The notes under the pieces are model-generated. The model made no database searches, had not been told where the DNA came from, and saw only the letters and a list, made by a program, of their open reading frames with translations. The position numbers and the translations under genes were made by a program. From Candidatus Falkowbacteria bacterium (GTDB lineage Bacteria > Patescibacteriota > Patescibacteriia > UBA11705 > JACRDX01), in assembly GCA_043798985.1 (NCBI GenBank), contig JAZDOE010000023.1, forward strand, positions 3,626 through 67,625: 64,000 bases of DNA, written 5' to 3'. Shown here piece after piece: positions 1 through 64,000 of the stretch (within the stretch, counting starts at the first letter, position 1; each line of letters starts with the position of its first letter).

Positions 1-3
1 TAT

Positions 4-204
4 TTGGATATAATACTAAAAATAGGCCTTTTCGGCCTTCTAATTTATTTATTGATTATTTTTAACGCGGCAAAAGCGATTTTTCGGCAATCGCCAGAAT
101 TAATTATTGGCCTCGCAGGGTTGCTTGCCACGCACATGTTCACACCATATTTGAATCATCCGCTGGGAATCGGCTTCATTATTATTTTAGCGTGCTTCCT
201 ATAA
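4..204 (+). CDS. C-terminal fragment of a hydrophobic (membrane) protein; probably continues upstream of the window
   Basis: ORF track; hydrophobic translation (LFGLLIYLLIIF...GFIIILACFL); overlaps 3' end of fmt convergently. Confidence 0.2.
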   Translation: MDIILKIGLFGLLIYLLIIFNAAKAIFRQSPELIIGLAGLLATHMFTPYLNHPLGIGFIIILACFL

Positions 205-1126
205 AATTTTTCTGTCCATTTGCAAATGCCTCAATTGGCATTTTATTTTTTCCTTCAAGCTGAACCTCGTCCAACACAAGATAATCGCGCCCGGTTTTAA
301 CACAAATATCATCGCCATTTTTAAACACTTCGCCGGTTTGTCTTTTGTCAATTTCCTCTGGCACAACTCTTGCCTTGTTAATAACCAAACGCTTGTCATC
401 AAAAAAACAAAACGCGGCCGGCCATGGCGTAAACGCGCGAATTTTATTGTTTATCATTTGCGCTGAATTGATCCACGCAATCCGACCATCATCTTTGTCA
501 ATTATCTTACAAAAAGAAGCCTTTGTTTCGTCCTGAATTTTTAACACAACATTATCTTTAACATACTCTGGAATCACTGATACCAACAAATCCGCGCCCA
601 ATTTTGACAATTTATCATGCATGCTGCCCGCGTCATCTTCCGGTAAAATGGCCGCGATTTCTTGCGCCAAAATATCGCCCGTATCAAGCCCCAAATCCAT
701 GAGAATAATGCTCGCGCCAGTTTGCTTTTCGCCGTTTAACAATGCCGCCTGAATAGGGGACGCGCCGCGATATTTTGGCAAAAGCGATGGGTGAACGTTC
801 AGGCAACCATGTTTTGGCAAATTAATGATTTCCCGCGGCAAAATTTTTCCATAAGCTGCCACAGCAATGATATCTGGCTGTATTTTTTCCAATTCTCGCA
901 AAATTTCTTTATTGTCTCGCAATTTTTCCGGTTGAAAAACAGGAATGTTGAGTTGCTGCGCCAAATTTTTAATGGGCGACGGCTGTAAAATAAAATCGCG
1001 GCCAAAGGGTTTGTCTGGCTGCGTGATTACGGCCGCCACATTAAATTCCGTCGCCAATTTCTGTAAAATCGGCGCAGCAAATTCGGGCGTGCCCATGAAA
1101 ACAATTTTAATTGATTTATTATCCAT
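182..1126 (-). CDS. fmt: methionyl-tRNA formyltransferase
   Basis: N-terminal KIVFMGTPEFAAPIL and HGCLNVHPSLLPKYRGASPIQ formyltransferase motifs; followed by def as in the classic def-fmt pair. Confidence 0.85.
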   Translation of the reverse strand: MDNKSIKIVFMGTPEFAAPILQKLATEFNVAAVITQPDKPFGRDFILQPSPIKNLAQQLNIPVFQPEKLRDNKEILRELEKIQPDIIAVAAYGKILPREIINLPKHGCLNVHPSLLPKYRGASPIQAALLNGEKQTGASIILMDLGLDTGDILAQEIAAILPEDDAGSMHDKLSKLGADLLVSVIPEYVKDNVVLKIQDETKASFCKIIDKDDGRIAWINSAQMINNKIRAFTPWPAAFCFFDDKRLVINKARVVPEEIDKRQTGEVFKNGDDICVKTGRDYLVLDEVQLEGKNKMPIEAFANGQKNFIGSTLK

Positions 1127-1128
1127 GA

Positions 1129-1563
1129 CTATTTATCAATTATTAAAATTCCGTCTAAATGATCTATTTCGTGCTGCAAAACGCGGGCAAATAAACCTGT
1201 TGCGTTCAGCTCCTGTTTTTCTGCGTTCATATCATAAAACTCAACTGTAATTTTTGTTGACCGCCGAACACGAATTGACCGCCCGGGCACGCTCAAACAA
1301 CCTTCTTCTGCTGTTTCTTTTTTCCACGAACGGCTTAAAATTTTAGGATTTATAAACACGGCCACGCCTGTTTGCGTCGCTACAATAATGAGCCGCTTAC
1401 TCATACCAACTTGTGGCGCAGCTAAGCCGATTCCATCTTGTTCCAACATTAATCTGCCCATTTCATTAATGAGTTTTTTTATTTTTGGCGACTTAATCTC
1501 GTTCAAGATGACGCGTTTAGCTTTTTTGCGCAAACGTTCATCCGGAAAAATTACTATATCCAT
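1129..1563 (-). CDS. def: peptide deformylase
   Basis: EGCLSVPG and HEIDHLDG metal-binding motifs; 144 aa. Confidence 0.85.
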   Translation of the reverse strand: MDIVIFPDERLRKKAKRVILNEIKSPKIKKLINEMGRLMLEQDGIGLAAPQVGMSKRLIIVATQTGVAVFINPKILSRSWKKETAEEGCLSVPGRSIRVRRSTKITVEFYDMNAEKQELNATGLFARVLQHEIDHLDGILIIDK

Positions 1564-1574
1564 AAAGCATTAAA

Positions 1575-3494
1575 TTATAACAATGACACAGGGTCATTGT
1601 CAATTAGCCAGTTAGCGCCAAATAACGCAATAATGTTATTTGATAAATTTTTATTTTTTCCGCTAACAGCGGATTTTAACAAAATTTGCCAACGATATTT
1701 TTTTCTGACTTTTTTCGCGTAAAATGGAAACGCGGGCAAAACATCCAACCCTAAACTTGCCAATTTTTTATAAACCCTGTCAGCCTCTTTTGCGACATTT
1801 GCCTCATCATCACCTTGGCAAATGAATTTTATCAGCTCAACAAACGGCGGATACTTGAAATTTTTTCTAAAATCAATTTCTTGGTCATAAAAAACCGAAT
1901 AGGGAAATCCGAAAGATTTTATCGCGGGGTTATCAACAAATCGCGTTTGAACAATCACTTTGGGAGCTTGCCCTGCAAATTTTGCGCTAACAACCAATTC
2001 GTTCAAAAACTCGTAAAGCCGCGAACTGGCAAAATAATCAGCCAAATACAGCGCGCTGTCAGCGTACACAATGCCAACCAAAGAAAATTGCGGCCAACTT
2101 GGTTTGTTCAAAATTTCAGCTGTCGCGATGACAATATCCGCGTTTAAATCTTCGTCCTTGTCTTCACAAACAATACTCAATCGCGCGGCCGGATATAATT
2201 TGTTAATCGCCTTGGCAACCTGCTCAATGCCAATGCCGCGCTGTTTCAAATTGGAACCATGACATTTTGGGCAGCTCAACAGAATATCTTGTTTATGACC
2301 GCAACGAAAGCACTGCAAATGCTTATCCATAATGCTCATCGGCAGTTTACATGTTGGACATGTCGCTATAAAGCCGCAATCCGAGCAAAATAATGACGTT
2401 GCAGAGCCTTTACGATTAATAATGAGTAAAGACCGCTGTTTCGCTGCCAAAGCTTGTTCTAAGGCTTCCAAAAGCTCAAAAGACATGTGTTTTGACGCTC
2501 GCGCATTGTAAATGTCTTCAGCGCTGACAATGCGCGGTTGCCAATCAGCAGTTCCCAAAACAATTTGTTTCCATTTTTCATTTTTTGCCTCAAAATAATC
2601 AACAATTCTGGGCGCGCAGCTGGTTAAAAATAATATTGAATTATGCTGCGCGCTCAACCATTTCGCAACAGTAATTCCGTGAAATCTTGGATTTTGGTCG
2701 TAATTTTTATAATCAACAGAATGGCTAGAATCAACAAGAATAGCGGTCAGATTATTAAACGTAAAAAATAGCGCGCTGCGCGTGCCAACAATAATTTTAT
2801 ATTTACCTTTAAAAATTCCTTGCCATATCGTGTTATGCTGATTTTTTGCAATCAATGCTTTGGACGTAATAACAATTGTTTGTTCAGCCAGCTTTTTAGG
2901 CAAAAATTGCAAAAATTTTTCCATGCGCGCGATATTCGGAAACAAAAACAAACATTGTTTGTTGTCAGCAACAATGCGCCACGCGGTTTCAATAAAAAAC
3001 TGACTTTTCAATTCATTATCATAATCAAACAACAAATACTTTTTATCGCTTGAACAAAACATTTGTTCAACGATATTTTTTATATTTTTCGCAATATTTG
3101 TTATTGGCCGCGATCCAACTTTTGCGAATGGCACGTCAATATTGCCAGAAAACTTTTTCTTCGGAATATCTGGCACCATCATTCTCAAAATGCCTGGCAG
3201 AGGATAGTAATAATGTTCGGCAATTTTTTGCGCCAGCGCGACTTGCTGCTTTGGCAATATTAACAAACATTTTGGTTGCGCTGTAATTTTTTTTAATTTT
3301 GCAAAAGGAACCAATGACTCTTCCGAAAATCCAACAACTAAACCCAAAATATCCCTATTCCGAAAGGGGATTTCAATCACTTGCCCAACTTCCAACTTTA
3401 TTGCGTCGCCAACAAGATAATCCAAAAAATCCATGTGCCGCGGCATTCGTCTTAATGGCGCGATTTTAACAACCATATGCTTGTATTTTAACAC
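1575..3494 (-). CDS. priA: primosomal protein N' (PriA) homolog with degenerate ATPase motifs
   Basis: Cys-rich zinc region CSDCGF..CPTC..CFRCGH..CPKCHG typical of PriA; aligned helicase motif II reads DSSH instead of DEEH; no GxGKT P-loop at the motif I position. Confidence 0.65.
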   Translation of the reverse strand: MLKYKHMVVKIAPLRRMPRHMDFLDYLVGDAIKLEVGQVIEIPFRNRDILGLVVGFSEESLVPFAKLKKITAQPKCLLILPKQQVALAQKIAEHYYYPLPGILRMMVPDIPKKKFSGNIDVPFAKVGSRPITNIAKNIKNIVEQMFCSSDKKYLLFDYDNELKSQFFIETAWRIVADNKQCLFLFPNIARMEKFLQFLPKKLAEQTIVITSKALIAKNQHNTIWQGIFKGKYKIIVGTRSALFFTFNNLTAILVDSSHSVDYKNYDQNPRFHGITVAKWLSAQHNSILFLTSCAPRIVDYFEAKNEKWKQIVLGTADWQPRIVSAEDIYNARASKHMSFELLEALEQALAAKQRSLLIINRKGSATSLFCSDCGFIATCPTCKLPMSIMDKHLQCFRCGHKQDILLSCPKCHGSNLKQRGIGIEQVAKAINKLYPAARLSIVCEDKDEDLNADIVIATAEILNKPSWPQFSLVGIVYADSALYLADYFASSRLYEFLNELVVSAKFAGQAPKVIVQTRFVDNPAIKSFGFPYSVFYDQEIDFRKNFKYPPFVELIKFICQGDDEANVAKEADRVYKKLASLGLDVLPAFPFYAKKVRKKYRWQILLKSAVSGKNKNLSNNIIALFGANWLIDNDPVSLL

Positions 3495-3568
3495 ACCAAA
3501 CGCTTTATTGGAAATAAAAAAGAAACGCCTTTTCGCGCCTCTTTTACTAACATTTTTATGGTATTTTT

Positions 3569-4357
3569 TTACGCGAAAACAAATTGTCCGACCAGATAGC
3601 CAACTCCGAATGGCGCTTCATAACTCAAAACCTCAAATTCATAATTCATGTTTTTGATAATTCCCAACAAAACAAGAATTGACCGCAAACCGCATTCGCC
3701 GGCAATTTCTATAAGTTCAGGATCAATTGTTAACACGCTTTCTGTTTTTTTCTGTTTTAACAATTGAACTATTTTTTTATCAAATTGCTTTGCGCGCGGG
3801 GAAAAGCCGGCTGGCGCGTTAAGCGCCAGCCGGTGCGATAAATCGCCGGATGCGATTACAGCATACCGCTTTTCCCCGCGCGCGATCGCTTCTTTTAACT
3901 CTATTCCAAACTGCAAATGTTTTTCATAATTAAATAACGAATAAGTAATCGGCACAATTCGCACATCTTTCAATTTTTGCGCCAAGTAAAACAACGGCAC
4001 TGAACATCCATGATCCAAATTATCCTGCCGCGACAAAACAGTCGGAATTTTTACCTCAACCTGCTCCTTAAAATGATTGATGAATTCCAAATCCGATTTA
4101 AATTTCATTTCAGTTTCAAAATCTCCAAAATCTTGGAATTTTGCAACATATTCTTCCGCAGTATTAATATTAAACGCGTCCGCAAACAATTCGCCGTGCG
4201 GCGAAATAATAATAATAGTATCTGGCGCAGATTTTATCAGCTCTTCTTCCAGCAAACTCAATGCTTTGGCTGTTTTTTTAATTTTATTTAAATTGTCCTG
4301 CCCAATATTCGGAATAAGTATTGGCGGATGGGGGACAATTCCCGCGAAAACCAACAT
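3569..4357 (-). CDS. class III extradiol dioxygenase (LigB/Memo-like) family protein
   Basis: GIVPHPP...SPHGE...DHGCSVPL...ASGDLSHRL pattern resembling LigB-type catalytic subunit signature positions. Confidence 0.4.
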   Translation of the reverse strand: MLVFAGIVPHPPILIPNIGQDNLNKIKKTAKALSLLEEELIKSAPDTIIIISPHGELFADAFNINTAEEYVAKFQDFGDFETEMKFKSDLEFINHFKEQVEVKIPTVLSRQDNLDHGCSVPLFYLAQKLKDVRIVPITYSLFNYEKHLQFGIELKEAIARGEKRYAVIASGDLSHRLALNAPAGFSPRAKQFDKKIVQLLKQKKTESVLTIDPELIEIAGECGLRSILVLLGIIKNMNYEFEVLSYEAPFGVGYLVGQFVFA

Positions 4358-4361
4358 ATTT

Positions 4362-5744
4362 TTATAATGTTAAATCAGCGCCAAGCGCGAGAAAATTCAT
4401 TATTTGTTTGCTCACAACCATGACATTTTTATTGTCATAGCCCAACTTCGTAAAAACATTTTGAGGAACTAATCTGCGTATTCCATTCGCAACAACATAA
4501 ATCGTGTCCTCATCAAAAACCTTTATCAACGCGCCATCTTTTGGCAGAACAGGATCTCCGGTTTTGTACTTGTCCAACTCTTTTGGCGACACTTTAACAA
4601 TCTTCAATGTCGGATAATTAAACAACATAATATCTTTGCCCCAGATTGGATATTTTACGCCATTTTTAAGATAAAAAACAGCACCGGTAGTTTTGTCCTG
4701 CAAAAGCCCGCCAAGAGGAAACGCGTCTTTTATTGTAATCGGCTCACCCAAAACATACCCCATGATATCTATTTCCTCAACCTTGGTTATTTCCTCCGGA
4801 TTAAAGCCCAAAGATTTGAAAACTTCATTGGACTCAAACCTGCGGATTGTTAAACCATCAACCAAATATCTGCCGCCAGTTGGCAGTTGGAGTAAAGAAT
4901 ATTGAGCCAACTTGATATCTTTGCCTTGTTCAAATTTTAAAAGTTCTGTTTTATCAACCAACACAATCATCTTGGTGTCATACCGCGAAACAAAAGCCGC
5001 CCAATTGGTGAACACTCTGCGCTTATTTTTTTGTATGAGCCAAATAGTCGGATCGTCTTTAACTTTCAGCAATGAACCATCCGGATAAATCGGCGCGCTT
5101 GGTAAACTTACAGAATCCCCATAAAAATCTCCCCAAATATCCCAAAGATTGAAATTGCCTGTGACGTGCGGTGTATAATTATACAAATTGGCGGTTGCCT
5201 GATTGGCAATTACAACATCTTGACCATCAATGGTATACGCGTTGCCAATCTTTTTCAACCAACTCAAATTTTGGTTTTCAACATACCAACGCATTAATCC
5301 AGCGCAACGATCTATTTGATTGGCAAAACCCTTAAAAATAGCCTTTGTTGGATCTGACAAATCACAGCTATCGCAAGCGCCATATCCCAATGCCCAGTCA
5401 TATTTTTTTTGCGCAGGGGAAGCGTCAGTAATCAATCCTTGCTCTTTTTGCAACATGGCTATCAAAAATTTCGGATTCACGGTGTAGGTTTTTGCCGCGT
5501 TAAAAATAATATCAGCAGCGTTTTTTACAATACCATCAATATCAGCGGCCCGATAATTTGCCAATGTGCCGGGCTTTGTCGCTAAGAATAACTGAATATC
5601 AGACGCATTCCATTCCACGCCAAACATGTCATTATCCGAAATTATTGCGTTAGCGTCAAAAACACTATCCCGAGCAAATATAAACTGCGGGAATATTAAC
5701 GCAAAAGTAATAATAATTAAACCAAAAAATTTCACTTTACTCAT
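4362..5744 (-). CDS. secreted hypothetical protein (N-terminal signal peptide/TM)
   Basis: 460-aa ORF with hydrophobic N-terminus MSKVKFFGLIIITFALIFPQFIFA; no recognisable catalytic motif. Confidence 0.5.
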   Translation of the reverse strand: MSKVKFFGLIIITFALIFPQFIFARDSVFDANAIISDNDMFGVEWNASDIQLFLATKPGTLANYRAADIDGIVKNAADIIFNAAKTYTVNPKFLIAMLQKEQGLITDASPAQKKYDWALGYGACDSCDLSDPTKAIFKGFANQIDRCAGLMRWYVENQNLSWLKKIGNAYTIDGQDVVIANQATANLYNYTPHVTGNFNLWDIWGDFYGDSVSLPSAPIYPDGSLLKVKDDPTIWLIQKNKRRVFTNWAAFVSRYDTKMIVLVDKTELLKFEQGKDIKLAQYSLLQLPTGGRYLVDGLTIRRFESNEVFKSLGFNPEEITKVEEIDIMGYVLGEPITIKDAFPLGGLLQDKTTGAVFYLKNGVKYPIWGKDIMLFNYPTLKIVKVSPKELDKYKTGDPVLPKDGALIKVFDEDTIYVVANGIRRLVPQNVFTKLGYDNKNVMVVSKQIMNFLALGADLTL

Positions 5745-5761
5745 AAGCTATTTAAAAACGT

Positions 5762-8425
5762 TTATTTATTGGTTTTATTATAGCGCGTTTTCAATTTAAA
5801 TTCTATTTTGCCATTTGCAACTCCAACCAAAACCTTTTGGCCCGCGTGAATCTTCCCTTCAACAATTTCCAAAGCCAGTGGATTTAAAATCTTATGCTGT
5901 ATCACGCGTTTTAAAGGACGCGCGCCAAATGTCGGATCAAATCCTTCTTCTGCCAACAATTTTTTAGCATCTGCGGAAAACTCCAATGTAATTTCTTTTT
6001 CCAACAACCGTTTCGCAACGCGCGCGAGCTGCAAATCAACGATTTTTTCTAAATTCTCTTTTGTTAAACTATTAAAAATAATTGTGTCATCCAGCCGATT
6101 GATAAATTCCGGTCTGAAATGATCGCGCAATCGTTCACCGATTTTTTCACGCATCCGATCTTGTACCGTTCCTTTTCGTGAACTGTCCGCAAAACCGATT
6201 TCATTCTTTGTCGTGATATCTAAAATCAAATCGCCACCAATATTGGACGTCATGATCAAAATGGTATTTTTAAAATTTATCACGCGGCCCTTTGCGTCAG
6301 TCAGCCTGCCATCGTCCATAATTTGCAATAAAATATTCAACGTGTCAGGATGAGCTTTTTCAATTTCATCAAATAGAACAACAGCATATGGCCGGCGCCG
6401 AATTTTTTCAGTCAATTGGCCGCCCTCATCATAACCAACATATCCGGGCGGCGAGCCAACAATTTTTGAGACAGTATGTTTTTCCATGAATTCTGACATG
6501 TCCAAGCGAATGACTGCGTTTTCATCATTAAACATAAATTCAGCGAGCGCTTTTGCCAATTCTGTTTTTCCAACGCCCGTTGGACCAAGGAATAAAAACG
6601 ATCCAATTGGTGTATTTTCCTCTGAAATTCCGGCACGAGATCTGCGCAAAGCATTGGCAACCGCTTTAATCGCGTCTTCTTGGCCAACAACTCGTTGTTG
6701 CAGTTCTTCTTCGGCTTTAACAAGTTTTTCTGATTCTGTTTCCAACATTTTTTGTACCGGAATTCCTGTCCATTTTGAAACAACGCGCGCGATGTCCTGT
6801 TCAGACACTTCTTCCTTTAGCATCGCGCGCCCACTTTCTTTTTGAATTTTAACAAGTTTAGCCTTTGCGATTTTAATCTGTTTGCGCATTTCCGGAATTT
6901 CGCCATAACGCAACTTTGCCACTTTTTCAAACTCTGCTTTTTGCTCCAAAATTTCAGCTTCCTGCTCGGTTTGATCTATTTTTTTATTCAAACCTTGAAT
7001 TTTCACGATCAATTCTTTTTCCTGCGTCCAATGCAAATCAAGTTGTTTTTCTTTTTCTTTCAAATCAGCCAAACGCAATTCTATTTCTTTTAAACGCGAC
7101 TTGGAACTTACCGTTTTATCGGTGTTTAAAGCTTCTTTTTCAATTTCCAACTGCCGAATTTTGCGATTCAACTGGTCAATTTCAACCGGCTTACTTTCAA
7201 TTTCAATGCGCAACGCTGATGTTGCTTCGTCAATCAAATCAACGGCCTTGTCCGGCAAAAAGCGATCGGTAATATATCTTTGCGATAATTTCGCGGCCGC
7301 GACAATCGCGTCGTCAGTAATATGCACGCCATGATGAACTTCATACTTTGCTTTTATTCCGCGCAAAATCGCGATTGTGTCTTCAAGGCTTGGTTCGTTC
7401 ACCAAAATCGGCTGAAATCTTCGCTCCAATGCCGCGTCCTTTTCAATGTACTTTTGATATTCTTTAATCGTTGTCGCGCCAACGCAACGCAATTCACCGC
7501 GCGCCAAAGCCGGCTTTAACATATTTGACGCGTCCATTGCGCCTTCTGTCGCGCCAGCGCCAACTATTGTGTGCAATTCATCAATAAAAACAATGTATTT
7601 GTCAGCGCCTTCTTTGATTTCTTTAAGAACGGCTTTTAACCGTTCTTCAAAATCACCGCGAAATCGTGTGCCAGCTATCAACGCGCCCAAATCCACGGAA
7701 ATAACTTCTTTGCCTTTTAAATTTTCCGGAACATCGCCAACAATAATTCTTTGCGCGAGCCCTTCAACAATTGCCGTCTTTCCTGTGCCCGGTTCGCCAA
7801 TAAGCACCGGGTTGTTTTTTGTTCGGCGCGACAAAACCTGTAAAATTCTGCGGATTTCCTCGTCGCGCCCAATCACCGGATCCAATTTTTTATTTCTAGC
7901 CATTTCAGTCAAATTGACCGTATATTTTTCAATTGCTTTGTATTTTGCTTCTGGCTCAGGGCTGTCAACTTTGTGCGCTCCGCGCAATTCCGCTAAAATT
8001 TTTAAAACAACTTCTTCTTGCACGCCCAATTTTAACAACAGCCGCTGAATAGGGGATTCGGTTTTCAAAATTCCCAAAAACAAATGCTCCACGCTGACAA
8101 AATCATCGCCCATGTTTTTCGCCGCTTGTTCTGAAGTCATCAACGCGTAATTCAAATGCGGTGTGACGTAAACCTGCGCCATTTCTTCAGTGCCCGGATG
8201 AAAATCTTTTGGCATCTTTTGGAGAACGCTTACAATAGCATTATGCAAAGCATCAATGTCAACATTAAGTTTTTGCAAAAGACTGACGACCATGCTATTT
8301 TCTTGTTCCAGCAATGCCAGCAAAAGATGCGGCACGTCAATTTGTTTTTGCTTAAATTCAAACGCCAATCTTTGAGCGTTTTGTAATGCCTCCTGACTAC
8401 GAGTTGTAAATTTATGTGGATCCAT
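5762..8425 (-). CDS. clpB: ATP-dependent chaperone ClpB
   Basis: Two AAA+ modules (GEPGTGKT, GPTGVGKT), Clp N domain, coiled-coil middle domain; 887 aa. Confidence 0.9.
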   Translation of the reverse strand: MDPHKFTTRSQEALQNAQRLAFEFKQKQIDVPHLLLALLEQENSMVVSLLQKLNVDIDALHNAIVSVLQKMPKDFHPGTEEMAQVYVTPHLNYALMTSEQAAKNMGDDFVSVEHLFLGILKTESPIQRLLLKLGVQEEVVLKILAELRGAHKVDSPEPEAKYKAIEKYTVNLTEMARNKKLDPVIGRDEEIRRILQVLSRRTKNNPVLIGEPGTGKTAIVEGLAQRIIVGDVPENLKGKEVISVDLGALIAGTRFRGDFEERLKAVLKEIKEGADKYIVFIDELHTIVGAGATEGAMDASNMLKPALARGELRCVGATTIKEYQKYIEKDAALERRFQPILVNEPSLEDTIAILRGIKAKYEVHHGVHITDDAIVAAAKLSQRYITDRFLPDKAVDLIDEATSALRIEIESKPVEIDQLNRKIRQLEIEKEALNTDKTVSSKSRLKEIELRLADLKEKEKQLDLHWTQEKELIVKIQGLNKKIDQTEQEAEILEQKAEFEKVAKLRYGEIPEMRKQIKIAKAKLVKIQKESGRAMLKEEVSEQDIARVVSKWTGIPVQKMLETESEKLVKAEEELQQRVVGQEDAIKAVANALRRSRAGISEENTPIGSFLFLGPTGVGKTELAKALAEFMFNDENAVIRLDMSEFMEKHTVSKIVGSPPGYVGYDEGGQLTEKIRRRPYAVVLFDEIEKAHPDTLNILLQIMDDGRLTDAKGRVINFKNTILIMTSNIGGDLILDITTKNEIGFADSSRKGTVQDRMREKIGERLRDHFRPEFINRLDDTIIFNSLTKENLEKIVDLQLARVAKRLLEKEITLEFSADAKKLLAEEGFDPTFGARPLKRVIQHKILNPLALEIVEGKIHAGQKVLVGVANGKIEFKLKTRYNKTNK

Positions 8426-8469
8426 AGATAAAAAATTTTAAATTTCAAATTTTAAATTTTCAATGTTGG

Positions 8470-8496
8470 TTAGCACTCTTCAATAGAGACTGCTAA
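8470..8496. promoter_or_regulatory. CIRCE-like inverted repeat (HrcA operator) upstream of clpB
   Basis: TTAGCACTC-N9-GACTGCTAA vs consensus TTAGCACTC-N9-GAGTGCTAA (1 mismatch), 45 bp upstream of clpB start; TTGAAA-N17-TAAAAT promoter-like tract between it and ATG on minus strand. Confidence 0.5.
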
Positions 8497-8580
8497 TAGC
8501 ATAAAGCAAAAAAATTATTTCGTCAACCGCAGGGTTTGTGATATTTTAACATTATACCATTTTTGTGCTAAAATTATATT

Positions 8581-9759
8581 ATGCGTATGTTAATTATCCT
8601 TGGCGTAAAAATCAATGATTTATCGTGGCAAGATTTAGCCGATGAAGTCAAGGCAATGCTGGCAAACAAACAGCAACATTTGATTTTTACCCCAAATCCT
8701 GAAATCTGTTTGGCCGCGAATAAAAACGACCAATTTAAAAAAATTCTCAATAGCGCGACGCTCAACATTCCCGATGGTTTTGGTCTGAAAATCGGAGCAT
8801 TGATTCTGGGGCAAAAGCTAAAAAATAGAATTCCAGGCGTTGATTTTGTCGTAAAATTGTGTAAAATAGCTGAACAAAAAAATTGTTCAATAATGTTTGT
8901 TGGCGGCTGGCAAAAAACCGCGGCCGCAGCGGCCGCGGAAATGCGTTGCCAATTTCCAAATTTGAAAATAATAGGGGATAGCGGCCTCCTTGCCAGCCGC
9001 CTCGTTGGCAACAAATTATTTTATGATGACGCAGAAAACAACGCTTTATTATCAAAAATAAATGGTTTTAAACCAGACATACTTTGCGTTGCGCTTGGCG
9101 CGCCAAAACAAGAATTGTGGATAGAAAAAAATATTTCCCAATTGCCGAGCGTCAAAATCAGCGTTGGCGTTGGCGGCACATTTGATTATTTATCCGGCCG
9201 CATAAACCGCGCGCCGCGCGCGGTGCGGACGCTCGGACTTGAATGGCTATTCAGATTAATCGCAGAACCGGCGCGCGCAAAAAGAATCGTTAACGCAATA
9301 TTATTGTTTCCGCTTAGTTGCGCGCGCCAACGATTTTATTCTTTGTTTTGCTATCAACCCGCTTGGCTACCGATCATGTTAAATGAAAGCGGCAAAATTT
9401 TGTTGATCAAGAATAAACAATCGCAGCGCTGGGAATTACCAATACTGGCCGAGCAAAACATCAAACATTTGTCCGAAAATCTTTCGGTCCCAACCAACCA
9501 GTTCGCGATTATAAAAAACCACAAGGCAACAATAAAAGAAAAATTTTCCAAACATCTCAAGCTAACAACCGGCTATTGCGGCGTAAAATATACTATGTCA
9601 ACATTAAAATTGCTTGGAAATAGCCAAAACATAAAATTGTCCGAAGAAAGCAATTGGATTGATTATAAATGGATCGCGCGCGAGTTGTTACAAGATTTAG
9701 GATTGATAAAATTGGTTAAATTTGGTATAATTTTCAAATATGCAAAAACAATCAAATAA
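8581..9759 (+). CDS. WecB/TagA/CpsF-family glycosyltransferase with C-terminal extension
   Basis: LNIPDGFGL...MFVGG...ALGAPKQELWI...VGVGGTFDYLSG...LEWLFRL motifs of the WecG/TagA family; ~130-aa unassigned C-terminal tail. Confidence 0.6.
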   Translation: MRMLIILGVKINDLSWQDLADEVKAMLANKQQHLIFTPNPEICLAANKNDQFKKILNSATLNIPDGFGLKIGALILGQKLKNRIPGVDFVVKLCKIAEQKNCSIMFVGGWQKTAAAAAAEMRCQFPNLKIIGDSGLLASRLVGNKLFYDDAENNALLSKINGFKPDILCVALGAPKQELWIEKNISQLPSVKISVGVGGTFDYLSGRINRAPRAVRTLGLEWLFRLIAEPARAKRIVNAILLFPLSCARQRFYSLFCYQPAWLPIMLNESGKILLIKNKQSQRWELPILAEQNIKHLSENLSVPTNQFAIIKNHKATIKEKFSKHLKLTTGYCGVKYTMSTLKLLGNSQNIKLSEESNWIDYKWIARELLQDLGLIKLVKFGIIFKYAKTIK

Positions 9760-11293
9760 TCGTAGAGACGCAACATGCTGTGCATGTAGAGTAAGAATCG
9801 CGCCAAGCCCAACCGGCTTTGTTCATATTGGCACATTAAGAACCATTTTATATAATTGGTTATTTGCCAAACACTTGAACGGCAAATTTATCATAAGAAT
9901 TGAAGATACTGACCAGACAAGATTTGTGCCGGGCGCGCTGGAAAACCTTTTGCGCGTGATGCAGTGGGCAGATTTTGATTATGACGAAGGTCCATATCTA
10001 ACCGTTGATAACAAAATAAAAGAACGTGGCGATTTTGGCCCATATATTCAATCAAACCGTCTGGAAATTTATCAAAACTATATTCAAGATCTACTTGACA
10101 AAGGCAAAGCATACTATTGCTTTTGTAGCAAAGAACGTTTAGACGAAGTGCGCGAAGAGCAAGCAAAACAAAAACTGGCCCCAAAATACGATGGTCTTTG
10201 CAGAAAGCTCACAAGAAAACAAGCGGAAGAAAGAAAAAAACAAGGCGAAAAATATGTAATCCGTTTTAAAATGCCAGCAAACAAAAAAGTTGTTTGCGAA
10301 GATCTAATTCACGGACAAATTGTTGTGAACAGTAAAGATTTGGATGATTTTGTGTTGATAAAAGCTGACCGTTTTCCGACTTATCATTTTGCCAATATTG
10401 TTGATGATCATTTAATGAAGATTACGCATGTATTGCGTGGGGACGAGTGGATTGCCAGTTTTCCAAGACACATTTTGCTTTATGAAGCTTTTGGCTGGAA
10501 TCCGCCAGAATTTGCGCACTTACCAGTGATTTTAAATAAATCAAAGAAAAAACTAAGCAAAAGGCAAGATTCGGTTTCTGTGCAGGATTTTATTGACAAG
10601 GGCTATTTGCGCGACGCGTTAATTAATTTTATCACATTATTGGGCTGGAATTCTGGCAGTGAGCAAGAACTTTACACACGTTCCGAATTAATCAAACAAT
10701 TTTCATTGGATAATGTGCACAAAGCGCCTGCGGTTTTTGATCAGGACAAATTAGACTGGATAAATGGTGATTACATTAGAAAATTATCCGAAGACCAACT
10801 GCTGGAACTGTGCGCGCCATACTTGGAAAAAAGTGGCTTAATCAAAAAAGACAAAAATAATACTTGGTTAATCACCGAAACAATGGAAAAAGTCTCGGCC
10901 GAATATGTAAAACGCGCCATTGCGATAGAACAAGCGCGAATAAAAACATTGGCAGAAATAACAACAGCCGCGAATTTCTTTTTTCAGGAGCCTAAATACG
11001 ACCCAATGCTTTTAATCTGGAAAAACAACGCAAAAGAAACTATAAAAAACAACTTACAAAAATTTATAATCTTTTTAGACAAAATAAAAATCGCAGACTT
11101 CATGGAAAAAGAAATAGAAGAGCAAACTTTGCATTGGATTAGCAGCCAAGGGCTAAACAATGGGGAAGTGTTGTGGCCAATGCGAGCCGCGTTGTCAGGT
11201 AAAGATAAATCACCAGGGCCGTTCGCAATCGCAGGGATCCTCGGCAAGAAAAAAACAATCCAACGCCTGCAAAAAGCAGTTGAACTGTTATAA
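9740..11293 (+). CDS. gltX: glutamyl-tRNA synthetase
   Basis: HIGT (HIGH) and KLSKR (KMSKS) class I motifs; N-terminal 15 codons overlap a REP-like half site so exact start uncertain. Confidence 0.85.
   Translation: MQKQSNNRRDATCCACRVRIAPSPTGFVHIGTLRTILYNWLFAKHLNGKFIIRIEDTDQTRFVPGALENLLRVMQWADFDYDEGPYLTVDNKIKERGDFGPYIQSNRLEIYQNYIQDLLDKGKAYYCFCSKERLDEVREEQAKQKLAPKYDGLCRKLTRKQAEERKKQGEKYVIRFKMPANKKVVCEDLIHGQIVVNSKDLDDFVLIKADRFPTYHFANIVDDHLMKITHVLRGDEWIASFPRHILLYEAFGWNPPEFAHLPVILNKSKKKLSKRQDSVSVQDFIDKGYLRDALINFITLLGWNSGSEQELYTRSELIKQFSLDNVHKAPAVFDQDKLDWINGDYIRKLSEDQLLELCAPYLEKSGLIKKDKNNTWLITETMEKVSAEYVKRAIAIEQARIKTLAEITTAANFFFQEPKYDPMLLIWKNNAKETIKNNLQKFIIFLDKIKIADFMEKEIEEQTLHWISSQGLNNGEVLWPMRAALSGKDKSPGPFAIAGILGKKKTIQRLQKAVELL
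9764..9793. repeat. degenerate/half REP-like element (GTAGAGACG left arm only)
   Basis: gtagagacg followed by catgctgtgcatg mini-palindrome and tagag; preceded by AATAAT -10-like hexamer. Confidence 0.3.
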
Positions 11294-11303
11294 ATCAAAA
11301 AAA

Positions 11304-12554
11304 TTACGGTAAATAATCAAGCGGATTTACCGGAATTCCGCTGGATCGCACCTCAAAATGCAGGTGAGGACCAGTGGACAGCCAGCCTGCGCCCAAAGTA
11401 CCGGGCATTCCGCCAGACAAACCAATAATCTCTCCTTTGCTGACAAAATCATCTTCCTCAACAAAAATTTTGCTTACATGCCCATAAACGGTTGAAAGCC
11501 CGTTCGCGTGAATCAAAGCAATATAGCTGTAGCCCATACCAGCATCGCGCGCTTTTATCACATAGCCGTCAGCAGCTGCCTTAATCTGCGTTCCTTGGCT
11601 GGCGCGAATATCAACGGCCGGATGCTCAAAAATATTACGAAATGGATAAGTAGGGTCATGAAAATAGGCCGTTATTTTATTTTGCGTCACAGGCCAAATT
11701 AGATTGCTATCCTTTAACTCTGGCCGCGTTTTTTTCAAATTTTCCATTGCCAGCCGCGCCTCTTTTTCCAACTTATAAATTTCAACGTTTGCCTGATTTT
11801 GCTCTTGCTTGGCCGCCCAATATAAATCATTAAATTTTTGTTCTGACGCCTTTGTTTGTTTTAACAAATACGCCTTATAATTGATCTGCTCATTCAGATA
11901 CGCCTTGTTTTGCGCCAATTCCTCGTTCAACTTTATTAAATTTTGTTTTTTCGCGTCCAACCCGATTTTTTTGTCTTCCAAGTTTTGCTTGAGAATTTTT
12001 AATTGTTCCAATGTGCCGCGAATACTATTTTGCAAATTTTTCAAATACTCAACTTGTTGAAAAAATTCCGCGACAGAATTATATCCAAAAATTATATCAA
12101 CAAGCCCCTCCTGATCCTGCAAAAAAAACTCGCGAATCAAAATACTCAACGTGTCTTTTTTCTTCGCGATTTCATCTCCTTTCAAAACAATCTGGATCTC
12201 CGCATTGCGGATTTCAAGCTTTGTTTCTTGCAGTTCAACTCCGGTTGTTTCAATGTCTATTTTGTTTTTTGCAATCTGATTTTCCAAAATAGAAGTCTGG
12301 TTTTTTAATGTCACCAATTCCTTTTGCTTTTGCGCAATATTTTTTTTATACTGCTCGGCTTTCGCGCTTAAATCTTGAATGTACTGTTTTTTACTTTCAA
12401 TCTGTTTATTGATTTGATCCACTTCTTCTTGCGTTTGCGCGTTTGTAAAAAAAATCGGCAGCATCAGTATGCTGATCGCGCAAAATAGGGAAGTGCATTG
12501 TATTATTTTCTTCAACATCAATAAAATTATACCACACAATAGCGCGCGCGCCAA
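11304..12554 (-). CDS. M23-family peptidoglycan metalloendopeptidase with N-terminal coiled coil (EnvC/NlpD-like)
   Basis: C-terminal HPAVDI...GHVS...GPHLHFEV M23 motifs; long Q/K/E-rich heptad region; N-terminal TM. Confidence 0.75.
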   Translation of the reverse strand: MARALLCGIILLMLKKIIQCTSLFCAISILMLPIFFTNAQTQEEVDQINKQIESKKQYIQDLSAKAEQYKKNIAQKQKELVTLKNQTSILENQIAKNKIDIETTGVELQETKLEIRNAEIQIVLKGDEIAKKKDTLSILIREFFLQDQEGLVDIIFGYNSVAEFFQQVEYLKNLQNSIRGTLEQLKILKQNLEDKKIGLDAKKQNLIKLNEELAQNKAYLNEQINYKAYLLKQTKASEQKFNDLYWAAKQEQNQANVEIYKLEKEARLAMENLKKTRPELKDSNLIWPVTQNKITAYFHDPTYPFRNIFEHPAVDIRASQGTQIKAAADGYVIKARDAGMGYSYIALIHANGLSTVYGHVSKIFVEEDDFVSKGEIIGLSGGMPGTLGAGWLSTGPHLHFEVRSSGIPVNPLDYLP

Positions 12555-12558
12555 AACG

Positions 12559-12595
12559 AAAACCCCGCCTCGGCCAAATGGCCGGGCGGGGTTTT
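12559..12595. terminator. GC-rich hairpin plus T-run (intrinsic terminator) downstream of giant gene
   Basis: aaaaccccgcctcggccaaatggccgggcggggtttt; near-identical copy at 45809-45846. Confidence 0.6.
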
Positions 12596-12602
12596 CAGTC
12601 TA

Positions 12603-15600
12603 CTATTTAATGTCTAAATAACTCAACGCGCGCACAATTGCCCAATCTTTTGATGTCTTTGGCCATGCTTTATAAACGCTTCTGTATTTTGCCAATCCAA
12701 CTTTTTCCTTATTCAAATCTCTTTCTGTGATGCGCAAACGATAAGTCACCATATGCACAAACTTTTCTTCTGTCGCGTTTGTGAACTTAACAACTCGCTT
12801 AAAGATTTTCTTAAAATCTTTTGCGGCCTGCGTTTCTTTGCTGGCGACCTTTGCTGGTGTCGCATTTTGCGCGATCTTTGCCAAATTCTGCCAATCAGCG
12901 TCTGTCACTGGCAATTTGCCATAAATCTCTTTAAAGTCAGCCAATAATCCGCTGCGGTCTTTTATTGCCAATGCTTTTGTCGCGTCTGAACTGCCGTACG
13001 TCAAGAATGTCACCACTAGCCATTCAGAACTTTTCGCCGGCATTTTCCTCATTATCTTGCCGAATTCGGTAATTGACAAAATCTCTTTTGCCAAACTGCG
13101 GATTGAAGCAATTGGCAAAGTAGGCGCAGCATTGACAATTGTAATAACCGGCGCACCTGCTTTTTCAGTGATTGTAGTAGCTGGCGGCGTTATGGTCGTC
13201 ACTTTTATTGCTGGTTGCGCGAATTTTGCCACTGCTAACCAATCAGCGTCTGTCTTTGGCAATTTATTACTATTGGCTTTCTTAAATTTGACAACTAACG
13301 CGCTACGCTCTGCCATTGTCAGCGCCTTTGTCGCATCAGAACTGCCATACGTAAGAAATGTCACAACCAACCATTCAGCGCTACTTGCTGGCACTTTTTT
13401 CATTATCTTATTAAATTCAACAATAGACGCGGCTTCTTTTGCCAAATCTCGTATTGTTGCTGTTGGCAATGTTGGCGTCGCGTTAACAATCGTTTCCGCT
13501 ATCGGAGTTGTCACTACTGTTTTAGCGGCTTCGTCTGCTACTTTTTTCGTCGCTTCAACAGTCGTTAGTGTTATAAATGTTTTACCAACCCCTGCCCCAA
13601 CGTTTGACGCAGTATCCTTGCTCTTTACTTGATAATGATAAATAGTCGCTGGCAATAATCCTGTCAATTTTACAGAGTGAGAATAAGCATACGCGCCGGT
13701 TTTTTCTTCTTTACCATAACTGGACGTGCTTCCATACAACAACCATGACAATGATGACTCATTGGTTGTCCATGTGATTGTTGCTTCTGTGTCTTTTGCT
13801 GAAACAGCAATATTGCTTATAACTGGCGCGGTTGTATCCAACAAAGCTCCAGCGCCGCCACCTGGACTAGCCGGCGGAGCTGAAATCGTGATTGGAGGAC
13901 TTCCAATTCCAACGGTCGTAAAGTGAGTAATATAACCAGTGATTGTATTAGCGGCCGTGTCAATTACTTGATTGTCAAACGGAACAGGCGCGCCTAATGT
14001 TTCATCAAAATAAACCAATTTCAATGCGCTTTCTGTCGTCACACCAGCAGCTGTCATTTCCGCGTTAGTATAATGAAACACAACTTCCGCGCCATCACCG
14101 CCAAGTTGATTAATATCTCCATCTTCGCTGTCTTTGGCCGTAATATCAACAAGATTACCAACCATTGTGAATGAATCTGTTGTTGGCGCGTCAACCTCCT
14201 CTACAATAACGCTACCCGGATTTGAATCTCTGCCTAAAACAGCAGCTCCAAAATTCATTTCAACGCCAGTATTATCTGAATCATCCACTGTCCCGCCAAC
14301 AGACGGGGTCATTGTAATTGTATCTGCTTTTTTAATATCCGTGGCATCGGCTGTCAATGTCGCGTTCTTGCCTGCCTGATCTGCGCCAGCAACAACTATT
14401 GCTGAACTCATTGTTGTTGGTGCGTGCAGAGAAGCATCTGCTTTAACTGTCCAAGTTCCATCGCTTACTGGCAATGTATATGTTCCGTCTTTTTGTATTG
14501 CTGTTTTCACATATTTGCCATCGCTCGTTGAAGCAAAAACAATACCATTATCCGCTAAAGTTGTTCCATCACTTTTATAAATCGTTCCTGAAATTTCCGC
14601 TGTTTTTGCCTGCAAAGGATTATTCACAGCAACTCCTTCGCCCGTGAGATTAGCATCAAAGTCATAATCAAGATTAGCCGAAACTGTCACTTCTGCTTTA
14701 GCCGGCGTATCATAATCTTGCTGTTCAGCTTTAATCTTATACGTTCCAGCTTTTACGCTTAACGAATAATCTCCGTTACTGTCAGTTGTTGCTCGCTCTG
14801 TCAAACCTGTCGTAGTTTCTGTCACAATAATACCCGCGTTAGCGATCGCACTATTTAAAGCATCCAACACATTACCGCTCACCGTGTATAGCGTTTGTCC
14901 TGACAAATTAATCGTCACAGTTTGATTGCTTGACAAATCAACGTTAGAGGCTGGTGAAAAATCACCCAAACCATCCACAAAAACCAAAATCTTATACGTT
15001 CCAGACGGCAAACTCATTGTTTTATTAGCGCTCAAATCAACAATTGGCATGCCGCGGCGCGCTGTTCCTGTTGTACCTTTTGCTTCAACAAAACCGCGCA
15101 TAGAGCTTGTTCCGCCAGTAAATGCCAAGGTTAATGTTTTTACCTGTGTCGCGTCATAGCTAATATCTGAAGTGACGTTTTGAATTGTGACCGTGGCGCT
15201 TTGTCCGATTTCGCCATAATCTGGCGTCCAAATAGACACACGGTACGTTCCAGCGCCAACTTTAATTGAATACGCGCCGCTTGAATCTGTCATTTCATTT
15301 CTATGATAACCGCCAGACGGCCTGTCGTTTGTTGTGTCCCATGTTTCAACGCCAACCGGAATATTTGCTTGCGCGGTTCCGCCAAGCGTCACTGTGCCAG
15401 AAATTGTATAACAGGTAATTGATGCTGGCTGTATGTTCTGATTATCCTTGCTAGCATCTGTCACGAGCACTGTTTTAGTAATGACTCCGCAAGTATCAAT
15501 TCCAGAAGGCATATCAGCTGTAATTGTCCATGTTCCAGCGCCAACGCCTATAACGTAATTTCCATCTGTATCTGTGCTGGTATGCACCATCTGATAACTT

Positions 15601-18600
15601 GTGGCCTCTTTTGCCTGCACATGAGCATATTGCAACGCGCTTCCAGAACTATTGCTGATCTTACCAGAAATTGTATAATCTGGCCTGCCAATCCGCACAA
15701 TCAACGGCGCGGCAGTTGTCACCAAAGCGTTGTTAGCGCTGATATCAGCTGTACTATTATTATCTACTGTTCCCGCGTTATTATTTGCCACTGAAACAGT
15801 GCGCGAAGGAGCTTCTCCATAACCAGGCTTAAATACTCCTAAATCATAAACACCATTCATTGATATTTTTAAGACAAAGCTACCATCTGCTTTTGATTGA
15901 GTATGAGAGCCAGCTCCGCCAAAGCCCATTGGCTGATTTGCAAAAACTTCAGCGTTTGCCATTACATTATAAACCTTTGCGCCGGTTGAAAACCCTTGGC
16001 TGATTCCGGCCAGCAAAGTGACTGTTGTGCCGCTCATGCTTGATATTTTACCAGTGGCAGTATTTGTCCCATCATATAAAACAATGGTATCATTCGCCAA
16101 AAATCCACCTGCGCTTGTCAAGGATAGGGTAGTGGCATTTGCTGTATAATTAGCTGACAATGTTGTTTGCGCGCTTACCACGCGGCCAAGAATTTGTTTG
16201 TTGGCAGTATTAATAGTAAAACTCAATTCTGTAATCACGGCGCCAGTATCCATGCGTTTTATTACTGGCGTTCCACCAACTCCTGACACTTCAATATTTA
16301 CGCTCATCGGCGGCATCCAATCAGGCATTTGCGGTGGTCCCATTTTGGGACCCTTTGGCATAGCTGGATAAACACCTATCATATAACTACCATTGGCTGG
16401 CAAATAAAGCGTTGTGCTATTGTTAGTCACCGCGCCTGTTAATGTTTTGGTTTCTACGTTATATCCCGCTGGACCGCCAGCAGAAATATCAACATCTTCT
16501 CCGCTTGCGCTAAATGTTCCTGACACCTTAACATTCAAACTTGTTGAATTGCCAGCTCCATATTTTACAAATGTCAAAGCCTTAGTCAACGTGCTAGTTC
16601 CAGCGTTCCAATTTGCGCCAGATCCCGGTAAACACAATGGTTCAGGATTCATTTGCCCGCTATATTTGTTGTTCGCCCCCAATGTGATTGTTGGTTCAGT
16701 GAACAAATTGTAGCAACCATTTGGAAGATTAGACCAAGTCTGCGCGCCCGTTCCATTGGTAATTGTGACAGTAGCGTCCTGCGGGCCTGACATTGGCGAA
16801 CCCATCATTAAACTAAACGTACCATTACCCTCTGCGGCAGTAATATTCGCTGTAATGTTATTTGTACCAGCCGCAGCAGTGAAAAATGGCATTGATGTCT
16901 TAGATTCAACCAATGTCCCTGCCGCTTTATAAGACTTCATGTCAATGCTATATCCTTCTGTATTGAAATCTTTGGGAATCTTTGAATTAATTATTCCTTT
17001 AATTTCCAAGTGCAAGAAATCTGGGTCTCCGGTATTGCCAGCAACGCCGCCATCAAGAACGCTTAAATACAATGTGACAGTTTGGCCAGACACAGTGACA
17101 CCGTCATTTGCCGCGCCGCCCTTGGTCGCGGCGCTTGAGCCATCATCAGTCACCCCGCTTGTTTTTAACGCAACGGTGCTTGGACCCATCATGTTTAAAT
17201 CATTTTTATTAGGATTATATGGGTCAGGAATAACGCTTGAAATATCAAAACCTTGCGGAAAAGTAATTTTAATTGTCGCGCCATTATCTAAACGATTTGA
17301 AGTGCCGCCAGATGGAGCAATAGGGAAGTCAATAATGTATGTTGTCGTCGCGCCTGCCATTGAGTTCATCGGAAACACACCAGCTGCCATACCGCTTCCC
17401 TTGTCCATTGCCGTAAAACCGCCAAATCCAGTAGGTCCTGTCATCGTTGCTCCGCCAGCCATTGGCGCGCCCATCATGCCACCGCCGCCAGGACCGACAA
17501 ATCCTTGAGTTTTAGCGCTGCTCAAAACATTCCCGCTCGCTGTATCAACATCAGTATCCATCGGATTGCTTGATAGATCCTTAACATTGGCAACCACAAA
17601 GTTATATTTACCGCTTAGCGCAAGCCCTGAAATTTTAACGGTATTTACTTTATTATCCCAAGTAAAACTCGCGGCATTTGGAATTATATATGGAGTCGTA
17701 CCTTCCGCACCTTGCGTGATAGAATAATTTGCAGGATTTATCACGCTACTTGTCCAACGATTAGTATCAGTGGCGCTCGCCGCGTTCATTGCTTTATTAA
17801 AAGTAATCGCGCAGCTGTAATCATCGCAATTTGAAAATTCAACTCGCGGCTTATTAGTATCAACGGTGGTTGACATCGTAAATGTGCGCGTGGTGGTGAG
17901 GAAATCATTGCCAGCCAAATCATTGATGCCAGTTGCGCCGCCAATCAGTTGCACCGTGTAAGTAGCGCCTGCCATTAATCCAACTGTTGGATAAATGCGA
18001 ATGCTTTTTGCCATAGGATCAAATTCAACGGTGCTTGGAACATTGGTAGCGCCGGACATCAATTTGACCGTTGAACTATTAACAGTGGTGATGACCTCAT
18101 CCAAACCAATGTCTATAAAACCAATATTGCTGACATTTGTCGCGGCATTGTCTGGCCAGCTGCCAGTGATAGCTGGCGCAGAGCTGTCAGTACCAGTTCC
18201 TGTATCAAAATCTGAAACAAAGAATGCGGCGCTAGGATCATTCGGATTTCCAATTGTAATACCAGCGCTTGAACGCGCGGCATTCTTGACTTTTATACGA
18301 TAGTGAGTACTCGCGACTAAACCACCGGACACGACATCCATTGTCACTTGTTCTTTATCAGAGCTTAATGAAACACTGTCAATCAATGTTTGTGTCACAT
18401 TTGTCTCAACATTATTCGTCACGCTATATAATTCAAATGTTCCGCGATTAACAGAGCTGGAATCCATGCCCTCGCTAAAAGAAAGCACAATGTCGCTATT
18501 CTTTGAAATATTCCACGCGCCAGGCGCAGGGATAGCTCCAAGAATGTATGGCGGATTAATTGAGCCGCCAGTCCAGTTGCCAGTAGCTGTGTTATAGTTG

Positions 18601-21398
18601 GTAGACATGTCCAGATAGCCAGTATCAGTTTTCATGTTATTCCAGAATGTGGCGCCGCCTGTCATATAGCTATTTTCAGTTTGAGTAAACACAAAACCCG
18701 CTCCACCGCCAAAATCTTTCATATCACTTGCGCCTACTGTGAACATAAATTCATGACCACCGCCGATTCTGCTTCCAGAAATTGCATTGCCAGCAGTATC
18801 TTTTACTGCTGGCGTAATTTCAACAATGTACTGCGTTCCATTTGTCAAAAGCGCTTCTTGCTCAAGCACAATAACAGGCATTGTTGCTGATCCGCCAAAT
18901 GACCTTGTAATGCTATGAAATGTAACGCCCGAGCCAGTATCAAGCCCTATATTATATCCAGTCAAATTAACCATACTGCCACCTGACATTCTTTTGAATT
19001 TGATATTCGCGCTTGCCGCATCGCAGTTTGCACAAGTAGCTGTCGTTGAATCAATGGCCTTATCCAAACCAATCAATATCGGTCCTTTATCAATCACTAT
19101 ATCAGCTGGCGCGCCCATCATTCCCGCGCCCGGCGCGCTCCACATCACACCCGGCGCATCCAAATCACCGCCAAGTCCGGCACTGCCAGCTGTCAAGCAA
19201 GAAACCCAACCACTGGAAACAGGATTGTTAGAATTCACAGACACACCCCAAATTTGCCCATCAAGATAACCGCCGCTTGTGGTCTTTAAATTATAAACCC
19301 CATCTGAAACATTATTGATTGTAAATACGCCGCTATTATTACTGATCGCGCTAAAACCAGTTCCCTCTAAATAAACCGTAGCATTAGCAATTGGAGTAGA
19401 GCAGTCACTCTGATATACTGTGCCGGAAACGCTTCGTGAACCGCTGGAAGTTGAAACTGTAATATGGTATGGGCTGCTTTGCGCGGTAGCTATGCTGGTA
19501 GCGCTCGGGTTGAAACACGCAACGCTTGTAGCAGGCACTGAATCTGTCGCGTAAATATAATAATCTATCCCTGCTGATGTCACCGCAGACGCTGGAATTG
19601 TAAAAACAACGTCCATCATCATCTGTCCTGTCACACAAGTAGGGGATTCTGGCCAACTTGTATTTGACGCTTTATAACAAAGTTTTGTTGTTAGATTAGA
19701 AAACGCCTCTTGCATGTCATTAATTTTAGCTGGAATTTTCAATTCGTTGCTTACCGTTGAATTAATAATCGGCATGTGTATTATTGTTGGAGCAGTATTA
19801 ACACCGCCGCCACCAGGAGTTTCAGCTGTAGCCGCCAAATTTTGAGGATCAGCAGTGGTCCTAACAATAAAATCCCAACTATTTATATCACTATCATAGC
19901 CATTGCCGCCAATGACATTAGCGCCGCCAACATCCATTGTTGTCGCAGTAGCGCTAGCCAATGCTTTTCTTTCCGCGCTTTTGCCAGCAGTCATTGTGCC
20001 GATGAATGGGGATCCCTCATAAACTCGCGCATTCGCTCCAAGCCCAACCATATCTATCACTTCACCAAAAGCATTTAAAAAGAAAATTGTATCTCCTGCC
20101 GCTAAATCAACCCCGGTAAATGTCGCGTCAGCTATCATGTTAGCGCCATTAACATTTTGGTGATAATTGTTAGCTGTATTCGCCAAAAGATAATATTTGC
20201 CTGATGCTAAATTAACATTTCCCAGCGTTGCTAATGTCGTATAAACGCCACCAACAAACGCCTTTATCGTATAATTGTTCAAATTCATATTCCCCCTGGA
20301 ATATATTTCAATAAATTCATCAGTTGTGTTTGTGCCTGCCAATTTAACTTCTGAAATTACTAACGATGTTGAACTTAATGTTGGATATACATTAAAATTA
20401 CTGGAAACCGGCATTGGGTCTACCGCAGATTTTGGCGCGTTGCTTGGATCTGTTGTTATTTGTATCCAATCTTCTGTTGAAACAGAGATTCTCGCATCAG
20501 CATGCGCGTTCAAAACAAGCTTTGTAAGCTCTGTATTATCAAGCGCTGCTGAAACAATGGTCTCTGTGTCACTAGCATCCTTTGTATGTAATGTATATTT
20601 AACAGCACAGGTTTCCGCGCTCGCGCAATTGGTAGTCGCGCTAGACATGTTTTTATCAAACATGACTGTCAATTGTTTATAATTCGCATACACAAGCCTT
20701 GCAATATGCGGCGGCTGTATCCAACCGCCAGCGCCATCGCCCATGCTTGTCAACGCTCCCGTAGAAAACGCGGTAATTGATGGGGAAGTGCCAGACGTCA
20801 CAACTGTTCCGCCAGCTCCGGTCAAAAATGTCAGTCTGAAAGATTTACCAGCTGGCGGCTGGGCAGCCATTTTCATGTGAACAAAATAGTTATAGCCAGT
20901 CGCGTAACTTGTTGGCAATGCTTGATTTGTTATGTCTAATGTTGTGTCATACGTGCCATTTCCATTGTCAGTCCATGTTGGCTTATTTTCCCACGCGAGA
21001 ATAGTGTCAATGCTACCGCCCGGTTCAAAACCTCCATTGCTATTGTTATCTTTATAAACACACAAACCTTGGCTGTCATTAGCGCCGCCCGCGCCAGCAT
21101 CATTAAATGCAACAAGCATCGTGGCCGGCGTCGCGCCAGAAGTTCCAATGTCTTCAAACCTTACCTTAATGCTCTGCAATTGTTCACTCGCGCTCGCAGT
21201 TATTTTCAAACCAGCGACCACTTGCATCATGCCGCCAGAAACCATCCACGAAGTTGGAATTCTGTTTTCGGTCGCCACTGTCACTGCCGCGTTAGCTGGA
21301 AATAGGGGAGTCAAAATTCCCGCGATTCCGATTGTCCACGCGATTGTTGCCATTACAATAAAAACATTGAATGGCTTGTTTTTCGCAATCATTCTCAT
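12603..21398 (-). CDS. giant (2931 aa) secreted/cell-surface protein with repeated beta-sandwich domains
   Basis: N-terminal signal/TM; Thr/Gly/Ser/Ala-rich; several CarboxypepD_reg-like repeats (e.g. SGTVYQSDCSTPIANATVYLEGTGF...NNSGVFTI); FN3-like module; C-terminal 2x ~110-aa tandem repeat. Confidence 0.7.
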   Translation of the reverse strand: MRMIAKNKPFNVFIVMATIAWTIGIAGILTPLFPANAAVTVATENRIPTSWMVSGGMMQVVAGLKITASASEQLQSIKVRFEDIGTSGATPATMLVAFNDAGAGGANDSQGLCVYKDNNSNGGFEPGGSIDTILAWENKPTWTDNGNGTYDTTLDITNQALPTSYATGYNYFVHMKMAAQPPAGKSFRLTFLTGAGGTVVTSGTSPSITAFSTGALTSMGDGAGGWIQPPHIARLVYANYKQLTVMFDKNMSSATTNCASAETCAVKYTLHTKDASDTETIVSAALDNTELTKLVLNAHADARISVSTEDWIQITTDPSNAPKSAVDPMPVSSNFNVYPTLSSTSLVISEVKLAGTNTTDEFIEIYSRGNMNLNNYTIKAFVGGVYTTLATLGNVNLASGKYYLLANTANNYHQNVNGANMIADATFTGVDLAAGDTIFFLNAFGEVIDMVGLGANARVYEGSPFIGTMTAGKSAERKALASATATTMDVGGANVIGGNGYDSDINSWDFIVRTTADPQNLAATAETPGGGGVNTAPTIIHMPIINSTVSNELKIPAKINDMQEAFSNLTTKLCYKASNTSWPESPTCVTGQMMMDVVFTIPASAVTSAGIDYYIYATDSVPATSVACFNPSATSIATAQSSPYHITVSTSSGSRSVSGTVYQSDCSTPIANATVYLEGTGFSAISNNSGVFTINNVSDGVYNLKTTSGGYLDGQIWGVSVNSNNPVSSGWVSCLTAGSAGLGGDLDAPGVMWSAPGAGMMGAPADIVIDKGPILIGLDKAIDSTTATCANCDAASANIKFKRMSGGSMVNLTGYNIGLDTGSGVTFHSITRSFGGSATMPVIVLEQEALLTNGTQYIVEITPAVKDTAGNAISGSRIGGGHEFMFTVGASDMKDFGGGAGFVFTQTENSYMTGGATFWNNMKTDTGYLDMSTNYNTATGNWTGGSINPPYILGAIPAPGAWNISKNSDIVLSFSEGMDSSSVNRGTFELYSVTNNVETNVTQTLIDSVSLSSDKEQVTMDVVSGGLVASTHYRIKVKNAARSSAGITIGNPNDPSAAFFVSDFDTGTGTDSSAPAITGSWPDNAATNVSNIGFIDIGLDEVITTVNSSTVKLMSGATNVPSTVEFDPMAKSIRIYPTVGLMAGATYTVQLIGGATGINDLAGNDFLTTTRTFTMSTTVDTNKPRVEFSNCDDYSCAITFNKAMNAASATDTNRWTSSVINPANYSITQGAEGTTPYIIPNAASFTWDNKVNTVKISGLALSGKYNFVVANVKDLSSNPMDTDVDTASGNVLSSAKTQGFVGPGGGGMMGAPMAGGATMTGPTGFGGFTAMDKGSGMAAGVFPMNSMAGATTTYIIDFPIAPSGGTSNRLDNGATIKITFPQGFDISSVIPDPYNPNKNDLNMMGPSTVALKTSGVTDDGSSAATKGGAANDGVTVSGQTVTLYLSVLDGGVAGNTGDPDFLHLEIKGIINSKIPKDFNTEGYSIDMKSYKAAGTLVESKTSMPFFTAAAGTNNITANITAAEGNGTFSLMMGSPMSGPQDATVTITNGTGAQTWSNLPNGCYNLFTEPTITLGANNKYSGQMNPEPLCLPGSGANWNAGTSTLTKALTFVKYGAGNSTSLNVKVSGTFSASGEDVDISAGGPAGYNVETKTLTGAVTNNSTTLYLPANGSYMIGVYPAMPKGPKMGPPQMPDWMPPMSVNIEVSGVGGTPVIKRMDTGAVITELSFTINTANKQILGRVVSAQTTLSANYTANATTLSLTSAGGFLANDTIVLYDGTNTATGKISSMSGTTVTLLAGISQGFSTGAKVYNVMANAEVFANQPMGFGGAGSHTQSKADGSFVLKISMNGVYDLGVFKPGYGEAPSRTVSVANNNAGTVDNNSTADISANNALVTTAAPLIVRIGRPDYTISGKISNSSGSALQYAHVQAKEATSYQMVHTSTDTDGNYVIGVGAGTWTITADMPSGIDTCGVITKTVLVTDASKDNQNIQPASITCYTISGTVTLGGTAQANIPVGVETWDTTNDRPSGGYHRNEMTDSSGAYSIKVGAGTYRVSIWTPDYGEIGQSATVTIQNVTSDISYDATQVKTLTLAFTGGTSSMRGFVEAKGTTGTARRGMPIVDLSANKTMSLPSGTYKILVFVDGLGDFSPASNVDLSSNQTVTINLSGQTLYTVSGNVLDALNSAIANAGIIVTETTTGLTERATTDSNGDYSLSVKAGTYKIKAEQQDYDTPAKAEVTVSANLDYDFDANLTGEGVAVNNPLQAKTAEISGTIYKSDGTTLADNGIVFASTSDGKYVKTAIQKDGTYTLPVSDGTWTVKADASLHAPTTMSSAIVVAGADQAGKNATLTADATDIKKADTITMTPSVGGTVDDSDNTGVEMNFGAAVLGRDSNPGSVIVEEVDAPTTDSFTMVGNLVDITAKDSEDGDINQLGGDGAEVVFHYTNAEMTAAGVTTESALKLVYFDETLGAPVPFDNQVIDTAANTITGYITHFTTVGIGSPPITISAPPASPGGGAGALLDTTAPVISNIAVSAKDTEATITWTTNESSLSWLLYGSTSSYGKEEKTGAYAYSHSVKLTGLLPATIYHYQVKSKDTASNVGAGVGKTFITLTTVEATKKVADEAAKTVVTTPIAETIVNATPTLPTATIRDLAKEAASIVEFNKIMKKVPASSAEWLVVTFLTYGSSDATKALTMAERSALVVKFKKANSNKLPKTDADWLAVAKFAQPAIKVTTITPPATTITEKAGAPVITIVNAAPTLPIASIRSLAKEILSITEFGKIMRKMPAKSSEWLVVTFLTYGSSDATKALAIKDRSGLLADFKEIYGKLPVTDADWQNLAKIAQNATPAKVASKETQAAKDFKKIFKRVVKFTNATEEKFVHMVTYRLRITERDLNKEKVGLAKYRSVYKAWPKTSKDWAIVRALSYLDIK
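12890..13560. repeat. tandem ~330-bp duplication inside the 3' end of the giant gene
   Basis: two near-identical DNA blocks (ccaatcagcgtctgtc...gccaaa... repeated) encoding repeated TPTLP..IR.LAKE..SI.EF.KIM.K.PA.S.EWLVVTFLTYGSSDATKAL units. Confidence 0.6.
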
Positions 21399-21445
21399 AC
21401 TTTAAGATTTTAATTTTTTGTAAAAAATATTTAAAGTTATTATTT

Positions 21446-21700
21446 TTATTTTTTTTCTAACACTTGGTTCACTCTCGTATTAAGCAAAAAGACCTGACTA
21501 TAAATACGATTCAGCATCATTGAAGTGTTGTCTTGATATGTAGCAAGACTAGCTTGTAGTTTATTGACACGTTCAAAAGTCAAAATAAAAAATATGGATT
21601 GTACGATGATAACAACAATCAAGCCATAAAATATTGCTGACCGCCGCAAACTCAAATAAAATTTTGCGACATAAAGCCAAAACGTGGCGCGTTTAAACAT
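21446..21700 (-). CDS. small hypothetical membrane protein
   Basis: 84-aa ORF with one hydrophobic helix between xerC-like and giant gene; weak. Confidence 0.3.
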   Translation of the reverse strand: MFKRATFWLYVAKFYLSLRRSAIFYGLIVVIIVQSIFFILTFERVNKLQASLATYQDNTSMMLNRIYSQVFLLNTRVNQVLEKK

Positions 21701-21752
21701 ATTATATTAGTTTATTATAGCACAACGAAAATCAACAATGCCTGTGCATAAG

Positions 21753-22730
21753 TTATGCTGATAATGGATGAAATTTTTTGTGCGCGTCTTCTGCGTAACG
21801 ATCAGACACATTCACATAGCGCGTTGTGGTTTGCAACGATTCATGCCCCAGCAAAATCTGAATGGCAGCCGGGTTTGCGCCTTGTTCAGCCAGTAGCGTG
21901 GCAAACGCATGCCGCAAAGAATGCGCGGAAATCGGCGTGTTAATGCCCAAAAGCTCGCGATAGTGTTTTATTCGCTCTTGCAAATAATTTGTTGAAACTT
22001 TTTTGTTCTTTTTAGCGCTGTTTTTACCACGCAAAGGTAAAAATAAGTATTCGCCACCGATTTCTCGTTTTGTCAAATAATCATTCAAATACTTTTGGCT
22101 ACGTTTAGTTAAATAAACAAACCGCTCTTTGCGGCCTTTACCCTTGATAAAAATGCGGCCGGTTTTATCAATTTGCGCGATTTTAAGGTTTAATAATTCA
22201 GAAATGCGCATTCCCGTGGAGAAAAGCGTTTCCAGCATTGCGCGGTTGCGGCTCGCGACAATTTCGTTTTGCTCAAATTGATTGGGAAACTCAATCAATT
22301 TGACGATATCTTCAAATTCCGCGAGCCGCAGATGCTTTTTGTCTGTTTTTGCAAGTTTAATCATATCCGGCGCAACAGGGCAATCATAATCCATTTCAAT
22401 CAAATACTTAAAATAAGAACGTAGCGCTGAAAGCATGCGATTCGTTGTATAACTGCTCAAATGTTTTTCCGTGTCATTTCCACCAGCTGTCTTGCGATCA
22501 TGAGAAGCGAGATAGGCTTTATAATTCAAAATTGTTTTTTTATCAATCTTTTCAAACGATGCCTCAACTTCCTGCAAAAAATTTAAAAAAGTTTTTAAAT
22601 CGCATTCATAATTATAAATTGTTTCAGCAGAATAATTATTTGTTTGCATGTTCAATAAAAAATCATCAAGGCAGGGAAGGGTTAGCTTGTAGCTTGTAGG
22701 TTGTAGGTCGGATTTTTTTTGTCCAGCCAT
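21753..22730 (-). CDS. tyrosine site-specific recombinase, XerC/XerD-like
   Basis: C-terminal HSLRHAFATLLAEQGANPAAIQILLGHESLQTTTRYVNV (R-H-R-Y catalytic set), core-binding N domain. Confidence 0.8.
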   Translation of the reverse strand: MAGQKKSDLQPTSYKLTLPCLDDFLLNMQTNNYSAETIYNYECDLKTFLNFLQEVEASFEKIDKKTILNYKAYLASHDRKTAGGNDTEKHLSSYTTNRMLSALRSYFKYLIEMDYDCPVAPDMIKLAKTDKKHLRLAEFEDIVKLIEFPNQFEQNEIVASRNRAMLETLFSTGMRISELLNLKIAQIDKTGRIFIKGKGRKERFVYLTKRSQKYLNDYLTKREIGGEYLFLPLRGKNSAKKNKKVSTNYLQERIKHYRELLGINTPISAHSLRHAFATLLAEQGANPAAIQILLGHESLQTTTRYVNVSDRYAEDAHKKFHPLSA

Positions 22731-22793
22731 AAGTGAGTCAAAGGGTTATTATACTCACTTTATATTATAATAAAAACAACAACGCGTGGCAAG

Positions 22794-22821
22794 TTAACCT
22801 GTTAACAAATTAACCTGTTAA
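22794..22821. promoter_or_regulatory. direct repeat 2x TTAACCTGTTAA (each internally palindromic) upstream of recombinase gene; candidate recombinase/regulator site
   Basis: ttaacctgttaa caaa ttaacctgttaa, 64-90 bp upstream of xerC-like start. Confidence 0.25.
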
Positions 22822-22828
22822 TATGTCC

Positions 22829-22856
22829 GTAGAGACGAAACATGTTCCGTCTCTAC
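22829..22856. repeat. REP-like palindrome GTAGAGACG-N10-CGTCTCTAC
   Basis: gtagagacgaaacatgttccgtctctac; same arms as copies at 40522, 59536, 60186. Confidence 0.6.
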
Positions 22857-22954
22857 AAGAATAACGCGCCACAGGGCAAAATTGAAGGTCATTTTTTGGC
22901 TAAGTTTAGCGACAAATCCGACGTGCGCTTTTTATTCAAAAATAAGTTCAAAAA

Positions 22955-23078
22955 TACGAATTCCGAATATCGAAATACGAAACAAATTCCAAATCAGACT
23001 ACGCCTGCCGGCGGGCAGGAATCTGAATGTTTCAATATTGGAAAATTAGAATTTCGTGCTTGTTTCGGATTTAGAATT
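22955..23078. mobile_element. MITE-like hairpin repeat, copy A
   Basis: ~85% identical to 47709-47833; terminal inverted repeats AAATMCGAAACAA / TTGTTTCGKATTT; central GC palindrome cctgccggcgggcagg. Confidence 0.55.
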
Positions 23079-23214
23079 TCGAGTTTATAAACACGCAGAA
23101 GCAATCTCGCTTACACGAGGCCCAGATTGCCACGTCGCTCACTTTGCTCGCTCCTCGCAATGACAGTCGCGTCCCCCACCGGCACGCAGCCGTTTTTATG
23201 CGTCGTATAATATA

Positions 23215-24135
23215 CTACTGATAATATATTTTCTCGCCAAACCGCAAATCAATATATCCAATGCCGCCTAATTTGTTTTTGGAAATTTCTTTGTTAAACA
23301 AAACGGTCAATTTTGAAATAATATCCCCTGCTGGCTTTTGCATGTTCAAAAAAAGTTCTGGTCCTTGTTTTAAATAAATTTTCAATTCATTTTGCGCAAC
23401 CAAAAATTCATAACTTTTTACTTGCAATCCGAGCGCTTGCGCAAACCCCTGCTCCAACGTTGTAATGTATTTTAATTCTTCCGCGGTTGTTATTGAATCT
23501 TTGATTTTTAATGTTAATGCTGGTCGTAAATCACGTATTTGAATAATATTTGCCGCGGCCGCGTCCTGACAAAATCCAATAATCGCGCCGACACTATCAA
23601 CTTTATAACATTGGTCGGCGCGCAACCAATACGCGACCGCGGTTTTTTCCTTTAAATAAACGTCTATTTGCTTTGGATAATATTTTTTGATAACTAACTC
23701 GTCCAAAAAATAATTTTTAGAAATTTCAGCGGCCAATTGCGCGGTGCTGAAAAACCAAATATTTTTTCTGGAAAAAATAAACAAAAACCGCGATGACATC
23801 TGTTCTTCTGCTTTTTCAATCACAGCTTCTGGCGCGATCGTTGAAGATTGAACATTAATTTTTTCAATGCGAAAAAACGGAGAAAAACAAAAAAAATAGA
23901 CCGCGCCTGCTAACGCGATGAATAATGTTGAAAAAAACACCACCGCTCCCCTGCTTCTCTGCTCTTGCAGTTTTTTTCGCAGGCGCGGATTTTGATAATC
24001 AACAACTTTGTAATCTTTTAAATATTTTAGGGAAACTGACATAAATCGCAATGCACAACCACAAACTGCCGATAAAATATCCGAAGACAACATCACTAAA
24101 ATAATGCGCGCCCAAGTACAATCTAGAAAATCCAA
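23215..24135 (-). CDS. ftsQ: cell division protein FtsQ/DivIB-like (POTRA domain)
   Basis: single TM, then POTRA-like region, then C-terminal GYIDLRFGEKIYY; true start probably internal Met (~24044 or 24093) because the ORF overlaps the upstream PAP2 gene. Confidence 0.6.
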   Translation of the reverse strand: MDFLDCTWARIILVMLSSDILSAVCGCALRFMSVSLKYLKDYKVVDYQNPRLRKKLQEQRSRGAVVFFSTLFIALAGAVYFFCFSPFFRIEKINVQSSTIAPEAVIEKAEEQMSSRFLFIFSRKNIWFFSTAQLAAEISKNYFLDELVIKKYYPKQIDVYLKEKTAVAYWLRADQCYKVDSVGAIIGFCQDAAAANIIQIRDLRPALTLKIKDSITTAEELKYITTLEQGFAQALGLQVKSYEFLVAQNELKIYLKQGPELFLNMQKPAGDIISKLTVLFNKEISKNKLGGIGYIDLRFGEKIYYQ

Positions 24136-24565
24136 TCAACACAATTAAAATTAAGCAAATGCTAGCCGCAACAATTTTTTGCCACAAACGTTTGCTGTGT
24201 TTTATCAAAACAAACGCGATAAATCCGTAAAACGCGACCGAAATCGCCGCGTGGCCGCTTGGAAAAGCAAAAGAATCTTCAAGAACGAGCATAACATCTG
24301 GCCGCGCGCGATGAAAAATAATTTTTGCCAAATAAACGGTCAACTCTGTTCCGCCAGCGCCAACCAACAACGGAAAAATATAATTCTGCTTTTTATAAAA
24401 TATAAAAAACGCGCTTGTAATTATCAAAAAGGCGCAAACAATCTTCCACCCGCCCAAAAACGTCACAAAAGCAAACGTCTTTATAATCGCCGGCATCCAC
24501 AAATCAACAATCAGGTTCATTATAAAAACATCCAAATCAACAATTGTCTGTAATAATAAACTCAT
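23999..24565 (-). CDS. PAP2-family phosphatase (undecaprenyl-diphosphatase-like)
   Basis: PSGH and SRLYLGAHYFSDV acid-phosphatase motifs, multiple TM helices. Confidence 0.7.
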   Translation of the reverse strand: MSLLLQTIVDLDVFIMNLIVDLWMPAIIKTFAFVTFLGGWKIVCAFLIITSAFFIFYKKQNYIFPLLVGAGGTELTVYLAKIIFHRARPDVMLVLEDSFAFPSGHAAISVAFYGFIAFVLIKHSKRLWQKIVAASICLILIVLIGFSRLYLGAHYFSDVVFGYFIGSLWLCIAIYVSFPKIFKRLQSC

Positions 24566-25908
24566 ACTTTTCCACTAAAAAACTTTATTGCCTCTGCCAA
24601 TTCAGGATGTTTTTCCGCGTATTCTTTAATATCAATTTTTTGCTGATATGCTTCGCACGCCTGCACCAATGCCTTGGCGCCGGCTCGCGTGCCGCCAGGA
24701 TGCGCGTGGCATCCTGCTCCCATTGTTGTAATGAAATCCACATTGCCCATTATTTCAATAAACGGTTTTAACAAAGTTGGATTGAGTCCGCCTGAAATAA
24801 TCGGGCAGCATTTTTTAATATCTTGTCCCCAATCTTGCTCAAAAAAATGTCCCTTGCTTTTTGATTGCAAAATATTATGCGCCGCAACAACATCCTCTTC
24901 CGGCGAGCCTGCCATTTTGCCAACGCCAGCTGTACCGGTGTGCATGCCTGACGCGCCGGCCAATCTCGCGAATTTTGACAAAACCAAAACCAAATACCCT
25001 ATTGGATTTTCCTGTCGCGTAAAACCTCCGTGTCCGGCGCGATGAAAATGTATGAAAACATCAGGATATTTTCTCCGCAAAGTCTGAACTGCCATCCATC
25101 CTGCTGTTATTCCATCAATCAAAAACGCATAACTCCCCTTTTCAAATCCAGCGGCGCGTATCATTTCGCATCGCTTGAGCATTGTGTCATAGTCGGCCGC
25201 TGAAACATTAAACGAATGAACTTTCTTGCGGCCAGTTTCTGCCACTGCTTTATCCATTGCCTCTTTAACATGCGCAACCATTTTGTCGTATGGACAAAAA
25301 TCCTGATCAGCTTGCGGCTCATCATTTTTTACAAAATCTCCGCCACCAATCCAAAAATCATAACAAACTTTTGCGTACTCTGAATCTGTCAATCCAATCT
25401 TGGGTTTTACAATCGTTCCCAAAATCGGCCGTTCATAAATATCCAAATATTTTCTCATGTCATCCAACGTGTAGCTTGGTCCGTCATATTGTTCAAGCAT
25501 TGCAGGCGAGAACCAAACGTCTAACCACTTTAACGCCCTGATTTCTTTCATCCCGAAAATATTTCCAGCGATATAAGTAAAAATATTCTGAATGTTAGCG
25601 CCACGATCAAAAATTCGCCACGGATACGCAATCCACACCAAATTTCTTTTAATGTCCACCTGATAAACAAGCGCGTTCATTGTCCGAGAAAACGCGGTTT
25701 CGGTTTTCACCGGAAAATTAGTTCCGCTAGAAGATTCTGCCGCGACCTCTGCGGCTGCTTGTAAAATATTCAATTTATCTGATGGCGCCAAATGAAAAAC
25801 CGCGAGCATATATTCCCCATTCTGTGGATTGGGCAAATTAAAATTCACATAAGCTGCCTGTTTTTCGCTAAGCGTTTTAATTAATTTATCAGTCTTTTTT
25901 GTGAACAT
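24562..25908 (-). CDS. ribulose-1,5-bisphosphate carboxylase/oxygenase large subunit, form II/III type
   Basis: GGDFVKNDE (carbamylated Lys region), KPKIGLT, GGLNP..., C-terminal loop-6 region; 448 aa, no small subunit nearby. Confidence 0.85.
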   Translation of the reverse strand: MFTKKTDKLIKTLSEKQAAYVNFNLPNPQNGEYMLAVFHLAPSDKLNILQAAAEVAAESSSGTNFPVKTETAFSRTMNALVYQVDIKRNLVWIAYPWRIFDRGANIQNIFTYIAGNIFGMKEIRALKWLDVWFSPAMLEQYDGPSYTLDDMRKYLDIYERPILGTIVKPKIGLTDSEYAKVCYDFWIGGGDFVKNDEPQADQDFCPYDKMVAHVKEAMDKAVAETGRKKVHSFNVSAADYDTMLKRCEMIRAAGFEKGSYAFLIDGITAGWMAVQTLRRKYPDVFIHFHRAGHGGFTRQENPIGYLVLVLSKFARLAGASGMHTGTAGVGKMAGSPEEDVVAAHNILQSKSKGHFFEQDWGQDIKKCCPIISGGLNPTLLKPFIEIMGNVDFITTMGAGCHAHPGGTRAGAKALVQACEAYQQKIDIKEYAEKHPELAEAIKFFSGKV

Positions 25909-26009
25909 AAAAAAATCTTAATTTCTATTTATATTTCTAAGGATTAATGCTTTCGTTGGCATATCTAAATTTTTATTCCTTACAAAATGCTTTTAGCGAG
26001 CAATGTTAA

Positions 26010-26264
26010 TTATCCAACAAATTTAAATCGCGGAACCTTTACTCCGTCAACAACAACTTCATCAAAAAACATTTCCCTTGGGCGAACCCACAATGCGTTT
26101 TCGCCAAATTCTCCTGAATCATAAAGCGCGCGATAAACAACCAGCGCTTCCAATGTTTCGCTGTGCCTCGCAATACCAATCACTTCGTACATCTTGCCTT
26201 TGTAATGCTGATATTTCCCAAGTCGCATCATAATACAACGAAAAAATTCTTTATCGTTCTTCAA
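26010..26264 (-). CDS. DUF1653-domain protein
   Basis: YQHYKGKMYEVIGIARHSETLEALVVYRAL...WVRPREMF pattern. Confidence 0.5.
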   Translation of the reverse strand: MKNDKEFFRCIMMRLGKYQHYKGKMYEVIGIARHSETLEALVVYRALYDSGEFGENALWVRPREMFFDEVVVDGVKVPRFKFVG

Positions 26265-26275
26265 TACCGTGCCAT

Positions 26276-26611
26276 CTATTCCTTTAGTTTTAAATTGTTT
26301 TTGTGTCGGTTTTTATCCCTATTTGTTTTTTTATTCATATTTTTCTGAAACGCTTCCGTTAAATCAATGCCTGTTTGATTGGCAATACAAATAAGCACAA
26401 ACAATACATCTGCTAATTCATCTGACAACTTTTTATCATCAGATTTTTTAAAACTTTGATCACCATAAGTTCTGGATATTATCCGCGCCACCTCGCCAAC
26501 TTCTTCGGTCAATTGCGCTAACTGTGTCATTTCAGAAAAATATTTAACACCAATATCTTTTATCCAGTCATCAACGATTTGTTGGGCTTGTTTGATCGTG
26601 ATTTGAGACAT
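26276..26611 (-). CDS. MazG-like nucleoside triphosphate pyrophosphohydrolase
   Basis: EEVGEVARII and DELADVLFVL EExxE/D motifs of the all-alpha NTP-PPase fold. Confidence 0.65.
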   Translation of the reverse strand: MSQITIKQAQQIVDDWIKDIGVKYFSEMTQLAQLTEEVGEVARIISRTYGDQSFKKSDDKKLSDELADVLFVLICIANQTGIDLTEAFQKNMNKKTNRDKNRHKNNLKLKE

Positions 26612-26659
26612 AAAAATAATTCCTCATGCAAAATAGCAAAACCTTAATTACTTTAAAAT

Positions 26660-26718
26660 TATTCAACAAACTTGAACCGCGGCATTTTCACGCCGTCAAC
26701 AACAACTTCATCAAAAAA
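26660..26718 (-). pseudogene. duplicated 3' fragment of the DUF1653 gene (encodes MFFDEVVVDGVK.PRFKFV.)
   Basis: ~60 bp nearly identical to 26016-26075 (ccgtcaacaacaacttcatcaaaaaacat shared exactly). Confidence 0.5.
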
Positions 26719-26720
26719 CA

Positions 26721-27044
26721 TTATATTTTTTCCATCTCATTCATAATTTCTTGCAAGAGTTCGTCGCGCCGCTCGTTGAACGCCTGCGTTCTCGCGGCTT
26801 CAAAACTTTCCATTGCTTCGTCAACAAATCCAGCGGTAAAATATAGCCGCGCTCGCCGCAAATTGGACTGTATCAATTCAGTAGGATAATCAATAGCCGT
26901 TTCAACCTGTTTTTCTTCTTTTATCACCCAATCCTGCAAAAGTTTCTGCGCTTCCGGATTGTCCGCGCCCTTTTCTCTCAACAATCTCACCAACGCCAGT
27001 TCGGTTTCTGACCACTGCGCAATTGTGTTTTCAAATGTTTTCAT
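26721..27044 (-). CDS. hypothetical protein
   Basis: 107-aa ORF, acidic/helical, no motif recognised. Confidence 0.35.
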   Translation of the reverse strand: MKTFENTIAQWSETELALVRLLREKGADNPEAQKLLQDWVIKEEKQVETAIDYPTELIQSNLRRARLYFTAGFVDEAMESFEAARTQAFNERRDELLQEIMNEMEKI

Positions 27045-27053
27045 ATATACAAT

Positions 27054-28343
27054 CTATTTTTTCACAATCCTCTCCTGCCCTGCCATATATGGCCGCAAAA
27101 CTTCGGGAATGGTAATTGAACCATCAACGTTTTGATAAATTTCCAAAATCGGAATTAAAATTCTTGGAGTTGCGATCACTGTATTGTTAAGCGTGTGGCA
27201 AAAATGAATTTTGCCGTCAGCGTCGCGGTATCGCAAATTAAGCCGTCGCGCCTGATAGTCATACAAAATTGAACAAGAATGCGTTTCGCCATAGCCCTCG
27301 CGCGACGGCATCCATGTTTCAAGATCAACCATGTACGCGGTTTTTGCCGCCAAATCTCCGGAACAATTTACAACAATCCGATATGGCAACTTCAAACTTT
27401 GCAACAAATCTTCTGTGTTTTTTTGCAACTCCGCGTGCATCCGCTCGCTTTCATCTTTATCATTTTTACAAATTATGAGCTGCTCCACTTTATTAAATTG
27501 ATGCACGCGGTACAATCCTTGCGTGTCTTTTCCATAAGTTCCAGCCTCGCGGCGAAAACATGAAGAAACGCCAGCGTATTTCAGCGGCAACTGCTGACCA
27601 TCAACAATGTCATTCATGTGCATACCGCAAATTGACGCCTCCGAAGTTCCCACCAAATATTTGTCATCCTGCTGAACATAATAAACCTGCTCTTCACCTT
27701 CTGGAAAAAACCCAGCGCCAACAAGAATTTCTTTATTAATCAAAACAGGCACGATTAACAAACAGTAGCCGCGATTTGTAATAAAATCCTGCGCGTATTT
27801 TATTAGCGCTTGTTCCAATCTCGCGCCGTCGCCTTTGAGAATGTATGAGCGGCTGCCAGCGACTTTAACGCCAGATTCAAAATCAATAATATCCAATTCT
27901 TTGCCCAATGTAATATGATCCTTGGGCTCAAATTTAAACTTTGGCAAATCGCCCCATTTTTTAATTTCCTTATTTTCTTTGTCGCTCGCGCCTTGCGGCA
28001 CTCGCGAGTCCAAAATATTCGGCATTTCCAACAAAATCACTTGCATTTTATCTTTCAGCATTCTCAATTTTCCCTCAACTTCCGCTTGCTCAACATCCAT
28101 TTTTTTCATTTCATTCAAAATCGCTTTTTTATCCGCGTCTTTTTTCGTCACAATTTCTTTTGACACGCGATTTTTCTTTGCCTGAAAATTTTCAAAACGC
28201 AATTGCAGTTTGTGTCGCTCGTCATCCATTTCCAGCAATTTATCAAGATCAATGGAACGGCGCCGCATTTTCAGCGATCGCTCAACCTCTCCCCTATTTT
28301 CGCGAATAAATTTTATATCTAACATACTATTTTTTAATTTCAA
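27054..28343 (-). CDS. serS: seryl-tRNA synthetase
   Basis: N-terminal coiled-coil arm then class II core (FRREAG..., GSGLALGR-type motif 3 region); 429 aa. Confidence 0.85.
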   Translation of the reverse strand: MKLKNSMLDIKFIRENRGEVERSLKMRRRSIDLDKLLEMDDERHKLQLRFENFQAKKNRVSKEIVTKKDADKKAILNEMKKMDVEQAEVEGKLRMLKDKMQVILLEMPNILDSRVPQGASDKENKEIKKWGDLPKFKFEPKDHITLGKELDIIDFESGVKVAGSRSYILKGDGARLEQALIKYAQDFITNRGYCLLIVPVLINKEILVGAGFFPEGEEQVYYVQQDDKYLVGTSEASICGMHMNDIVDGQQLPLKYAGVSSCFRREAGTYGKDTQGLYRVHQFNKVEQLIICKNDKDESERMHAELQKNTEDLLQSLKLPYRIVVNCSGDLAAKTAYMVDLETWMPSREGYGETHSCSILYDYQARRLNLRYRDADGKIHFCHTLNNTVIATPRILIPILEIYQNVDGSITIPEVLRPYMAGQERIVKK

Positions 28344-28809
28344 TTACTTTATATTCCACGATTCCGCGTGGAGTTTCAACTTCCACTTTGTCGCCTTTTT
28401 TGTGTCCGTAAAATGAGCTCCCCAAAGGGGATTCAATTGAAATTTTGCCGGCCATAGGATCAGCTTCATTAAAACTCACCAGTTGAAATTCGCGCTCTTT
28501 ATCTGCCGCGTCTTTCGCGACAAATTTTGTTGACATTCCAATTTTATTTCCAGTTTCCTCGTCCATAATAATTGAACTTTTCAAAGTCGCCTCAATTTCA
28601 GCAATTCGCGCGGCCATAAATCCTTGCGTGTCTTTTGCTTCCTGGTACTCGGCATTTTCCGACAAATCGCCCATTTCCTTTGCCTTTTCAATGCGATCAA
28701 TAATCTCTGGCATTTTTACTTCTTTCAAATCCTTTAACTCGCCCGCTAATTTTTGATAACCGTCTTTTGTCAAAATCTTTTGCATAAAAAATCTGCGCGA
28801 AAAGCGCAA
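28327..28809 (-). CDS. greA: transcription elongation factor GreA
   Basis: N-terminal coiled coil with acidic tip (DLSENAEY), C-terminal FKBP-like domain; TTGATAC-N17-TGATAAT promoter upstream. Confidence 0.8.
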   Translation of the reverse strand: MRFSRRFFMQKILTKDGYQKLAGELKDLKEVKMPEIIDRIEKAKEMGDLSENAEYQEAKDTQGFMAARIAEIEATLKSSIIMDEETGNKIGMSTKFVAKDAADKEREFQLVSFNEADPMAGKISIESPLGSSFYGHKKGDKVEVETPRGIVEYKVIEIKK

Positions 28810-28926
28810 TTTAAAAATTAATCATTAAAACTTTTAAATTCATTTAAAATTACAAAATTAAAAATTATCACTCGCACTATACCTATAGTATCAATCTTTG
28901 AAACATCCTGCAACAACATTCAACGC

Positions 28927-30933
28927 TTACTGCTTATTATGCTGCCACCAATATAAAAATTCCTGCGCGATCGGCACTGCGACTGTGCTACCTTCGCCGC
29001 CTTCTTCAATCAAAACGGTGATAACGATTTGCGGATTATTATACGGCGCAAAACCAGTGAACCACGCGTGCGATTTTTTCGTCATATCCCACTGCGCAGT
29101 GCCCGTTTTTCCGGCCACAGCCATTGGTAAATTGTTCAAACGTTTCGCCGAACCATATGTGACGGCCTGCCGCATTCCGCTACGCACAATGTCAATATTC
29201 TTTTTGGAAATAAAATCTTTTCGGATAATTTCCGGTTCAATATTTTTCAACAAACCCGTTTGCTCATTGGAAATGGTTTTAACCAAATGCGGTTTGTACA
29301 AAGTTCCGTGATTTGCGATTACAGCCGTGTAGCTCGCGACCTGCAAAGGTGTCGCCAACAAATCACCCTGCCCGATTGCCAAATGATAAGTGTCGCCAAT
29401 AAACCAGCGCTCACCCTTGGCGCTTTCTTTCCAGCCGGCAGTCGGCAAAAAACCTGTTGCTTCATTTGGCAAATCAATGCCCAACTTTTGATTCAGACCA
29501 AAAAGCTCGGAATATGCTTTGATTTTATAAACGCCAAGCCCGACAAACTTTTGCCAGCCACCGCCAATAATGTAGAAAAATGTGTTCACAGAATCTGCCA
29601 ATGCTTTTGTCACATTTGTAATTCCATGACCGCCGGCTTTCCAATCCGGAAAAAACCACTGGTCTATTTTAATTCCGCCAACGCTTAAGAAGCTGGTGTT
29701 TTCATTGATAATCCCTTCCTGCAACGCCGCGGCCGCGATGACAGGCTTTATCACAGAGCCAGACGGATATTCGCCGCTTACCGCGCGATTAAAAAGCGGC
29801 TGATTAGGGTTGTCTATCAACTTCTGGAAATCCTGCTGCGAAATACCGCTGGCAAATAAATTATTATCAAACGCTGGCTCACTTACCATGGCAATAATTT
29901 CGCCGTTGTTTGGATTCATCGCGATCGCAACTGCCCGCTGTTTGTTAATCCGCGCTAATTGCGCTTTGACAATTTCTTCAAGTTTTTTTTGCGCGTCAAA
30001 ATCAAGCGATAAAACCAAATCATTGCCTTTTACAATTTTGTCTTCAGCGATCACGCTTTTTTCCTTGCCAGCGGAATCAACCTCAACTTCGCGTTTGCCA
30101 GATTCACCGCGCAAATCATTTTCATAAAAAAGTTCCAGCCCAGTTTTGCCAACTCGATCATTCAACAAATAACCTTTATATTGCAAAACATCAAATTCTT
30201 CTGGCGAAATCACGCCCTCATAGCCAAGCACATGCGACAATGACTTTGCCCCACCTATGGCGGGGTACAGATATTTACGCTGGCCTCCGATTTTAACGCC
30301 AATGCCATTCGCGCCCTGCGCGAAAATTTTCAACTTCATTGCAATTTGATAATCCAAATTCGTTGCCAATGTCTGCGGTTCAAAATATTCTTTTTTAAAA
30401 GTTGGCGTGTTTACAATTTCAAAGAACCGCGCGGCATACTTATTTTGCCAATCAGCGGCCATTGTTGCCTGTAATCCCGTTTCAATTTCTCTGCGTTCGG
30501 ATTCTTTTTTCGGCAAATCATACGGGATTACATATAAACTGAAATCTGGAATATTTTTCAACAATGGCCGCATTTCACTGTCATAAATTATGCCGCGCGG
30601 CGCGGCTAAATATTGCACGCGTATGCGGTTACGTTCAGCTAACGCTCCATAATATTTGCCTTTAACAATCTGCAATTGCCCCGCGCGAAAAAGTAGCGCG
30701 CCAAGGATTACAAGAATAATTATTAAAAAAACAGCTAACCGTTTGCGCGAAAGCGCCAGCCCCATATAATTTTTTCCGCTTTTGTTCAATTCCTCAAAAG
30801 AAAAATTAATAAAAGAATCTTCAACCCACTGGCGCCATGTATTTCGTCCGAGCCGATCAACGCGCAGCTTGCGCGCGTCAATCATGAAAATCTCGTCCTC
30901 TGGATTTTGTTTGTCATCGTCAAAATTAGACAT
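28927..30933 (-). CDS. mrdA: penicillin-binding protein 2 (elongation-specific transpeptidase)
   Basis: N-terminal TM, SGSVIKP (SxxK), SxN and KTGTA motifs; directly downstream of mreBCD. Confidence 0.8.
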   Translation of the reverse strand: MSNFDDDKQNPEDEIFMIDARKLRVDRLGRNTWRQWVEDSFINFSFEELNKSGKNYMGLALSRKRLAVFLIIILVILGALLFRAGQLQIVKGKYYGALAERNRIRVQYLAAPRGIIYDSEMRPLLKNIPDFSLYVIPYDLPKKESERREIETGLQATMAADWQNKYAARFFEIVNTPTFKKEYFEPQTLATNLDYQIAMKLKIFAQGANGIGVKIGGQRKYLYPAIGGAKSLSHVLGYEGVISPEEFDVLQYKGYLLNDRVGKTGLELFYENDLRGESGKREVEVDSAGKEKSVIAEDKIVKGNDLVLSLDFDAQKKLEEIVKAQLARINKQRAVAIAMNPNNGEIIAMVSEPAFDNNLFASGISQQDFQKLIDNPNQPLFNRAVSGEYPSGSVIKPVIAAAALQEGIINENTSFLSVGGIKIDQWFFPDWKAGGHGITNVTKALADSVNTFFYIIGGGWQKFVGLGVYKIKAYSELFGLNQKLGIDLPNEATGFLPTAGWKESAKGERWFIGDTYHLAIGQGDLLATPLQVASYTAVIANHGTLYKPHLVKTISNEQTGLLKNIEPEIIRKDFISKKNIDIVRSGMRQAVTYGSAKRLNNLPMAVAGKTGTAQWDMTKKSHAWFTGFAPYNNPQIVITVLIEEGGEGSTVAVPIAQEFLYWWQHNKQ

Positions 30934-31406
30934 AATATTGCGACGAACGCCACGTTCATCACTTCCGCGTAAATTAAATCGGCAATCAGCGAACGATCAA
31001 ACAATCCAGCCAATAAATCCCTATCCTTAAAAAACGCGACCCCGACCGCGTAGAACCAAAAAACAAAATGATAAACTAATGTTGCCAAAAACATCAAAAT
31101 AATAATTGTGTAAAGAGAACGGTTTGTAAGCGCTGACAAAAAAATCCAATTACAAACGGACAATGCAACCAATAATCCAAGCAATATCGCGCCAAACGCA
31201 AACGCCGAATATATTTCCAAAATAATCCCGACAATGACTGAAAAAACAATTGCTTCCCTAAAATTTAACAAAAATCCCCAGAACACAAAACACGCTAAAA
31301 CAAAATCAAATCGCGAAAACGGCAGTCCTAAAACAGGCAAAAAACTGGTTTGCATCAAAACCAGCCCAACGATAAACAATGTTTTTTGAAAAACTGCTTT
31401 AACCAT
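30882..31406 (-). CDS. mreD: rod shape-determining protein MreD
   Basis: 174-aa polytopic membrane protein between mreC and mrdA. Confidence 0.55.
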   Translation of the reverse strand: MVKAVFQKTLFIVGLVLMQTSFLPVLGLPFSRFDFVLACFVFWGFLLNFREAIVFSVIVGIILEIYSAFAFGAILLGLLVALSVCNWIFLSALTNRSLYTIIILMFLATLVYHFVFWFYAVGVAFFKDRDLLAGLFDRSLIADLIYAEVMNVAFVAILCLILTMTNKIQRTRFS

Positions 31407-31421
31407 TATGGTTTTTTAACA

Positions 31422-32276
31422 TTATTGTTCTTGAATTATTATTGTCGCCAAACGCAACTTGTTAAATTCAACCGGAGATTTTATACTAGCTTGCTGAAAC
31501 AATGACCCTGGTTTTTTTACCACCGAATTTACCGTGCCTATTACCAAGCCAGAAGGCACATCTTTTTCCAATCCCGAAGTTGTCACCAAATCACCTTCCA
31601 CAACTTTTTCTTCCGGCGGGATAAAATCCATTTTTATGCCAAGACCATATTCGCCGACAACCAAACCAATGGTTTTATTTTGATTATTAATTGTTGCGGC
31701 GACATTGGACAAATCATCATTTATCAATAAAACGACGCTGGTTCCCGCGGCCACTTTATAAATCTTACCAACAAGCGTTCCGTTTCCGGTGACAACCGGC
31801 TGCCCAATTTCAACATTGTCCTTTGCTCCGCGATTGATGATCAGCGCGTTCACGCTCAAATCTGAACTTTTACCAATCACTCGCGCGGCAACACCTGTTT
31901 GTTTGGCTTTTTTCAAAAAACCGGATTGCTCCTGCAAAAATTTATTCTCTTCTTCCTGCTCGGCGCAATAACTTTCTCTTGCCAACAACCTTTCCATCTC
32001 GCTTCGCAACTTTTCATTGTCCTGTTTCAAATTTTTTATGTTTTCCAAGTCCACAAAAAAACCGTTGACTTTATTTGATAAATAATAAACGCCAGACTGC
32101 ATTGGTCGGAAAACAAAAGCAACGCTCTTTTCAATCGGCAATAGCGCGCCAATATAGTGTAAAAAAAATAATAGCCCCACTACTATTATAATCACCACTG
32201 AAAAATTAATTGTCCGACGAGGAAGCAACATGAAATTTTTACAAAATTCTGTCAGCGCTTGCAGATGGCACCTCAA
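31422..32276 (-). CDS. mreC: rod shape-determining protein MreC
   Basis: N-terminal TM, coiled coil, C-terminal beta-barrel region; position after mreB. Confidence 0.7.
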   Translation of the reverse strand: MRCHLQALTEFCKNFMLLPRRTINFSVVIIIVVGLLFFLHYIGALLPIEKSVAFVFRPMQSGVYYLSNKVNGFFVDLENIKNLKQDNEKLRSEMERLLARESYCAEQEEENKFLQEQSGFLKKAKQTGVAARVIGKSSDLSVNALIINRGAKDNVEIGQPVVTGNGTLVGKIYKVAAGTSVVLLINDDLSNVAATINNQNKTIGLVVGEYGLGIKMDFIPPEEKVVEGDLVTTSGLEKDVPSGLVIGTVNSVVKKPGSLFQQASIKSPVEFNKLRLATIIIQEQ

Positions 32277-33291
32277 CTTCTTCCAACAATTTATTGTCCT
32301 CCAACAACGCGTTCAACCCGCGAATGGTGCAAGTCACAGGATCATCGGCAATTCGCACAGGCACAGCCGCGGCTTTTGAAATCGCCTTATCAATGCCGCG
32401 CAATTTCGCGCCGCCTCCGGCCAAGACAATCCCACGCTCATAAATGTCAGCCACCAACTCGGGCGGCGTTGTTTCCAATGTTAATTTTAACGCCTCAATT
32501 ATCGCGTTGATTGACGGCGAAATCGCGTCGCGCACCTGATAATCGCTTATCACCAATTCGCGCGGCAAACCTGACACCAAATCGCGGCCGCGCATTTCCA
32601 TCTGCATTGGACTTTCTATTTCAAACGCTGAACCAATGTTTATTTTCAATTGTTCGGCAAATCTTTCTCCGATCAATAAATTAAAATGATCGCGCGCGTA
32701 GTTGATAATATCTTGGTCAAAAGTCTGTCCTGCGATTTTCAATGATTTCCAATTTACAACTCCATTCAAAGAAATAACAGCGATCTCGGTTTTTCCACCG
32801 CCAAGATTCACAATCAAACTGCCGGACGCGTCCTGCACTGGCAACCGCGCGCCAAGCGCGCTGGCCATTACCTCTTCAACCAAATGAACTTTGCCTGCGC
32901 CAGCAGACAGCACCGCGTCTTCCACTGCTTTTTTTTCAACTTCGGTGATGTCCAATGGAATATTAATTACGACTCCAGGGCGAAAAGCAAATCCAACTTG
33001 TTCGCGATAAATTTTATCAATAAAATACCGCAACATTTTTTCAGTCACCTCAAAATCGGAAATAATTCCATTTTCCAGCGGTCGGCTCAACGTGATGAAC
33101 TTCGGCGCCTTGCCAACCATTTTTCTCGCATCTTCGCCGACCGCCAAAATTCTATCCAAACGATTATTGATCGCCACAATTGACGGCTCCTGAATAATAA
33201 TGCCGCGATCCTGTACGCTAACAACAGTCTTGGACGTGCCAAGATCAATCGCGATTTTTTTGCTAAATTTGTTTAAAAATTTTTGAAACAT
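32239..33291 (-). CDS. mreB: actin-like rod shape protein MreB
   Basis: IDLGTSKT phosphate-1 motif, LGGG.TE phosphate-2, VLAGGGA adenosine motif. Confidence 0.85.
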   Translation of the reverse strand: MFQKFLNKFSKKIAIDLGTSKTVVSVQDRGIIIQEPSIVAINNRLDRILAVGEDARKMVGKAPKFITLSRPLENGIISDFEVTEKMLRYFIDKIYREQVGFAFRPGVVINIPLDITEVEKKAVEDAVLSAGAGKVHLVEEVMASALGARLPVQDASGSLIVNLGGGKTEIAVISLNGVVNWKSLKIAGQTFDQDIINYARDHFNLLIGERFAEQLKINIGSAFEIESPMQMEMRGRDLVSGLPRELVISDYQVRDAISPSINAIIEALKLTLETTPPELVADIYERGIVLAGGGAKLRGIDKAISKAAAVPVRIADDPVTCTIRGLNALLEDNKLLEEVEVPSASADRIL

Positions 33292-34532
33292 GTAGCATCA
33301 AGCTCCTTGATTTTTACCAGCCGAGCCTCCTTCTCATGCCGACATTTTACCTCGCAACTATCCTGTTGTAAAGTTTTTCTACTGACAATAATCCGCACAG
33401 GAATGCCGATCAAATCCGCGTCAACCAACTTTTCGCCGATTGACTTATCATCCCTTTCGTCAAACAAGATGCTATCCCCGCCGTTGGAAAGATTAAACTT
33501 TTCATAAATCTTTTTTGCGGTTGCCACAACTTCCTTGTCGTTTGTCAGGGCAATCAAATGCGCTGAAAATGGCGCGACATTTTTTGGCCAAATCATTCCT
33601 GCGTCATCGTGAAAAAGCTCAACAATCGTGCCCATAATTCGCGACGGCCCAATTCCATAAGCAGCCATTTCAATTGGTTGTTCATCGCCATTCTCATCCA
33701 CCCACTTAAAATTGAATGCGCTCGTGAACTTGGTTCTTTGTTTGAAAATATTACCGACCTCAATCGCTTTTCGCGCAACCAATTTTTTATTGCCGCATTC
33801 TGGGCATGTGTTTTGCTCGTCAATAATTTCTTTGTTCACTGCCACGCGGCATTTTTCGCACACATGAACAATGTCTTCGCCAGCTTCGCACAAAGTTTGA
33901 AATTCATGAGAATATTTGCTAAAAGTTCCGCCTGACGCGAATGTGAGCAATGTGACGTCGCCGATTCCAAGCCGATTGTAAATTTTAAAATACGCATCTT
34001 TCACTATTTCATAATAATTATTCAAATCCTTTTCAGTCGCGTGGAACGAGTACAAATCTTTCATGTTAAATTCTCTGCCGCGCAATAAACCAGACTTTGC
34101 GCGCGCCTCATTTCTGAATTTATTCTGGATTTGATAAACCGCGAGCGGCAAATCTTTGTATGACAAAACAAATTTTTGCACCAATGGCGTGACGATTTCT
34201 TCATGCGTTGGATTCAAAAACATCTTCGCGTCGCCTTGTCCCATTGTGCTGAAAAGCACGTCTGCCATTGTTTTGTCGCGGCCGGTTTGTTTGTAATTTT
34301 CTTCCTGCGTCAATGTTGGCATTAAAATTTCCTGGCCACCAATCGCGTTCATTTCTTCGCGAATAATATTTTGTATGCGCGTTAAAACTCGCAAGCCCAA
34401 TGGTAAATAATTATAAACGCCTGCCATTTGTTTTGAAATAAACCCCGCGCGAATCAGCAGCTGCGCGTTCACGCTGGTTTCGTCTTTTGGAATTTGTTTT
34501 ATTGTTTTTGTAAAAAGCTTAGACTGCAACAT
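33273..34532 (-). CDS. proS: prolyl-tRNA synthetase, short archaeal/eukaryotic-like type lacking the insertion editing domain
   Basis: class II motifs (FRNEARAKSGLLRGREF, GIGPSR), internal Cys4 zinc knuckle CEKC...CPEC; 419 aa. Confidence 0.8.
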   Translation of the reverse strand: MLQSKLFTKTIKQIPKDETSVNAQLLIRAGFISKQMAGVYNYLPLGLRVLTRIQNIIREEMNAIGGQEILMPTLTQEENYKQTGRDKTMADVLFSTMGQGDAKMFLNPTHEEIVTPLVQKFVLSYKDLPLAVYQIQNKFRNEARAKSGLLRGREFNMKDLYSFHATEKDLNNYYEIVKDAYFKIYNRLGIGDVTLLTFASGGTFSKYSHEFQTLCEAGEDIVHVCEKCRVAVNKEIIDEQNTCPECGNKKLVARKAIEVGNIFKQRTKFTSAFNFKWVDENGDEQPIEMAAYGIGPSRIMGTIVELFHDDAGMIWPKNVAPFSAHLIALTNDKEVVATAKKIYEKFNLSNGGDSILFDERDDKSIGEKLVDADLIGIPVRIIVSRKTLQQDSCEVKCRHEKEARLVKIKELDATCFKNF

Positions 34533-34651
34533 AAAAAAATTTTGAATTTTGAATTTTTAATTTTAAATCAATGTTGAATGTATAAATGTTTGAATGTTTC
34601 AAAATTCAGATTTAAAAATTCATTAAAAATTAGAAATTTGAAATTCAAAAA

Positions 34652-35011
34652 TTAATTACGCTTCCCCTCTCGGGGCATGGCTTTGCCATCTAACCAAAAA
34701 TCAATCAATATCACTGCCACGATTAGCAACAACAAAGTAAAAAGATTAAAGACCCGCAATCCCTGTAAAATCAATGGAATAATAAAAAGCGCTGCCAATA
34801 AAATAGCGCGGCGAATTATCATTTTATTATTTGTAGAAATCCGCAACGCGATAGTGGCAAACCCACTGACCAGCGCCAACAACAATAAAACATGAAAAAC
34901 AAAAAACGCCCAAAGTTTGCCCGGCGCTACAGTGCTAATGAAAATAAACCAGCTTGCCCAAACAATAATCGTCGCCATTGTTATGGCAACTTTGTATTTT
35001 TGTAAATTCAT
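34652..35011 (-). CDS. small polytopic membrane protein, hypothetical
   Basis: 119 aa, 3-4 hydrophobic helices. Confidence 0.35.
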   Translation of the reverse strand: MNLQKYKVAITMATIIVWASWFIFISTVAPGKLWAFFVFHVLLLLALVSGFATIALRISTNNKMIIRRAILLAALFIIPLILQGLRVFNLFTLLLLIVAVILIDFWLDGKAMPREGKRN

Positions 35012-35070
35012 AAGCGTCTTTTTAAATTATCTCTATCTTTCAATTTACCACAACGCCAAAAATTAACAAG

Positions 35071-35367
35071 CTAAACAAACCTGATTTTCTCAACAACCTT
35101 GCCGAATTTTGCAATTATTGCATTTGTAATGCGCGCTTCGCGCAAACGAATTTCCTGTGAAATTATAGAATTAGAACAATGAATCATCAATTCTTTATTT
35201 TTTATGGCAACAATTTTAACTTGGTTGTCAATGGCTGCCCCCCAAATTTCGTGTAGCAAAGTTTGAGCAAATCCAATAACCATGCCGATTTTCACCTGCC
35301 TCGCCCATGGCGCTGACATCATTTTATCGTCCAGCACCATGCCAATATGTTGGAAATTCTTTTTCAT
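35071..35367 (-). CDS. DUF721/DciA-like small protein
   Basis: W..vvG..a......L.v.v.s..waqEl......I...i....g.vv.kIrF pattern; location next to a replication/repair helicase. Confidence 0.4.
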   Translation of the reverse strand: MKKNFQHIGMVLDDKMMSAPWARQVKIGMVIGFAQTLLHEIWGAAIDNQVKIVAIKNKELMIHCSNSIISQEIRLREARITNAIIAKFGKVVEKIRFV

Positions 35368-35369
35368 AG

Positions 35370-38315
35370 TTATTTCTTATGCTCGCAAATGTTGCGATAA
35401 TCGCAATACTGGCACGCAAAGCATGGCGTTGCGCGAAAATCACTTTGCTCAATCGCTTTAATTTTATCTTTTAATTCTTGCTTTAACGAATCTTTTTCTT
35501 CATTGGTGCCAACAAACGACAACCGCTGTTTTGTCGCGTCTTTTCCTTCCAAATAATAATACGTTAATTTAACCGGCGCAACGCGCAACGATTCTTCAGC
35601 CGCGATTTGATAGAGCAACAATTGTTTTTTCAAATCAGAATCAAGTTTAAGTTTTGGCTCGCCTGTTTTGTAATCAATAATTTCAACACCTTTGCCCGCC
35701 GACGAGGCGGGCGCATCAATTGCATCTACGCGATCAATCTTGCCGACAATTGAATATTTATCCAAACCAAATTTGAAATTTTGTTCAAGCAAATAAAGCT
35801 TTGGTTGTTCTTTAATAAAGTTGTCGTAAAAATTTTCTAAAATTCCTTTGCCTTTTTTAAAATAATCATCGCGCTGTTTTTCATCCGCATACCATTCATC
35901 AATCCATGACTCCTTGTAAATTTCCATAAGCCGCGACAAGGGCAATAATTTTTCGTTCTGTCGCGCAACCTCGCCAAACAGATCAACGACCGTCATGGTT
36001 TTTCGCGTTTTCCATTCTTCCAAAAATCTATGCAAAACAGCGTGCACAACATTACCAAAAGTAAGCACTGGTTTGCCAAACGGAACGATTTTCAACACAT
36101 ACGAAAACTTGTACATCATTGGACACTGCGTAAAAACATTTAGCTGCGAAAAACTGTAATATGTTGAAAAAAACAACCGTCTCGGTTGAACAACAATCGG
36201 CTGAACAAAACTTTTGTTCAAGGCGCTACTTCCACCCAAGGCTGGCATTACTGCTGACTGCTCAACTTTATACCCCAACTCAACAAGAAATTGCGATATT
36301 TTTTTCTTGCGACTGCCGCCGTAATTTTCAGCTGACGTAAAATACAAACCCTTTTTCGCGCGCGTCATCGCAACATAAAACAATCGCCGCTCTTCCTGCA
36401 AATGAAAATCGCCCTCTGGCAAAATATCTTTGATCAATGCGTCTGGAATTTCAATTTGTTCTTTGCGTTCAATTGTCGGAAATCTCTGATCAACCAAACT
36501 TACAATGAACACGTGTTCAAATTCCAAACCCTTTGCAGAATGAATTGTCATTACGCGCACAGCATCATTATCAACATCCAATCCTCCATTTAGCTTGCCG
36601 CAATCACCAGCTTCAATTTCCATTTCCAGCATTTCCATAAAACCGACCAATCGTTTATCACCAAATTCCATTTCAAACGTTTTGATTTTTCTAAAAAATT
36701 GATCTAACAAACTCATCTGCTCCTGATTTTGCGGATCCGGCAAATTTTTCAATATTTGCAAATATCCAGAGTCATACAAAATTTTTAAAAACACTTCGCT
36801 CGTTGGTTTATTTTTAGCCAGATTGGCATGCTTTTCAATTAATCCAACCAACCGCTCAATCTCAACAACCGTTTCCTGCGACACGCCAAATATTCTCGCT
36901 TGTTTCAGCGCCTGCCAAAGTGAAATCGCTTTTTTCTTCGCCTGATAAGAAATCTGTATTATGTCCTCAATCTGCACGTTTACAAATGGCGCTGACAAAA
37001 CACGAAACAGCGCAGCTGACTCGTGGTAATTATCCAGTAAACGAAAATAATTAATTATGTCCAAAATTACCGGCTTTTGATAAAGCCCTTTCAACGCGAC
37101 AAATTGAAATGGAATTTTTGCTTGCGCTAAATGCTGATTAAAAATATCCGCTGAATCATTCGCGCGAACGAGAATCGCAAAATCTGACCACAACAACGTT
37201 TCATCGTTCTTTTTCAACTCCAAAATTTTATCAACAACAAATTGCGCTTCATCCGCAATTTCATTGCAATGACAATGCTGAACATTTCCACTACCCTCAA
37301 CTTGCGAAATTAATTTTTTAACAATGCCAAGCTTGCTCTCCAGCCGGTCTGGGTTGTTCTGCTGAATAAACTTGTACGCAAGATCAAGAATCGGTTGAAC
37401 GGTGCGATAATTATTCATTAAAACAACTTCTTTCGCGTCTTTAAAATCTTCTTTGAATCTCATGATATTACTGACCGACGCGCCGCGGAATTTATAAATG
37501 GATTGGTCGTCGTCTCCGACGACAGTCAAATTGTTCCGCGGCGCGGCAAGCATCTTTACTAATTCGTATTGCGCGTAATTTGTATCCTGAAATTCATCAA
37601 CCAACAAATGCTTGAATTTATTGCGATAATACCGCAAAATTACCGGCCGTTCTTTGAACAATTTAACGCTATAATTTATCAAATCCCCAAAATCCAACGC
37701 ATTGTTTTCCAAAAGCAAATTTTGATAAACATGATAAGCATTGGCAACTTCATTGACGCGCAAAATTTCACTCTCCTCAATAAAATCAGCGCTGCCAGCA
37801 TTCAGCCTGCGTCCTTCCGCGTATTTCAAATAATCTTCCGGCAAAATCAATTCGTCTTTACAACGAGAAAAATGTTTTAACAATGCGTGTATGAATTTTG
37901 CCGGATTGCCCAATGGCCGGTAATAATCCAAATTGAATTTGGCCAAATTTTTGCGAACCAACAACCACTGCCCCACTTCATCCAACAACTTATAATTTCC
38001 AGACAAACCAATATCAATTCCATGTTGCCGCAAAACGCGGTCGGCAAATCCATGGAACGTCATTGTCCATTGATCAAAACAACCGTATGCTAAAAGTTGG
38101 TCAGTTCGCTCCTGCATTTCGGTTGCCGCCTTTTCAGTAAAAGTCAGCGCCAAAATTTCGTCGGGCTTTGCCCGGCCAGTTTCAATCAACCACGCGATAC
38201 GAAAAGTAATGGCCTTGGTTTTACCCGTGCCGGCTCCGGCAACAACAAGTTGCGGCCCATTTTCATGAGTAATGACTTTTTGCTGCTCAATATTCGCTTC
38301 TTTTAAAATGTCCAT
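35370..38315 (-). CDS. UvrD/PcrA-family helicase fused to C-terminal PD-(D/E)XK Fe-S nuclease (AddA/AddB-Cas4-like)
   Basis: GAGTGKT Walker A, DEFQDT motif II, helicase motifs through VMTIHSAKGLEF; C-terminal Cys cluster C-x2-C-x2-C-x5-C (CFACQYCDYRNIC). Confidence 0.8.
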   Translation of the reverse strand: MDILKEANIEQQKVITHENGPQLVVAGAGTGKTKAITFRIAWLIETGRAKPDEILALTFTEKAATEMQERTDQLLAYGCFDQWTMTFHGFADRVLRQHGIDIGLSGNYKLLDEVGQWLLVRKNLAKFNLDYYRPLGNPAKFIHALLKHFSRCKDELILPEDYLKYAEGRRLNAGSADFIEESEILRVNEVANAYHVYQNLLLENNALDFGDLINYSVKLFKERPVILRYYRNKFKHLLVDEFQDTNYAQYELVKMLAAPRNNLTVVGDDDQSIYKFRGASVSNIMRFKEDFKDAKEVVLMNNYRTVQPILDLAYKFIQQNNPDRLESKLGIVKKLISQVEGSGNVQHCHCNEIADEAQFVVDKILELKKNDETLLWSDFAILVRANDSADIFNQHLAQAKIPFQFVALKGLYQKPVILDIINYFRLLDNYHESAALFRVLSAPFVNVQIEDIIQISYQAKKKAISLWQALKQARIFGVSQETVVEIERLVGLIEKHANLAKNKPTSEVFLKILYDSGYLQILKNLPDPQNQEQMSLLDQFFRKIKTFEMEFGDKRLVGFMEMLEMEIEAGDCGKLNGGLDVDNDAVRVMTIHSAKGLEFEHVFIVSLVDQRFPTIERKEQIEIPDALIKDILPEGDFHLQEERRLFYVAMTRAKKGLYFTSAENYGGSRKKKISQFLVELGYKVEQSAVMPALGGSSALNKSFVQPIVVQPRRLFFSTYYSFSQLNVFTQCPMMYKFSYVLKIVPFGKPVLTFGNVVHAVLHRFLEEWKTRKTMTVVDLFGEVARQNEKLLPLSRLMEIYKESWIDEWYADEKQRDDYFKKGKGILENFYDNFIKEQPKLYLLEQNFKFGLDKYSIVGKIDRVDAIDAPASSAGKGVEIIDYKTGEPKLKLDSDLKKQLLLYQIAAEESLRVAPVKLTYYYLEGKDATKQRLSFVGTNEEKDSLKQELKDKIKAIEQSDFRATPCFACQYCDYRNICEHKK

Positions 38316-38340
38316 AACGTTGACAAAGCCGCGCGGGTTG

Positions 38341-39502
38341 TCATTCCGACCTCACTTTAGTGAGGGAGGAATCCCTTGTAAAGACTTTGCGAATGACAAT
38401 CGCCGCTCTTATCCGCGACATTAACCCCAAATAAAATTCCAAATTGTTCAACGTTGCCAATCTCTGCGCTAATGGTTCTTTAATCATAAACAAATACCGC
38501 AAGTACGCGCGCGAATAATTTTTTAATACATCAATTTTGCTATCAGCATTAATCGGCGTTTCATCAAATTTAAACTTTTCATTGCAAATATTCAGCTGAT
38601 CATAAAATTTTTCGTCTTTCATCACGTTCACGTGCTTTTTAAAAACAAACAACCGACCATGCCGCGCCTCTCTTGTTGGAATCACGCAATCAAACATATC
38701 AACTCCAAATTTAACCGCTTGAACAATTTGCTCTGGCCGACCAACGCCCATCAAATATCTCGGCTTGTTTTTCGGCAATAATTCGTCAATATATTCCAAA
38801 ACCTTGTACATTTCTTCAACTGATTCGCCTACCGCCAATCCGCCGATCGCATATCCGTCGAAATTGATTTTTGCCAAATCTTGCGCGCTTTTTTCACGCA
38901 AATCGCGTTCCAATCCGCCTTGAACAATGCCAAAAATCAATGGCCGTTTTTTCAATTTTACCCTGTCATTCGACAGGGTCTTGCGAAAATAATCAAAACT
39001 TTTTTTCGCCCACAAAGAAGTCAGTTCAACCGATTGTTCCAGATATTGGCGCTCGGCCGGCAAACCAACGCACTCGTCCAAAACCATTAAAATATCCGAA
39101 TCAATCGCCCGCTGAATTTTTATGGACTCTGCGGGCGACATAAAAAATTTCTTACCATCAATATGTGATTGAAATTCAACGCCGGCCTCGCGCAACTTAC
39201 GAATTTTTGCCAACGAAAAAACTTGGAATCCGCCGCTATCAGTCAGAATCGGCTTGTCCCAGTTCATAAAATGGTGCAAGCCGCCAAGTTTTTTCAGTTC
39301 TTTTTTCGCCGGGTCGCAACATTAAATGATACGTGTTTCCTAAAATAATTTGCGCGCCAAGTTGATTCAAATCCTCGGTTGTCAAAGTTTTCAGCACACC
39401 TCGCGTGGCAATTGGCATAAAACACGGGGTTTCAATTTCACCCCTCCGCGTTTTCAACATCCCTAACCTTGCCTTTTTGTTGTTGTTCAGTACTTTAAAC
39501 AT
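38341..39502 (-). pseudogene. tgt: queuine tRNA-ribosyltransferase gene interrupted by a +1 frameshift in a T6/A6 homopolymer
   Basis: N-terminal 87-aa ORF (..GNTYHLMLRPGEK) and 312-aa ORF (..[30 protein letters not shown]..) join in the A6 run at 39301-39306; removing one A restores [17 protein letters not shown]. Confidence 0.75.
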
Positions 39503-39564
39503 ATTGTCCTCATTATACTGATTATTCTCTCAAATTTCAACCCAATTTAACCTAAAATTATTTA

Positions 39565-39593
39565 TTGACAACCCCGCGCGTATTTGCTAAACT
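39565..39593 (+). promoter_or_regulatory. near-consensus sigma70 promoter for the GC-rich cassette gene
   Basis: TTGACA-N17-TAAACT, then GGAGGGG SD 4 nt before ATG 39631. Confidence 0.5.
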
Positions 39594-39630
39594 AATCGCA
39601 TAAATGTTCTTCAACAACCGGAGGGGTGTC

Positions 39631-40392
39631 ATGGACAAGAAGGCGTTCAAAGTCGCGGTCTCGTGTTTCATCGGTGCTGGAATCGGCGCGCTGGTCGCGC
39701 TGGAAATGAACCAGTGGTTCTGGTGGGTGGGATTGCTCGTCGGCGGGTTCGTCGGCTACCTGTCGTACGAATGGCGAACGGTTCTGCACGCAATTCCCGC
39801 GGCATTCAAGGCAGCTGAACGTGCGGTGTTCAACCGTCCAAAATACTTTTGGACAGCGATTGGATTGAGCATTATTGGCATCGTGGAATACTCTGCGATA
39901 TTTGGATCGCTAATGGGTTTCATAGCTCCAAATACTTCAACGTACATCTCCGTCTGGATTTGTACCACCTGCTTGTTCGCGATAATATTTTCATTCACGT
40001 ACTTTCACGATGAGATGCAGAATGAGCTCCGCAAACTCCTTGTGGCTGGACATCTGCGGCGCACGGTAACAATCGTGATCTTGCCCATTGGAATCTCGTG
40101 GCTGTTGTGGAGGTTCATCATCAACACGCCGCGGATGGTTTGCGCGATCGGGCGAGGCATCGTTCTTATCGCAAAGTTCATCAAGCGATTCGGATGGGAG
40201 ATGTTCATCAGAATCCATTCCGAGATTCGCTTGCTCTGCGGCATTGACGCGATGATCGGCGCGGCAATCGGCTTTTTCAGCGGTTCGGTGCTAATCGGCG
40301 CTTTCGCCGGAGCAGCGTTCGGCGCGCTCAACTATGCGGTCATCACCGTCCGGTGGCTGATCCCAGCCGGACACATCCAACGGACAACGTGA
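39631..40392 (+). CDS. GC-rich polytopic membrane protein of unknown function (likely horizontally acquired)
   Basis: 254 aa from MDKKAFK; ~6 hydrophobic helices; codon usage dominated by G/C-ending codons unlike neighbours; strong SD; start at 39604 in ORF track rejected (lies 4 nt after -10). Confidence 0.6.
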   Translation: MDKKAFKVAVSCFIGAGIGALVALEMNQWFWWVGLLVGGFVGYLSYEWRTVLHAIPAAFKAAERAVFNRPKYFWTAIGLSIIGIVEYSAIFGSLMGFIAPNTSTYISVWICTTCLFAIIFSFTYFHDEMQNELRKLLVAGHLRRTVTIVILPIGISWLLWRFIINTPRMVCAIGRGIVLIAKFIKRFGWEMFIRIHSEIRLLCGIDAMIGAAIGFFSGSVLIGAFAGAAFGALNYAVITVRWLIPAGHIQRTT

Positions 40393-40421
40393 CGCAACGC
40401 CCCAATAGGGCAACATTCTGC

Positions 40422-40452
40422 GGAGCGGTTTGAAACAAACCGCTCCTTTTTT
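40422..40452 (+). terminator. intrinsic terminator of the GC-rich gene
   Basis: ggagcggtttg-aaa-caaaccgctcc followed by tttttt. Confidence 0.6.
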
Positions 40453-40521
40453 ATTTTCACGGGTGCCACATATCCACACCCCTCAATTTTTCATAAAATT
40501 TTCAAAATGGTATTTATAATG

Positions 40522-40549
40522 GTAGAGACGAGATATATCTCGTCTCTAC
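40522..40549. repeat. REP palindrome, perfect 28-mer
   Basis: gtagagacgagatat|atctcgtctctac, preceded by TATAAT. Confidence 0.65.
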
Positions 40550-40563
40550 ATACGCACAAAAAC

Positions 40564-40602
40564 AAAAAATCCCGATCCAAGCATGGATGATCGGGATTTT
40601 TT
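40564..40602. terminator. A-run/hairpin/T-run bidirectional terminator-like structure between the two palindromes
   Basis: aaaaaatcccgatcca agca tggatgatcgggatttttt. Confidence 0.45.
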
Positions 40603-40607
40603 GTCCT

Positions 40608-40655
40608 GTAAAGACGAGATACCCGCCTGCCGTCGGGCAGGTATCTCGTCTTTAC
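40608..40655. repeat. 48-nt compound palindrome (REP variant GTAAAGACGAGATAC...GTATCTCGTCTTTAC with inner cctgcc-gtcg-ggcagg hairpin)
   Basis: outer 15-bp perfect arms; inner GC hairpin matches the MITE core palindrome cctgccggcgggcagg. Confidence 0.55.
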
Positions 40656-40957
40656 CTTGCCATTACGAACGTTGATCCATCCAAATATTTTATCTGCCCA
40701 ACAGGCACCATATTTAGCATCGCGACTTTTTCATCAAGATTTGAAATTGATTGCGCTTTTATAACTTCAACCTCTGCTTTTTTGTTATATTCAACCAATT
40801 CCACTGATTTCGCGTCCAGCTCCTTAATTGAATATCCGATTGTCGCGATTTTATTCATCTGTACTAAATAACCGGCTGACAATGAAACAATAACGGCTCC
40901 CAACAAAGTTGTCACAATAATATTTATTTTCCGCACCTTAGGATTTGGTCTGCTCAT
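40652..40957 (-). CDS. ftsL: FtsL/DivIC-like septum formation protein
   Basis: 101 aa, single N-terminal TM then coiled coil; immediately downstream of rsmH-mraZ. Confidence 0.5.
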   Translation of the reverse strand: MSRPNPKVRKINIIVTTLLGAVIVSLSAGYLVQMNKIATIGYSIKELDAKSVELVEYNKKAEVEVIKAQSISNLDEKVAMLNMVPVGQIKYLDGSTFVMAR

Positions 40958-41880
40958 AATATTTTTTCCACCACCCGCAACTTCGCAGAGCGACTATGAA
41001 AATTTTCATCAATCTCACGCTCGCTTGGCGTCACTGGTTTTTTTGTTATAATTTTTATTTTTGCTAAATGGCCACAAGTACAAACTGGCGCTTCCGGAGG
41101 ACACAGACAATCCTTGATCTCTCTCTGAAAAAATTGTTTTACTATTCTGTCTTCCAACGAATGAAAACTTATCACTGCCAACCTTCCGCCAACGTCTAGA
41201 ACATCAATCAAATCAGACAAAACCGTTATAACATTGTGCAGCTCGTCATTTACAGCGATACGCAAAGCTTGAAAAATCTGTGTCGCAGGATGTATTCGTT
41301 TCCTTGGATTTTTGAACTCCATCAACAATTGAACAAGCTGAAATGTCCGCAAAATCGGCTGTTCAGCTCTTGCAGAAATTATTTTCTGGGCAATTTTCTT
41401 TGCTTGGCGCTCCTCGCCATAATCTCTGAAAATTTTTATTAATTGCGTTTCAGAATAACTATTCAAAATTTTCGCAGCGGTCAAAGTGTTATCTAACGAA
41501 TACCTCATGTCCAATGGCTCGTCCCGTTGAAAAGTGAATCCCCTGCCCGAAGCTTGAATTTGATCAAGTGAAAAGCCAAGGTCTATCACAATGCCGCGAA
41601 TGGCTTTGAACTTTTTTTCAGAAACAACATTTTTAATGTTCGCGTAATTATCATTCACCAATATTACCCGACTCCCAAATTGATGTAGCCGATCGGCCGT
41701 CCGTTCAATCGCGTCTTTGTCCCAATCAATGCCCAGCAATTTTCCGTTTGGCGCGTTTTTTTCAAGAATGGCCAGCGCATGTCCACCAGAACCAATGGTA
41801 CAATCCACGAAATTTTCATTTGCCCGCGGATTTAAATACTGCAAAACTTCTTTTAACAAAACCGGAGAATGGAAAATCAT
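40954..41880 (-). CDS. rsmH: 16S rRNA (cytosine1402-N4)-methyltransferase RsmH (MraW)
   Basis: VDCTIGSGGH SAM-binding motif, DLGFS, C-terminal domain; 308 aa. Confidence 0.85.
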   Translation of the reverse strand: MIFHSPVLLKEVLQYLNPRANENFVDCTIGSGGHALAILEKNAPNGKLLGIDWDKDAIERTADRLHQFGSRVILVNDNYANIKNVVSEKKFKAIRGIVIDLGFSLDQIQASGRGFTFQRDEPLDMRYSLDNTLTAAKILNSYSETQLIKIFRDYGEERQAKKIAQKIISARAEQPILRTFQLVQLLMEFKNPRKRIHPATQIFQALRIAVNDELHNVITVLSDLIDVLDVGGRLAVISFHSLEDRIVKQFFQREIKDCLCPPEAPVCTCGHLAKIKIITKKPVTPSEREIDENFHSRSAKLRVVEKIL

Positions 41881-42377
41881 ATTCCCATTTCCCCCATTTT
41901 CTCCGCGATATTATTGCTTTCTTTTTCTGTGTCTATCTTAAATTTATTCCATTTATCACTGGCCCAAATTTCCAGCCGGTTATACAAACCAGCAATTACA
42001 ACCTTCTTTTTTAAACCAGCATATTCACGTAAATATTCCGGCACAATAATTCTTCCCAATTTATCAATCGCGACATCCATTGCGCCCGCCAACATGAGGC
42101 GCGAAAAAGCCCGGCTGTTTGCCTGGCTTATTGGTAATGATGCTATCTTTTTTGCCAATACTGTCCACTCTGATTTTGGATAAACAAAAAGACAGTTGTC
42201 CAATCCGCGCGTCACAACTGCCCCACTTTTTAAACTAACGCGAAACTTGGCTGGCAAAGAAATTCTGCCTTTTTCATCAATTGAAAAATTAAATTCTCCA
42301 ATAAACATATTTCCACTATTTCCCACTAATATCCACCTACAACCATTATATTCCACTTCTACATATCGGTCAACCAC
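41877..42377 (-). CDS. mraZ: division/cell wall cluster transcriptional regulator MraZ
   Basis: two tandem DUF-MraZ halves each with DxxGR motif (DEKGRISLP; DKLGRIIVP). Confidence 0.8.
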   Translation of the reverse strand: MVDRYVEVEYNGCRWILVGNSGNMFIGEFNFSIDEKGRISLPAKFRVSLKSGAVVTRGLDNCLFVYPKSEWTVLAKKIASLPISQANSRAFSRLMLAGAMDVAIDKLGRIIVPEYLREYAGLKKKVVIAGLYNRLEIWASDKWNKFKIDTEKESNNIAEKMGEMGI

Positions 42378-42439
42378 AAATCACCACCAAAAACCATTTA
42401 AAATTAGATTGATTTTCAGGGTTGTGGATAAATAAAAAA

Positions 42440-42460
42440 CTGGTAACTGGTAATCGGTAC
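42440..42460. promoter_or_regulatory. three 7-nt direct repeats (CTGGTAA CTGGTAA TCGGTAC) upstream of mraZ; candidate MraZ operator
   Basis: MraZ proteins bind short direct-repeat arrays in their own promoter; repeats lie 63-83 nt upstream of mraZ start. Confidence 0.3.
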
Positions 42461-42490
42461 CTAGGGTTAAAAATTTTCAATCCCCAGTTA

Positions 42491-42949
42491 CTAGTTACTA
42501 GCCCCAGTTCTAATATTCGGCTCTTTATCGTATTTTGGCATAACCAAATTTTTCATGCCAAATTGTTTTTTGTTTATATTCGCGTTGCTCAATAACCATT
42601 GTAATTTTTCTTTTTCGTTTTCAAAACTTTTTGTGATGTGCGCCCCGCCGATTGGAATATCAAGCGCGTATGCCAAAGTATTTGCCGTCGCGATTCCAGT
42701 CCTCAACGCTGAAAAATCGCCCGGCCCGTCCGCGATGATTATCTGGTTTAACGCGTCTAACCTTACTTCTGCGGCGCGCAATAATTCAATAATGGTTTTT
42801 AGCAAAAATTCCGAATGCTTGAATGGCTTGTTTATCGTTTTACTGAATAATAATTGCTTTCCGCTGGCCAAACCAACGCTGAATTGCTTATTAAACTCCG
42901 CGGCAATGATCAGTGTCCATTTTTTATTCTGCATAATTATCCTCCACAT
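42491..42949 (-). CDS. tsaB: tRNA threonylcarbamoyladenosine biosynthesis protein TsaB (YeaZ-like)
   Basis: ADGPGDFSALRTGIATANTLAYALDIPI ASKHA-fold motif, short (152 aa). Confidence 0.6.
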   Translation of the reverse strand: MWRIIMQNKKWTLIIAAEFNKQFSVGLASGKQLLFSKTINKPFKHSEFLLKTIIELLRAAEVRLDALNQIIIADGPGDFSALRTGIATANTLAYALDIPIGGAHITKSFENEKEKLQWLLSNANINKKQFGMKNLVMPKYDKEPNIRTGASN

Positions 42950-43571
42950 TCATTGAACAAACTTTTTGTTCAGGCAGCTTAATTATTTTATTTACAATCA
43001 AAACCTTATTTGGATTTTCTAAGATGTTCAACAAAAATCTATCGGCAATATCTTTGCGCAACTGGTATTCAATCATCGTTAGAATCGTATAACGCACAGC
43101 CTCGCCCGCCTCTTTTTCTAGTGCTTTGAAGATACTTTGTAACTTTCTTATGTCCAACTCATTACCAATTATGACAAGGTCTGTCGTGCTTTTTTTATCG
43201 TCAACAAATATGCCCATCAGCGCCAGATATTTTATCTCACCAGCCTGCACAATACGCTTAATTATCTTCTCTTCTATAATCATTTTCCCCTTGGAAAAAA
43301 GCGTGGTCAAATCGCTGATGAACGGGCACTCAGGACTTAATCCATAATATTTTTTAGGAGTCATTCCTGCGTTATCACGAACAGCTCCCTTGCTATCTTT
43401 TTCAATAATCAATCCCAGCTCAATTAAATTTTCCAACTCGCGGCGAACAGAATTCAGCATCACATCAGTGAGCCGCACAATCTCTCTCACGTAAAATTTC
43501 TTATGCGGATTATTTAAAAAGAACCGTATCAATTCAGCTCGCGCTCTTGAACCAAATAATTGTTCAAACAT
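42924..43571 (-). CDS. winged-helix DNA-binding protein, putative transcriptional regulator
   Basis: N-terminal ArsR/MarR-like wHTH (ELIRFFLNNPHKKFYVREIVRLTDVMLNSVRRELENLIELGLI); divergent from 43657 gene. Confidence 0.4.
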   Translation of the reverse strand: MFEQLFGSRARAELIRFFLNNPHKKFYVREIVRLTDVMLNSVRRELENLIELGLIIEKDSKGAVRDNAGMTPKKYYGLSPECPFISDLTTLFSKGKMIIEEKIIKRIVQAGEIKYLALMGIFVDDKKSTTDLVIIGNELDIRKLQSIFKALEKEAGEAVRYTILTMIEYQLRKDIADRFLLNILENPNKVLIVNKIIKLPEQKVCSMNVEDNYAE

Positions 43572-43656
43572 AGGATTTTCAATTAATTTTCATCATTCCT
43601 CCTATTGCCAACCTCACTGAATATAGTATAATGGACGAACAATAGAAAAGTCAACT

Positions 43657-45804
43657 ATGCTCTCACCACAGCATAAACTCACAATTGAAGAGCTATATTT
43701 ACCCGGCCAGACAACCAATGGCAATTATATTTGCGAAAATTTTATCGTTTATCCGCAGGACAAAGAAAAGTACGGCGGATTTATTTTTGGCATTGTTGAA
43801 ATAAAGGCAACACAAAAAGCAGAGGGCGAAAAAATAATTCAGGCGTTAGTTAATACTGTCAAAGAAAAATATTATCAGCAGATACTGGCGTCTCCACAAC
43901 CACAGCGATTGAATCTGGAAACAATTTTAGAATACGCGCTACAAAAAGCAAACGAAGTTTTGTTGGAAATGGCGCAGATCGGCTACATTACTTGGCGCAA
44001 AGAAAATATAAATTTTATTATTGCAGTTGCAAAGCCAGACATAAAAAGCCATGAAACCAACCTATACTTTACACATCATGGACAAATGAACGCGTCCCTG
44101 ATTCATAGATCATCTCGCGGCGGCTACAAAGCCATTAACATAATTGAAAGCGTAAATGACAAGGACAACCATTCGCAAAAACTCTTTTCTTCAACCATCG
44201 CGGGCAAATTAACGCTACACGACCGCTTTTTAATTGCCACAGAAGCGTTTTCAAATATCATATCCGCATACCAGATTACAAAAATCTGCGATGAATATTC
44301 AATTGCCGGCGCCAAGGATTATTTACGAGCTCTAATTCTGAACAACGCGACTCAAGCCAACTTTTTGACGCACAGCGCGATAATGCTCGGCATGGAAAAA
44401 GAAACGCTCGCAGCAGGACAACCTATCTCGCAACTCTCAATGAATGAACTCATTTCCACGACTAAACATACTGAAAAGCTACTGATGCCCACGATCGCGC
44501 TCAACATAAACGAAAAAATAAGAAGCATTATCAGCCATTTTGGCAAAAAGCAAAAACCATTGCAGCTGCCAATCACTACTCAAAAAACAGCAATTTGGAA
44601 TAGATTTCCATTTGCGATTCTCTATTACATTGTACTCGGCGCGAAAAATCTTTTTGCTTATTTGGCGCAAATTGTCACAGGCAAAAAGAAGTTAAGTTTG
44701 CCTACCATAAAAGCGCCGATAATACAACGCATGACGCTGGTCGCAATCGTTTTGGTTGTCATTGCAATTGCCACCACGATCGGGCTGGTTCAACATCATA
44801 AGACAAACACTTTAAAAGCCGAAGCATATGCCGTGCAGGTTGAAGCCGTAAAATCAAAGTTGAATGACGCTGAATTTGCGCAGATTGCGCAAAATGGAAA
44901 TGATAGCCTCTCAAACGTGCTGGCAGCAGAACAACTGTTAAACCAAATGCCAAATGAAAATAACGATGAGAAAGCCACAAACGAAACACTCGCGACTCAA
45001 ATCACCAATCTTAAAAACAAGTTATTACATATTGAAAAAACTTTGCCGCAAATTTTCACAGAGCCGCTCGTGAATGGACAACCGGTTGTTTTAAGCAGGA
45101 TAGACATTGACGCAAAATCAAACGTTCTCATTGGCATTAGCGGTCAAAATCTTTATTTCATAAACACCGAATCCAAAAATATTGAAAACATTGCCGGCGC
45201 TGACGCAAATATTGCTAATCTATCCTTAGATGAAGGCGTTGCATACGCGCTTACAGATAAAAATGAACTGTGGCAAATTGAAACTGACAAAAAAATCAGC
45301 AAATTAAACTTTTCTTTTTCACAGGCACCGCTAGATTTCGCTGTTTATGGAAATTTGTATTTCATAAACGCGGGTGACAACCAAATTTTTAAAGCGAAAA
45401 AAAATGGCACTACTTTTAGCGAGCCGCAAACATGGCTTAAAATCAATTCGCCGCTTAACCAACCGGTTGATCTAAGCATTGATGGCAACATCTTCGTCGT
45501 AGATTCTGTAAACAAAACCCACAAATTCTACGCAGGAAAAATGGAAAATTTCATGGATACGATTATTGAGCCAAAGCCCCAACAAATAACCAAAGTTTTT
45601 ACATCAGCTGACACAAAATATCTTTATCTGTTTGATCCAGCCGGTAAACGAATCGTTGTGTTAAACAAAGAAGGCGAATTAACAAAACAATATTTATTTG
45701 AAACATTGGACAATATCACAGACTTTACCGTCAACGAAAAAGATAAAAAAATCTATCTGAACGCCGGCAGCAAAATATACCAAGCTGATTTAACGCATTT
45801 ATAA
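43657..45804 (+). CDS. large hypothetical membrane-anchored protein
   Basis: 715 aa; central TM (IVLVVIAIATTIGLV); near-consensus promoter TTGCCA-N16-TATAAT upstream; C-terminal region with beta-propeller-like repeats. Confidence 0.5.
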   Translation: MLSPQHKLTIEELYLPGQTTNGNYICENFIVYPQDKEKYGGFIFGIVEIKATQKAEGEKIIQALVNTVKEKYYQQILASPQPQRLNLETILEYALQKANEVLLEMAQIGYITWRKENINFIIAVAKPDIKSHETNLYFTHHGQMNASLIHRSSRGGYKAINIIESVNDKDNHSQKLFSSTIAGKLTLHDRFLIATEAFSNIISAYQITKICDEYSIAGAKDYLRALILNNATQANFLTHSAIMLGMEKETLAAGQPISQLSMNELISTTKHTEKLLMPTIALNINEKIRSIISHFGKKQKPLQLPITTQKTAIWNRFPFAILYYIVLGAKNLFAYLAQIVTGKKKLSLPTIKAPIIQRMTLVAIVLVVIAIATTIGLVQHHKTNTLKAEAYAVQVEAVKSKLNDAEFAQIAQNGNDSLSNVLAAEQLLNQMPNENNDEKATNETLATQITNLKNKLLHIEKTLPQIFTEPLVNGQPVVLSRIDIDAKSNVLIGISGQNLYFINTESKNIENIAGADANIANLSLDEGVAYALTDKNELWQIETDKKISKLNFSFSQAPLDFAVYGNLYFINAGDNQIFKAKKNGTTFSEPQTWLKINSPLNQPVDLSIDGNIFVVDSVNKTHKFYAGKMENFMDTIIEPKPQQITKVFTSADTKYLYLFDPAGKRIVVLNKEGELTKQYLFETLDNITDFTVNEKDKKIYLNAGSKIYQADLTHL

Positions 45805-45808
45805 CAAA

Positions 45809-45846
45809 CAAAACCCCGCCTCGGCCAAATGACCGGGCGGGGTTTT
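45809..45846. terminator. bidirectional intrinsic terminator; near-identical copy of 12559-12595
   Basis: aaaaccccgcctcggccaaatgaccgggcggggttttt between convergent genes. Confidence 0.6.
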
Positions 45847-45858
45847 TGTTGATAAAAT

Positions 45859-46341
45859 TTATTTTAATGTCACTGTTCCACCTGCCGTTTCAACCTTTTT
45901 CTTAATTTCTTCGGCTTCTTCTTTCTTTACTTTTTCCTTAATCATGCTTGGCGCTCCATCAACTTTGTCTTTTGCTTCTTTCAATCCAAGACCAGTCACT
46001 TCTTTAACGACCTTGATAACGGCAATCTTGTTATTGCCAACAGAAGTTAACTCAACGTTGAATTCTGTTTTCTCTTCAACCGCGGCCGCGCCAGCGCCCG
46101 CAGCTGCTCCAGCTGCCATTGCCATTACTGGCGCGGCCGCTGAAACTCCAAATTTGTCTTCCAAAACTTTGACCAATTCTGAAAGATCCAAAACTGACAT
46201 TTTTTCAATTTCTCCCACTAATTTCGCGAACTTTTCAGGCACAATCACCTCTTTCGTGTCCGCCGTAGCCCCGCCGCTGGCGTGGGCGGAGGTGGATTTT
46301 TCGTCTGCCATAAATTTATTGTTTATTATTTTTAATTGCAT
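45859..46341 (-). CDS. rplL: 50S ribosomal protein L7/L12
   Basis: Ala-rich hinge, C-terminal [27 protein letters not shown] motif. Confidence 0.9.
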
Positions 46342-46837
46342 TTAACGCACTGACCAACCCTCTCAAATTTCCAGCCAACACATTGGCAAATCCAGAAATC
46401 GGACCATTCATCGTATAAACCAGCTGAGCCAAAAGCTCCTGCTTGCCCGGCAAACTCGCCAGCTGCTTAATCATTTCCTGATTGATGACCTTGTTTTCCA
46501 AAACTCCCTGCCAAAACTTCACATGCTCTTTTCCTTTTGCAAAATTGACCGCTAGTTTCGCAGGCGCAATTTCATCGCTTCCGAAAATAACCGCCAAACT
46601 TCCTTCTAAGGATGTTGAATCAATTCCCTCAATTCCCTGCTCAATCAACGCGCGCTTAAAAAGCGTCTTTTTCGCCGCGATAACCTCTGCTTTTGCCTCG
46701 CGGCATTTGTTGCGCAAATCTTCAAGTTCGCTTACCTTTAAAGCGTTATAACTTGAAACGACAAAAGATTTCGCCGTTTTGATTTTATTTGCCAATGTCT
46801 TTTGTATAGACTCTTTTTGTTGTTTAGTTTTTGCCAT
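46316..46837 (-). CDS. rplJ: 50S ribosomal protein L10
   Basis: 173 aa; order rplJ-rplL; conserved N-terminal region. Confidence 0.9.
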
Positions 46838-46965
46838 AAATTGAAAAAACGGGCTCTTAACCCGCAGACAAAATAAGCATGTGCCTCGGCAAGCCTTTCA
46901 ACGTTTATTCGCTGAAAATTTGAGCTTTTTGCGCTTGCTGTCTACGGTCTTAATTTATAAAAACA
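46838..46965 (-). promoter_or_regulatory. putative rplJ leader (L10 leader-like) with promoter and attenuator-like hairpin+U tract
   Basis: TTGACA-N18-TAAAAT on minus strand ~130 nt upstream; cgggttaagagcccg hairpin followed by tttttt just before ATG. Confidence 0.3.
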
Positions 46966-47025
46966 TTTTAACAAAGAAAAAACCGCTTGTCAATAATTAA
47001 AATCTGGCTAAAATTACGCGCCTTA

Positions 47026-47694
47026 TTACCCAATTTTTGTACCCACAAATTCTTTACCATCCAAAAAATTTTCCAAATTATCGCCATTCATCACAATAAC
47101 TGCGATATTATTTTCTTCAGCGAATTTGCTGGCAATCGGATCAAACGGCAAATTCGCGCCCGGCACCCATTCATTGCCAACAATCTTTTTAAAATCTGCC
47201 CAGCTGATATTTTTTATTGCTTCAGCATCTGGAAACTTTCTCGGATCTTTGGTGTAAACATAATCAATATTGGACAAATTTACAACGCAATCAGCGTTAA
47301 ATTTCTTTGCCAATAAAACCGCGACATAATCGGTTGACCAGCCCGGCTTCCATCCCCCACCAATAATCATGGACTGATCTTCAAACTCAACATCTTCCGG
47401 AGAAAGAAAAATAGAATTCCCAGCTGTTGGCCAAAGCGCCAAACGCAACAACGTTGCGTTTAAGCGCGTCGCGGCGATTCCAACTTCATCTAACGCCGCA
47501 GAGCTCCTATTAAACTGTTTCAATGCTTTTTGATATTTTCTCGCGGCTCCGCCGCCACCAGCAACAATTGCGAACCGGCTGCCAAGCGCTGTTTTCTTTT
47601 CCAAAACATTTTTAATTTTTTTGATAAAATTAACATCAATTTGATCTGGCGCGATTAACGATCCGCCAATTGATAAGACAAATAATTTAGACAT
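47026..47694 (-). CDS. pyrH: UMP kinase, archaeal-type amino-acid-kinase fold
   Basis: LFVLSIGGSLIAP..IDVNFIKKI...FAIVAGGGGAARKY...FN pattern matching archaeal PyrH; 222 aa. Confidence 0.6.
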   Translation of the reverse strand: MSKLFVLSIGGSLIAPDQIDVNFIKKIKNVLEKKTALGSRFAIVAGGGGAARKYQKALKQFNRSSAALDEVGIAATRLNATLLRLALWPTAGNSIFLSPEDVEFEDQSMIIGGGWKPGWSTDYVAVLLAKKFNADCVVNLSNIDYVYTKDPRKFPDAEAIKNISWADFKKIVGNEWVPGANLPFDPIASKFAEENNIAVIVMNGDNLENFLDGKEFVGTKIG

Positions 47695-47708
47695 AGCCGT
47701 TAAAATTC

Positions 47709-47833
47709 GAAATCCGAAATTCTAAATCCGAAACAAATTCCAAACCTGACCACGCCTGCCGGCGGGCAGGAATCCGAATGTTTCAAACATTGAAAAATTA
47801 GTATTTCGGGCTTGTTTCGTATTTCGATATTCG
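47709..47833. mobile_element. MITE-like hairpin repeat, copy B
   Basis: ~85% identical to 22955-23078 including cctgccggcgggcagg core and TIRs; ends ~10 nt before pyrH ATG. Confidence 0.55.
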
Positions 47834-47852
47834 TGCTTCGTGTTTTTTATTA

Positions 47853-49031
47853 TTATTCTAAAATTTTAATTAATTTTTCAGCTTGTTTTGCCCATTGAAA
47901 CTCTTTGCGCGCTCTGGCGTTCGCGCGCTGACCCAGCAAATCAGCGAACTGCCCATCATCAAGCAACCTGCTTATTGCTTTTACAATGTCACCAACATCT
48001 TCGGGATTAACAAGGATGCCTGTTTTATTATGTTCAACAGCTTCACTAACACCACCACTTTTGCCGGCGATTGCAGGTTTACCGCACAATGCCGCTTCCA
48101 GATAAACAATTCCAAAGCCCTCAACATCGCCGTCTGGCAACTCTCTTGATGGCATTATAAAAATATTGGCAATATCATAAAATAACGGCAGCTCATCATT
48201 CCTGACTTTTGTGAACAAATAAACGCTTTCCGCGAGATTCGCGTCTTTTATCCTGCGTTCCAATTTTTCCTGATTCTGTCCACGACCAACAATTAAATAC
48301 ACAAGATCAGGATATTTGTCCCGCAAAAATTGCAACGCGCTGATTACTTGATCATGCCCTTTTCGTTCAACCAATCTGCCAACGGTCAATAGCACTCGGT
48401 TATTTTTAAATTTATCCAGACCCAATCTGCGCACCAACAAATCCGCTGCCCGCGGCATCAAAATTACATTTTCATTTGGACAAGGATAAACAACAATTCT
48501 GCGCTCTGGTAATTTTTCTGTAAAATTTTGAACCAATCCCATTGTAAATTCGCTGTTCGTGATTATAGCGTCTGCCTTGGCCAAAATTTTCTTTGCCAGC
48601 CATTTTTTACGCCAATATAATCCGCATCGCGCAATATCCATTCCATGCAAAGACACGAAATATGGAATACGTAAAAAAAACTTTAATATTAAAGCAATCG
48701 CGGCGCCGGGTAAAATTTGTCCGACGATTATTTGTTCAATTTTTTCCCTGCGGCAAAGTTTCCACGCGTGACGTAAAAATGGCAACCATTTTGGCCAGAT
48801 CCATCCGCCGAGCTTGCCCGACGTAGCCCCATGGGCGAAGGCGGGCCACAAAAGATTATAACGATAAATCAGATATGGCTGGCGCATGTCAAAATCCAAA
48901 GACGACGCTGCCTCCGGCGCCAAAACAACAATATCTTCTCTTGGCAAATTCTTGCACAAATTTGACCAATAAGTCGCAATGCCTCCGACCATTGGCGCAA
49001 AATCCAAAGTTATCAATAACGTTTTCTTCAT
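47853..49031 (-). CDS. GT4-family (GT-B) glycosyltransferase
   Basis: EGFGIVYLEAALCGKPAIAGKSGG EX7E motif. Confidence 0.75.
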   Translation of the reverse strand: MKKTLLITLDFAPMVGGIATYWSNLCKNLPREDIVVLAPEAASSLDFDMRQPYLIYRYNLLWPAFAHGATSGKLGGWIWPKWLPFLRHAWKLCRREKIEQIIVGQILPGAAIALILKFFLRIPYFVSLHGMDIARCGLYWRKKWLAKKILAKADAIITNSEFTMGLVQNFTEKLPERRIVVYPCPNENVILMPRAADLLVRRLGLDKFKNNRVLLTVGRLVERKGHDQVISALQFLRDKYPDLVYLIVGRGQNQEKLERRIKDANLAESVYLFTKVRNDELPLFYDIANIFIMPSRELPDGDVEGFGIVYLEAALCGKPAIAGKSGGVSEAVEHNKTGILVNPEDVGDIVKAISRLLDDGQFADLLGQRANARARKEFQWAKQAEKLIKILE

Positions 49032-49033
49032 AT

Positions 49034-50494
49034 CTAATCTGTCTCTACGGCGTTGGCATGACGGCTAAATATTTCTTTAAAAAACTTAATCTGTTCTTTT
49101 CCAAATCCACGAATTAAATACAACACAATCAAATAAACCGGCGCGGCAATCGCGATAACGATAAAAATATTAATTCTCGTTTTGAGCATCAAAACACAAG
49201 CAAGCATTACTAATCCGCTCAAAACAGTTTTAAACAAAATTTTGAAAAGACGCGCGCCCGAATAGTTGATAATTTGGCGCGCGAAATACAAATTTACAAC
49301 AAACAACAAACCATGACTTATCAAAAACGCGATTGCCGCGCCAACATAAGAAAATTTTGGAATCAACAAAAAATTTAACGCCGCGTTAACGCACATTGTC
49401 GCGCCGTAAAGACTAACGTTCAGCTTTTGTCTGTCACAGGCATTCAACAACGCGCCGATTGGATAATTTAAAAACACAAAAATCATCGCGATTCCTAAAA
49501 TTTTCAAAGCTTCAACTCCGGGTAAATATTCAGCTCCGTAAAATTTAAAAATAATTTCTCCGCTTATGCCCGCGATTCCAATTCCAATTGGCACTGCCAA
49601 AATCGCCAAAACCGACATTGATTCATCAAAAATTCTTTTCAACCGTTCTTTGGCAATAGCAAAACTTTCGCTAAACGCAGGAAATATTGCCGCTGCCAAA
49701 GCTGATGGAATAAAAACCAAGGCAGCCGGTAATTTATACGCCGCGCTATAATAACCTAACGCGGCATCGCCTGCCAAATATGACAATAAAATAGAATCCA
49801 AATACGTATAAACCCTGCTAAAAATACCGATTAATGCAAAAGCAATAGAAACCCGCATCAAACTTTTAATAACAGCGCGCTCCAACTTAGGAATAAGTTT
49901 TAATCCAACTTTTTTGCCTACTAAAATTGCTGAAAAAAACGCGCTCCACAAACTGGCAAAAATAAATGGAACAATCAGATAAACAAGTCCAAGCTTTAAC
50001 CACAAAACGCAAAATCCAATCAACAAAACAATAACCTGATAAATAACAATATTTATTGCTTCATATTTTAAATTTTGTTGGCTACGAAAAACACCCCAAA
50101 ATGACAAAATGAATGAATCCAATACCATCACAATGCCAGACAAATACACCATTGTGCGCACAGTTTCAGAATATCCCAGCAAATTAACTGTCACCACCAA
50201 AATGGCGTAAGTTATCAATGACAAAAACAATTTTGAAGAAAATACCGCTGAAAAATAGCTCTGACTACGCTCTTTATTTTTTGCCATTTCACGAATCAGT
50301 GTCTGACTCAACCCCAAATCAGCAAAAACTCCGAACAACGAAGCAAATGCCATTGCGAACGCGTACTTGCCCAAATCAGAAGCGCCGATTATTCTCGCGA
50401 TTACGATAAAATAAAAAAGGGCAAGAATCTTTTGCCCAATATAAGCGCACGTCAAATAGGTCGTATTGCGAGTAATCCTCCCCATCATAAACAA
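49034..50494 (-). CDS. polysaccharide/oligosaccharide flippase (Wzx/MOP superfamily)
   Basis: 486 aa, ~12-14 TM helices, adjacent to glycosyltransferase. Confidence 0.6.
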   Translation of the reverse strand: MFMMGRITRNTTYLTCAYIGQKILALFYFIVIARIIGASDLGKYAFAMAFASLFGVFADLGLSQTLIREMAKNKERSQSYFSAVFSSKLFLSLITYAILVVTVNLLGYSETVRTMVYLSGIVMVLDSFILSFWGVFRSQQNLKYEAINIVIYQVIVLLIGFCVLWLKLGLVYLIVPFIFASLWSAFFSAILVGKKVGLKLIPKLERAVIKSLMRVSIAFALIGIFSRVYTYLDSILLSYLAGDAALGYYSAAYKLPAALVFIPSALAAAIFPAFSESFAIAKERLKRIFDESMSVLAILAVPIGIGIAGISGEIIFKFYGAEYLPGVEALKILGIAMIFVFLNYPIGALLNACDRQKLNVSLYGATMCVNAALNFLLIPKFSYVGAAIAFLISHGLLFVVNLYFARQIINYSGARLFKILFKTVLSGLVMLACVLMLKTRINIFIVIAIAAPVYLIVLYLIRGFGKEQIKFFKEIFSRHANAVETD

Positions 50495-50501
50495 AAGAAA
50501 A

Positions 50502-50978
50502 TTAGCGCTTGCTCCACTGTGGCGCGCGGCGAGCTCTTTTCAAACCCGGCTTTTTGCGCTCTTTTTTCCGCGCGTCGCGTTTCAAATATCCAGCTTTTTT
50601 AAGGGGCTTTCTAAAATTAAGATTTAAATCAACCAATGCGCGAGAAATTCCATGTCTGATTGCTTCTGCTTGTCCAACTATCCCACCACCAATCACTTTT
50701 ATTGTAATGTCAATTTTATCCAATTGTCCGATTGCCAACAACGGCGCGTTAATAATCTCGCACAAACCAGCATTAAAATATTCCTTAATCGGCTTATCAT
50801 TAACTAAAATCTCGCCTTTGCCATTTTTGTAAAGTCTAACTTTCGCAATCGCTGTTTTTCGACGGCCAACAGCATAAAGATATTCAGACTTTTTCTCCTG
50901 CTTTTCTGGTTTTTCAATTTTTTTTGATTTTGGAGACGATTCATGAATTGTCTCTACCTTACTAGATTTTCTGGGCAT
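50502..50978 (-). CDS. rpsI: 30S ribosomal protein S9 with Lys-rich N-terminal extension
   Basis: GGGIVGQAEAIRHGISRAL, C-terminal KKPGLKRARRAPQWSKR. Confidence 0.85.
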   Translation of the reverse strand: MPRKSSKVETIHESSPKSKKIEKPEKQEKKSEYLYAVGRRKTAIAKVRLYKNGKGEILVNDKPIKEYFNAGLCEIINAPLLAIGQLDKIDITIKVIGGGIVGQAEAIRHGISRALVDLNLNFRKPLKKAGYLKRDARKKERKKPGLKRARRAPQWSKR

Positions 50979-50981
50979 AAA

Positions 50982-51329
50982 TTATTTAATATTCAAACGC
51001 TTAATCATCTTTGCGCGCATTCTATTTGTTGGCAACATATGATAAACAGCATTCCACAAAATAAACTCCGGTTTTTCCGCCAACATTTTTTTCATTTGCG
51101 TTTCGCGCAAACCACCCGGATGACGAGAATGATGATAATAAATTTTTTGTTCAAGTTTATTGCCAGTGAACTTCATTTTAGCGACATTCGTCACCTCAAC
51201 AAAATCGCCTCCGTCAATATTTGCCTGCCATGCAACCTTATGTTTGCCGCGCAACAAAATAGCAATCTGCGAAGCCAATCTTCCCAAAACTTTTCCTTCC
51301 GCGTCAAATTTATGTATTTTCCTATCCAT
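50982..51329 (-). CDS. rplM: 50S ribosomal protein L13
   Basis: 115 aa; rplM-rpsI pair. Confidence 0.85.
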   Translation of the reverse strand: MDRKIHKFDAEGKVLGRLASQIAILLRGKHKVAWQANIDGGDFVEVTNVAKMKFTGNKLEQKIYYHHSRHPGGLRETQMKKMLAEKPEFILWNAVYHMLPTNRMRAKMIKRLNIK

Positions 51330-51331
51330 AC

Positions 51332-51685
51332 TTATACAAATTCTATAATCGCTTTTTTAGCGTTGTCACCAACGCGTCGCGGCGCCAGCTTTATAATTCT
51401 GGTATAACCGCCTTTTCTTTCTTTATATTTGACTGCTAATTCATTGAACACTTTGAAAGCGGCTTTCTCATCTCCAAAAAACGCCAAGAGCTGGCGCCGT
51501 GCTGCTAAAGTCGCCTTCTTTCCAACTGTAATCTGCTTTTCAATAAGCGGCCGCAAAACACGGGCCTTAGCTTCTGTCGTTTCAATTTTTCCTGCCAAAA
51601 CCAAACTTCGCGCCAAACCGCGCAATAACGCGCGACGTGGTCCGATTGCTCTATCTAAAATTTTTCCTGAATCTCGGTGTCTCAT
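51332..51685 (-). CDS. rplQ: 50S ribosomal protein L17
   Basis: MRHRDSGKILDRAIGPRRALLRGLARSL N-terminus. Confidence 0.85.
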   Translation of the reverse strand: MRHRDSGKILDRAIGPRRALLRGLARSLVLAGKIETTEAKARVLRPLIEKQITVGKKATLAARRQLLAFFGDEKAAFKVFNELAVKYKERKGGYTRIIKLAPRRVGDNAKKAIIEFV

Positions 51686-51687
51686 AT

Positions 51688-52398
51688 TTATTTAGAATCT
51701 TTTTTTTCAACTTCTTCTTCGCCTTTGAACAAAGAAAGATGATCTCCCAAAATTTTAATCACCTGCTCAACAGCTTCTTTCGGCGTAATGGTTCCGTCTG
51801 TTTCAATGTTCATTGTCAATTTATCATAGTTTGTAATATCGCCAACGCGCGTATTTTCCACCTGATAACCAACATTAACAACCGGCGTGAACAACGCGTC
51901 AACCATGATTGTGCCGATTTCCAAATCCTGCTTTTTGCGTTCTTCTGTCGGCCAATACCCGCGTCCTTTTTCAACTGTGATTTCCATTTCCAAAACACCA
52001 GCCTTGTCCGAAATTGTCGCAATGTGCAGCTCTGGATTGGCAATCTCAACCGAACTATTTTTCTCAATGTCTTTAGCCGTCACCCTTTTTTCACCTTTTG
52101 CTTTCAATGTTAGCTTTACCGCTTCATCGCTAAAAACTTTTAGCCGCAATCCTTTCAAATTCAAGCAAATTTCCAAAACATCTTCTTTGACATTCGGAAT
52201 CGCGGAAAATTCCTGCGCCACACCGTTAATTTTAACTGCTGTGACAGCCGCACCCGGCAAAGAAGACAACAAAACTCTTCGCAACATGTTGCCAATCGTT
52301 GTTCCATAACCAAAATACAATGGCTCAACAATCAAATTCGCCTTGTTGTTTTCAATCTCTTCGTACCTTATTTTTGATGGCAAGAGAAATTTATCCAT
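51688..52398 (-). CDS. rpoA: DNA-directed RNA polymerase alpha subunit, NTD only (no alpha-CTD)
   Basis: 236 aa; alpha-NTD dimerisation/insert domains; ends in acidic tail immediately before rplQ. Confidence 0.8.
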   Translation of the reverse strand: MDKFLLPSKIRYEEIENNKANLIVEPLYFGYGTTIGNMLRRVLLSSLPGAAVTAVKINGVAQEFSAIPNVKEDVLEICLNLKGLRLKVFSDEAVKLTLKAKGEKRVTAKDIEKNSSVEIANPELHIATISDKAGVLEMEITVEKGRGYWPTEERKKQDLEIGTIMVDALFTPVVNVGYQVENTRVGDITNYDKLTMNIETDGTITPKEAVEQVIKILGDHLSLFKGEEEVEKKDSK

Positions 52399-52425
52399 AA
52401 AAACCCCTCCTTATTTTTAAATATT

Positions 52426-53064
52426 TTATCGTGAATAAAACTCAATAATCGCTTTAATATCAAACGCTGGTCTTTGCTTTTCCAAAGATGGCATTCCAGT
52501 CACCTTGCCAGTTGCTTCCTTCGCATCAAAATCCAACCAATCAACCATCTCCTTATTGTGCCGTGTTTCCAAAAGCTGCGACAAAGTTGGAGACTTTTTA
52601 CTTTTCTCTTTTATGGAAATAACATCATTAAGCTTAACCAAAAAAGATGGAATGGTCACTTTTTTACCATTAACTTTAAAATGCCCGTGATTTACCAGTT
52701 GTCTGGCTTGGCGCCGTGAGCTTCCCAATCCCAAACGATAGATTACATTGTCCAAACGGCATTCCAGCAATCTGAATAATTCGTCTTCGCTGTTTCCTCT
52801 TTTACTTACAGCTTTTTCGTAACATTTAGAAAACTGTGCCTCCAAAATACCATAAACACGCTTTGCTTTTTGCTTCGCGCGCAACTGAATTCCATAACCA
52901 GTAAGCGACGCGCCACCAGATCCTTGTTTCGGGCCATGAACCCCCGGCGCAAAATTTCGCTTAACCATCGCGCACTTTTGAGTATTACAACGATCACCTT
53001 TTAAAAAAAGTTTTAACCCTTCTCGCCTGCATTGCTTGCATTGTGGATCAATATTTCTGCCCAT
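52426..53064 (-). CDS. rpsD: 30S ribosomal protein S4 (zinc-ribbon form)
   Basis: CKQCRREG...C..C zinc knuckle, S4 RNA-binding domain. Confidence 0.85.
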   Translation of the reverse strand: MGRNIDPQCKQCRREGLKLFLKGDRCNTQKCAMVKRNFAPGVHGPKQGSGGASLTGYGIQLRAKQKAKRVYGILEAQFSKCYEKAVSKRGNSEDELFRLLECRLDNVIYRLGLGSSRRQARQLVNHGHFKVNGKKVTIPSFLVKLNDVISIKEKSKKSPTLSQLLETRHNKEMVDWLDFDAKEATGKVTGMPSLEKQRPAFDIKAIIEFYSR

Positions 53065-53069
53065 AATTT

Positions 53070-53528
53070 TTACACTCTTCGTGGCTTACGTTTTCTACAA
53101 CCATTGTGTGGAATCGGAGTAATATCTTTGATTGCTAAAACGTTAAATCCATTAGCGTTTAGCGCGCGGACAGCCGCGTCGCGACCCAATCCCACGCCTC
53201 TCACAAAAACAGACACGTCTTTCAAGCCAAATGGCTGAACTTTATTCGCCGCGTCGCGCACAATAATTGAAGCCGCGTAAGGGGTTGCTTTTTTCGGCCC
53301 CTTAAAACCATTCAAACCAGCGGTCGCCCATGCCAAAACATTACCAGCCGGATCGGTGAAACTTATCATTGTGTTATTGTAAGTTGCCTTAATATAAGCA
53401 CGACCAACAGCTACTTGTCGATATACTTTTTTCTTCTTAGAAGCTCTTGCTACTTTTTTTTCAGCCTTTTCTGCTGTTTCCTTGGTTTCTTTCGCTTCTG
53501 TTTCTTGTTGTTTTATTTCATCCGCCAT
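53070..53528 (-). CDS. rpsK: 30S ribosomal protein S11 with K/E-rich N-terminal extension
   Basis: conserved S11 core (ASFNNTIVT-like ATYNNTMISFTD, GFKGPKKATPYAA). Confidence 0.85.
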   Translation of the reverse strand: MADEIKQQETEAKETKETAEKAEKKVARASKKKKVYRQVAVGRAYIKATYNNTMISFTDPAGNVLAWATAGLNGFKGPKKATPYAASIIVRDAANKVQPFGLKDVSVFVRGVGLGRDAAVRALNANGFNVLAIKDITPIPHNGCRKRKPRRV

Positions 53529-53531
53529 ATA

Positions 53532-53915
53532 TTATGTCTTTTCCAATTTACGCTTACCGCTACCCATTGTTCTTCGCACATTGCCGCGCACTGTGCGGCA
53601 ATTTGTCTTTGTTCGTTGCCCATGAACCGGCAAATGTCTTATATGTCTGATTCCAGTATAACATTTAATATCTTTCAGTCTTTTGATATTGCCCAAAACT
53701 TCGCGCCGCAAATCGCCTTCAACCTTCTCTCCCTTTTCAATTTCATTACGCAGCGCATTTACCTGCTCTTCTGTTAACTCTTTGACCCTCACATTTTCAA
53801 TCTTCAATTTAGCCAAAAGCACTTTTGCCTTTGGGTGACCAATACCATAAACATAAGTAAGCGCGCATGCCACTCTTTTGTTTTCTGGTAAATTCACGCC
53901 AGCAATTCTAGCCAT
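53532..53915 (-). CDS. rpsM: 30S ribosomal protein S13
   Basis: [11 protein letters not shown]-terminus, C-terminal basic tail. Confidence 0.85.
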
Positions 53916-53986
53916 AACATTATAAAATTTGGAATTTCTAATTTTAAATTTTTAATCAATTTTAAAATCTGAATTTTTAAACATTT

Positions 53987-54103
53987 TTAACCTTGTCTCT
54001 GTTTGTGTTTGGCCGTTGTTGGGCAAATAACAAATAAGCGCCCTTTTCTGCGCACAATTTTACAATCTTTACAGCGCTTTTTAACAGAAGCTTGCACTTT
54101 CAT
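53987..54103 (-). CDS. rpmJ: 50S ribosomal protein L36
   Basis: translation [38 protein letters not shown]; not in the ORF track (<60 aa). Confidence 0.75.
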
Positions 54104-54105
54104 AA

Positions 54106-54327
54106 TTATGATAATCTATAAACTATTCTGCCCTTAGTAAGGTCGTATGGAGTCAACTGAACTTTTACTTTATCGCCAACGCCAATGCGAATTCTGTTCA
54201 TGCGCAACTTGCCGGATAAATGAACAAGCACCGCGTGCCCATTTTCTAGCGTCACGCGAAACATTGCATTTGGCAAAATCTCTTGAATAGTCCCAAGCAA
54301 CTCCAAAACGTCTTGTTTTTTTGTCAT
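54106..54327 (-). CDS. infA: translation initiation factor IF-1
   Basis: S1-like OB fold, 73 aa; infA-rpmJ-rpsM order. Confidence 0.85.
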
Positions 54328-54453
54328 GTTTAAATAAGTGATTCCAGTTTAGCTTATTAATAATGGTGTGTCAATAGTTTATGGACACTCAATCATTTTA
54401 GCTATTTTTTTTAAAAAAGTCAAACTAAAAACAGCCGCATTGTGGATGAATGT

Positions 54454-56202
54454 TTAACGGTAAAACATTTTATTCAGTTCTACGAAGCTAAATTCAACAA
54501 TACACGGACGACCATGCACGCAGGTGAACTTTTTGGTTTTAAACAATTGATCAATCAATGCCATTGCTTCCATGCCAGACAGCTCGTCTCCGAATTTTAT
54601 CGCGCTTTTACAACTCATCATTTTAAAAATGTCGTCAGCAATCTCTAAAATTTTCTCCGCGCTGGTTTTTTCGCTCAAAATCTCATCTCCAACTATTTTC
54701 AGAATCTCCTGAATAATTTCGCTCGGCTCCAGCTTGGACAATAGCGCGGGCGATTGACGAATAAGAAAAGTGTTGGCGCCAAATTCATCAATTTCAAAAC
54801 CGAGCTTTGTGAATGTGTCGCGGTTTTGCCGCAAGATATTGGCTTCAATAAGCGCCAATTCAATACTTTGAGGAAATAACATTTGTTGGCTTAAAATTTT
54901 GCCCGCGCTCCATTCAGCAGAAATTTTTTCATATTGAAGCCGCTCTGATGCTGCGTGCTGGTCAATAATTTTGATTCCTTTCTCGTCGCTGACAATCAAA
55001 TATGCTTTGTTAATCTGGCCAAGATATTGATATGGCCATTCTGATTTTCGTTCTGGAAAATTCAACAACCCCGCGTCTATTGGTCTTTGTTGCGCGCCAA
55101 CGTTGGCAGTGGGAAAATCAATCCTCTTCTCTGCAAAATTTAACCGTTCAAATCCATTTCGCAAACGTGGCGCTTGTGTTGTTTCAGGTGCCAACGGCAC
55201 AAACGATATCTTGGTTATCAACTCTGATTTATCAATCACGTCAGCCGCGCCGCGATAAAACGCCTGATAAATTAAATTGGGTTCAGAAAAACGAACTTCC
55301 AATTTCCGCGGATGAACATTTACATCAATTTTCGCAGGATCAACCGATAAATTTAACAAATAGATCGGATGTAAATCTTTTGGAATCATTTGTCCAAAAG
55401 AATCTTTGATTGTTTTTGAAATGACGAATTCATTAACAGGACGAGAATTAACAAACAAAAACTGCAGTTTTTTATTTTGCCGCGCCACCTGCGGTTTGCC
55501 AATAAATCCGGAAATTTTCACGTACAAAGTTTCATATTCAACTGCCAAAAGTTGGCCGCTGATTTCTTTTCCCAAAACCGCTTCGGCGCGCTCTAATAAA
55601 TCTGCCGCGACGCTAAAACGATAAACCTCGCGGCCATTATGAACAAGCGTCCAATCAATTTTCGGATGCGCCAAGGCATAATTCAAAAACAAATCAACAA
55701 TATGATTATATTCGTTTGCCGGCGCCTTTAAATATTTTTGTCGCGCCGGCATATTGTAAAAAAGATTTTGGATAGTGATTGTTGTTCCGACCGGACAGCC
55801 GGCATCTTCAACGCGGCGATTGCCATTTTCAACGATCAGCTTTGTTCCGCTGACATCTGCTTCTTGCCGCGACAACAATGAAAATTGGCTGACGCTTGCA
55901 ATACTCGCGAGCGCCTCGCCGCGAAAGCCCATTGTTTTGATATTGAATAAATCTTCGGCGCTCGCCAATTTGCTCGTGGCATGTTGTTCAACGCTCAACA
56001 AAACATCCTCGCGATTCATTCCGCAACCATTATCAATAATTTTAATTTCATTGATTCCGCCATTAACAATTTCAACAATAATTTTTAGCGCGCCCGCGTC
56101 AATTGAGTTTTCAACCAATTCTTTAACAACAGAAGCTGGCCGTTCAATCACCTCGCCGGCTGCGATTTGGTTTATCAATTCCTGCGGTAAAATTTTTATC
56201 AT
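54454..56202 (-). CDS. mutL: DNA mismatch repair protein MutL
   Basis: GHKL ATPase N-terminus (ELVENSIDAGA, DNGCGM), C-terminal dimerisation domain. Confidence 0.85.
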   Translation of the reverse strand: MIKILPQELINQIAAGEVIERPASVVKELVENSIDAGALKIIVEIVNGGINEIKIIDNGCGMNREDVLLSVEQHATSKLASAEDLFNIKTMGFRGEALASIASVSQFSLLSRQEADVSGTKLIVENGNRRVEDAGCPVGTTITIQNLFYNMPARQKYLKAPANEYNHIVDLFLNYALAHPKIDWTLVHNGREVYRFSVAADLLERAEAVLGKEISGQLLAVEYETLYVKISGFIGKPQVARQNKKLQFLFVNSRPVNEFVISKTIKDSFGQMIPKDLHPIYLLNLSVDPAKIDVNVHPRKLEVRFSEPNLIYQAFYRGAADVIDKSELITKISFVPLAPETTQAPRLRNGFERLNFAEKRIDFPTANVGAQQRPIDAGLLNFPERKSEWPYQYLGQINKAYLIVSDEKGIKIIDQHAASERLQYEKISAEWSAGKILSQQMLFPQSIELALIEANILRQNRDTFTKLGFEIDEFGANTFLIRQSPALLSKLEPSEIIQEILKIVGDEILSEKTSAEKILEIADDIFKMMSCKSAIKFGDELSGMEAMALIDQLFKTKKFTCVHGRPCIVEFSFVELNKMFYR

Positions 56203-58796
56203 ATTTTATCAATTCTCCGTTTCAAATCTGCAATTTTTTCCAAAGCTTTCATTGGCGTCATATTATCAACATCCAAATCCAACAACTCTTTTTCAACCAC
56301 GCTTTGTTGCGGTGTTTGTTCAATCCCGCCTGCCTGTCCGGTAGGCAGGCCAACGGCGGGACCCAATGGCAACTCAAATTGCGCGGCGTTTTTCTTGATT
56401 TTTGTTTTTGATTTTTGTTCAAGCTCAACAAGAATCTGCTCTGCGCGCTCTGTGATTTCATTTGGCAAACCAGCGAGCCGACCAACTTCAATTCCATAAC
56501 TTTTGCTTGCCGCGCCTTTTATTATTTTATGCAAAAAAACAACGCGACCATTATTTTCGCTTACAGCCACGCAAAAATTTTGGATGCGCTGAAATTTTTC
56601 AGCCAAATCTGTGAGCTCATGGTAGTGCGTGGCAAACAAAGTGCGCGCTTTTAATTTTTCATGCAAATATTCAACAACCGCCCACGCGATACTCAACCCG
56701 TCATACGTGGCTGTTCCGCGCCCAAGCTCATCCAAAATAATGAGCGAACGGCTGGTCGCGTTATTCAAAATATTTGCCATTTCTTGCATTTCAACCATGA
56801 ACGTTGAGCGACCCAATGTTAAATTGTCCGATGCGCCGACGCGCGTAAAAATCCTGTCTACAATACCGACGCGCGCGCTGATGGCCGGCACAAAACAACC
56901 AACCTGCGCCAGCAAAACAATCAGCGCGGTTTGGCGCAGATAACTGGATTTGCCGCTCATATTTGGTCCGGTCAGCAAAATTATTTCATTGTCACTTGAA
57001 TCAAGCTGCAAATCATTTGGCACAAACGGCTCGCTCTGATTTTTTTCAATGACAGGATGACGTCCCGCGCGAATTTCAATTATATTGCTATCATCAATTG
57101 TTGGCTGTGAATAATTATTTTCTTTTGCCAAAATCGCGAATCCGAGCAACACGTCAATATGCGCAATGGCGCTCGCGATTTCTTTAATTTCCTGAAAACG
57201 CGCGCTTACTTTTTCCACAATTTCATTAAAAATTCTTAGCTCGCGCTCTTTAATTTCTATTTCAGCTGTCAGAACTTTTTGTTCATATTCTTTCAGCTCC
57301 GGAATCACGAACCGCTCCGCGTTAACCAACGTCTGCTTGCGAATATAATCAGCCGGTACCGCGGCTAAATTTGAATTGCTAATTTCAATATAATAACCAA
57401 AAATTTTATTATAACTCACTTTCAAAGAGCTTATGCCGGTGCGCGCAATTTCTTGCTGCTGCAAATCTTTCAGCCATTCTTTCCCGCCGAACGCAATTTT
57501 TCGCAGATCGTCAAGTTTAGGGTCATAACCTTCTGCGATCATTCCACCTTCGTTAATGATTGCCGGTGGATTTTCTTTAATGCTGGTTTTAATCAAATTA
57601 ATAATTTCCAAAAGTTCAATAATTTTGGCGGCCGCGGCAACGCAATTTTCCATTGTCGCTAAAATATTTTTTATCGCGGGCACAAACTCCAAACTGGTTT
57701 TCAAGTTTAACAAATCCCGCGCGTTGCCGCGGCCGCAGCCCAATCTTCCAATTAAACGTTCAATGTCCGAAACTTTTGTCAACAACTCTGCCAAATCTTT
57801 TGCCGCGCTAAAATTTTTATAAAAATCAGCCACAACATTGAGCCGGTGATTAATCGCGGCAACATTTTTCAGCGGACACAACAACCAGCGACGTAGCAAT
57901 CTGGCACCCATTGCCGTTGAAGTTTTATCAATAACATTTATCAAACTCGCGTCAGACCCGCGGCTATTGGAAAACAGCAACTCCAAATTCGTGATCGCTG
58001 TCTCGTCCAAAAGCATGCGGTCATCCAACGCGTATCGCCGAATTTTTATGATGTGCGTCAAACTATTTTTTTGCGTGTCTTTCAAATAACTCAACAAACC
58101 GCCTGCCGCGAAAACTCCAGCGTCAAAATTGTCTATGCCAAAACTGCTCAAATCGTGGACCTTAAAATGGTCAACCAACAACCGCCGTGGATTTTCAAAG
58201 CCAGCCAAGTCAAAAACCGAAGCATTTTTTAATGAAGCGACAAATGCCGCGAGGTCAATATTATTTGCCAACGAATTATTAACAATAAACTCTGACGCAG
58301 ACAATCGCGCAAGTTCATTTTTCAAAACATCAAACTCAACAATCTCGCCAACTTCAAACTCGCCAGTGGTCAAATCGCAAATCGCGACACCAAACCTGCT
58401 GTTTTTAAAATAAATACTTACAATAAAATTGTTGCTTTTGCGTTCCAAAACTCGTTCGTCCAAAATCGTGCCGGCTGTGATAATGCGAACAACTTTGCGG
58501 TCAACAATGCCGCGGCCAACCTCGCCAACCTGATCGCAAACAGCCACGCGCTTACCAGCTTGCGTGAGTTTGGCAATGTATGTTTCTGCCGCGTGGTGCG
58601 GAAAACCGCACATTGGCATTTCCTTTTCTGTCTCGCGATAGCGCGCGGTCAAGGCAATATTTAAAATCGGCGCTGCGGTTTTCGCGTCATCGCCCAGCAA
58701 TTCATAAAAATCGCCCATTCTAAAAAGAAGCAGCTCGTTTTTGTGTTGTTCTTTAATTTGCCAATATTGTCGCAACACCGGCGTTAAATCGTTCAT
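56199..58796 (-). CDS. mutS: DNA mismatch repair protein MutS
   Basis: mismatch-binding N-terminus, GPNMSGKSS Walker A, DELGRGT; 865 aa. Confidence 0.9.
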   Translation of the reverse strand: MNDLTPVLRQYWQIKEQHKNELLLFRMGDFYELLGDDAKTAAPILNIALTARYRETEKEMPMCGFPHHAAETYIAKLTQAGKRVAVCDQVGEVGRGIVDRKVVRIITAGTILDERVLERKSNNFIVSIYFKNSRFGVAICDLTTGEFEVGEIVEFDVLKNELARLSASEFIVNNSLANNIDLAAFVASLKNASVFDLAGFENPRRLLVDHFKVHDLSSFGIDNFDAGVFAAGGLLSYLKDTQKNSLTHIIKIRRYALDDRMLLDETAITNLELLFSNSRGSDASLINVIDKTSTAMGARLLRRWLLCPLKNVAAINHRLNVVADFYKNFSAAKDLAELLTKVSDIERLIGRLGCGRGNARDLLNLKTSLEFVPAIKNILATMENCVAAAAKIIELLEIINLIKTSIKENPPAIINEGGMIAEGYDPKLDDLRKIAFGGKEWLKDLQQQEIARTGISSLKVSYNKIFGYYIEISNSNLAAVPADYIRKQTLVNAERFVIPELKEYEQKVLTAEIEIKERELRIFNEIVEKVSARFQEIKEIASAIAHIDVLLGFAILAKENNYSQPTIDDSNIIEIRAGRHPVIEKNQSEPFVPNDLQLDSSDNEIILLTGPNMSGKSSYLRQTALIVLLAQVGCFVPAISARVGIVDRIFTRVGASDNLTLGRSTFMVEMQEMANILNNATSRSLIILDELGRGTATYDGLSIAWAVVEYLHEKLKARTLFATHYHELTDLAEKFQRIQNFCVAVSENNGRVVFLHKIIKGAASKSYGIEVGRLAGLPNEITERAEQILVELEQKSKTKIKKNAAQFELPLGPAVGLPTGQAGGIEQTPQQSVVEKELLDLDVDNMTPMKALEKIADLKRRIDKI

Positions 58797-58803
58797 ATCA
58801 TTT

Positions 58804-58830
58804 GTACAGACGAGATATATCTCGTCTCTC
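58804..58830. repeat. REP-like palindrome, slightly degenerate ends
   Basis: gtacagacgagatat|atctcgtctctc; core identical to 40522 copy. Confidence 0.5.
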
Positions 58831-58862
58831 TCATATTAACAAACCCGCGCAAAAAATCTATA

Positions 58863-58890
58863 TTGACAAAATATAAAAAAAGATTAAGAT
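58863..58890 (+). promoter_or_regulatory. sigma70-like promoter of second GC-rich cassette gene
   Basis: TTGACA-N16-TAAGAT, GGAGG SD 6 nt before ATG 58920. Confidence 0.4.
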
Positions 58891-58919
58891 AAAGGGGCAC
58901 GTAACCATGGAGGTCGCAA

Positions 58920-59408
58920 ATGGATCTGTTAGAACTCGTACCGCCCTCCAACGTGCAAACCACGTTCGGAGAAATCCCAAAAGGCAGGCTCGCCATCGTG
59001 GCAGTTCTCGTCCTTGCATCAGGCCTAATTTGGGGAGCGATCATGTTGGTTCCGTCGGTGAATGCGTTTGCCGTAGCTCTGTCCCAGACCGATGACGGCG
59101 CAACAGGTACACTCGCAAAAATCGCCATTGTAGTACTTTGCGCGATTCCAATCGTCGCGATATTCCACAGTTGGCGACTATACAGAACCATCGTCACAAA
59201 CAAAATCGTTCCGCTTGTGTATCTCAATGTTGTAAACATTGAGCGCGATATGATTCACGTAAAATCGTACTGTGGACGAACGCTCGCTGTTCCGCGGTCG
59301 CAAGTGCAGGATAAGCGCGCCGCATGGGATCACTTGGGCTACTTAGAAATCAGCGGCACGACCAACAAACCCAAAGCAGAGCTGCGAGATTTCTACGCAG
59401 AACGATGA
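58920..59408 (+). CDS. GC-rich small membrane protein, possibly bacterial PH-domain (YdbS/bPH_2-like)
   Basis: 162 aa; two TM helices then ~75-aa soluble domain; GC-rich codon usage unlike flanks. Confidence 0.45.
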   Translation: MDLLELVPPSNVQTTFGEIPKGRLAIVAVLVLASGLIWGAIMLVPSVNAFAVALSQTDDGATGTLAKIAIVVLCAIPIVAIFHSWRLYRTIVTNKIVPLVYLNVVNIERDMIHVKSYCGRTLAVPRSQVQDKRAAWDHLGYLEISGTTNKPKAELRDFYAER

Positions 59409-59535
59409 ACGCGCAACAAACCTTGTCAAAAATTTTGACAAGGTTATTTTTTTATTATCTGCGCGCCACCTAGAATTTCAAGGGTGTCACCTATTCACAA
59501 CCCTGCATTTCATATACAAAAATGCGCATTATATT

Positions 59536-59563
59536 GTAGAGACGGGGCATGCCCCGTCTCTAC
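59536..59563. repeat. REP palindrome, perfect 28-mer, immediately 5' of RAYT
   Basis: gtagagacggggcat|gccccgtctctac; preceded by TATATT. Confidence 0.7.
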
Positions 59564-59572
59564 CCGAACAAT

Positions 59573-60112
59573 ATGCGCAATGAATTATTATTTCAAAATC
59601 AATTTAGAATTCCTTCTACACGGCTCCAATATTGGAACTACGCCCAAGACGGGTGGTATTTTGTTACAATTTGCACGCACAAACGAGAATGCTTTTTGGG
59701 GGAAATAAATAACTACGAACCGCAACTATCCCCCGTGGGACAAATCGCTGAAAAATGTTGGTTAGAAATTCCGCAACATTTTCCAAATGTTGAATTAGAG
59801 ACATTCGTCATCATGCCAAATCACATACATGGAATAATTACAATTAATTGCACGGAGCAGCAAACAAACAAAAATAATATTGGACAAAATTTACCGCTTC
59901 CACAATCATTGTCTGCGGTAATTGGTTCTTTCAAATCCGCCGTTTCAAAAATTATCAACAGAACACATCCAAAAATTCCCTTTCAATGGCAAACAAGATT
60001 TTACGACCGTATCATTCGCAATCGCGAATCAATGTACAAAATCAGCCAATACATTCTAAACAACCCTATAAAATGGGAATTGGACAGGAATAATCCAAAA
60101 AATGTTTATTAA
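59573..60112 (+). CDS. REP-associated tyrosine transposase (RAYT; IS200/IS605-like Y1 HUH enzyme)
   Basis: YFVTICT..., HUH motif MPNHIHGII, C-terminal WQTRFYDRIIRN...YILNNPIKW catalytic-Tyr block; single copy flanked by REPs; start moved from 59549 because that ATG lies inside the REP. Confidence 0.8.
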   Translation: MRNELLFQNQFRIPSTRLQYWNYAQDGWYFVTICTHKRECFLGEINNYEPQLSPVGQIAEKCWLEIPQHFPNVELETFVIMPNHIHGIITINCTEQQTNKNNIGQNLPLPQSLSAVIGSFKSAVSKIINRTHPKIPFQWQTRFYDRIIRNRESMYKISQYILNNPIKWELDRNNPKNVY

Positions 60113-60185
60113 TCTAACATTGAGGGCAACAATTATACACAACCCTAAATTTGGACAATATAATTAAAAATTTTATAAATTAAAT

Positions 60186-60213
60186 GTAGAGACGTAGCAT
60201 GCTACGTCTCTAC
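60186..60213. repeat. REP palindrome, perfect 28-mer, 3' of RAYT
   Basis: gtagagacgtagcat|gctacgtctctac. Confidence 0.7.
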
Positions 60214-60256
60214 ATAATATACCCCCCAAAATTCAATGTGTTATAAAACGCAAAAA

Positions 60257-62131
60257 TTATTCCAAAACAGCTTTGACGCGGCGGACGCCGGCCGAGCTGG
60301 CCTCCTCCTTTACAATTTTAAAATGCCCCAGCTCGGCCGTATTATTTGCATGCGGTCCGCCGCAGATCTCTTTAGAAAAAACCTGCCCCGAGCATTGCGA
60401 GGGGCCACCAATAAAATATACTTTTACTTTGTCTCCATATTTATTTTCAAAAATTCCGGTCGCGCCAATTTTTTTCGCCTCGTCCAAAGACAGCTCCTCG
60501 CATTTAACGTCCAACTTTTTCGCGATTTGTTCGTTAACAATTTCCTCAACTTTTTTAATTTGCTCTGCTGTCATTTTTTCTTCATGCGAAAAATCAAACC
60601 GCAAACGTTCTGCCGTGATATTTGATCCGCGCTGCTCAACATGCTCACCCAAAACTTGGCGCATTGCTTCTAACATCAAATGCGCGGCAGTGTGCAATCG
60701 CTTGGTTTGTTCCGACGAATCAGCCAACCCGCCCTTGAACATTCCAGCTGACGCTGTTTTGGAAAGTTCCTGATGTTTTTTAAATTCCTCGTTAAATTCT
60801 TTTTCGTCAACTTCCGCGCCGATTTCTCGCGCAAATTCTTGCGTCATTTCAAACGGAAAACCATAAGTTGAAAAAAGTATAAACGCGTCTTTGCCAGAAA
60901 TCGTTTTCCCAATGGCAAATCGCTGAAATTCTTTAATCCCCTTTTCCAAAGTCTTCGCAAATCTATCCTCTTCCTTATTAAGCTGGTCAACAATAAAGCC
61001 GCGATTTTTTTTCAATTCCGGATAAATTTTTTGCATCTGTTTGATAACCACTTCTGCGATTTGCGCTGTAAAATTGTCATTGATTCCCAATTGCTTGCCA
61101 TACCGAATGGCGCGGCGAATCAGGCGACGCAAAACATAACCCTGCAAAACATTTGACGGCTCAATCGCCTTTTCGTCGCCTAAAATAAATGTGGCCGCGC
61201 GCAAATGATCCGCGATTATTCTGAATGCCTTTTTGTTTTCCGCGTATTTTTTGTCTGATAATTTTTCAATTTTTTCAAAAATTTCCTGAAATTCTTCAAT
61301 ATCAAAGACCTCTTTTTCGCCATTCAATATCGCCGTTGTTCTTTCAAGCCCCATGCCAGTATCAACATTTTTTTGTTTCAACGGTGCCAGCGAACCATCT
61401 TGTTGGCGATCATATTCCATAAAAACATCATTCCAAACTTCAACAAACCTACCCTCTTTTACAAGTTGCTCGTGCGTTTTGCCATTTTCAAAACCGCGCT
61501 CCGGATAAACATCGTAAAACATTTCCGAACACGGACCGCACGGGCCGCCAGTTGCCAATCCCCACCAGTTATCATCATTGCCAAGCGCGAAAATCCGCTG
61601 GGCATTGTTGCTCCACGTTCCGTCCAACGAAACGTCAGCGTCAATTTTAACGTTGCCAAATTGTTCCTGCCAAATTTTTATTGATTCTTCGTCCAATCCA
61701 ACATTGTCTTTTGCATCACCGCGAAAAACCGTAATATACAAACGTTTTGGATCAAGCTTGAGCCCTTTTTTGTTTGTTAAAAATTCAAAACTCATTGCAA
61801 TCGCCTCCTCCTTAAAATAACCTGCCCCGATCCTGTCCTCAGCGTCGGGGTCGCCGAGCGACCAGTTTCCCAACATTTCAAAAAAAGTTAAATGCCTGTT
61901 ATCGCCAACATCATCAATATCGCCAGTGCGAATACACTTTTGCGCGTCAGTCAAGCGCTGACCAGCCGGATATTTTTCGCCCAACAAATACGGAACAAGC
62001 GGGTGCATTCCAGCCGTTGTAAATAAAACGCTCGGGTCGTTTTCTGGGATTAAAGAAGCAGAAGCGATTATTGCATGCTTCTTTTGTTTAAAAAATTTCA
62101 AATACTTTTCGCGCAATTGTGCAGTTGTCAT
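60257..62131 (-). CDS. alaS: alanyl-tRNA synthetase, short form lacking C-Ala domain
   Basis: N-terminal class II catalytic core (FTTAGMHPLVPY), editing-domain HTAAHLMLEAMRQVLG and CGGPH motifs; 624 aa. Confidence 0.85.
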   Translation of the reverse strand: MTTAQLREKYLKFFKQKKHAIIASASLIPENDPSVLFTTAGMHPLVPYLLGEKYPAGQRLTDAQKCIRTGDIDDVGDNRHLTFFEMLGNWSLGDPDAEDRIGAGYFKEEAIAMSFEFLTNKKGLKLDPKRLYITVFRGDAKDNVGLDEESIKIWQEQFGNVKIDADVSLDGTWSNNAQRIFALGNDDNWWGLATGGPCGPCSEMFYDVYPERGFENGKTHEQLVKEGRFVEVWNDVFMEYDRQQDGSLAPLKQKNVDTGMGLERTTAILNGEKEVFDIEEFQEIFEKIEKLSDKKYAENKKAFRIIADHLRAATFILGDEKAIEPSNVLQGYVLRRLIRRAIRYGKQLGINDNFTAQIAEVVIKQMQKIYPELKKNRGFIVDQLNKEEDRFAKTLEKGIKEFQRFAIGKTISGKDAFILFSTYGFPFEMTQEFAREIGAEVDEKEFNEEFKKHQELSKTASAGMFKGGLADSSEQTKRLHTAAHLMLEAMRQVLGEHVEQRGSNITAERLRFDFSHEEKMTAEQIKKVEEIVNEQIAKKLDVKCEELSLDEAKKIGATGIFENKYGDKVKVYFIGGPSQCSGQVFSKEICGGPHANNTAELGHFKIVKEEASSAGVRRVKAVLE

Positions 62132-62137
62132 AAAAAT

Positions 62138-62494
62138 CTATTTTAACTGCCCTTTCATCATGAACAAATCCTTATTCGCTGATGGTTTAACGACCGCTTT
62201 CTTTTTATCCATATCAGAATAAAACGACGCGCGATTGCTCAAAATCCATTTCATTTTTTGCGTGTGAAAATCCGTCATGATTGTTTTTGCCGCGTCATAT
62301 CCAACAAAATTCTGTAAAATCTGTTTTGCTTTCAATTCATTTATCCTTTGTCCAGAAGCTATACCAGCGCTACGGACAGTTTGTCTCAATTTATCAGCAC
62401 TAAAATTTTGACCCAAAGCATGATTCGCAATTTTTTGTAATTGCGCGTAAGTCATTGTGTATTGAACATCATCTTTCAACATATTAGCCGGCAA
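62138..62494 (-). CDS. hypothetical protein
   Basis: 118-aa ORF, no motif recognised. Confidence 0.35.
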   Translation of the reverse strand: MPANMLKDDVQYTMTYAQLQKIANHALGQNFSADKLRQTVRSAGIASGQRINELKAKQILQNFVGYDAAKTIMTDFHTQKMKWILSNRASFYSDMDKKKAVVKPSANKDLFMMKGQLK

Positions 62495-63731
62495 ATTTTT
62501 TTAATAAATAATAAACCTCTTTGTAATTCCGCTCGGGCGCGGCGCCAAGAACAACGGCCAAAACTTCGCGACCATTTAGCCGCGCCTTTGTTCCCAAACA
62601 ATAACCAGCCTCGTCAGTATGCCCTGTTTTGCCGCCAGTAATATACAAATCAGTATTTAAAAGTTTGTTGGTATTTGTCACCAAATATTTTTTGCCGGCC
62701 GCAGTTTTTACCCAATAATTTTTCAAGGTCGTTGCTTCCAACATTTTTGGACTTTTGAATGCTTGCCGCATTATTTTCGCCATGTCTTCGGCAGTTGAAA
62801 CATTCGCGCTGTTTAAGCCGGTTGGCTCAACAAACTTTGTGTTAGTCGCGCTGAATTCCAAAGCTTTTTTATTCATTGCCGCGACGAATTCGGGCGCGCT
62901 CAACCCGGTTGAGCGCGCCAATGCCATTGCCATATTATTTTTAGAACCAATCAATGTGGATAGAAAGACATCTCGCGCTGACAATTTATCTCCAACTTTA
63001 ATATTCAATTCCGAGCCGCCGACATTGTCGGCTTTTTGAACCTGAATCATTTTTTTCCAGCCCGGATTATTGTCTAAAAAAACCAACGCGGTCATAATCT
63101 TTGTCATGCTCGCGACTGCTTGCTGATCATCTTCATTCTTTGAAAATAAAATTTCACCGGTCGCGTCATCAATAACAATCGCGGCGCGCGCCGTCAAATT
63201 GATATTTCGTTGCTCCGCAACCATTACCATGCCATGCGAATAGCATGTTTGGGCGCGCGCCAAATTTTCTTTTTCCAATAACTTTGTGTCCAAGTCTTCC
63301 CACTTTCCATCCTGAAACAAATAAACCGCTCTGTCTGTCATAGTGTTATCGCTAAAATATTTTAAAGACAACAAAATTGGCGCGGACAAAATTTCTTCAC
63401 TTTGGTCCGCGCCAATCTCATATGAATACGCGCTGCTCACGCGAGTCAATCCATCTGGCAATGTCATTGAACCAACATCAATTTTTTCAATTTTTATCCG
63501 CATCGGCTGCCCGTTAAAATCATTGATATCAAATTGTTTCGGCAAAACTGGTAGCCAAAAAAAATCATCACTGCTTTTTATTGTGTATCCTTTTAGTAGC
63601 GTCTCGCTATCTAACGAAACAGCGGCAACATTTTCTGCTGCCGCGGCCTCGCCGGCATAAGCGTACAACGCGAAAAGAAAAACAATTATTGCCGCAAAAT
63701 ACAGCCATTTTTCCATATCCAAATATTCCAC
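62484..63731 (-). CDS. D-alanyl-D-alanine carboxypeptidase (peptidase S11, PBP5/6-like) with ~170-aa N-terminal extension
   Basis: SMTK (SxxK), GSKNN (SxN), KTGHT (KTG) motifs; N-terminal signal/TM. Confidence 0.75.
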   Translation of the reverse strand: MEYLDMEKWLYFAAIIVFLFALYAYAGEAAAAENVAAVSLDSETLLKGYTIKSSDDFFWLPVLPKQFDINDFNGQPMRIKIEKIDVGSMTLPDGLTRVSSAYSYEIGADQSEEILSAPILLSLKYFSDNTMTDRAVYLFQDGKWEDLDTKLLEKENLARAQTCYSHGMVMVAEQRNINLTARAAIVIDDATGEILFSKNEDDQQAVASMTKIMTALVFLDNNPGWKKMIQVQKADNVGGSELNIKVGDKLSARDVFLSTLIGSKNNMAMALARSTGLSAPEFVAAMNKKALEFSATNTKFVEPTGLNSANVSTAEDMAKIMRQAFKSPKMLEATTLKNYWVKTAAGKKYLVTNTNKLLNTDLYITGGKTGHTDEAGYCLGTKARLNGREVLAVVLGAAPERNYKEVYYLLKKFAG

Positions 63732-63745
63732 CTTTTTAATTAGAC

Positions 63746-63970
63746 TTAGAGCTTAGTAATACCCTTTTCTGTCAGCTTATAACAGCCAGGCAGAGCATAA
63801 GTTGCCACGCCTTTTTCTAAATTAAAATAAATCGTGTATGTCTCCGCCAACGGAAATTTCTCAAAAGCATAATTGCAACTGCCATTCTTACAAACTGGCG
63901 CTGTATTACAAAGAGTTGTCGTCCATAACGGATCATTGATATTTTTAATTGTTGGCAAATATGTTTCCAA
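63746..63970 (-). CDS. Cys-containing hypothetical protein, possibly 5'-truncated by window edge
   Basis: 74-aa ORF near window end. Confidence 0.2.
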   Translation of the reverse strand: METYLPTIKNINDPLWTTTLCNTAPVCKNGSCNYAFEKFPLAETYTIYFNLEKGVATYALPGCYKLTEKGITKL

Positions 63971-64000
63971 ATTGCCACCCGTGCATTTACTGATCGCTTC

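Follow-up and report, generated by a model that had tools for sequence, protein, structure and literature searches.

The dispersed palindromes in this 64-kb stretch of DNA (the window) very probably belong to a REPtron: a single predicted RAYT gene with cognate REPs on both sides and scattered or decayed copies elsewhere, accompanied by a conserved box that is an element apart and probably a promoter or operator. A RAYT gene together with its flanking REPs is a REPtron of a documented kind and not a new composite. Of the source genome, the analysis covered this one stretch, and the REP counts refer to the window only. Its features are the following (strand given where one was assigned):

9762..9791, plus strand: left-arm-only REP remnant, GTAGAGACGCAACATG...GTAGAG, within the reading frame of gltX, at its 5' end
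22829..22856: REP with centre AAACATGTTC, one mismatch, without companion box
40461..40483, plus strand: solo companion box, GGGTGCCACATATCCACACCCCT, 38 nt 5' of REP 40522, no RAYT nearby
40522..40549: REP with centre AGATATATCT, between convergent genes
40608..40655: long REP variant, GTAAAGACGAGATACC...GGTATCTCGTCTTTAC, 48 nt
42418..42430, minus strand: solo 3' half of the companion box, TATCCACAACCCT, including a perfect TTATCCACA, upstream of mraZ, no REP
58804..58831: degenerate REP, GTACAGACG-AGATATATCT-CGTCTCTCT
59419..59445, plus strand: intrinsic terminator of the upstream gene 58920..59408, a 12-bp stem followed by ATTTTTTTAT
59482..59504, plus strand: left companion box, GGGTGTCACCTATTCACAACCCT, within a conserved block at about 59478-59513, 31 nt 5' of the left REP
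59536..59563: left flanking double-foot REP, GTAGAGACG-GGGCATGCCC-CGTCTCTAC, 9 nt 5' of the RAYT start codon
59573..60112, plus strand: predicted RAYT / TnpA_REP gene, 179 aa, Y1 HUH transposase of subclass 2.4 (Bertels group 4)
60124..60146, plus strand: right companion box, GGGCAACAATTATACACAACCCT, between the RAYT stop (11 nt away) and the right REP (39 nt away)
60186..60213: right flanking double-foot REP, GTAGAGACG-TAGCATGCTA-CGTCTCTAC

That the palindromes form a REP family was borne out: with at most one mismatch, GTAGAGACG gives 17 arm matches in the window against 3.3 expected, a number that none of 100 shuffles reached. The general form is GTAGAGACG-N10-CGTCTCTAC, found at 22829, 40522, 59536 and 60186 as perfect or near-perfect palindromes of 28 nt (22829-22856, 40522-40549, 59536-59563 and 60186-60213), while the copies at 9762, 40608 and 58804 are variant or degenerate. 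The left flanking REP, at 59536, is an inverted repeat of 14+14 nt with 100% complementarity. All seven occurrences named in an earlier sequence-only reading were recovered, the remnant beginning at 9762 and not at 9764. The siting in intergenic DNA or at gene edges that it described applies to all copies, but the remnant at 9762 lies inside the 5' end of gltX, and the variant at 40608 overlaps the stop of an ftsL-like ORF by 4 nt. The remnant translates as RRDATCCACR, N-terminal to the conserved RIAPSPTG of gltX; in the ORF from 9740 the Pfam domain begins at residue 17, and by our reading the remnant would fall within the only standard-start frame of the gene, other in-frame standard starts apparently being absent. 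The GTAAAGACG variant (40608-40655, 48 nt) folds at -20.1 kcal/mol (z=-7.95) and has GACGAGATA in common with the copy at 40522; a bidirectional terminator (40562-40604) comes after the latter. REP 22829 sits in the DNA between ftsQ-like and xerC/D-like genes, and the degenerate copy at 58804 stands 8 nt upstream of the start codon of mutS, a minus-strand gene.

Within the window, the REP centres vary from copy to copy while complementarity is kept, and the suggestion that the hairpin is selected over the central sequence was confirmed on a much larger set. The palindrome occurs at at least 120 loci in many phyla; among the matches listed, the arms are 10 nt apart in 94 of 138 and 11 nt apart in 32 of 138, and tandem half-arm duplications occur. 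Across 58 distinct variants from many phyla, compensatory changes appear at all five inner pairs: double-change cells number 131, where shuffles give 39.6 (0/500 as high), and 96.7% of cells are paired against 24-53% with slid partners. The constraint is on the hairpin, not on the central sequence. The hairpin, of 12-14 bp with a GTAG foot, is the same whichever strand folds. The palindromy extends to four central bases, complementary in 49/58 variants at positions 13-16 and in 45/58 at positions 14-15, which cannot all pair in a hairpin; we read this as a sign that, besides selection for folding, template switching or inverted-dimer collapse repeatedly makes one arm a copy of the other.

Judged by its signatures NHIH, WQ and YILNNP, which are those of subclass 2.4, the ORF 59573..60112 is a REP-associated tyrosine transposase. 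It matches Pfam Y1_Tnp (E=6.7e-7) and NCBIfam REP_Tyr_transpos (E=3.6e-17), the latter with 62.6 bits and hence below the curated cut-off of 80. MPNHIHGI provides the HUH motif, WQTRFYDRIIRN the WQ motif, and QYILNNP the YIxNNP motif with the catalytic tyrosine. When a profile of 23 homologues was compared with the PDB, the sole match was E. coli TnpA_REP (4ER8, E=4.7e-7), whose GTAG-contacting region E100/H101/R104 aligns with D145/R146/R149. The gene is present once in the window. The terminator at 59419-59445 isolates its transcription unit, and the RAYT promoter must therefore lie between this terminator and the start at 59573, in the stretch made up of box, spacer and REP. The earlier reading had overlooked this ORF between the 59536 and 60186 copies.

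Comparable loci exist in other genomes. The RAYT gene is bounded by REPs in the window and in L121, L123, L127, L132 and L022, while in L131 the right flank alone was readable; among the 120 unselected REP loci listed, a RAYT homologue touches a REP in six. The flanking REPs are identical in L121, L123, L127 and L132, whereas their centres differ in the window. An in-frame REP insertion was seen in the RAYT gene of L083, and homologue linkers carrying such insertions read CRDVACNVST, GRDEALPRLYD and VETRHGVSLQ.

What, then, is the companion box? It proved to be a real and conserved partner of some REP copies, with 0 mismatches at 40461-40483 and 59482-59504, where zero such matches are expected by chance, and a weaker match at 60124-60146. 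Its consensus, TCAC-GGGTGYCAC-N-TTATCCACA-ACCCT-ACATTT, spans roughly 35 nt. Six related REPtrons carry it on both sides of the RAYT gene in direct orientation (L131 read on the right only), separated from the REP by 31 nt on the left and 31-39 nt on the right; left boxes are orthologous in L121, L123 and L132, and right boxes in L121, L123, L127, L131 and L132. The inverted copy reported near mraZ does exist, but it sits at 42418-42430 on the minus strand and not at 42408-42419; by our estimate, chance alone would produce some 0.01 exact matches across the window. Box and REP are separable elements: the REPs at 22829, 58804, 9762 and 40608 have no box, and the boxes upstream of mraZ and at L121:1085, both sense-oriented to the gene, have no REP.

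The box core resembles both a -35 hexamer and a DnaA box. Most likely the box serves the RAYT gene as promoter/operator region, with a second copy at the right end; the right-hand and solo boxes would then be outward-facing duplicates. That these boxes have no gene to drive is a point against a promoter role. No -10 element at 17±1 nt from the TYCACA hexamer is kept in all boxes, and by our own reading of the alignment (T/A)AAAAT-like hexamers lie 15-18 nt from TYCACA in only about 7 of 12. The strongly conserved CCCT would fall in the promoter spacer, a position more in keeping with an operator than with a promoter alone.

The sequence-only reading had instead joined small hairpin, -10 box and REP into a BIME-like portable module whose main role would be to start or stop transcription, a view that we now consider improbable. 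It had placed a -10-like hexamer before every copy. A/T-only hexamers precede five of the seven copies against an intergenic background of 0.26, and a TATAAT-like hexamer (at least 5/6 positions) adjoins four of seven against 0.078. This signal does not hold up against the controls: among 12 oriented modules the upstream flank has the element in 6 and the mirror-image downstream flank in 4, and in 129 REPs from other genomes the figures are 6.6% and 3.7%. The right box (60124-60146) includes TACACA-17-TATAAT upstream of REP 60186, and the terminator after the 40522 module would in principle permit a small transcription unit, but a -10 element 0-4 nt before a REP would put the start inside the left arm and make an RNA hairpin impossible. 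As to termination, REP 60186 is the sole hairpin downstream of alaS (60257..62131, minus strand) and scored terminator-like on the minus strand; the role is plausible for this copy on that strand only, and most copies have no T-run. The small hairpin attributed to the box comes down to a possible GGGT/ACCC stem of 4-6 bp without compensatory changes in an 11-sequence alignment, and no Rfam family matches. Nor is the anatomy that of E. coli BIMEs, in which REPs pair in alternating orientation across defined linkers and which bind IHF and gyrase: the window shows no such pairs with linker motifs, its REPs are symmetric in themselves, its box-REP modules are direct repeats of one another in orientation, and boxes and REPs occur apart. 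The REPs are AT-rich on both flanks, and the supposed -10 hexamers beside them are simply AT-rich spacer.

An alternative role for the box, as part of the single-stranded DNA substrate of the RAYT, seems unlikely. The box would correspond to what lies between cleavage site and hairpin at either end of an IS200/IS605 element, the segment from left box to right REP would be a mobile IS-like unit, and the solo 40461 module would be a mobilised end. Box plus REP in direct orientation at both ends, a left spacer held at 31 nt across RAYTs 58-60% identical to that of the window, the siting of the REPtron among different genes in the window, L121, L123 and L132, and the presence of a solo module away from any RAYT are all in line with this. 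Yet the right spacer ranges from 31 to 39 nt, boxes occur without REPs (upstream of mraZ and at L121:1085), and RAYTs outside the sub-lineage (L022, L128 and L133) use the same REP without a box. GC skew is negative across the window, making the box-bearing plus strand the leading-strand template, which one would not expect to be single-stranded, and the alaS-adjacent position common to the window and L127 suggests vertical inheritance, not hopping. Quite improbable, in our view, is that the core TTATNCACA acts as a DnaA box through which RAYT expression or the processing of REPs would be coupled to the initiation of replication. By our own reading 8 of 13 boxes have a perfect TTATNCACA and 5 of 13 one mismatch, four being the canonical TTATCCACA; still, the window has 5 TTATNCACA sites against 3.0 expected (16/100 shuffles reach 5), DnaA alone does not account for the equal conservation of CCCT and GGGT beyond the 9-mer, and the bases of the core also fit a -35-like T(T/C)CACA. 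It is highly improbable that the palindromes are double-stranded operators of a dimeric DNA-binding protein unrelated to transposition: the perfect two-fold symmetry, central bases included, would suit such a role, but copies within one genome differ freely in their central 10 nt, the same arms recur in many phyla, RAYT genes are tightly linked physically, down to in-frame insertions within them, and half-arms are duplicated in tandem.

Finally, we would like to place this REPtron among known systems. The paper of Quentin et al. 2018 (PMC6006769) describes double-foot REPs (5' GTAG, 3' CTAC) and in-frame REP insertions in tnpA_REP, and its supplement has the same arms, GTAGAGACG...CGTCTCTAC, in Chloroflexus aggregans. 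Its subclass 2.4, equivalent to RAYT group 4 of Bertels et al. 2017 (PMC5581495) and spread over Cyanobacteria, Bacteroidota and scattered other phyla, agrees with the window in its double-foot REPs flanking the gene, its motifs (NH[IFV]H, WQ and YIxNNP match Table 1 of PMC6006769; about 180-190 aa), its hairpin (5' GT[AG]G, 3' C[TC]AC, 12-bp stem, 4-nt loop) and the existence of relatives with in-frame REPs in the HUH-to-Tyr linker. The window differs in its host, a Candidatus Falkowbacteria MAG from a group not discussed in the parts of these two papers seen, in the unlike centres of its two flanking REPs and, for its sub-lineage, in the conserved 35-nt box at either side of the gene; the literature consulted yielded no description of such a box beside a RAYT. 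E. coli TnpA_REP (group 2; 4ER8; Messing 2012, Ton-Hoang 2012, Corneloup 2021) likewise lies as a Y1 HUH enzyme between REPs, with GTAG-foot hairpins, dispersed extragenic copies and presumed single-strand recognition. Its REPs, however, are bulged, imperfect palindromes that have one foot and thus offer one strand only as substrate, whereas the two strands of the window REPs are identical. IS200/IS605 elements (IS608, ISDra2) share the Y1 HUH fold, same-strand hairpins bordering the gene and a conserved sequence 5' of each hairpin; in contrast, the window has no tnpB, a single gene copy with RAYT-specific motifs, and hairpins that disperse alone as short repeats without the gene. The GTAG-tagged REP superfamily of Di Nocera et al. 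2013 (PMC3733652), a survey that reported no GTAG repeats in Bacteroidetes, is similar in its GTAG-tag stem-loop, complementary stem changes between sub-families, placement between convergent or unidirectional genes with some intragenic copies, and RAYT linkage, but is tagged at one end only, while our element is tagged at both ends and contains an internal CGTC, the tag of the other superfamily in that survey.

Apart from the conserved side motif, the system is thus an ordinary one. By analogy with the enzymes of E. coli, Stenotrophomonas and Marinomonas, its RAYT would bind the REP folded in single-stranded DNA, for example on the lagging-strand template, read the GTAG foot and lower stem, and then cut and rejoin nearby; for cleavage, strand transfer and the mobilisation of REPs, this extends to group 4 what applies to RAYT groups 2 and 3 (PMC8266576). 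Recognition of this kind would account for the constancy of foot and lower stem (GTAGAGACG) across phyla and for the freedom of the upper stem to vary as long as it remains paired.

The DNA examined here holds a REPtron, a gene for a REP-associated tyrosine transposase (RAYT, TnpA_REP) with flanking cognate REPs, of a documented kind that was catalogued in 2017-2018. The sequence-only reading had seen a composite module in the dispersed palindromes and overlooked the RAYT gene that lies between two of them. The repeat, read at seven coordinates of the window, is a palindrome of 28 nt, GTAGAGACG-N10-CGTCTCTAC, and the copies and the gene are as follows:

Starting at 9762: REP remnant, left arm only
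22829: REP with one central mismatch and GTAG...CTAC feet
40522: REP, perfect palindrome with GTAG...CTAC feet
40608-40655: REP variant of 48 nt with GTAAAGACG arms; ends GTAA...TTAC, off the double-foot pattern
58804: decayed REP, GTACAGACG...CGTCTCTCT; ends GTAC...CT, off the double-foot pattern
59536: REP, perfect palindrome with GTAG...CTAC feet
59573..60112, plus strand: RAYT gene
60186: REP, perfect palindrome with GTAG...CTAC feet

The RAYT ORF, with two REPs at its flanks and five further copies within the 64 kb, encodes a Y1 HUH transposase of 179 aa. It matches Pfam Y1_Tnp with E = 6.7e-7 and the NCBIfam model REP_Tyr_transpos (NF047646) with E = 3.6e-17, at 62.6 bits, under the curated cut-off of 80; the homologues at L083 and L022 (L-numbers denote loci or contigs of other genomes with a REP or RAYT homologue) likewise stay under this cut-off. 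Other RAYT groups probably supplied the sequences for this model, so the shortfall weakens membership of the equivalog, not of the superfamily. The protein carries the motifs MPNHIHGI, QWQTRF / WQTRFYDRIIRN and QYILNNP, and the HUH, WQ and Tyr-motif columns are invariant across 23 homologues (alignment A4). When the protein and 22 homologues were used for a profile search of the PDB, the sole protein matched was E. coli TnpA_REP (4ER8, E = 4.7e-7); the nearest solved relative is thus TnpA_REP, not IS200/IS605 TnpA. An IS200/IS605 insertion sequence was also considered and rejected on the anatomy of the locus: such elements occur as multiple near-identical whole copies, often with tnpB, whereas the 64-kb window has one RAYT copy and short repeats dispersed without the gene. 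Among ORFs of at least 90 aa between the REPs at 59536 and 60186, only the RAYT frame was found and nothing the size of tnpB.

According to Quentin et al. 2018 (PMC6006769), NH[IFV]H, WQ and YIxNNP define TnpA_REP subclass 2.4, which is abundant among Cyanobacteria and Bacteroidetes with scattered members in other groups, and which corresponds to RAYT group 4 of Bertels et al. 2017 (PMC5581495). PMC6006769 also associates this subclass with long or "double-foot" REPs, which have 5' GT[AG]G and 3' C[TC]AC ends, a basal stem of 7-20 nt that is paired throughout, and a loop of 2-5 nt. The feet at 22829, 40522, 59536 and 60186 follow this pattern, and so does the structure of the window REPs, which fold as single-stranded DNA into stems of 12-14 bp closed by loops of 4 nt (z between -4 and -8). 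Moreover, the supplementary table of PMC6006769 gives GTAGAGACGCACGGCCGTGCGTCTCTAC as REP for a subclass 2.4 gene from Chloroflexus aggregans. RAYT signatures, double-foot REPs and this listed REP together identify a REPtron of the documented kind, and the window REPs are the cognate REPs of the group 4 RAYT beside them. By analogy, binding and cleavage of the single-stranded cognate REP is a putative activity of the protein.

That the repeats, rightly labelled REP, form a genuine family is borne out by counts: the 9-mer arm occurs 17 times in the window with at most one mismatch versus 3.3 expected, none of 100 shuffles reaches 17, and an inverted-repeat finder returned the same sites. ORF and domain annotation of the window also confirms that every copy is intergenic or at a gene edge. 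An ftsL-like ORF has its stop overlapped by the 40608 variant, 8 nt separate the 58804 copy from the mutS start downstream of it, and the 9762 remnant lengthens the 5' end of gltX by about ten codons (RRDATCCACR), ATG 9740 being the sole standard start that precedes the conserved RIAPSPTG. Di Nocera et al. 2013 (PMC3733652) describe comparable REPs within genes and at their edges. From position only, we infer that the REPs could affect these neighbouring genes.

Some of the surroundings deserve mention in their own right. In 38341-40655, the dcw cluster is broken after the ftsL-like ORF and does not continue to ftsI; the order on the minus strand is mraZ, mraW, ftsL, REP variant, bidirectional terminator, REP module, gene 39604..40392 and tgt, with gene 39604..40392 unannotated and on the plus strand within the interrupted cluster. 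The 12-mer TTAACCTGTTAA, which is an inverted repeat in its own right (TTAAC..GTTAA), occurs as two direct copies 4 nt apart (22790-22822). The pair is situated just upstream of the 22829 REP, between it and the start of a xerC/D-like integrase gene (21753..22730, minus), and looks like a tandem operator. In Rfam searches, the one family to pass its gathering threshold was the ribosomal protein L10 leader (RF00557; 46834-46965, minus; 44.7 bits, barely over the gathering score of 44), and permissive E-values added sub-threshold hairpin look-alikes only.

Beyond this genome, a single scan across 185,579 species genomes for GTAGAGACG-N6-30-CGTCTCTAC gave at least 120 loci; those listed span Bacteroidota, Nostocales and other cyanobacteria, Chloroflexota, Ignavibacteria, Rhodothermales, Acidobacteriota, Desulfuromonadales, Planctomycetota and Patescibacteria. 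Among the 138 matches listed, the gap between the arms is 10 nt in 94 and 11 nt in 32, and the centre is palindromic in nearly all. A chance origin of the cross-phylum matches was rejected, as about nine matches per gap length were estimated in 596 Gb and 126 of the 138 listed have a 10- or 11-nt gap with palindromic centres; a sequencing-adaptor artefact was rejected in view of the dozens of different centres and the presence of the palindrome in finished isolate genomes. Literature searches with the exact arm strings GTAGAGACG and CGTCTCTAC returned primer matches only. A RAYT homologue was found in 6 of the 120 loci listed, with the REP inside its stop-to-stop frame or no more than 4 nt away; at L022, REP doublets lie on both sides of the RAYT gene, and the L083 homologue has an in-frame REP in the linker between HUH and Tyr motifs, with short tandem repeats on either side. 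Many homologues have such in-frame linker REPs (alignment A4; L083:1170-1330), often bracketed by repeats such as HDS x6 or SNEQ x3, and the linker peptides CRDVACNVST, GRDEALPRLYD and VETRHGVSLQ correspond to the three reading frames of the REP. This agrees with Quentin et al. 2018 (PMC6006769), where REPs in frame inside the tnpA_REP gene are unique to subclass 2.4.

Several loci show further rearrangements of the repeat. A single arm plus a few bases is repeated 2-10 times in tandem beside a full REP at L030, L045, L066 (GTAGAGACGTTGCATT three times), L090, L112, L024 and L128, and these duplications resemble the left-arm remnant at 9762. In Bacteroidales and cyanobacteria, many REPs lie within tandem-repeat arrays of 7-20 nt (L047, L083, L106, L114). 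A long double-foot variant of 49 nt, GTAGAGACAATTC...GAATTGTCTCTAC, with a GC-rich centre is found at L123:671-719, inside a called Peptidase_U32 gene (312..1625, minus), and is built like the 40608 variant.

The centres of the window REPs (AAACATGTTC, AGATATATCT, GGGCATGCCC, TAGCATGCTA) are unlike one another, yet each is self-complementary, from which constraint on pairing rather than on the central sequence had been proposed. A set of 58 distinct 28-mers upholds this: leaving aside nine outer pairs, which the search pattern fixes and which are uninformative, all five inner pairs show compensatory changes. Double-change cells number 131 versus 39.6 in column shuffles (0 of 500 as high), and 96.7% of cells are paired versus 24-53% with slid partners. 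Complementarity extends through the middle, with positions 13-16 complementary in 49 and 14-15 in 45 of the 58 variants and a central dinucleotide that is nearly always AT or GC. As the innermost bases of a hairpin cannot pair, a palindrome that is perfect through its centre is not sufficiently explained by selection on folding alone. One arm copied from the other would constitute an additional templated process beside selection; template switching is an established route of quasipalindrome correction, and the pattern points to arm-to-arm templating as one origin of the apparent covariation. Across many phyla the foot and lower stem, GTAGAGACG, do not change, and the upper stem varies and stays paired. 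This natural mutational scan suggests which part of the REP group 4 RAYTs may read.

The repeats do not look like a new promoter or terminator cassette. A -10-like hexamer had been noted directly 5' of each copy, and in the window an A/T-only hexamer does lie in the 10 nt upstream of 5 of the 7 copies (intergenic background 0.26), with a match to TATAAT at five or more of six positions in 4 of 7 (background 0.078). Since the REP is symmetric, its downstream flank, read as the reverse complement, provides a built-in control, and here the signal dissolves: over 12 modules of known orientation in six related REPtrons, matches of at least five in six occur in 6 of the 12 upstream flanks versus 4 of the 12 control flanks. 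Next to 129 REPs of other genomes the frequency is 6.6% versus 3.7% at 30-70 nt off, and the sole consistent flank feature is a T at -1 (52%), which merely extends the palindrome. Spacers of the oriented modules are 68-92% A+T, no consistent -35 could be read at 17 nt in the aligned boxes, and from a -10 that ends 0-4 nt ahead of GTAG, transcripts would begin within the left arm. We conclude that the hexamers are AT-rich flanks, not a specific promoter element. As to termination, a scan of 58600-60400, which covers the REPs 58804, 59536 and 60186, flagged only 60186, on the minus strand, where it is terminator-like and the only hairpin downstream of alaS. A reading of the sequence found no T-run at 9762, 22829, 40522 and 40608. 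The RAYT of L127 (63% identity) is next to alaS like that of the window, and a separate canonical terminator follows alaS there; group 4 RAYT genes are expected as vertically inherited single copies, and the 64 kb contain one. The comparison with BIMEs had to be given up as well: E. coli BIMEs combine REPs in alternating orientation with defined linkers, whereas the REPs here are single and self-symmetric and the box-REP modules are all direct on the plus strand. The main effect of this result is the removal of a false lead.

The conserved companion box 5' of some REPs, in contrast to the hexamers, is a real, lineage-specific addition. The full 23-mer, for which the chance expectation is nil, is present at 40461 and at 59482, and its 13-mer TATYCACAMCCCT at 40471, 59492 and, with one mismatch, 60134. 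The inverted copy reported near mraZ exists as this 13-mer, upstream of mraZ, about 10 nt away from where it had been placed, at 42418-42430 on the minus strand. Across the RAYT gene the layout is box, 31 nt, REP, RAYT, box, 31-39 nt, REP, with the boxes in direct orientation. It recurs on the contigs of the closest RAYT homologues (L127, 63% identity; L121, 60%; L123, 58%; L132, 55%), and on the right side, the only side read, at L131 (55%). The aligned consensus is TCAC-GGGT..CA.-TTATCCACA-ACCCT-A.ATTTCA, about 35 nt, also written TCAC-GGGTGYCAC-N-TTATCCACA-ACCCT-ACATTT. Its supposed small hairpin is not borne out, as pairing is limited to GGGT/ACCC and the alignment holds no compensatory change. 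Left boxes are closer to left boxes of other genomes than to their own right box, and right boxes likewise, so the whole arrangement is ancestral to the sub-lineage; the REP centres, left and right, are identical within L121, L123, L127 and L132 and differ between genomes, which implies homogenisation within a genome. The distant RAYTs L128, L133 and L022 have the same REP without the box. A metagenome scan for the full box gave two matches, in unrelated contexts and without a REP, about the number estimated by chance. We found no description of the box in the accessible parts of four papers on REPs and RAYTs (PMC3733652, PMC6006769, PMC5581495, PMC8266576).

Two boxes have no REP beside them, one in front of mraZ in the window and one in a divergent intergenic region at L121:1085. 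Between the former and the mraZ start, GTGG boxes about 10 nt apart (tgGTGGtgatttGTGGttg ... aaGTGGaa; 42340-42400, minus), identical with the previously noted mraZ repeats, fit a MraZ operator. Between the latter and the next gene, another palindromic repeat, gtcattgcgagcg...cgcaatgac, occurs twice (L121:1160-1290) and is unrelated to the GTAG REP. GC skew is negative over 1-64000, and the minus strand carries most genes; the plus strand carries the RAYT gene and the three box-REP modules, all against the prevailing orientation.

But what could the box do? The gene upstream of RAYT (58920..59408) ends in a clear terminator (59419-59445), and at L123 the upstream gene is divergent, which places the RAYT promoter between terminator and start codon, a stretch that holds box, spacer and REP. 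Within the box, T(T/C)CACA resembles a -35 and is followed after 15-18 nt by (T/A)AAAAT or TATAAT in about 7 of 12 copies as read from the alignment; TACACA-17-TATAAT was flagged at 60136-60164. GGGT and CCCT on either side of T(T/C)CACA are as conserved as the hexamer and look like an operator. Because of the promoter stretch, the -35-like hexamer and these flanks, we favour, at about even chances, the reading that the box is the RAYT promoter/operator, whose right-hand and solo copies would be outward-facing duplicates. As a conserved element of one sub-lineage, present on both sides of the gene, the box could help to locate the RAYT promoter and any regulator acting on it.

Alternatively, the box may be part of a single-strand substrate, like the ends of IS200/IS605. 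What speaks against it is that some boxes have no REP, that the spacing on the right differs between loci, and that GC skew assigns the boxes to the leading-strand template. The core TTATNCACA may also be a DnaA box, as the 9-mer is perfect in 8 of 13 boxes; however, 5 such sites in the window versus 3.0 expected are no enrichment, and conservation reaches beyond the 9-mer. Sigma-54 (TGGCAC-N5-TTGC), IHF (WATCAANNNNTTR) and MraZ-box (GTGG repeats, 10-nt spacing) motifs were compared by eye and rejected, as spacing or bases misfit.

Finally, we would like to raise a bolder proposal, to which we assign only a slim chance: the box of about 35 nt could be an undescribed cis-element of a Patescibacteria-associated RAYT lineage that forms an autonomous module with the REP, as a promoter for REP-headed transcripts or a site bound by DnaA or another regulator. 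As a promoter, it would yield RAYT mRNA from the left copy and short REP RNAs from the right copy and from 40461; as a DnaA- or regulator-bound site, it would tie RAYT activity to replication. If true, either version would be the first handle on the control of group 4 RAYTs.

Follow-up and report, generated by a model that had tools for sequence, protein, structure and literature searches.

The Correia elements of Neisseria, which duplicate a TA target and carry 26-bp terminal repeats related to transposase-bound ends, and the ERIC/IRU elements of enterobacteria are non-coding units of ~100-150 bp with inverted ends; they lie between genes of one transcription unit and could form a long hairpin in the mRNA. 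The palindromic elements of Rickettsia (RPE; 100-150 bp) sit in frame inside genes without truncating them. REP/BIME repeats, which go together with RAYT transposases, are extragenic palindromes without target duplication, the REPs being hairpins of 20-40 nt with a conserved GTAG. The nearest mechanistic precedent for the element described here is the IS607 family, whose ends carry several short direct repeats bound by multiple transposase dimers, terminate in GG and lack terminal inverted repeats, and which inserts at GG without target duplication (PMC6188088). In descriptive terms, the closest precedent is provided by the “global regulator binding sites” of Geobacter metallireducens: three to five tandem repeats of 7-9 nt (units GTTGCTYN, TCTCCGTS and MTYCTGA), paired on opposite strands at variable spacing, that occur in many copies between and within the genes of this one genome and are of unknown function (PMC2700814).

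Here we describe a repeat that occurs twice in the 64-kb stretch of Candidatus Falkowbacteria DNA that was analysed (the window); it measures 135-143 nt in these two copies, which puts the element at ~135-145 bp. It shares with Correia and ERIC/IRU elements the size, the non-coding character, the inverted ends, the position between genes of one transcription unit and the possible long hairpin, but differs from Correia elements in its ends, which are arrays of 7-bp direct repeats, in the absence of a target duplication and in that no promoter or IHF-type site was found. Its four heptads per arm and its insertion without target-site duplication recall IS607; however, its termini read AAAT...ATTT, its flanks follow no GG rule, its arms are inverted, its repeats are spaced by 7 bp instead of ~10 bp, and no serine recombinase is present among the 42 window proteins scanned. 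As GG termini are absent, we claim only a resemblance to IS607. With the Geobacter sites it has the build in common but not the units, and its arms recur in phage contigs as well as in a Patescibacteria chromosome. Like REP/BIME repeats it is an extragenic palindrome without target duplication, but it contains no GTAG hairpin and its arms are arrays.

Results

Anatomy of the two copies

The sequence-only reading of this DNA had reported two repeat copies of ~85% identity with an identical central GC palindrome. Both copies lie at the two sites it had recognised, are sharply bounded, slightly wider than first delimited and 85% identical by alignment column over ~150 nt (MAFFT), and the GC palindrome is the same in each (Table 1). 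A repeat search returns them as a direct repeat of 95 nt, ungapped and 85% identical (family D4), together with inverted matches between arms of different copies (I3 and I15). Each copy consists of two inverted 34-bp arms and a centre of ~75 bp, in which a 27-nt GC-hairpin insert is nested; stop codons break most reading frames, and the remaining open frames are short.

An arm is built of four 7-bp units (consensus AAATCCG) followed by AAACAA. The lag-7 autocorrelation is significant in every arm (z 2.9-6.0; p=0.0005 for the periodicity of the left arm of copy A), and TTCGNNNTTCGNNNTTCG has eight matches in the window against 0.72 expected, seven of them inside copies A and B. The terminal inverted repeats AAATMCGAAACAA...TTGTTTCGKATTT recognised earlier do exist, but are mere inner ends of these longer arms. 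The inner spacing between arms is 83-84 nt in the window copies, the same as in the phage-contig loci L077 and L096.

Copy A is ordered X-centre-Y' and copy B Y-centre-X'. The inner 22 nt of the arms agree at 22/22 positions when the arms are swapped vs 18/22 when they are compared directly: the left arm of copy A matches the reverse complement of the right arm of copy B at 30/34 positions (22/22 over the inner 22 nt), and the right arm of copy A is 93% complementary to the left arm of copy B (I15). The centres agree at 66/75 positions directly vs 31/78 as reverse complement. Since the arms are swapped while the centres are colinear, the centre has been inverted relative to the arms in one copy, which is the outcome to expect if the inverted CGAAACAA/TTGTTTCG repeats had recombined with each other. 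That the arms are built of heptads, that they are swapped between the copies and that the family extends to phage contigs (see below) had escaped the sequence-only reading.

Table 1. Positions of the element, its parts and other features in the 64-kb window
Feature	Position	Strand	Sequence or content	E, viral-arm profile
Copy A	22952-23086		X-centre-Y'	
Copy A left arm, X type	22952-22985	+	AAATACG AATTCCG AATATCG AAATACG AAACAA	1.8e-6
Copy A centre, 74 nt	22986-23059	+	colinear with copy B centre; palindromic only in the GC core	
Copy A nested GC-hairpin insert	22994-23020	+	TCAGACTACG + CCTGCCGGCGGGCAGG + A; core palindrome 23004-23019	
Copy A right arm, Y type, three clear heptads	23060-23086	+	TTGTTTCGGATTTAGAATTTCGAGTTT	4.4e-5 (match on minus strand)
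Copy B	47703-47845		Y-centre-X'	
Copy B left arm, Y type	47703-47736	+	AAATTCG AAATCCG AAATTCT AAATCCG AAACAA	1.1e-8
Copy B centre, 75 nt	47737-47811	+	nested GC-hairpin insert 47745-47771; core CCTGCCGGCGGGCAGG 47755-47770	
Copy B right arm, X type	47812-47845	+	TTGTTTCGTATTTCGATATTCGTGCTTCGTGTTT	2e-5
REP variant with GC module, 48 nt	40608-40655	+	GTAAAGACGAGATA + CCCGCCTGCCGTCGGGCAGG + TATCTCGTCTTTAC	
Further REP copies	22829-22856; 40521-40548; 58803-58830			
RAYT-like unit	59535-60214		GTAGAGACG...CGTCTCTAC REPs at 59535-59562 and 60187-60214	
RAYT-like Y1 (HUH) transposase gene	59573-60112	+	between the two REPs	
Non-coding block, ~51 nt	22866-22916	minus-strand sense	TTTGTCGCTAAACTTAGCCAAAAAATGACCTTCAATTTTGCCCTGTGGCGC	
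GC-rich repeat adjoining copy A	23096-23168 (approx.)		GTCATTGCGAGG...	
AATTTTR-type palindromes and half-palindromes	8426-8469; 34533-34651; 53916-53990		AT-rich; 7-nt periodic units	
CIRCE-like operator	8470-8496		TTAGCACTC-N9-GACTGCTAA	
Bidirectional intrinsic terminators	12555-12602; 45805-45858		AAAACCCCGCCCGG..CCGAGGCGGGGTTTT	
Split queuine tRNA-ribosyltransferase gene	38341-39502		overlapping ORFs 39239-39502 (N-terminal) and 38341-39279 (C-terminal)	

A family whose arms are conserved in phage contigs

A viral scan for three perfect heptads retrieved 25 IMG/VR contigs; a 21-mer has 4.4e12 possible sequences, so that the chance expectation is far below one. A second viral scan, for AAATCCGAAACAAATYCMAAA at the junction of arm and centre, retrieved 11 contigs of 35-67% GC. 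Inverted arm pairs 40-123 nt apart are present in several contigs of the second scan, in L077/L092 and L083 of the first and in both window copies, and the family arm consensus is AAATCCGAAATCCGAAATTCGAAATCCGAAACAA. The viral status of these IMG/VR contigs was checked for L096 alone, which is a phage: it encodes a head-decoration protein, and its copy lies between a stop codon and the ribosome-binding site of the next gene. More generally, the family elements occupy intercistronic spacers of uncultivated phage genomes, and they are found in both orientations relative to transcription.

A profile made from ten viral arms only recovers all four window arms (E 1e-8 to 4e-5 in 64 kb), with nothing significant elsewhere in the window (next-best E 0.2); in 465 kb of non-viral loci it matches L054 and L052 only. 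The agreement is close to base for base: the left arm of copy B matches that of the viral locus L102 at 33/34 positions and its right arm matches that of L096 equally well, and among such 33/34 matches of a window arm is one to a phage contig of 55% GC. The orthologous phage loci L096 and L097 separate the parts of the element from each other, as their arms are 94% identical, their flanking genes 77% and 68%, and their centres, which differ in length, 44%. Complementarity between left and right arms is no higher within elements (0.794) than between elements (0.796), so that nothing points to selection for pairing over and above what the shared repeat entails. At the level of sequence, it is the arms as such, and not the hairpin, that are conserved.

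Searches by other routes returned no relatives. BLAST with copy B and the L096 element against GenBank phages, and with copy B against plasmids, gave no match, although the low-complexity filter may mask the arms; concatenated six-frame peptides of copies A and B had no relatives among 5.8 billion proteins; and literature searches by sequence strings and by the topic of Patescibacteria and MITEs found nothing relevant, the sequences not being mentioned in the searchable literature.

Heptad arrays also exist singly, in some cases just ahead of a start codon and in others within an ORF and in frame with it, and may accordingly lead an independent existence. At L054 (2125-2200), (AAATCCG)x4 followed by AAACAAATTC and AAAATTAC-type units lies in frame in an ORF resembling a CCA-adding enzyme, where it lengthens the stretch from the GGAVRD to the DxD motif by ~14 residues; the phage contigs L069, L071 and L090 have in-frame arrays of a similar kind. 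RPE provide an analogy for such in-gene arrays only: the array of L054 is in frame as they are, but what is found here are single arrays and not whole elements. Being open in each of the six frames and present within genes, heptad arrays are a hazard for annotation. One IMG/VR contig of 65% GC (L087) contains many palindromes made of inverted arrays of other heptamers (TTAGGAG, GATTTTG and GGGGATT; for example at 1642-1720, 5885-6026, 7342-7489 and 8187-8260), many of them beside gene starts, and its TTAGGAG arrays amount to repeated Shine-Dalgarno-like motifs.

Insertion into spacers without target-site duplication

Almost all genes of the window are encoded on the minus strand, and the pyrH and xerD-like products are 100% identical to NCBI proteins of Candidatus Falkowbacteria. 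The gap from a GT4 glycosyltransferase gene (stop codon 47853-47855) to pyrH (ATG at 47694) is filled by copy B, of which one end stands 8 nt upstream of the pyrH start and the other 7 nt away from the stop codon of the glycosyltransferase gene. The spacer that contains copy A measures 484 nt and separates a gene with weak FtsQ/POTRA similarity from a recombinase gene of the xerC/D type; the ATG of the latter (xerD-like), at 22730, is 221 nt from copy A. The sequence-only reading had placed both copies immediately upstream of gene starts, which holds for copy B but not for copy A: the stretch from copy A to the xerD-like ATG contains a promoter-like site and a non-coding block, both conserved, as well as a GTAG REP hairpin, and the same spacer also holds a GC-rich GTCATTGCGAGG-type repeat.

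The glycosyltransferase-pyrH junction is different in each relative examined: an empty spacer of 5 nt in L064/L065 (pyrH identity 59%), a 69-nt palindrome of other inverted heptamer arrays in L062 (75%), an unrelated 144-nt element in L012 (76%) and a 102-nt hairpin in L014 (78%). At the site of copy A, the closest relative (L066; XerD 83% identical) has kept the flanking blocks but lacks ~250 nt, among them copy A and the neighbouring GC-rich repeat. Copies A and B are thus lineage-specific insertions, the sites of the relatives being empty or differently filled. The earlier suggestion that the element had inserted is thereby supported at both loci, and segmental duplication, named at the time as the competing origin, is excluded because the copies share no flanking gene sequence.

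The GC-rich repeat that adjoins copy A, and that is missing together with it from L066, belongs to a family also found at L067 (1700-1810), at L012 (9860-10000) and in L015, L020, L036 and L053. The non-coding block ahead of the xerD-like gene contains two small hairpins and matches no Rfam family; L066 has a conserved version of it, which is no ORF there, and it can still be recognised in L067.

No target-site duplication was found at copy A, at copy B or at eight related viral copies (ten copies in all; the sequence-only reading had proposed this check), and the comparison of copy A with the empty site of L066 likewise shows none. A search of the window and 102 loci (~1.1 Mb) for a convergent pair of CGAA-type arms around an ORF found no autonomous partner; the wider arm pairs of L087 mix other unit types. 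Pfam scans of 42 window proteins, about three-quarters of the called ORFs, detected no serine or DDE transposase, and the sole mobile-type gene among them, that of a RAYT-like Y1 transposase, is tied to another repeat. The label “MITE” given to the element earlier is only partly apt: it is short, non-coding and multi-copy and has inverted repeats, but comes without target duplication and without an autonomous partner in these searches.

The element had also been thought to supply promoter or terminator activity. Scans of the sense strand of copies A and B found neither a sigma-70-like promoter nor an intrinsic terminator, and this reading is rejected because no such site lies inside either copy. 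Given that the glycosyltransferase-pyrH gap is only 5 nt in relatives and that copy B contains no promoter, pyrH is probably read through from upstream, in which case copy B cannot be a strong terminator. In Rfam scans of the whole window at the gathering threshold, the L10 leader alone passes and nothing is reported for the element, and a permissive scan of 22700-23250 gave chance-level matches only.

A GC module nested in the element

The 16-nt GC palindrome CCTGCCGGCGGGCAGG and a one-base variant of it occupy three window sites against 0.01 expected; besides copies A and B, the third is a REP variant that consists of a 28-nt REP (family D2) with exactly 20 nt (CCCGCCTGCCGTCGGGCAGG) at the centre of its palindrome. 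The corresponding 20-nt module reads CC[C/T/A]GCCTGCCGNCGGGCAGG and can fold in two registers (CCCGCC/GGCGGG or CCTGCC/GGCAGG). Its core is also found in two other Patescibacteria genomes and ~30 low-GC metagenome contigs (loci L002, L007 and L015-L058, from scans of genome and metagenome collections), each time with a different palindrome or repeat around it, of which it forms the centre or apex; it is intergenic in 23/27 distinct low-GC cases. The full element is absent from all of these loci, and viral scans for the GC core and for a pattern of centre and right arm gave 0 matches.

The phage copy L097 reads ..AAATTCAAAATCCGAATGT.. unbroken, where 27 nt with the core interrupt AAATTCCAAA^ATCTGAATGT in both window copies; the GC core thus looks like a secondary insertion within the element. 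The sequence-only reading had taken a related palindrome in the REP variant as a link between the element and the REP family. A one-base variant is indeed present there, but it does not prove kinship, as the core recurs in unrelated palindromes and the nested module is all that the REP variant and the element have in common. Because the core behaves as an independent module in many palindromes, we infer that its sharing reflects nested insertion into two hosts and not relatedness of the two families.

The short GC-rich palindromes known as GC clusters, which lie in the AT-rich non-coding DNA of yeast mitochondrial genomes and are often nested in repeats, offer an analogy for the module only: both are short, GC-rich and nested, whereas sequence and organisms differ. 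Candidate short direct repeats flank the module in L009 and L032, at odds with the zero-duplication insertion in the REP variant. In GTCATTGCGAGG-related repeats of other contigs, the module is often inserted at GAAGC^AATCC. A tblastn search for RAYT genes near other module-bearing loci found none. The occurrence of a 20-nt GC module at palindrome centres in many low-GC uncultivated bacteria constitutes a second lead from this work.

Discussion

The balance of evidence leans towards copies A and B being paralogous members of a non-autonomous, non-coding insertion element, the heptad arms of which would be protein-recognition arrays. As the arms are nearly identical to those in phage genomes of very different base composition, the element looks like a small insertion element that spreads horizontally. 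Its history would begin with a centre, variable across the family, that first gained a separate 27-nt GC-hairpin insert in the lineage of this genome; the composite would then have been duplicated to a second locus, and the centre of one copy would subsequently have been inverted relative to its arms via the CGAAACAA/TTGTTTCG repeats. The protein partner of the arms and the mode of movement can be pictured as follows: a recombinase or transposase with sequence specificity, provided in trans, would bind to several sites on each arm and would place the element in gaps between co-directional genes, duplicating no target sequence. Copy B would be transcribed through as part of a glycosyltransferase-pyrH operon, with any effect at the RNA level a by-product.

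Some observations weigh against an insertion element: only two copies are known in the genome (within the 64-kb window), and neither arms around a gene nor a cognate enzyme were found. Lone heptad arrays could instead be born by slippage or have a function in cis, and it is equally conceivable that the conserved arms bind some factor of host or phage that has nothing to do with mobility.

An unlikely alternative is that the element is a functional intercistronic RNA hairpin, transcribed as part of operons, in which the arms pair to form an RNase III-type processing site or a 3' stabiliser and which would spread among phages and hosts by recombination, not by transposition. Among transcribed MITEs, Neisseria Correia elements are known to be processed by RNase III. 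Copy B and the phage copy L096 exactly fill spacers between co-directional genes, and several relatives hold other palindromes at the glycosyltransferase-pyrH junction, as if a hairpin were wanted there. The earlier proposal that the whole unit folds as one long hairpin has moderate support: copies A and B are predicted to form long imperfect hairpins steadier than shuffled sequences (MFE -34 to -43 kcal/mol, z -2.2 to -3.4), but their arms are only 62-74% complementary over 34 nt. The mismatches between the arms are G-A, A-A and T-T, with no wobble pairs, and the lack of excess complementarity within elements also speaks against selection on an RNA duplex, which in any case needs no arms conserved at 33/34 positions across hosts. 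Moreover, the occurrence of the element in both orientations relative to transcription does not suit a hairpin with an RNA function, nor does the 5-nt spacer without any hairpin in the more distant L064/L065.

The conservation of the arms as sequence would also be accounted for if they formed a DNA array, not itself mobile, to which a nucleoid-associated protein or a regulator binds, a possibility that we consider distinctly unlikely. Operators made of 7-bp heptad arrays, in direct and inverted order, are known for omega of pSM19035, a ribbon-helix-helix protein. The architecture is likewise that of the class 1-3 sites of Geobacter metallireducens, for which such a role has been proposed (PMC2700814). 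However, the same arms are present in genomes of 35% to 67% GC, in phages as well as in a Patescibacteria chromosome, which is hard to reconcile with one host regulator; the downstream genes, xerD-like and pyrH, have no obvious common regulation; and both sites are recent insertions.

It is very improbable that the element is of the REP/BIME type and owes its movement, in the form of single-stranded hairpin DNA, to the RAYT-like Y1 transposase of the window. Such a gene is present, with GTAG...CTAC REPs on both sides, Y1 transposition would fit the missing target-site duplication, copy A has a REP at a distance of ~100 nt, and one REP carries the GC module nested within it. The element, however, contains no GTAGAGACG-type hairpin (GTAG stands beside the core in copy A only, with GTGG in copy B), and we rate mobilisation by RAYT unlikely on this account; as the arms are not self-complementary, they cannot form the subterminal hairpins that Y1 enzymes recognise. 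The gene scores 62.6 bits in the NCBIfam model REP_Tyr_transpos, below the cut-off of 80 bits, it is flanked by GTAG REPs and not by the element, and tblastn detected no RAYT gene at the phage loci with family members.

Finally, an inverton, in which site-specific inversion between the arms would turn the centre around and thereby alter downstream expression, is scarcely credible: the orientation of the centre relative to the arms does differ between the copies and copy A does lie upstream of a tyrosine recombinase gene, but that recombinase is of the housekeeping XerC/D type (68-83% identical across Patescibacteria), no promoter was found in the centre by scanning, seen from the downstream genes the centres of both copies point the same way, and a single past inversion in a pair of paralogues is no evidence of a switch still at work.

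The significance of the element lies in the combination of a centre that is free to change with arms that are almost the same, base for base, in phage contigs (47-67% GC) and in a chromosome of Patescibacteria (41% GC). This combination points to a specific protein partner and hence to a concrete route to movement without target duplication. The family could mark phage-host DNA exchange in a lineage with few known mobile elements; if the element is neutral junk, its practical value is limited to annotation. We give a modest chance to a wider picture, according to which the heptad arms would be the platform of an undescribed recombination system that, without target duplication, moves ~100-bp cassettes between phages and bacterial chromosomes (including those of Patescibacteria) of very different base composition, with a centre that could be exchanged or flipped and with the 20-nt GC hairpin as a separate “nano-element” targeting the centres of other palindromes.

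Other repeats and genes in the window and relatives

The RAYT-like gene scores 29.9 bits in the Pfam family Y1_Tnp (cut-off 23 bits), has TnpA_REP (4er8) as its best PDB match, and contains an NHIH HUH motif and a tyrosine in SQYILNNP.

The AT-rich AATTTTR-type palindromes end a few bases upstream of minus-strand starts without a Shine-Dalgarno sequence, those of clpB, a class II aminoacyl-tRNA synthetase gene and rpsM. As the rpmJ-rpsM spacer of L012 is only 9 nt, the palindrome at rpsM is an insertion. These palindromes and the element have in common the 7-nt periodic inverted-array build and a 12-mer; we do not claim them as homologues of the element because neither profile is significant there (best E >70). 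The CIRCE-like operator lies in the divergent spacer upstream of clpB.

The two bidirectional terminators are nearly identical to each other, one (12555-12602) after a giant surface-protein gene and the other after rplL. In the syntenic locus of the relative L012, rplL is followed by a Cas12a (Cpf1)-Cas4-Cas1-Cas2 cluster (13099-19120); the window has none there. The queuine tRNA-ribosyltransferase gene is divided into two overlapping ORFs, which suggests a frameshift or a sequencing error.

Follow-up and report, generated by a model that had tools for sequence, protein, structure and literature searches.

A probable REPtron with double-foot REP palindromes in the small genome of a Falkowbacteria (CPR) bacterium

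The 64-kb stretch of DNA analyzed here (the window), which is part of one MAG contig and sets the scope of the REP and RAYT counts given for it, very probably carries a REPtron at 59482–60213: a TnpAREP/RAYT gene of subclass 2.4 (Group 4) with a cognate 28-nt double-foot REP palindrome on each side. The element is real and its kind has already been described; the novelty is the host, a Falkowbacteria (CPR) bacterium with a tiny genome, and therefore no new type of system is proposed. Assignment of the predicted protein to the RAYT family rests on profile, modeled fold and motifs. The flanking layout is observed in the window and in five relatives (L121, L123/L124, L126, L180 and L225), and copies with an identical center occur. 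The element has the following parts:

59482–59504, plus strand: companion motif of the left REP, GGGTGTCACCTATTCACAACCCT, positioned 32 nt upstream of it and at the left edge of the REPtron homology.
59536–59563, no strand: left REP, a perfect 28-nt double-foot palindrome, GTAGAGACG GGGCATGCCC CGTCTCTAC, ending 9 nt before the RAYT ATG.
59573–60112, plus strand: RAYT/TnpAREP gene (179 aa), its product predicted to be a single-strand DNA nuclease-transposase of the HUH-Y1 type, subclass 2.4 (Group 4), with N83-H84-I85-H86, W139-Q140 and Y160-I-L-N-N164-P165 as key residues.
60124–60146, plus strand: degenerate companion motif of the right REP, GGGCAACAATTATACACAACCCT, positioned 40 nt upstream of that REP.
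60186–60213, no strand: right REP, a perfect 28-nt palindrome with the center TAGCATGCTA, starting 73 nt past the RAYT stop.

The product of 59573–60112 is identical to a protein annotated by NCBI as a transposase in a Candidatus Falkowbacteria MAG. Its translation contains the YFVT, MPNHIHGII and YILNNPIKW blocks for which a preliminary description of this DNA had called the 179-aa frame a RAYT, together with WQTRFYDRIIRN. As that description anticipated, the protein matched the Pfam Y1_Tnp profile (PF01797) at 30.1 bits, above the gathering score of 23. The expected match to a RAYT-specific profile was borne out in part: REP_Tyr_transpos (NF047646) was by far the best NCBIfam match but scored 62.6 bits, below the equivalog cutoff of 80. 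For the NCBIfam IS200 profile (NF033573), the score of 13.9 bits was far short of the cutoff of 55. A profile of 29 homologues searched against the PDB had a single match, the E. coli TnpAREP structure 4ER8 (E 1.3e-6). The HUH motif and the tyrosine, both invariant across the 29 homologues, were aligned: H84-I85-H86 corresponds to H59-M60-H61 and Y160 to the catalytic Y115, in agreement with the catalytic tyrosine claimed earlier. Furthermore, the AF2 model of the protein (pLDDT 86) retrieved 4ER8, in which E. coli TnpAREP is complexed with a REP hairpin, as the top PDB match in Foldseek (E 2e-7), followed by the TnpA proteins of IS608 and ISDra2. Residues W139, Q140 and R149 align to the GTAG-reading W94, Q95 and R104 of E. 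coli and are invariant in homologue alignment A1. E. coli E100 and H101 are replaced by D145 and R146, substitutions that are also found in other subclasses.

TnpA_Y1 subclass 2.4, its double-foot REPs and the in-frame REPs within the transposase gene are known (Quentin et al., 2018, BMC Genomics 19:475). The subclass is equivalent to Group 4 of the RAYTs (Bertels et al., 2017) and its hosts are mainly Cyanobacteria, Bacteroidetes, Chlorobia and Chloroflexi. The window protein has the class 2 signature Y---NP in its Y motif (Y160-I-L-N-N-P165) and matches all of the subclass 2.4 motifs (NH[IFV]H, WQ and YIxNNP, here NHIH, WQ and YILNNP) in 179 aa, compared with a median of 194. Among its 120 closest homologues, 94 have NHIH, NHVH or NHFH and another 20 have NHLH, and YIxxNP is present in 103. 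The subclass also has a variable insertion between HuH and Tyr, modeled here by AF2 as a low-confidence loop (residues 92–112) that holds no REP. Of those 120 homologues, 56 have an in-frame, REP-encoded peptide in this loop, a finding confirmed at the DNA level in L225. A low REP copy number, counted here within the 64 kb, is another shared trait, as are the 28-nt double-foot REPs of the form GTAG...CTAC: the foot GTAGAGACG is that of Chloroflexus and Cyanothece, and the exact REP GTAGAGACG...CGTCTCTAC is listed in Table S1 for 2.4 members of these two genera (Quentin et al., 2018). The window differs from subclass 2.4 as described in its Falkowbacteria (CPR/Patescibacteria) host, in having no REP within the RAYT gene, and in the companion motif that this clade adds upstream of the REPs, with the modules in direct orientation.

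The preliminary description had regarded such systems as mainly proteobacterial and this one as possibly unreported. The published subclass and REP contradict that view, but the CPR host does seem to be undescribed in papers: we found none on such an element in CPR, and literature searched for RAYTs in Patescibacteria yielded irrelevant papers. Patescibacteria homologues are already numerous in databases, where JGI has named some family members RayT. Earlier surveys of complete genomes, in which the phylum Patescibacteria is absent, placed non-IS200 (RAYT-like) subclasses mostly in large genomes. In contrast, the element described here extends a documented RAYT/REP subclass into streamlined CPR genomes of roughly the 1-Mb class. 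Smaller new points are the companion motif, the swapping of REP centers and a symmetry that runs right through the center of the palindrome.

The window also holds the following REP-related sequences away from the RAYT gene:

9762–9791, plus strand: possible REP relic, with an intact left foot GTAGAGACG plus CAACATG and a degenerate right arm.
22829–22856, no strand: dispersed intergenic REP, center AAACATGTTC (one A/C mismatch), with no clear companion motif.
40461–40549, plus strand: solo module in which a companion motif (40461–40483) is followed, after a 38-nt spacer, by a perfect REP (40522–40549, center AGATATATCT).
40608–40655, no strand: REP variant whose feet carry compensating changes, GTAAAGACG...CGTCTTTAC, with the AGATA/TATCT center seen at 40522.
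58804–58832, no strand: degenerate REP, GTACAGACG AGATATATCT CGTCTCTCTC, between the start of mutS and a 162-aa gene.

The two perfect palindromes beside the RAYT gene, at the distances listed above, were as first reported. The pattern GTAGAGACG-N6-14-CGTCTCTAC occurs four times in the window (59536, 60186, 22829 and 40522) versus none in 100 shuffles, and all four copies have 5′ GT[AG]G and 3′ C[TC]AC feet. These four and two degenerate REPs are fully intergenic, compared with a background of 6.6% of 28-nt windows (p about 2e-5 for the four). Both the enrichment and the extragenic bias predicted earlier thus hold within the 64 kb. Two or three REPs in the window are degenerate. The sequence at 58804, previously counted as a third palindrome, is one of these: both feet are broken and the inverted repeat is perfect only over 58808–58827. 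Its center is that of the copy at 40522. The center of the 40608–40655 variant is split by a nested GC-rich palindrome, CGCCTGCCGTCGGGCAGG. The possible relic at 9762–9791 sits within a 16-aa N-terminal extension of gltX and could also be a chance match to a lone 9-mer.

Folded as single-stranded DNA, the left REP is predicted to form a 12-bp hairpin. The centers are variable and self-complementary, as the preliminary description had it, except for the mismatch in the copy at 22829; the center it gave as ggcatgcc is merely part of GGGCATGCCC. Among 128 REP copies from many phyla, collected with the center left unconstrained, the N10 center took 73 distinct sequences and was fully self-complementary in 88 copies, compared with 4.2 expected. 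The central two bases were complementary in 84% of this set, which indicates that the symmetry extends through the center. A RAYT was present in the fetched stretch (up to 8 kb) at 6 of 120 palindrome-carrying loci in other genomes, as expected if REPs are dispersed, and this number is by itself no proof of a link between REP and RAYT. Searching full-text literature for the palindrome strings returned primer sequences only.

The same palindrome brackets the RAYT in L121, L123/L124, L126 and L180 (57–66% identity), and in the more distant Patescibacteria loci L224 and L225 it lies upstream of and inside the RAYT gene (in L225, one REP in each place). A REP at the position of the left REP is also found in L121, L123, L126, L180 and L225. 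Homology to L121 and L123 begins at window positions 59475–59482 and ends at 60214–60218, so that the right REP is the right edge. This layout, together with the profile, fold, motifs and dispersed intergenic copies, upheld the original proposal of a RAYT that has GTAG-footed palindromes on either side, their stem being conserved.

The relatives also reveal turnover. The presence of the REPtron is polymorphic between close relatives: L125, which is 93% identical, shares mutS, the degenerate REP at 58804 (unchanged), the 162-aa gene and its terminator but has no REPtron, diverging at 59453, exactly at the REPtron start, into unrelated sequence. An orthologous locus shows swapped REP centers. 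In the window the single RAYT gene lies between an ORFan and alaS, and in L126 the RAYT likewise adjoins alaS, yet both REP centers differ; the L126 RAYT is about 65% identical to that of the window and its alaS 89%. How RAYTs move or replace REPs is a question that such CPR loci could help work out, since they are small and combine sharp edges and REPtron polymorphism with swapped centers.

If it works like E. coli TnpAREP and the IS608 and ISDra2 transposases, the RAYT would bind the REP hairpin in single-stranded DNA, such as the lagging-strand template. The GTAG foot would be read by the conserved W139/Q140/D145/R146/R149 stretch and a metal ion would be held by H84, H86 and N164. Y160 would then cut and rejoin the strand via a 5′-phosphotyrosine, and REPs may in this way be copied, moved or replaced at intergenic sites across the genome. 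This mechanism is inferred by analogy, and the enzymatic activity, where and on which strand the protein would cleave, and any host benefit are likewise inferences.

E. coli TnpAREP (4ER8; subclass 2.2, Group 2), the enzyme of the REP/BIME system, shares with the window protein the fold, the HUH triad, the catalytic tyrosine, the W-Q...R stretch implicated in GTAG recognition and a GTAG-footed hairpin substrate, which is predicted here. However, the two sequences are only about 20% identical, DHLH in E. coli is NHIH here, and H123, a metal ligand in E. coli, is not retained. REPs of E. coli occur in the hundreds and are bulged, species-specific and single-foot, whereas the window REP, a perfect palindrome, has a foot at each end, and this foot is common to several phyla. 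A double-foot REP resembles two inverted half-REPs fused into a minimal REPIN, a class of element reportedly introduced by Bertels and Rainey in 2011. This is a resemblance only, and the halves of the window REP have no spacer.

The left and right companion motifs have the same orientation and hence the REPtron modules are direct, not inverted. Judged by this motif, the arrangement departs from that of classical REPtrons. The motif is clade-specific, lies 32–40 nt upstream of REPs and has the consensus GGGTGyCAC-N5-CACAaCCCT, which is followed by a spacer that is AT-rich and contains a TATAAT-like box, and then by the REP; within the module, −35/−10-like boxes directly precede the REP. Folding of the companion motif gave a weak stem of just 4–5 bp, and a stable hairpin was therefore rejected. 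Two convergent genes flank the solo module with their terminators, and a GC-outlier gene (39604–40392) is located upstream of it. A metagenome scan for CACAACCCT-N25-45-GTAGAGACG returned 97 stretches, but only L180 is a true module pair, with one doubtful locus besides, and the remaining stretches are thus chance matches. The GGGTGYCAC half of the motif loosely resembles the GGGGWSAS motif of TIRYT/TIRtrons (Di Nocera et al., 2013), a resemblance only, and it is direct rather than inverted.

The direct modules give some weight to an alternative that we consider possible but fairly unlikely: the unit of roughly 740 nt (companion, REP, RAYT, companion, REP) could be an autonomous, self-mobilizing insertion sequence of the IS200/IS605 type instead of a domesticated, stationary REPtron, with solo modules as MITE-like or solo-LTR-like derivatives. 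Like IS608 and ISDra2, the unit would combine the Y1 HUH fold with end hairpins that point the same way on one strand, and the same directly oriented module at each end recalls the left and right ends of IS608. The sharp homology edges, the absence of the unit from L125 and the different gene neighborhoods in L121, L123, L180 and the window are consistent with mobility, as is the patchy taxonomic spread of subclass 2.4, which fits horizontal transfer (Quentin et al., 2018). However, there is one copy in 64 kb, with no sign of multiple identical copies; the Y motif is YILNNP (YIxNNP) and not the Y[IV]ENQ of IS200; no tnpB partner was found at the RAYT gene; and no pair of empty and filled sites showing clean insertion was found. 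The RAYT–alaS synteny with L126 has outlasted the divergence of the RAYT itself, which fits long residence at one locus and speaks against the insertion sequence.

We tentatively suggest, as something rather improbable, that an oriented module of about 90 nt, rather than the palindrome by itself, is the mobile or repeated unit in this CPR clade, along with copying of REP arms or REP replacement. The direct copies at both REPtron ends and the solo copy may represent this unit. The symmetry of the centers and their wholesale exchange would fit arm copying or REP replacement better than stepwise compensatory mutation. If so, the module layout would provide a subclass 2.4 RAYT with IS608-like asymmetric ends and mappable boundaries.

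It is very unlikely that the palindromes are mainly cis-elements of the host and the RAYT a passenger beside two of them. Possible roles for such elements are RNA hairpins that stabilize or end transcripts, or sites for a dimeric DNA-binding protein. Copies do lie downstream of genes and beside terminators, the module has its promoter-like boxes just upstream of the REP, and the symmetry of the center is needed by a two-fold-symmetric duplex site but not by a hairpin. Yet most copies are not followed by a T-run, for which reason we rejected intrinsic terminators, and a terminator-like score was obtained for one strand of one copy only. Rfam, searched over the whole window, matched an L10 leader and no family at the palindromes. 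Furthermore, the palindrome accompanies this RAYT subclass across phyla and lies inside the RAYT reading frame in the 56 homologues mentioned above. A host role and RAYT-driven spread can, in any case, coexist.

The preliminary description had further coupled the REPtron to GC-rich membrane-protein genes, one of which is its neighbor:

58920–59408, plus strand: 162-aa GC-outlier ORFan with two hydrophobic helices, a promoter-like site (58863–58890), GGAGG and a terminator (59419–59445).

The GC-rich codons, the TTGACA promoter and the GGAGG given earlier for this gene were confirmed. GC and GC3 are 0.513 and 0.552, compared with 0.408 ± 0.034 and 0.411 ± 0.057 for 51 ORFs, and TTGACA-16-TAAGAT lies upstream, with GGAGG before the ATG. 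The protein had one homologue in 5.8 billion proteins, no Pfam match, either for the PH-like tail suggested earlier or elsewhere, and nothing useful in NCBIfam, and its AlphaFold model (mean pLDDT 52.5) was too poor for a fold search. That the REP/RAYT system carries or captured such genes as cargo strikes us as very improbable, and the link to GC-rich cassettes is not supported. It is true that the only two strong GC/GC3 outliers among the 51 ORFs, this gene and 39604–40392 (262 aa), are each followed directly by a companion-plus-REP module, that both are encoded on the minority strand with a promoter, SD and terminator of their own, and that the 162-aa gene has a degenerate REP upstream as well. 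However, L125 retains the 162-aa gene with that REP and the terminator but without the REPtron. The 262-aa gene has no upstream REP, and its product belongs to a Patescibacteria family and is unrelated to the 162-aa protein (BLASTP E 0.56). In addition, the sample is two genes, and REPs are known to cluster downstream of genes, between convergent or co-directional ORFs. The 162-aa gene is thus a neighbor that is not shown to be part of the REPtron.

Two other origins of the palindromes were set aside. Each REP arm contains CGTCTC, the Esp3I/BsmBI site; a restriction-site artefact was considered, with nothing in its favor. A reading as integron attC cassettes was rejected, the palindrome having no known resemblance to attC core sites. 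The sole tyrosine recombinase gene in the window is XerC/D-like and adjoins an unrelated palindrome copy.

The gene for the 179-aa RAYT (TnpAREP, a REP-associated HUH/Y1 transposase) has mutL, mutS, the gene of a 162-aa ORFan and alaS as neighbors and lies between two GTAG-footed palindromes (REPs). The relevant features of the window are as follows.

59573-60112, + strand: RAYT ORF, 179 aa
59536-59563: left REP, perfect 28-nt palindrome GTAGAGACG-N10-CGTCTCTAC, ending 9 nt before the RAYT ATG
60186-60213: right REP, perfect 28-nt palindrome GTAGAGACG-N10-CGTCTCTAC, starting 73 nt past the RAYT stop
22829 and 40522: two more perfect REP copies
58804: degenerate REP, GTACAGACG...CGTCTCTCTC, neither foot intact
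40608-40655: degenerate REP, feet GTAAAGACG/CGTCTTTAC, with a nested second GC-rich palindrome in its loop
9762: possible REP relic, left foot only
40461-40549: solo module (companion motif, spacer and REP)

The RAYT is identical to a protein annotated as 'transposase' in a Candidatus Falkowbacteria MAG (125-kb contig). It passes the Pfam Y1_Tnp cutoff (30.1 bits; cutoff 23) and scores best in NCBIfam with REP_Tyr_transpos (62.6 bits, under the equivalog cutoff of 80), the IS200 model reaching 13.9 bits. Among solved structures, a 29-homologue profile matched only E. coli TnpAREP significantly (4ER8, E 1.3e-6). The alignment pairs H84-I-H86 with the HUH triad (H59-M-H61), Y160 with the catalytic tyrosine (Y115) and W139, Q140 and R149 with W94, Q95 and R104, which have been linked to recognition of the GTAG guide (Quentin et al. 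2018). The AlphaFold model (pLDDT 86) likewise resembles 4ER8 most among PDB entries and the IS608 and ISDra2 transposases next, and it is disordered only at residues 92-112, which separate HUH from Tyr. The preliminary description read the locus as a RAYT gene with flanking REPs (a REPtron), and the Y1_Tnp and 4ER8 matches, the bracketing palindromes and the like arrangement in relatives show that it was right.

The Y1 family has been divided into subclasses, of which 2.4 is Bertels Group 4 (Quentin, Siguier, Chandler and Fichant 2018). Subclass 2.4 is marked by the motifs NH[IFV]H, WQ and YIxNNP, a variable stretch inserted between HuH and Y, frequent in-frame REP insertions within the gene and REPs with a 'long double foot', one terminal foot being GT[AG]G and the opposite one C[TC]AC (Quentin et al. 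2018). REPs of its members include GTAGAGACGCACGGCCGTGCGTCTCTAC (Chloroflexus aggregans) and GTAGAGACGTTGCATGCAACGTCTCTAC (Cyanothece) (Quentin et al. 2018, Table S1). Group 4 is rare in Proteobacteria, spans 17 classes and has low-abundance flanking repeats (Bertels et al.). Because the motifs of the window RAYT (NHIH, WQ and YILNNP) and the Table S1 REP foot agree, the window element is a member of the described subclass, exact foot included, although its CPR host sets it apart from the subclass as described in 2017-2018. Hence, the suggestion that such a system may not have been reported does not hold for the kind of element, known since 2017-2018, but our literature search found no paper reporting a REPtron in Patescibacteria. 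Database annotations already hint at RAYTs in this phylum.

The four perfect palindromes in the window compare with none in 100 shuffles. All four, and two degenerate copies, are wholly intergenic in a 64-kb window that is 92% coding and where intergenic positions account for 6.6% of 28-nt windows. The copy at 58804, previously counted as a third palindrome, has decayed in both feet. The gltX product carries a 16-aa N-terminal extension ahead of its Pfam domain (9740-9791), where the intact left foot GTAGAGACG is read as RRD and the right arm has decayed; a REP relic may have been absorbed into the coding region here. A XerC/D-like tyrosine recombinase gene (21753-22730; Phage_integrase and SAM-like N domains) and the REP at 22829 are ~100 nt apart.

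A scan of one genome per species placed the palindrome in at least 120 loci, with hosts among those listed from Bacteroidota, Cyanobacteria, Chloroflexi, Acidobacteria, Planctomycetes, Ignavibacteria, Spirochaetes and others. The unconstrained N10 took 73 distinct sequences in 128 copies and was fully self-complementary in 88 of them (4.2 expected). Complementarity was 90-97% in the outer three pairs, 91% in the next and 84% in the innermost pair; a hairpin loop would not need such symmetry through the center. The commonest cores were CATG, TGCA, AATT and GGCC. The 2,256 RAYT homologues found by protein search include several Patescibacteria proteins, and JGI has named some of the set RayT. 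In 69 of the closest 120, the translated palindrome can be recognized (e.g., CRDVACNVST from tGTAGAGACGttgcatgcaaCGTCTCTAC); in 56 of these 120 the peptide lies between HuH and Y, as the DNA confirmed for L225. A preferred T before the element and A after it make a 30-nt unit of ten codons. As in the window, the palindrome brackets the RAYT in the closest relatives (L121, L123/L124, L126 and L180; 57-66% identity). At two remoter Patescibacteria loci (L224 and L225), one REP closely precedes the gene and a second lies within it. Elsewhere, a Dysgonamonadaceae MAG (L013) has a tandem REP pair on each side of the RAYT, one REP being decayed, and a Paludibacteraceae MAG (L071:1440-1700, reverse strand) has a REP exactly where two different short tandem-repeat arrays join.

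A conserved block (consensus cacGGGTGnCACttatCCACAACCCTacATT), the companion motif, precedes every REPtron-associated REP in the window, L121, L123, L126 and L180. A distance of 32-40 nt separates the end of its CACAACCC core from the REP downstream, a T-TAT-A box lies near the REP in the same five loci, and the two blocks flanking a RAYT point the same way. The block was not found at the 128 palindromes of other phyla or in the remainder of the window, and it seems specific to this clade. The block folds weakly as a hairpin; promoter-like hexamers overlap it, and it may therefore act as a promoter reading across the REP. Homology between REPtrons extends from window positions 59475-59482 through 60214-60218; the conserved unit therefore measures ~740 nt, beginning with the left companion motif and closing with the right REP.

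Comparisons with relatives give evidence of turnover of this unit. L125 (93% identical) has mutS, the degenerate REP found at 58804 and the 162-aa gene with its terminator, and diverges at 59453, ~30 nt ahead of the left companion motif, without a REPtron. In L126, the RAYT adjoins alaS as in the window (L126:1-1279 versus 59506-60731); DNA identity is 89.6% for alaS and 76% for the RAYT gene (63-66% for its protein). The REP centers are AGATATATCT twice in L126, still perfectly symmetric, versus GGGCATGCCC and TAGCATGCTA in the window. The AGATATATCT center is common to three window copies (40522, 40608 and 58804), which suggests that REPs are copied or replaced as wholes rather than mutated step by step. 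The REPtrons of other relatives have unrelated gene neighborhoods. The sole candidates for novelty are the oriented companion module, the symmetry through the center and the putative REP replacement at a syntenic site.

The preliminary description also coupled the system to GC-rich membrane-protein cassettes. Of 51 ORFs, just two are strong GC outliers, the 162-aa ORF (GC3 0.55) and a 262-aa ORF (39604-40392; GC3 0.69; all 51, 0.41 ± 0.057). Both lie directly upstream of a companion and REP module, a suggestive placement. However, the 162-aa gene occurs without a REPtron in L125, no REP lies upstream of the 262-aa gene, and the proteins are unrelated, one an ORFan and the other (262 aa) in a Patescibacteria family of hypothetical proteins. 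Furthermore, REPs are known to gather downstream of genes. For these reasons, we regard the association as co-location in permissive intergenic spots, and the proposed coupling is not supported.

A second repeat family has two 95-nt copies (22951-23045 and 47702-47796; 85% identical) organized around the palindrome CCTGCCGGCGGGCAGG, which AT-rich sequences flank in inverted orientation; the core recurs a third time (40626-40641), nested within the loop of the REP variant at 40608-40655. A ribosomal protein L10 leader (Rfam RF00557; 46834-46965, minus strand) barely exceeds the gathering score. Intergenic AATTTTGAATTTTTAATTTTAAAT-type repeats, AT-rich and both direct and inverted, lie at 8429-8464, 34532-34658 and 53921-53985, and direct repeats occur around 12891-13397 within a 2,931-aa ORF (12603-21398, minus strand).
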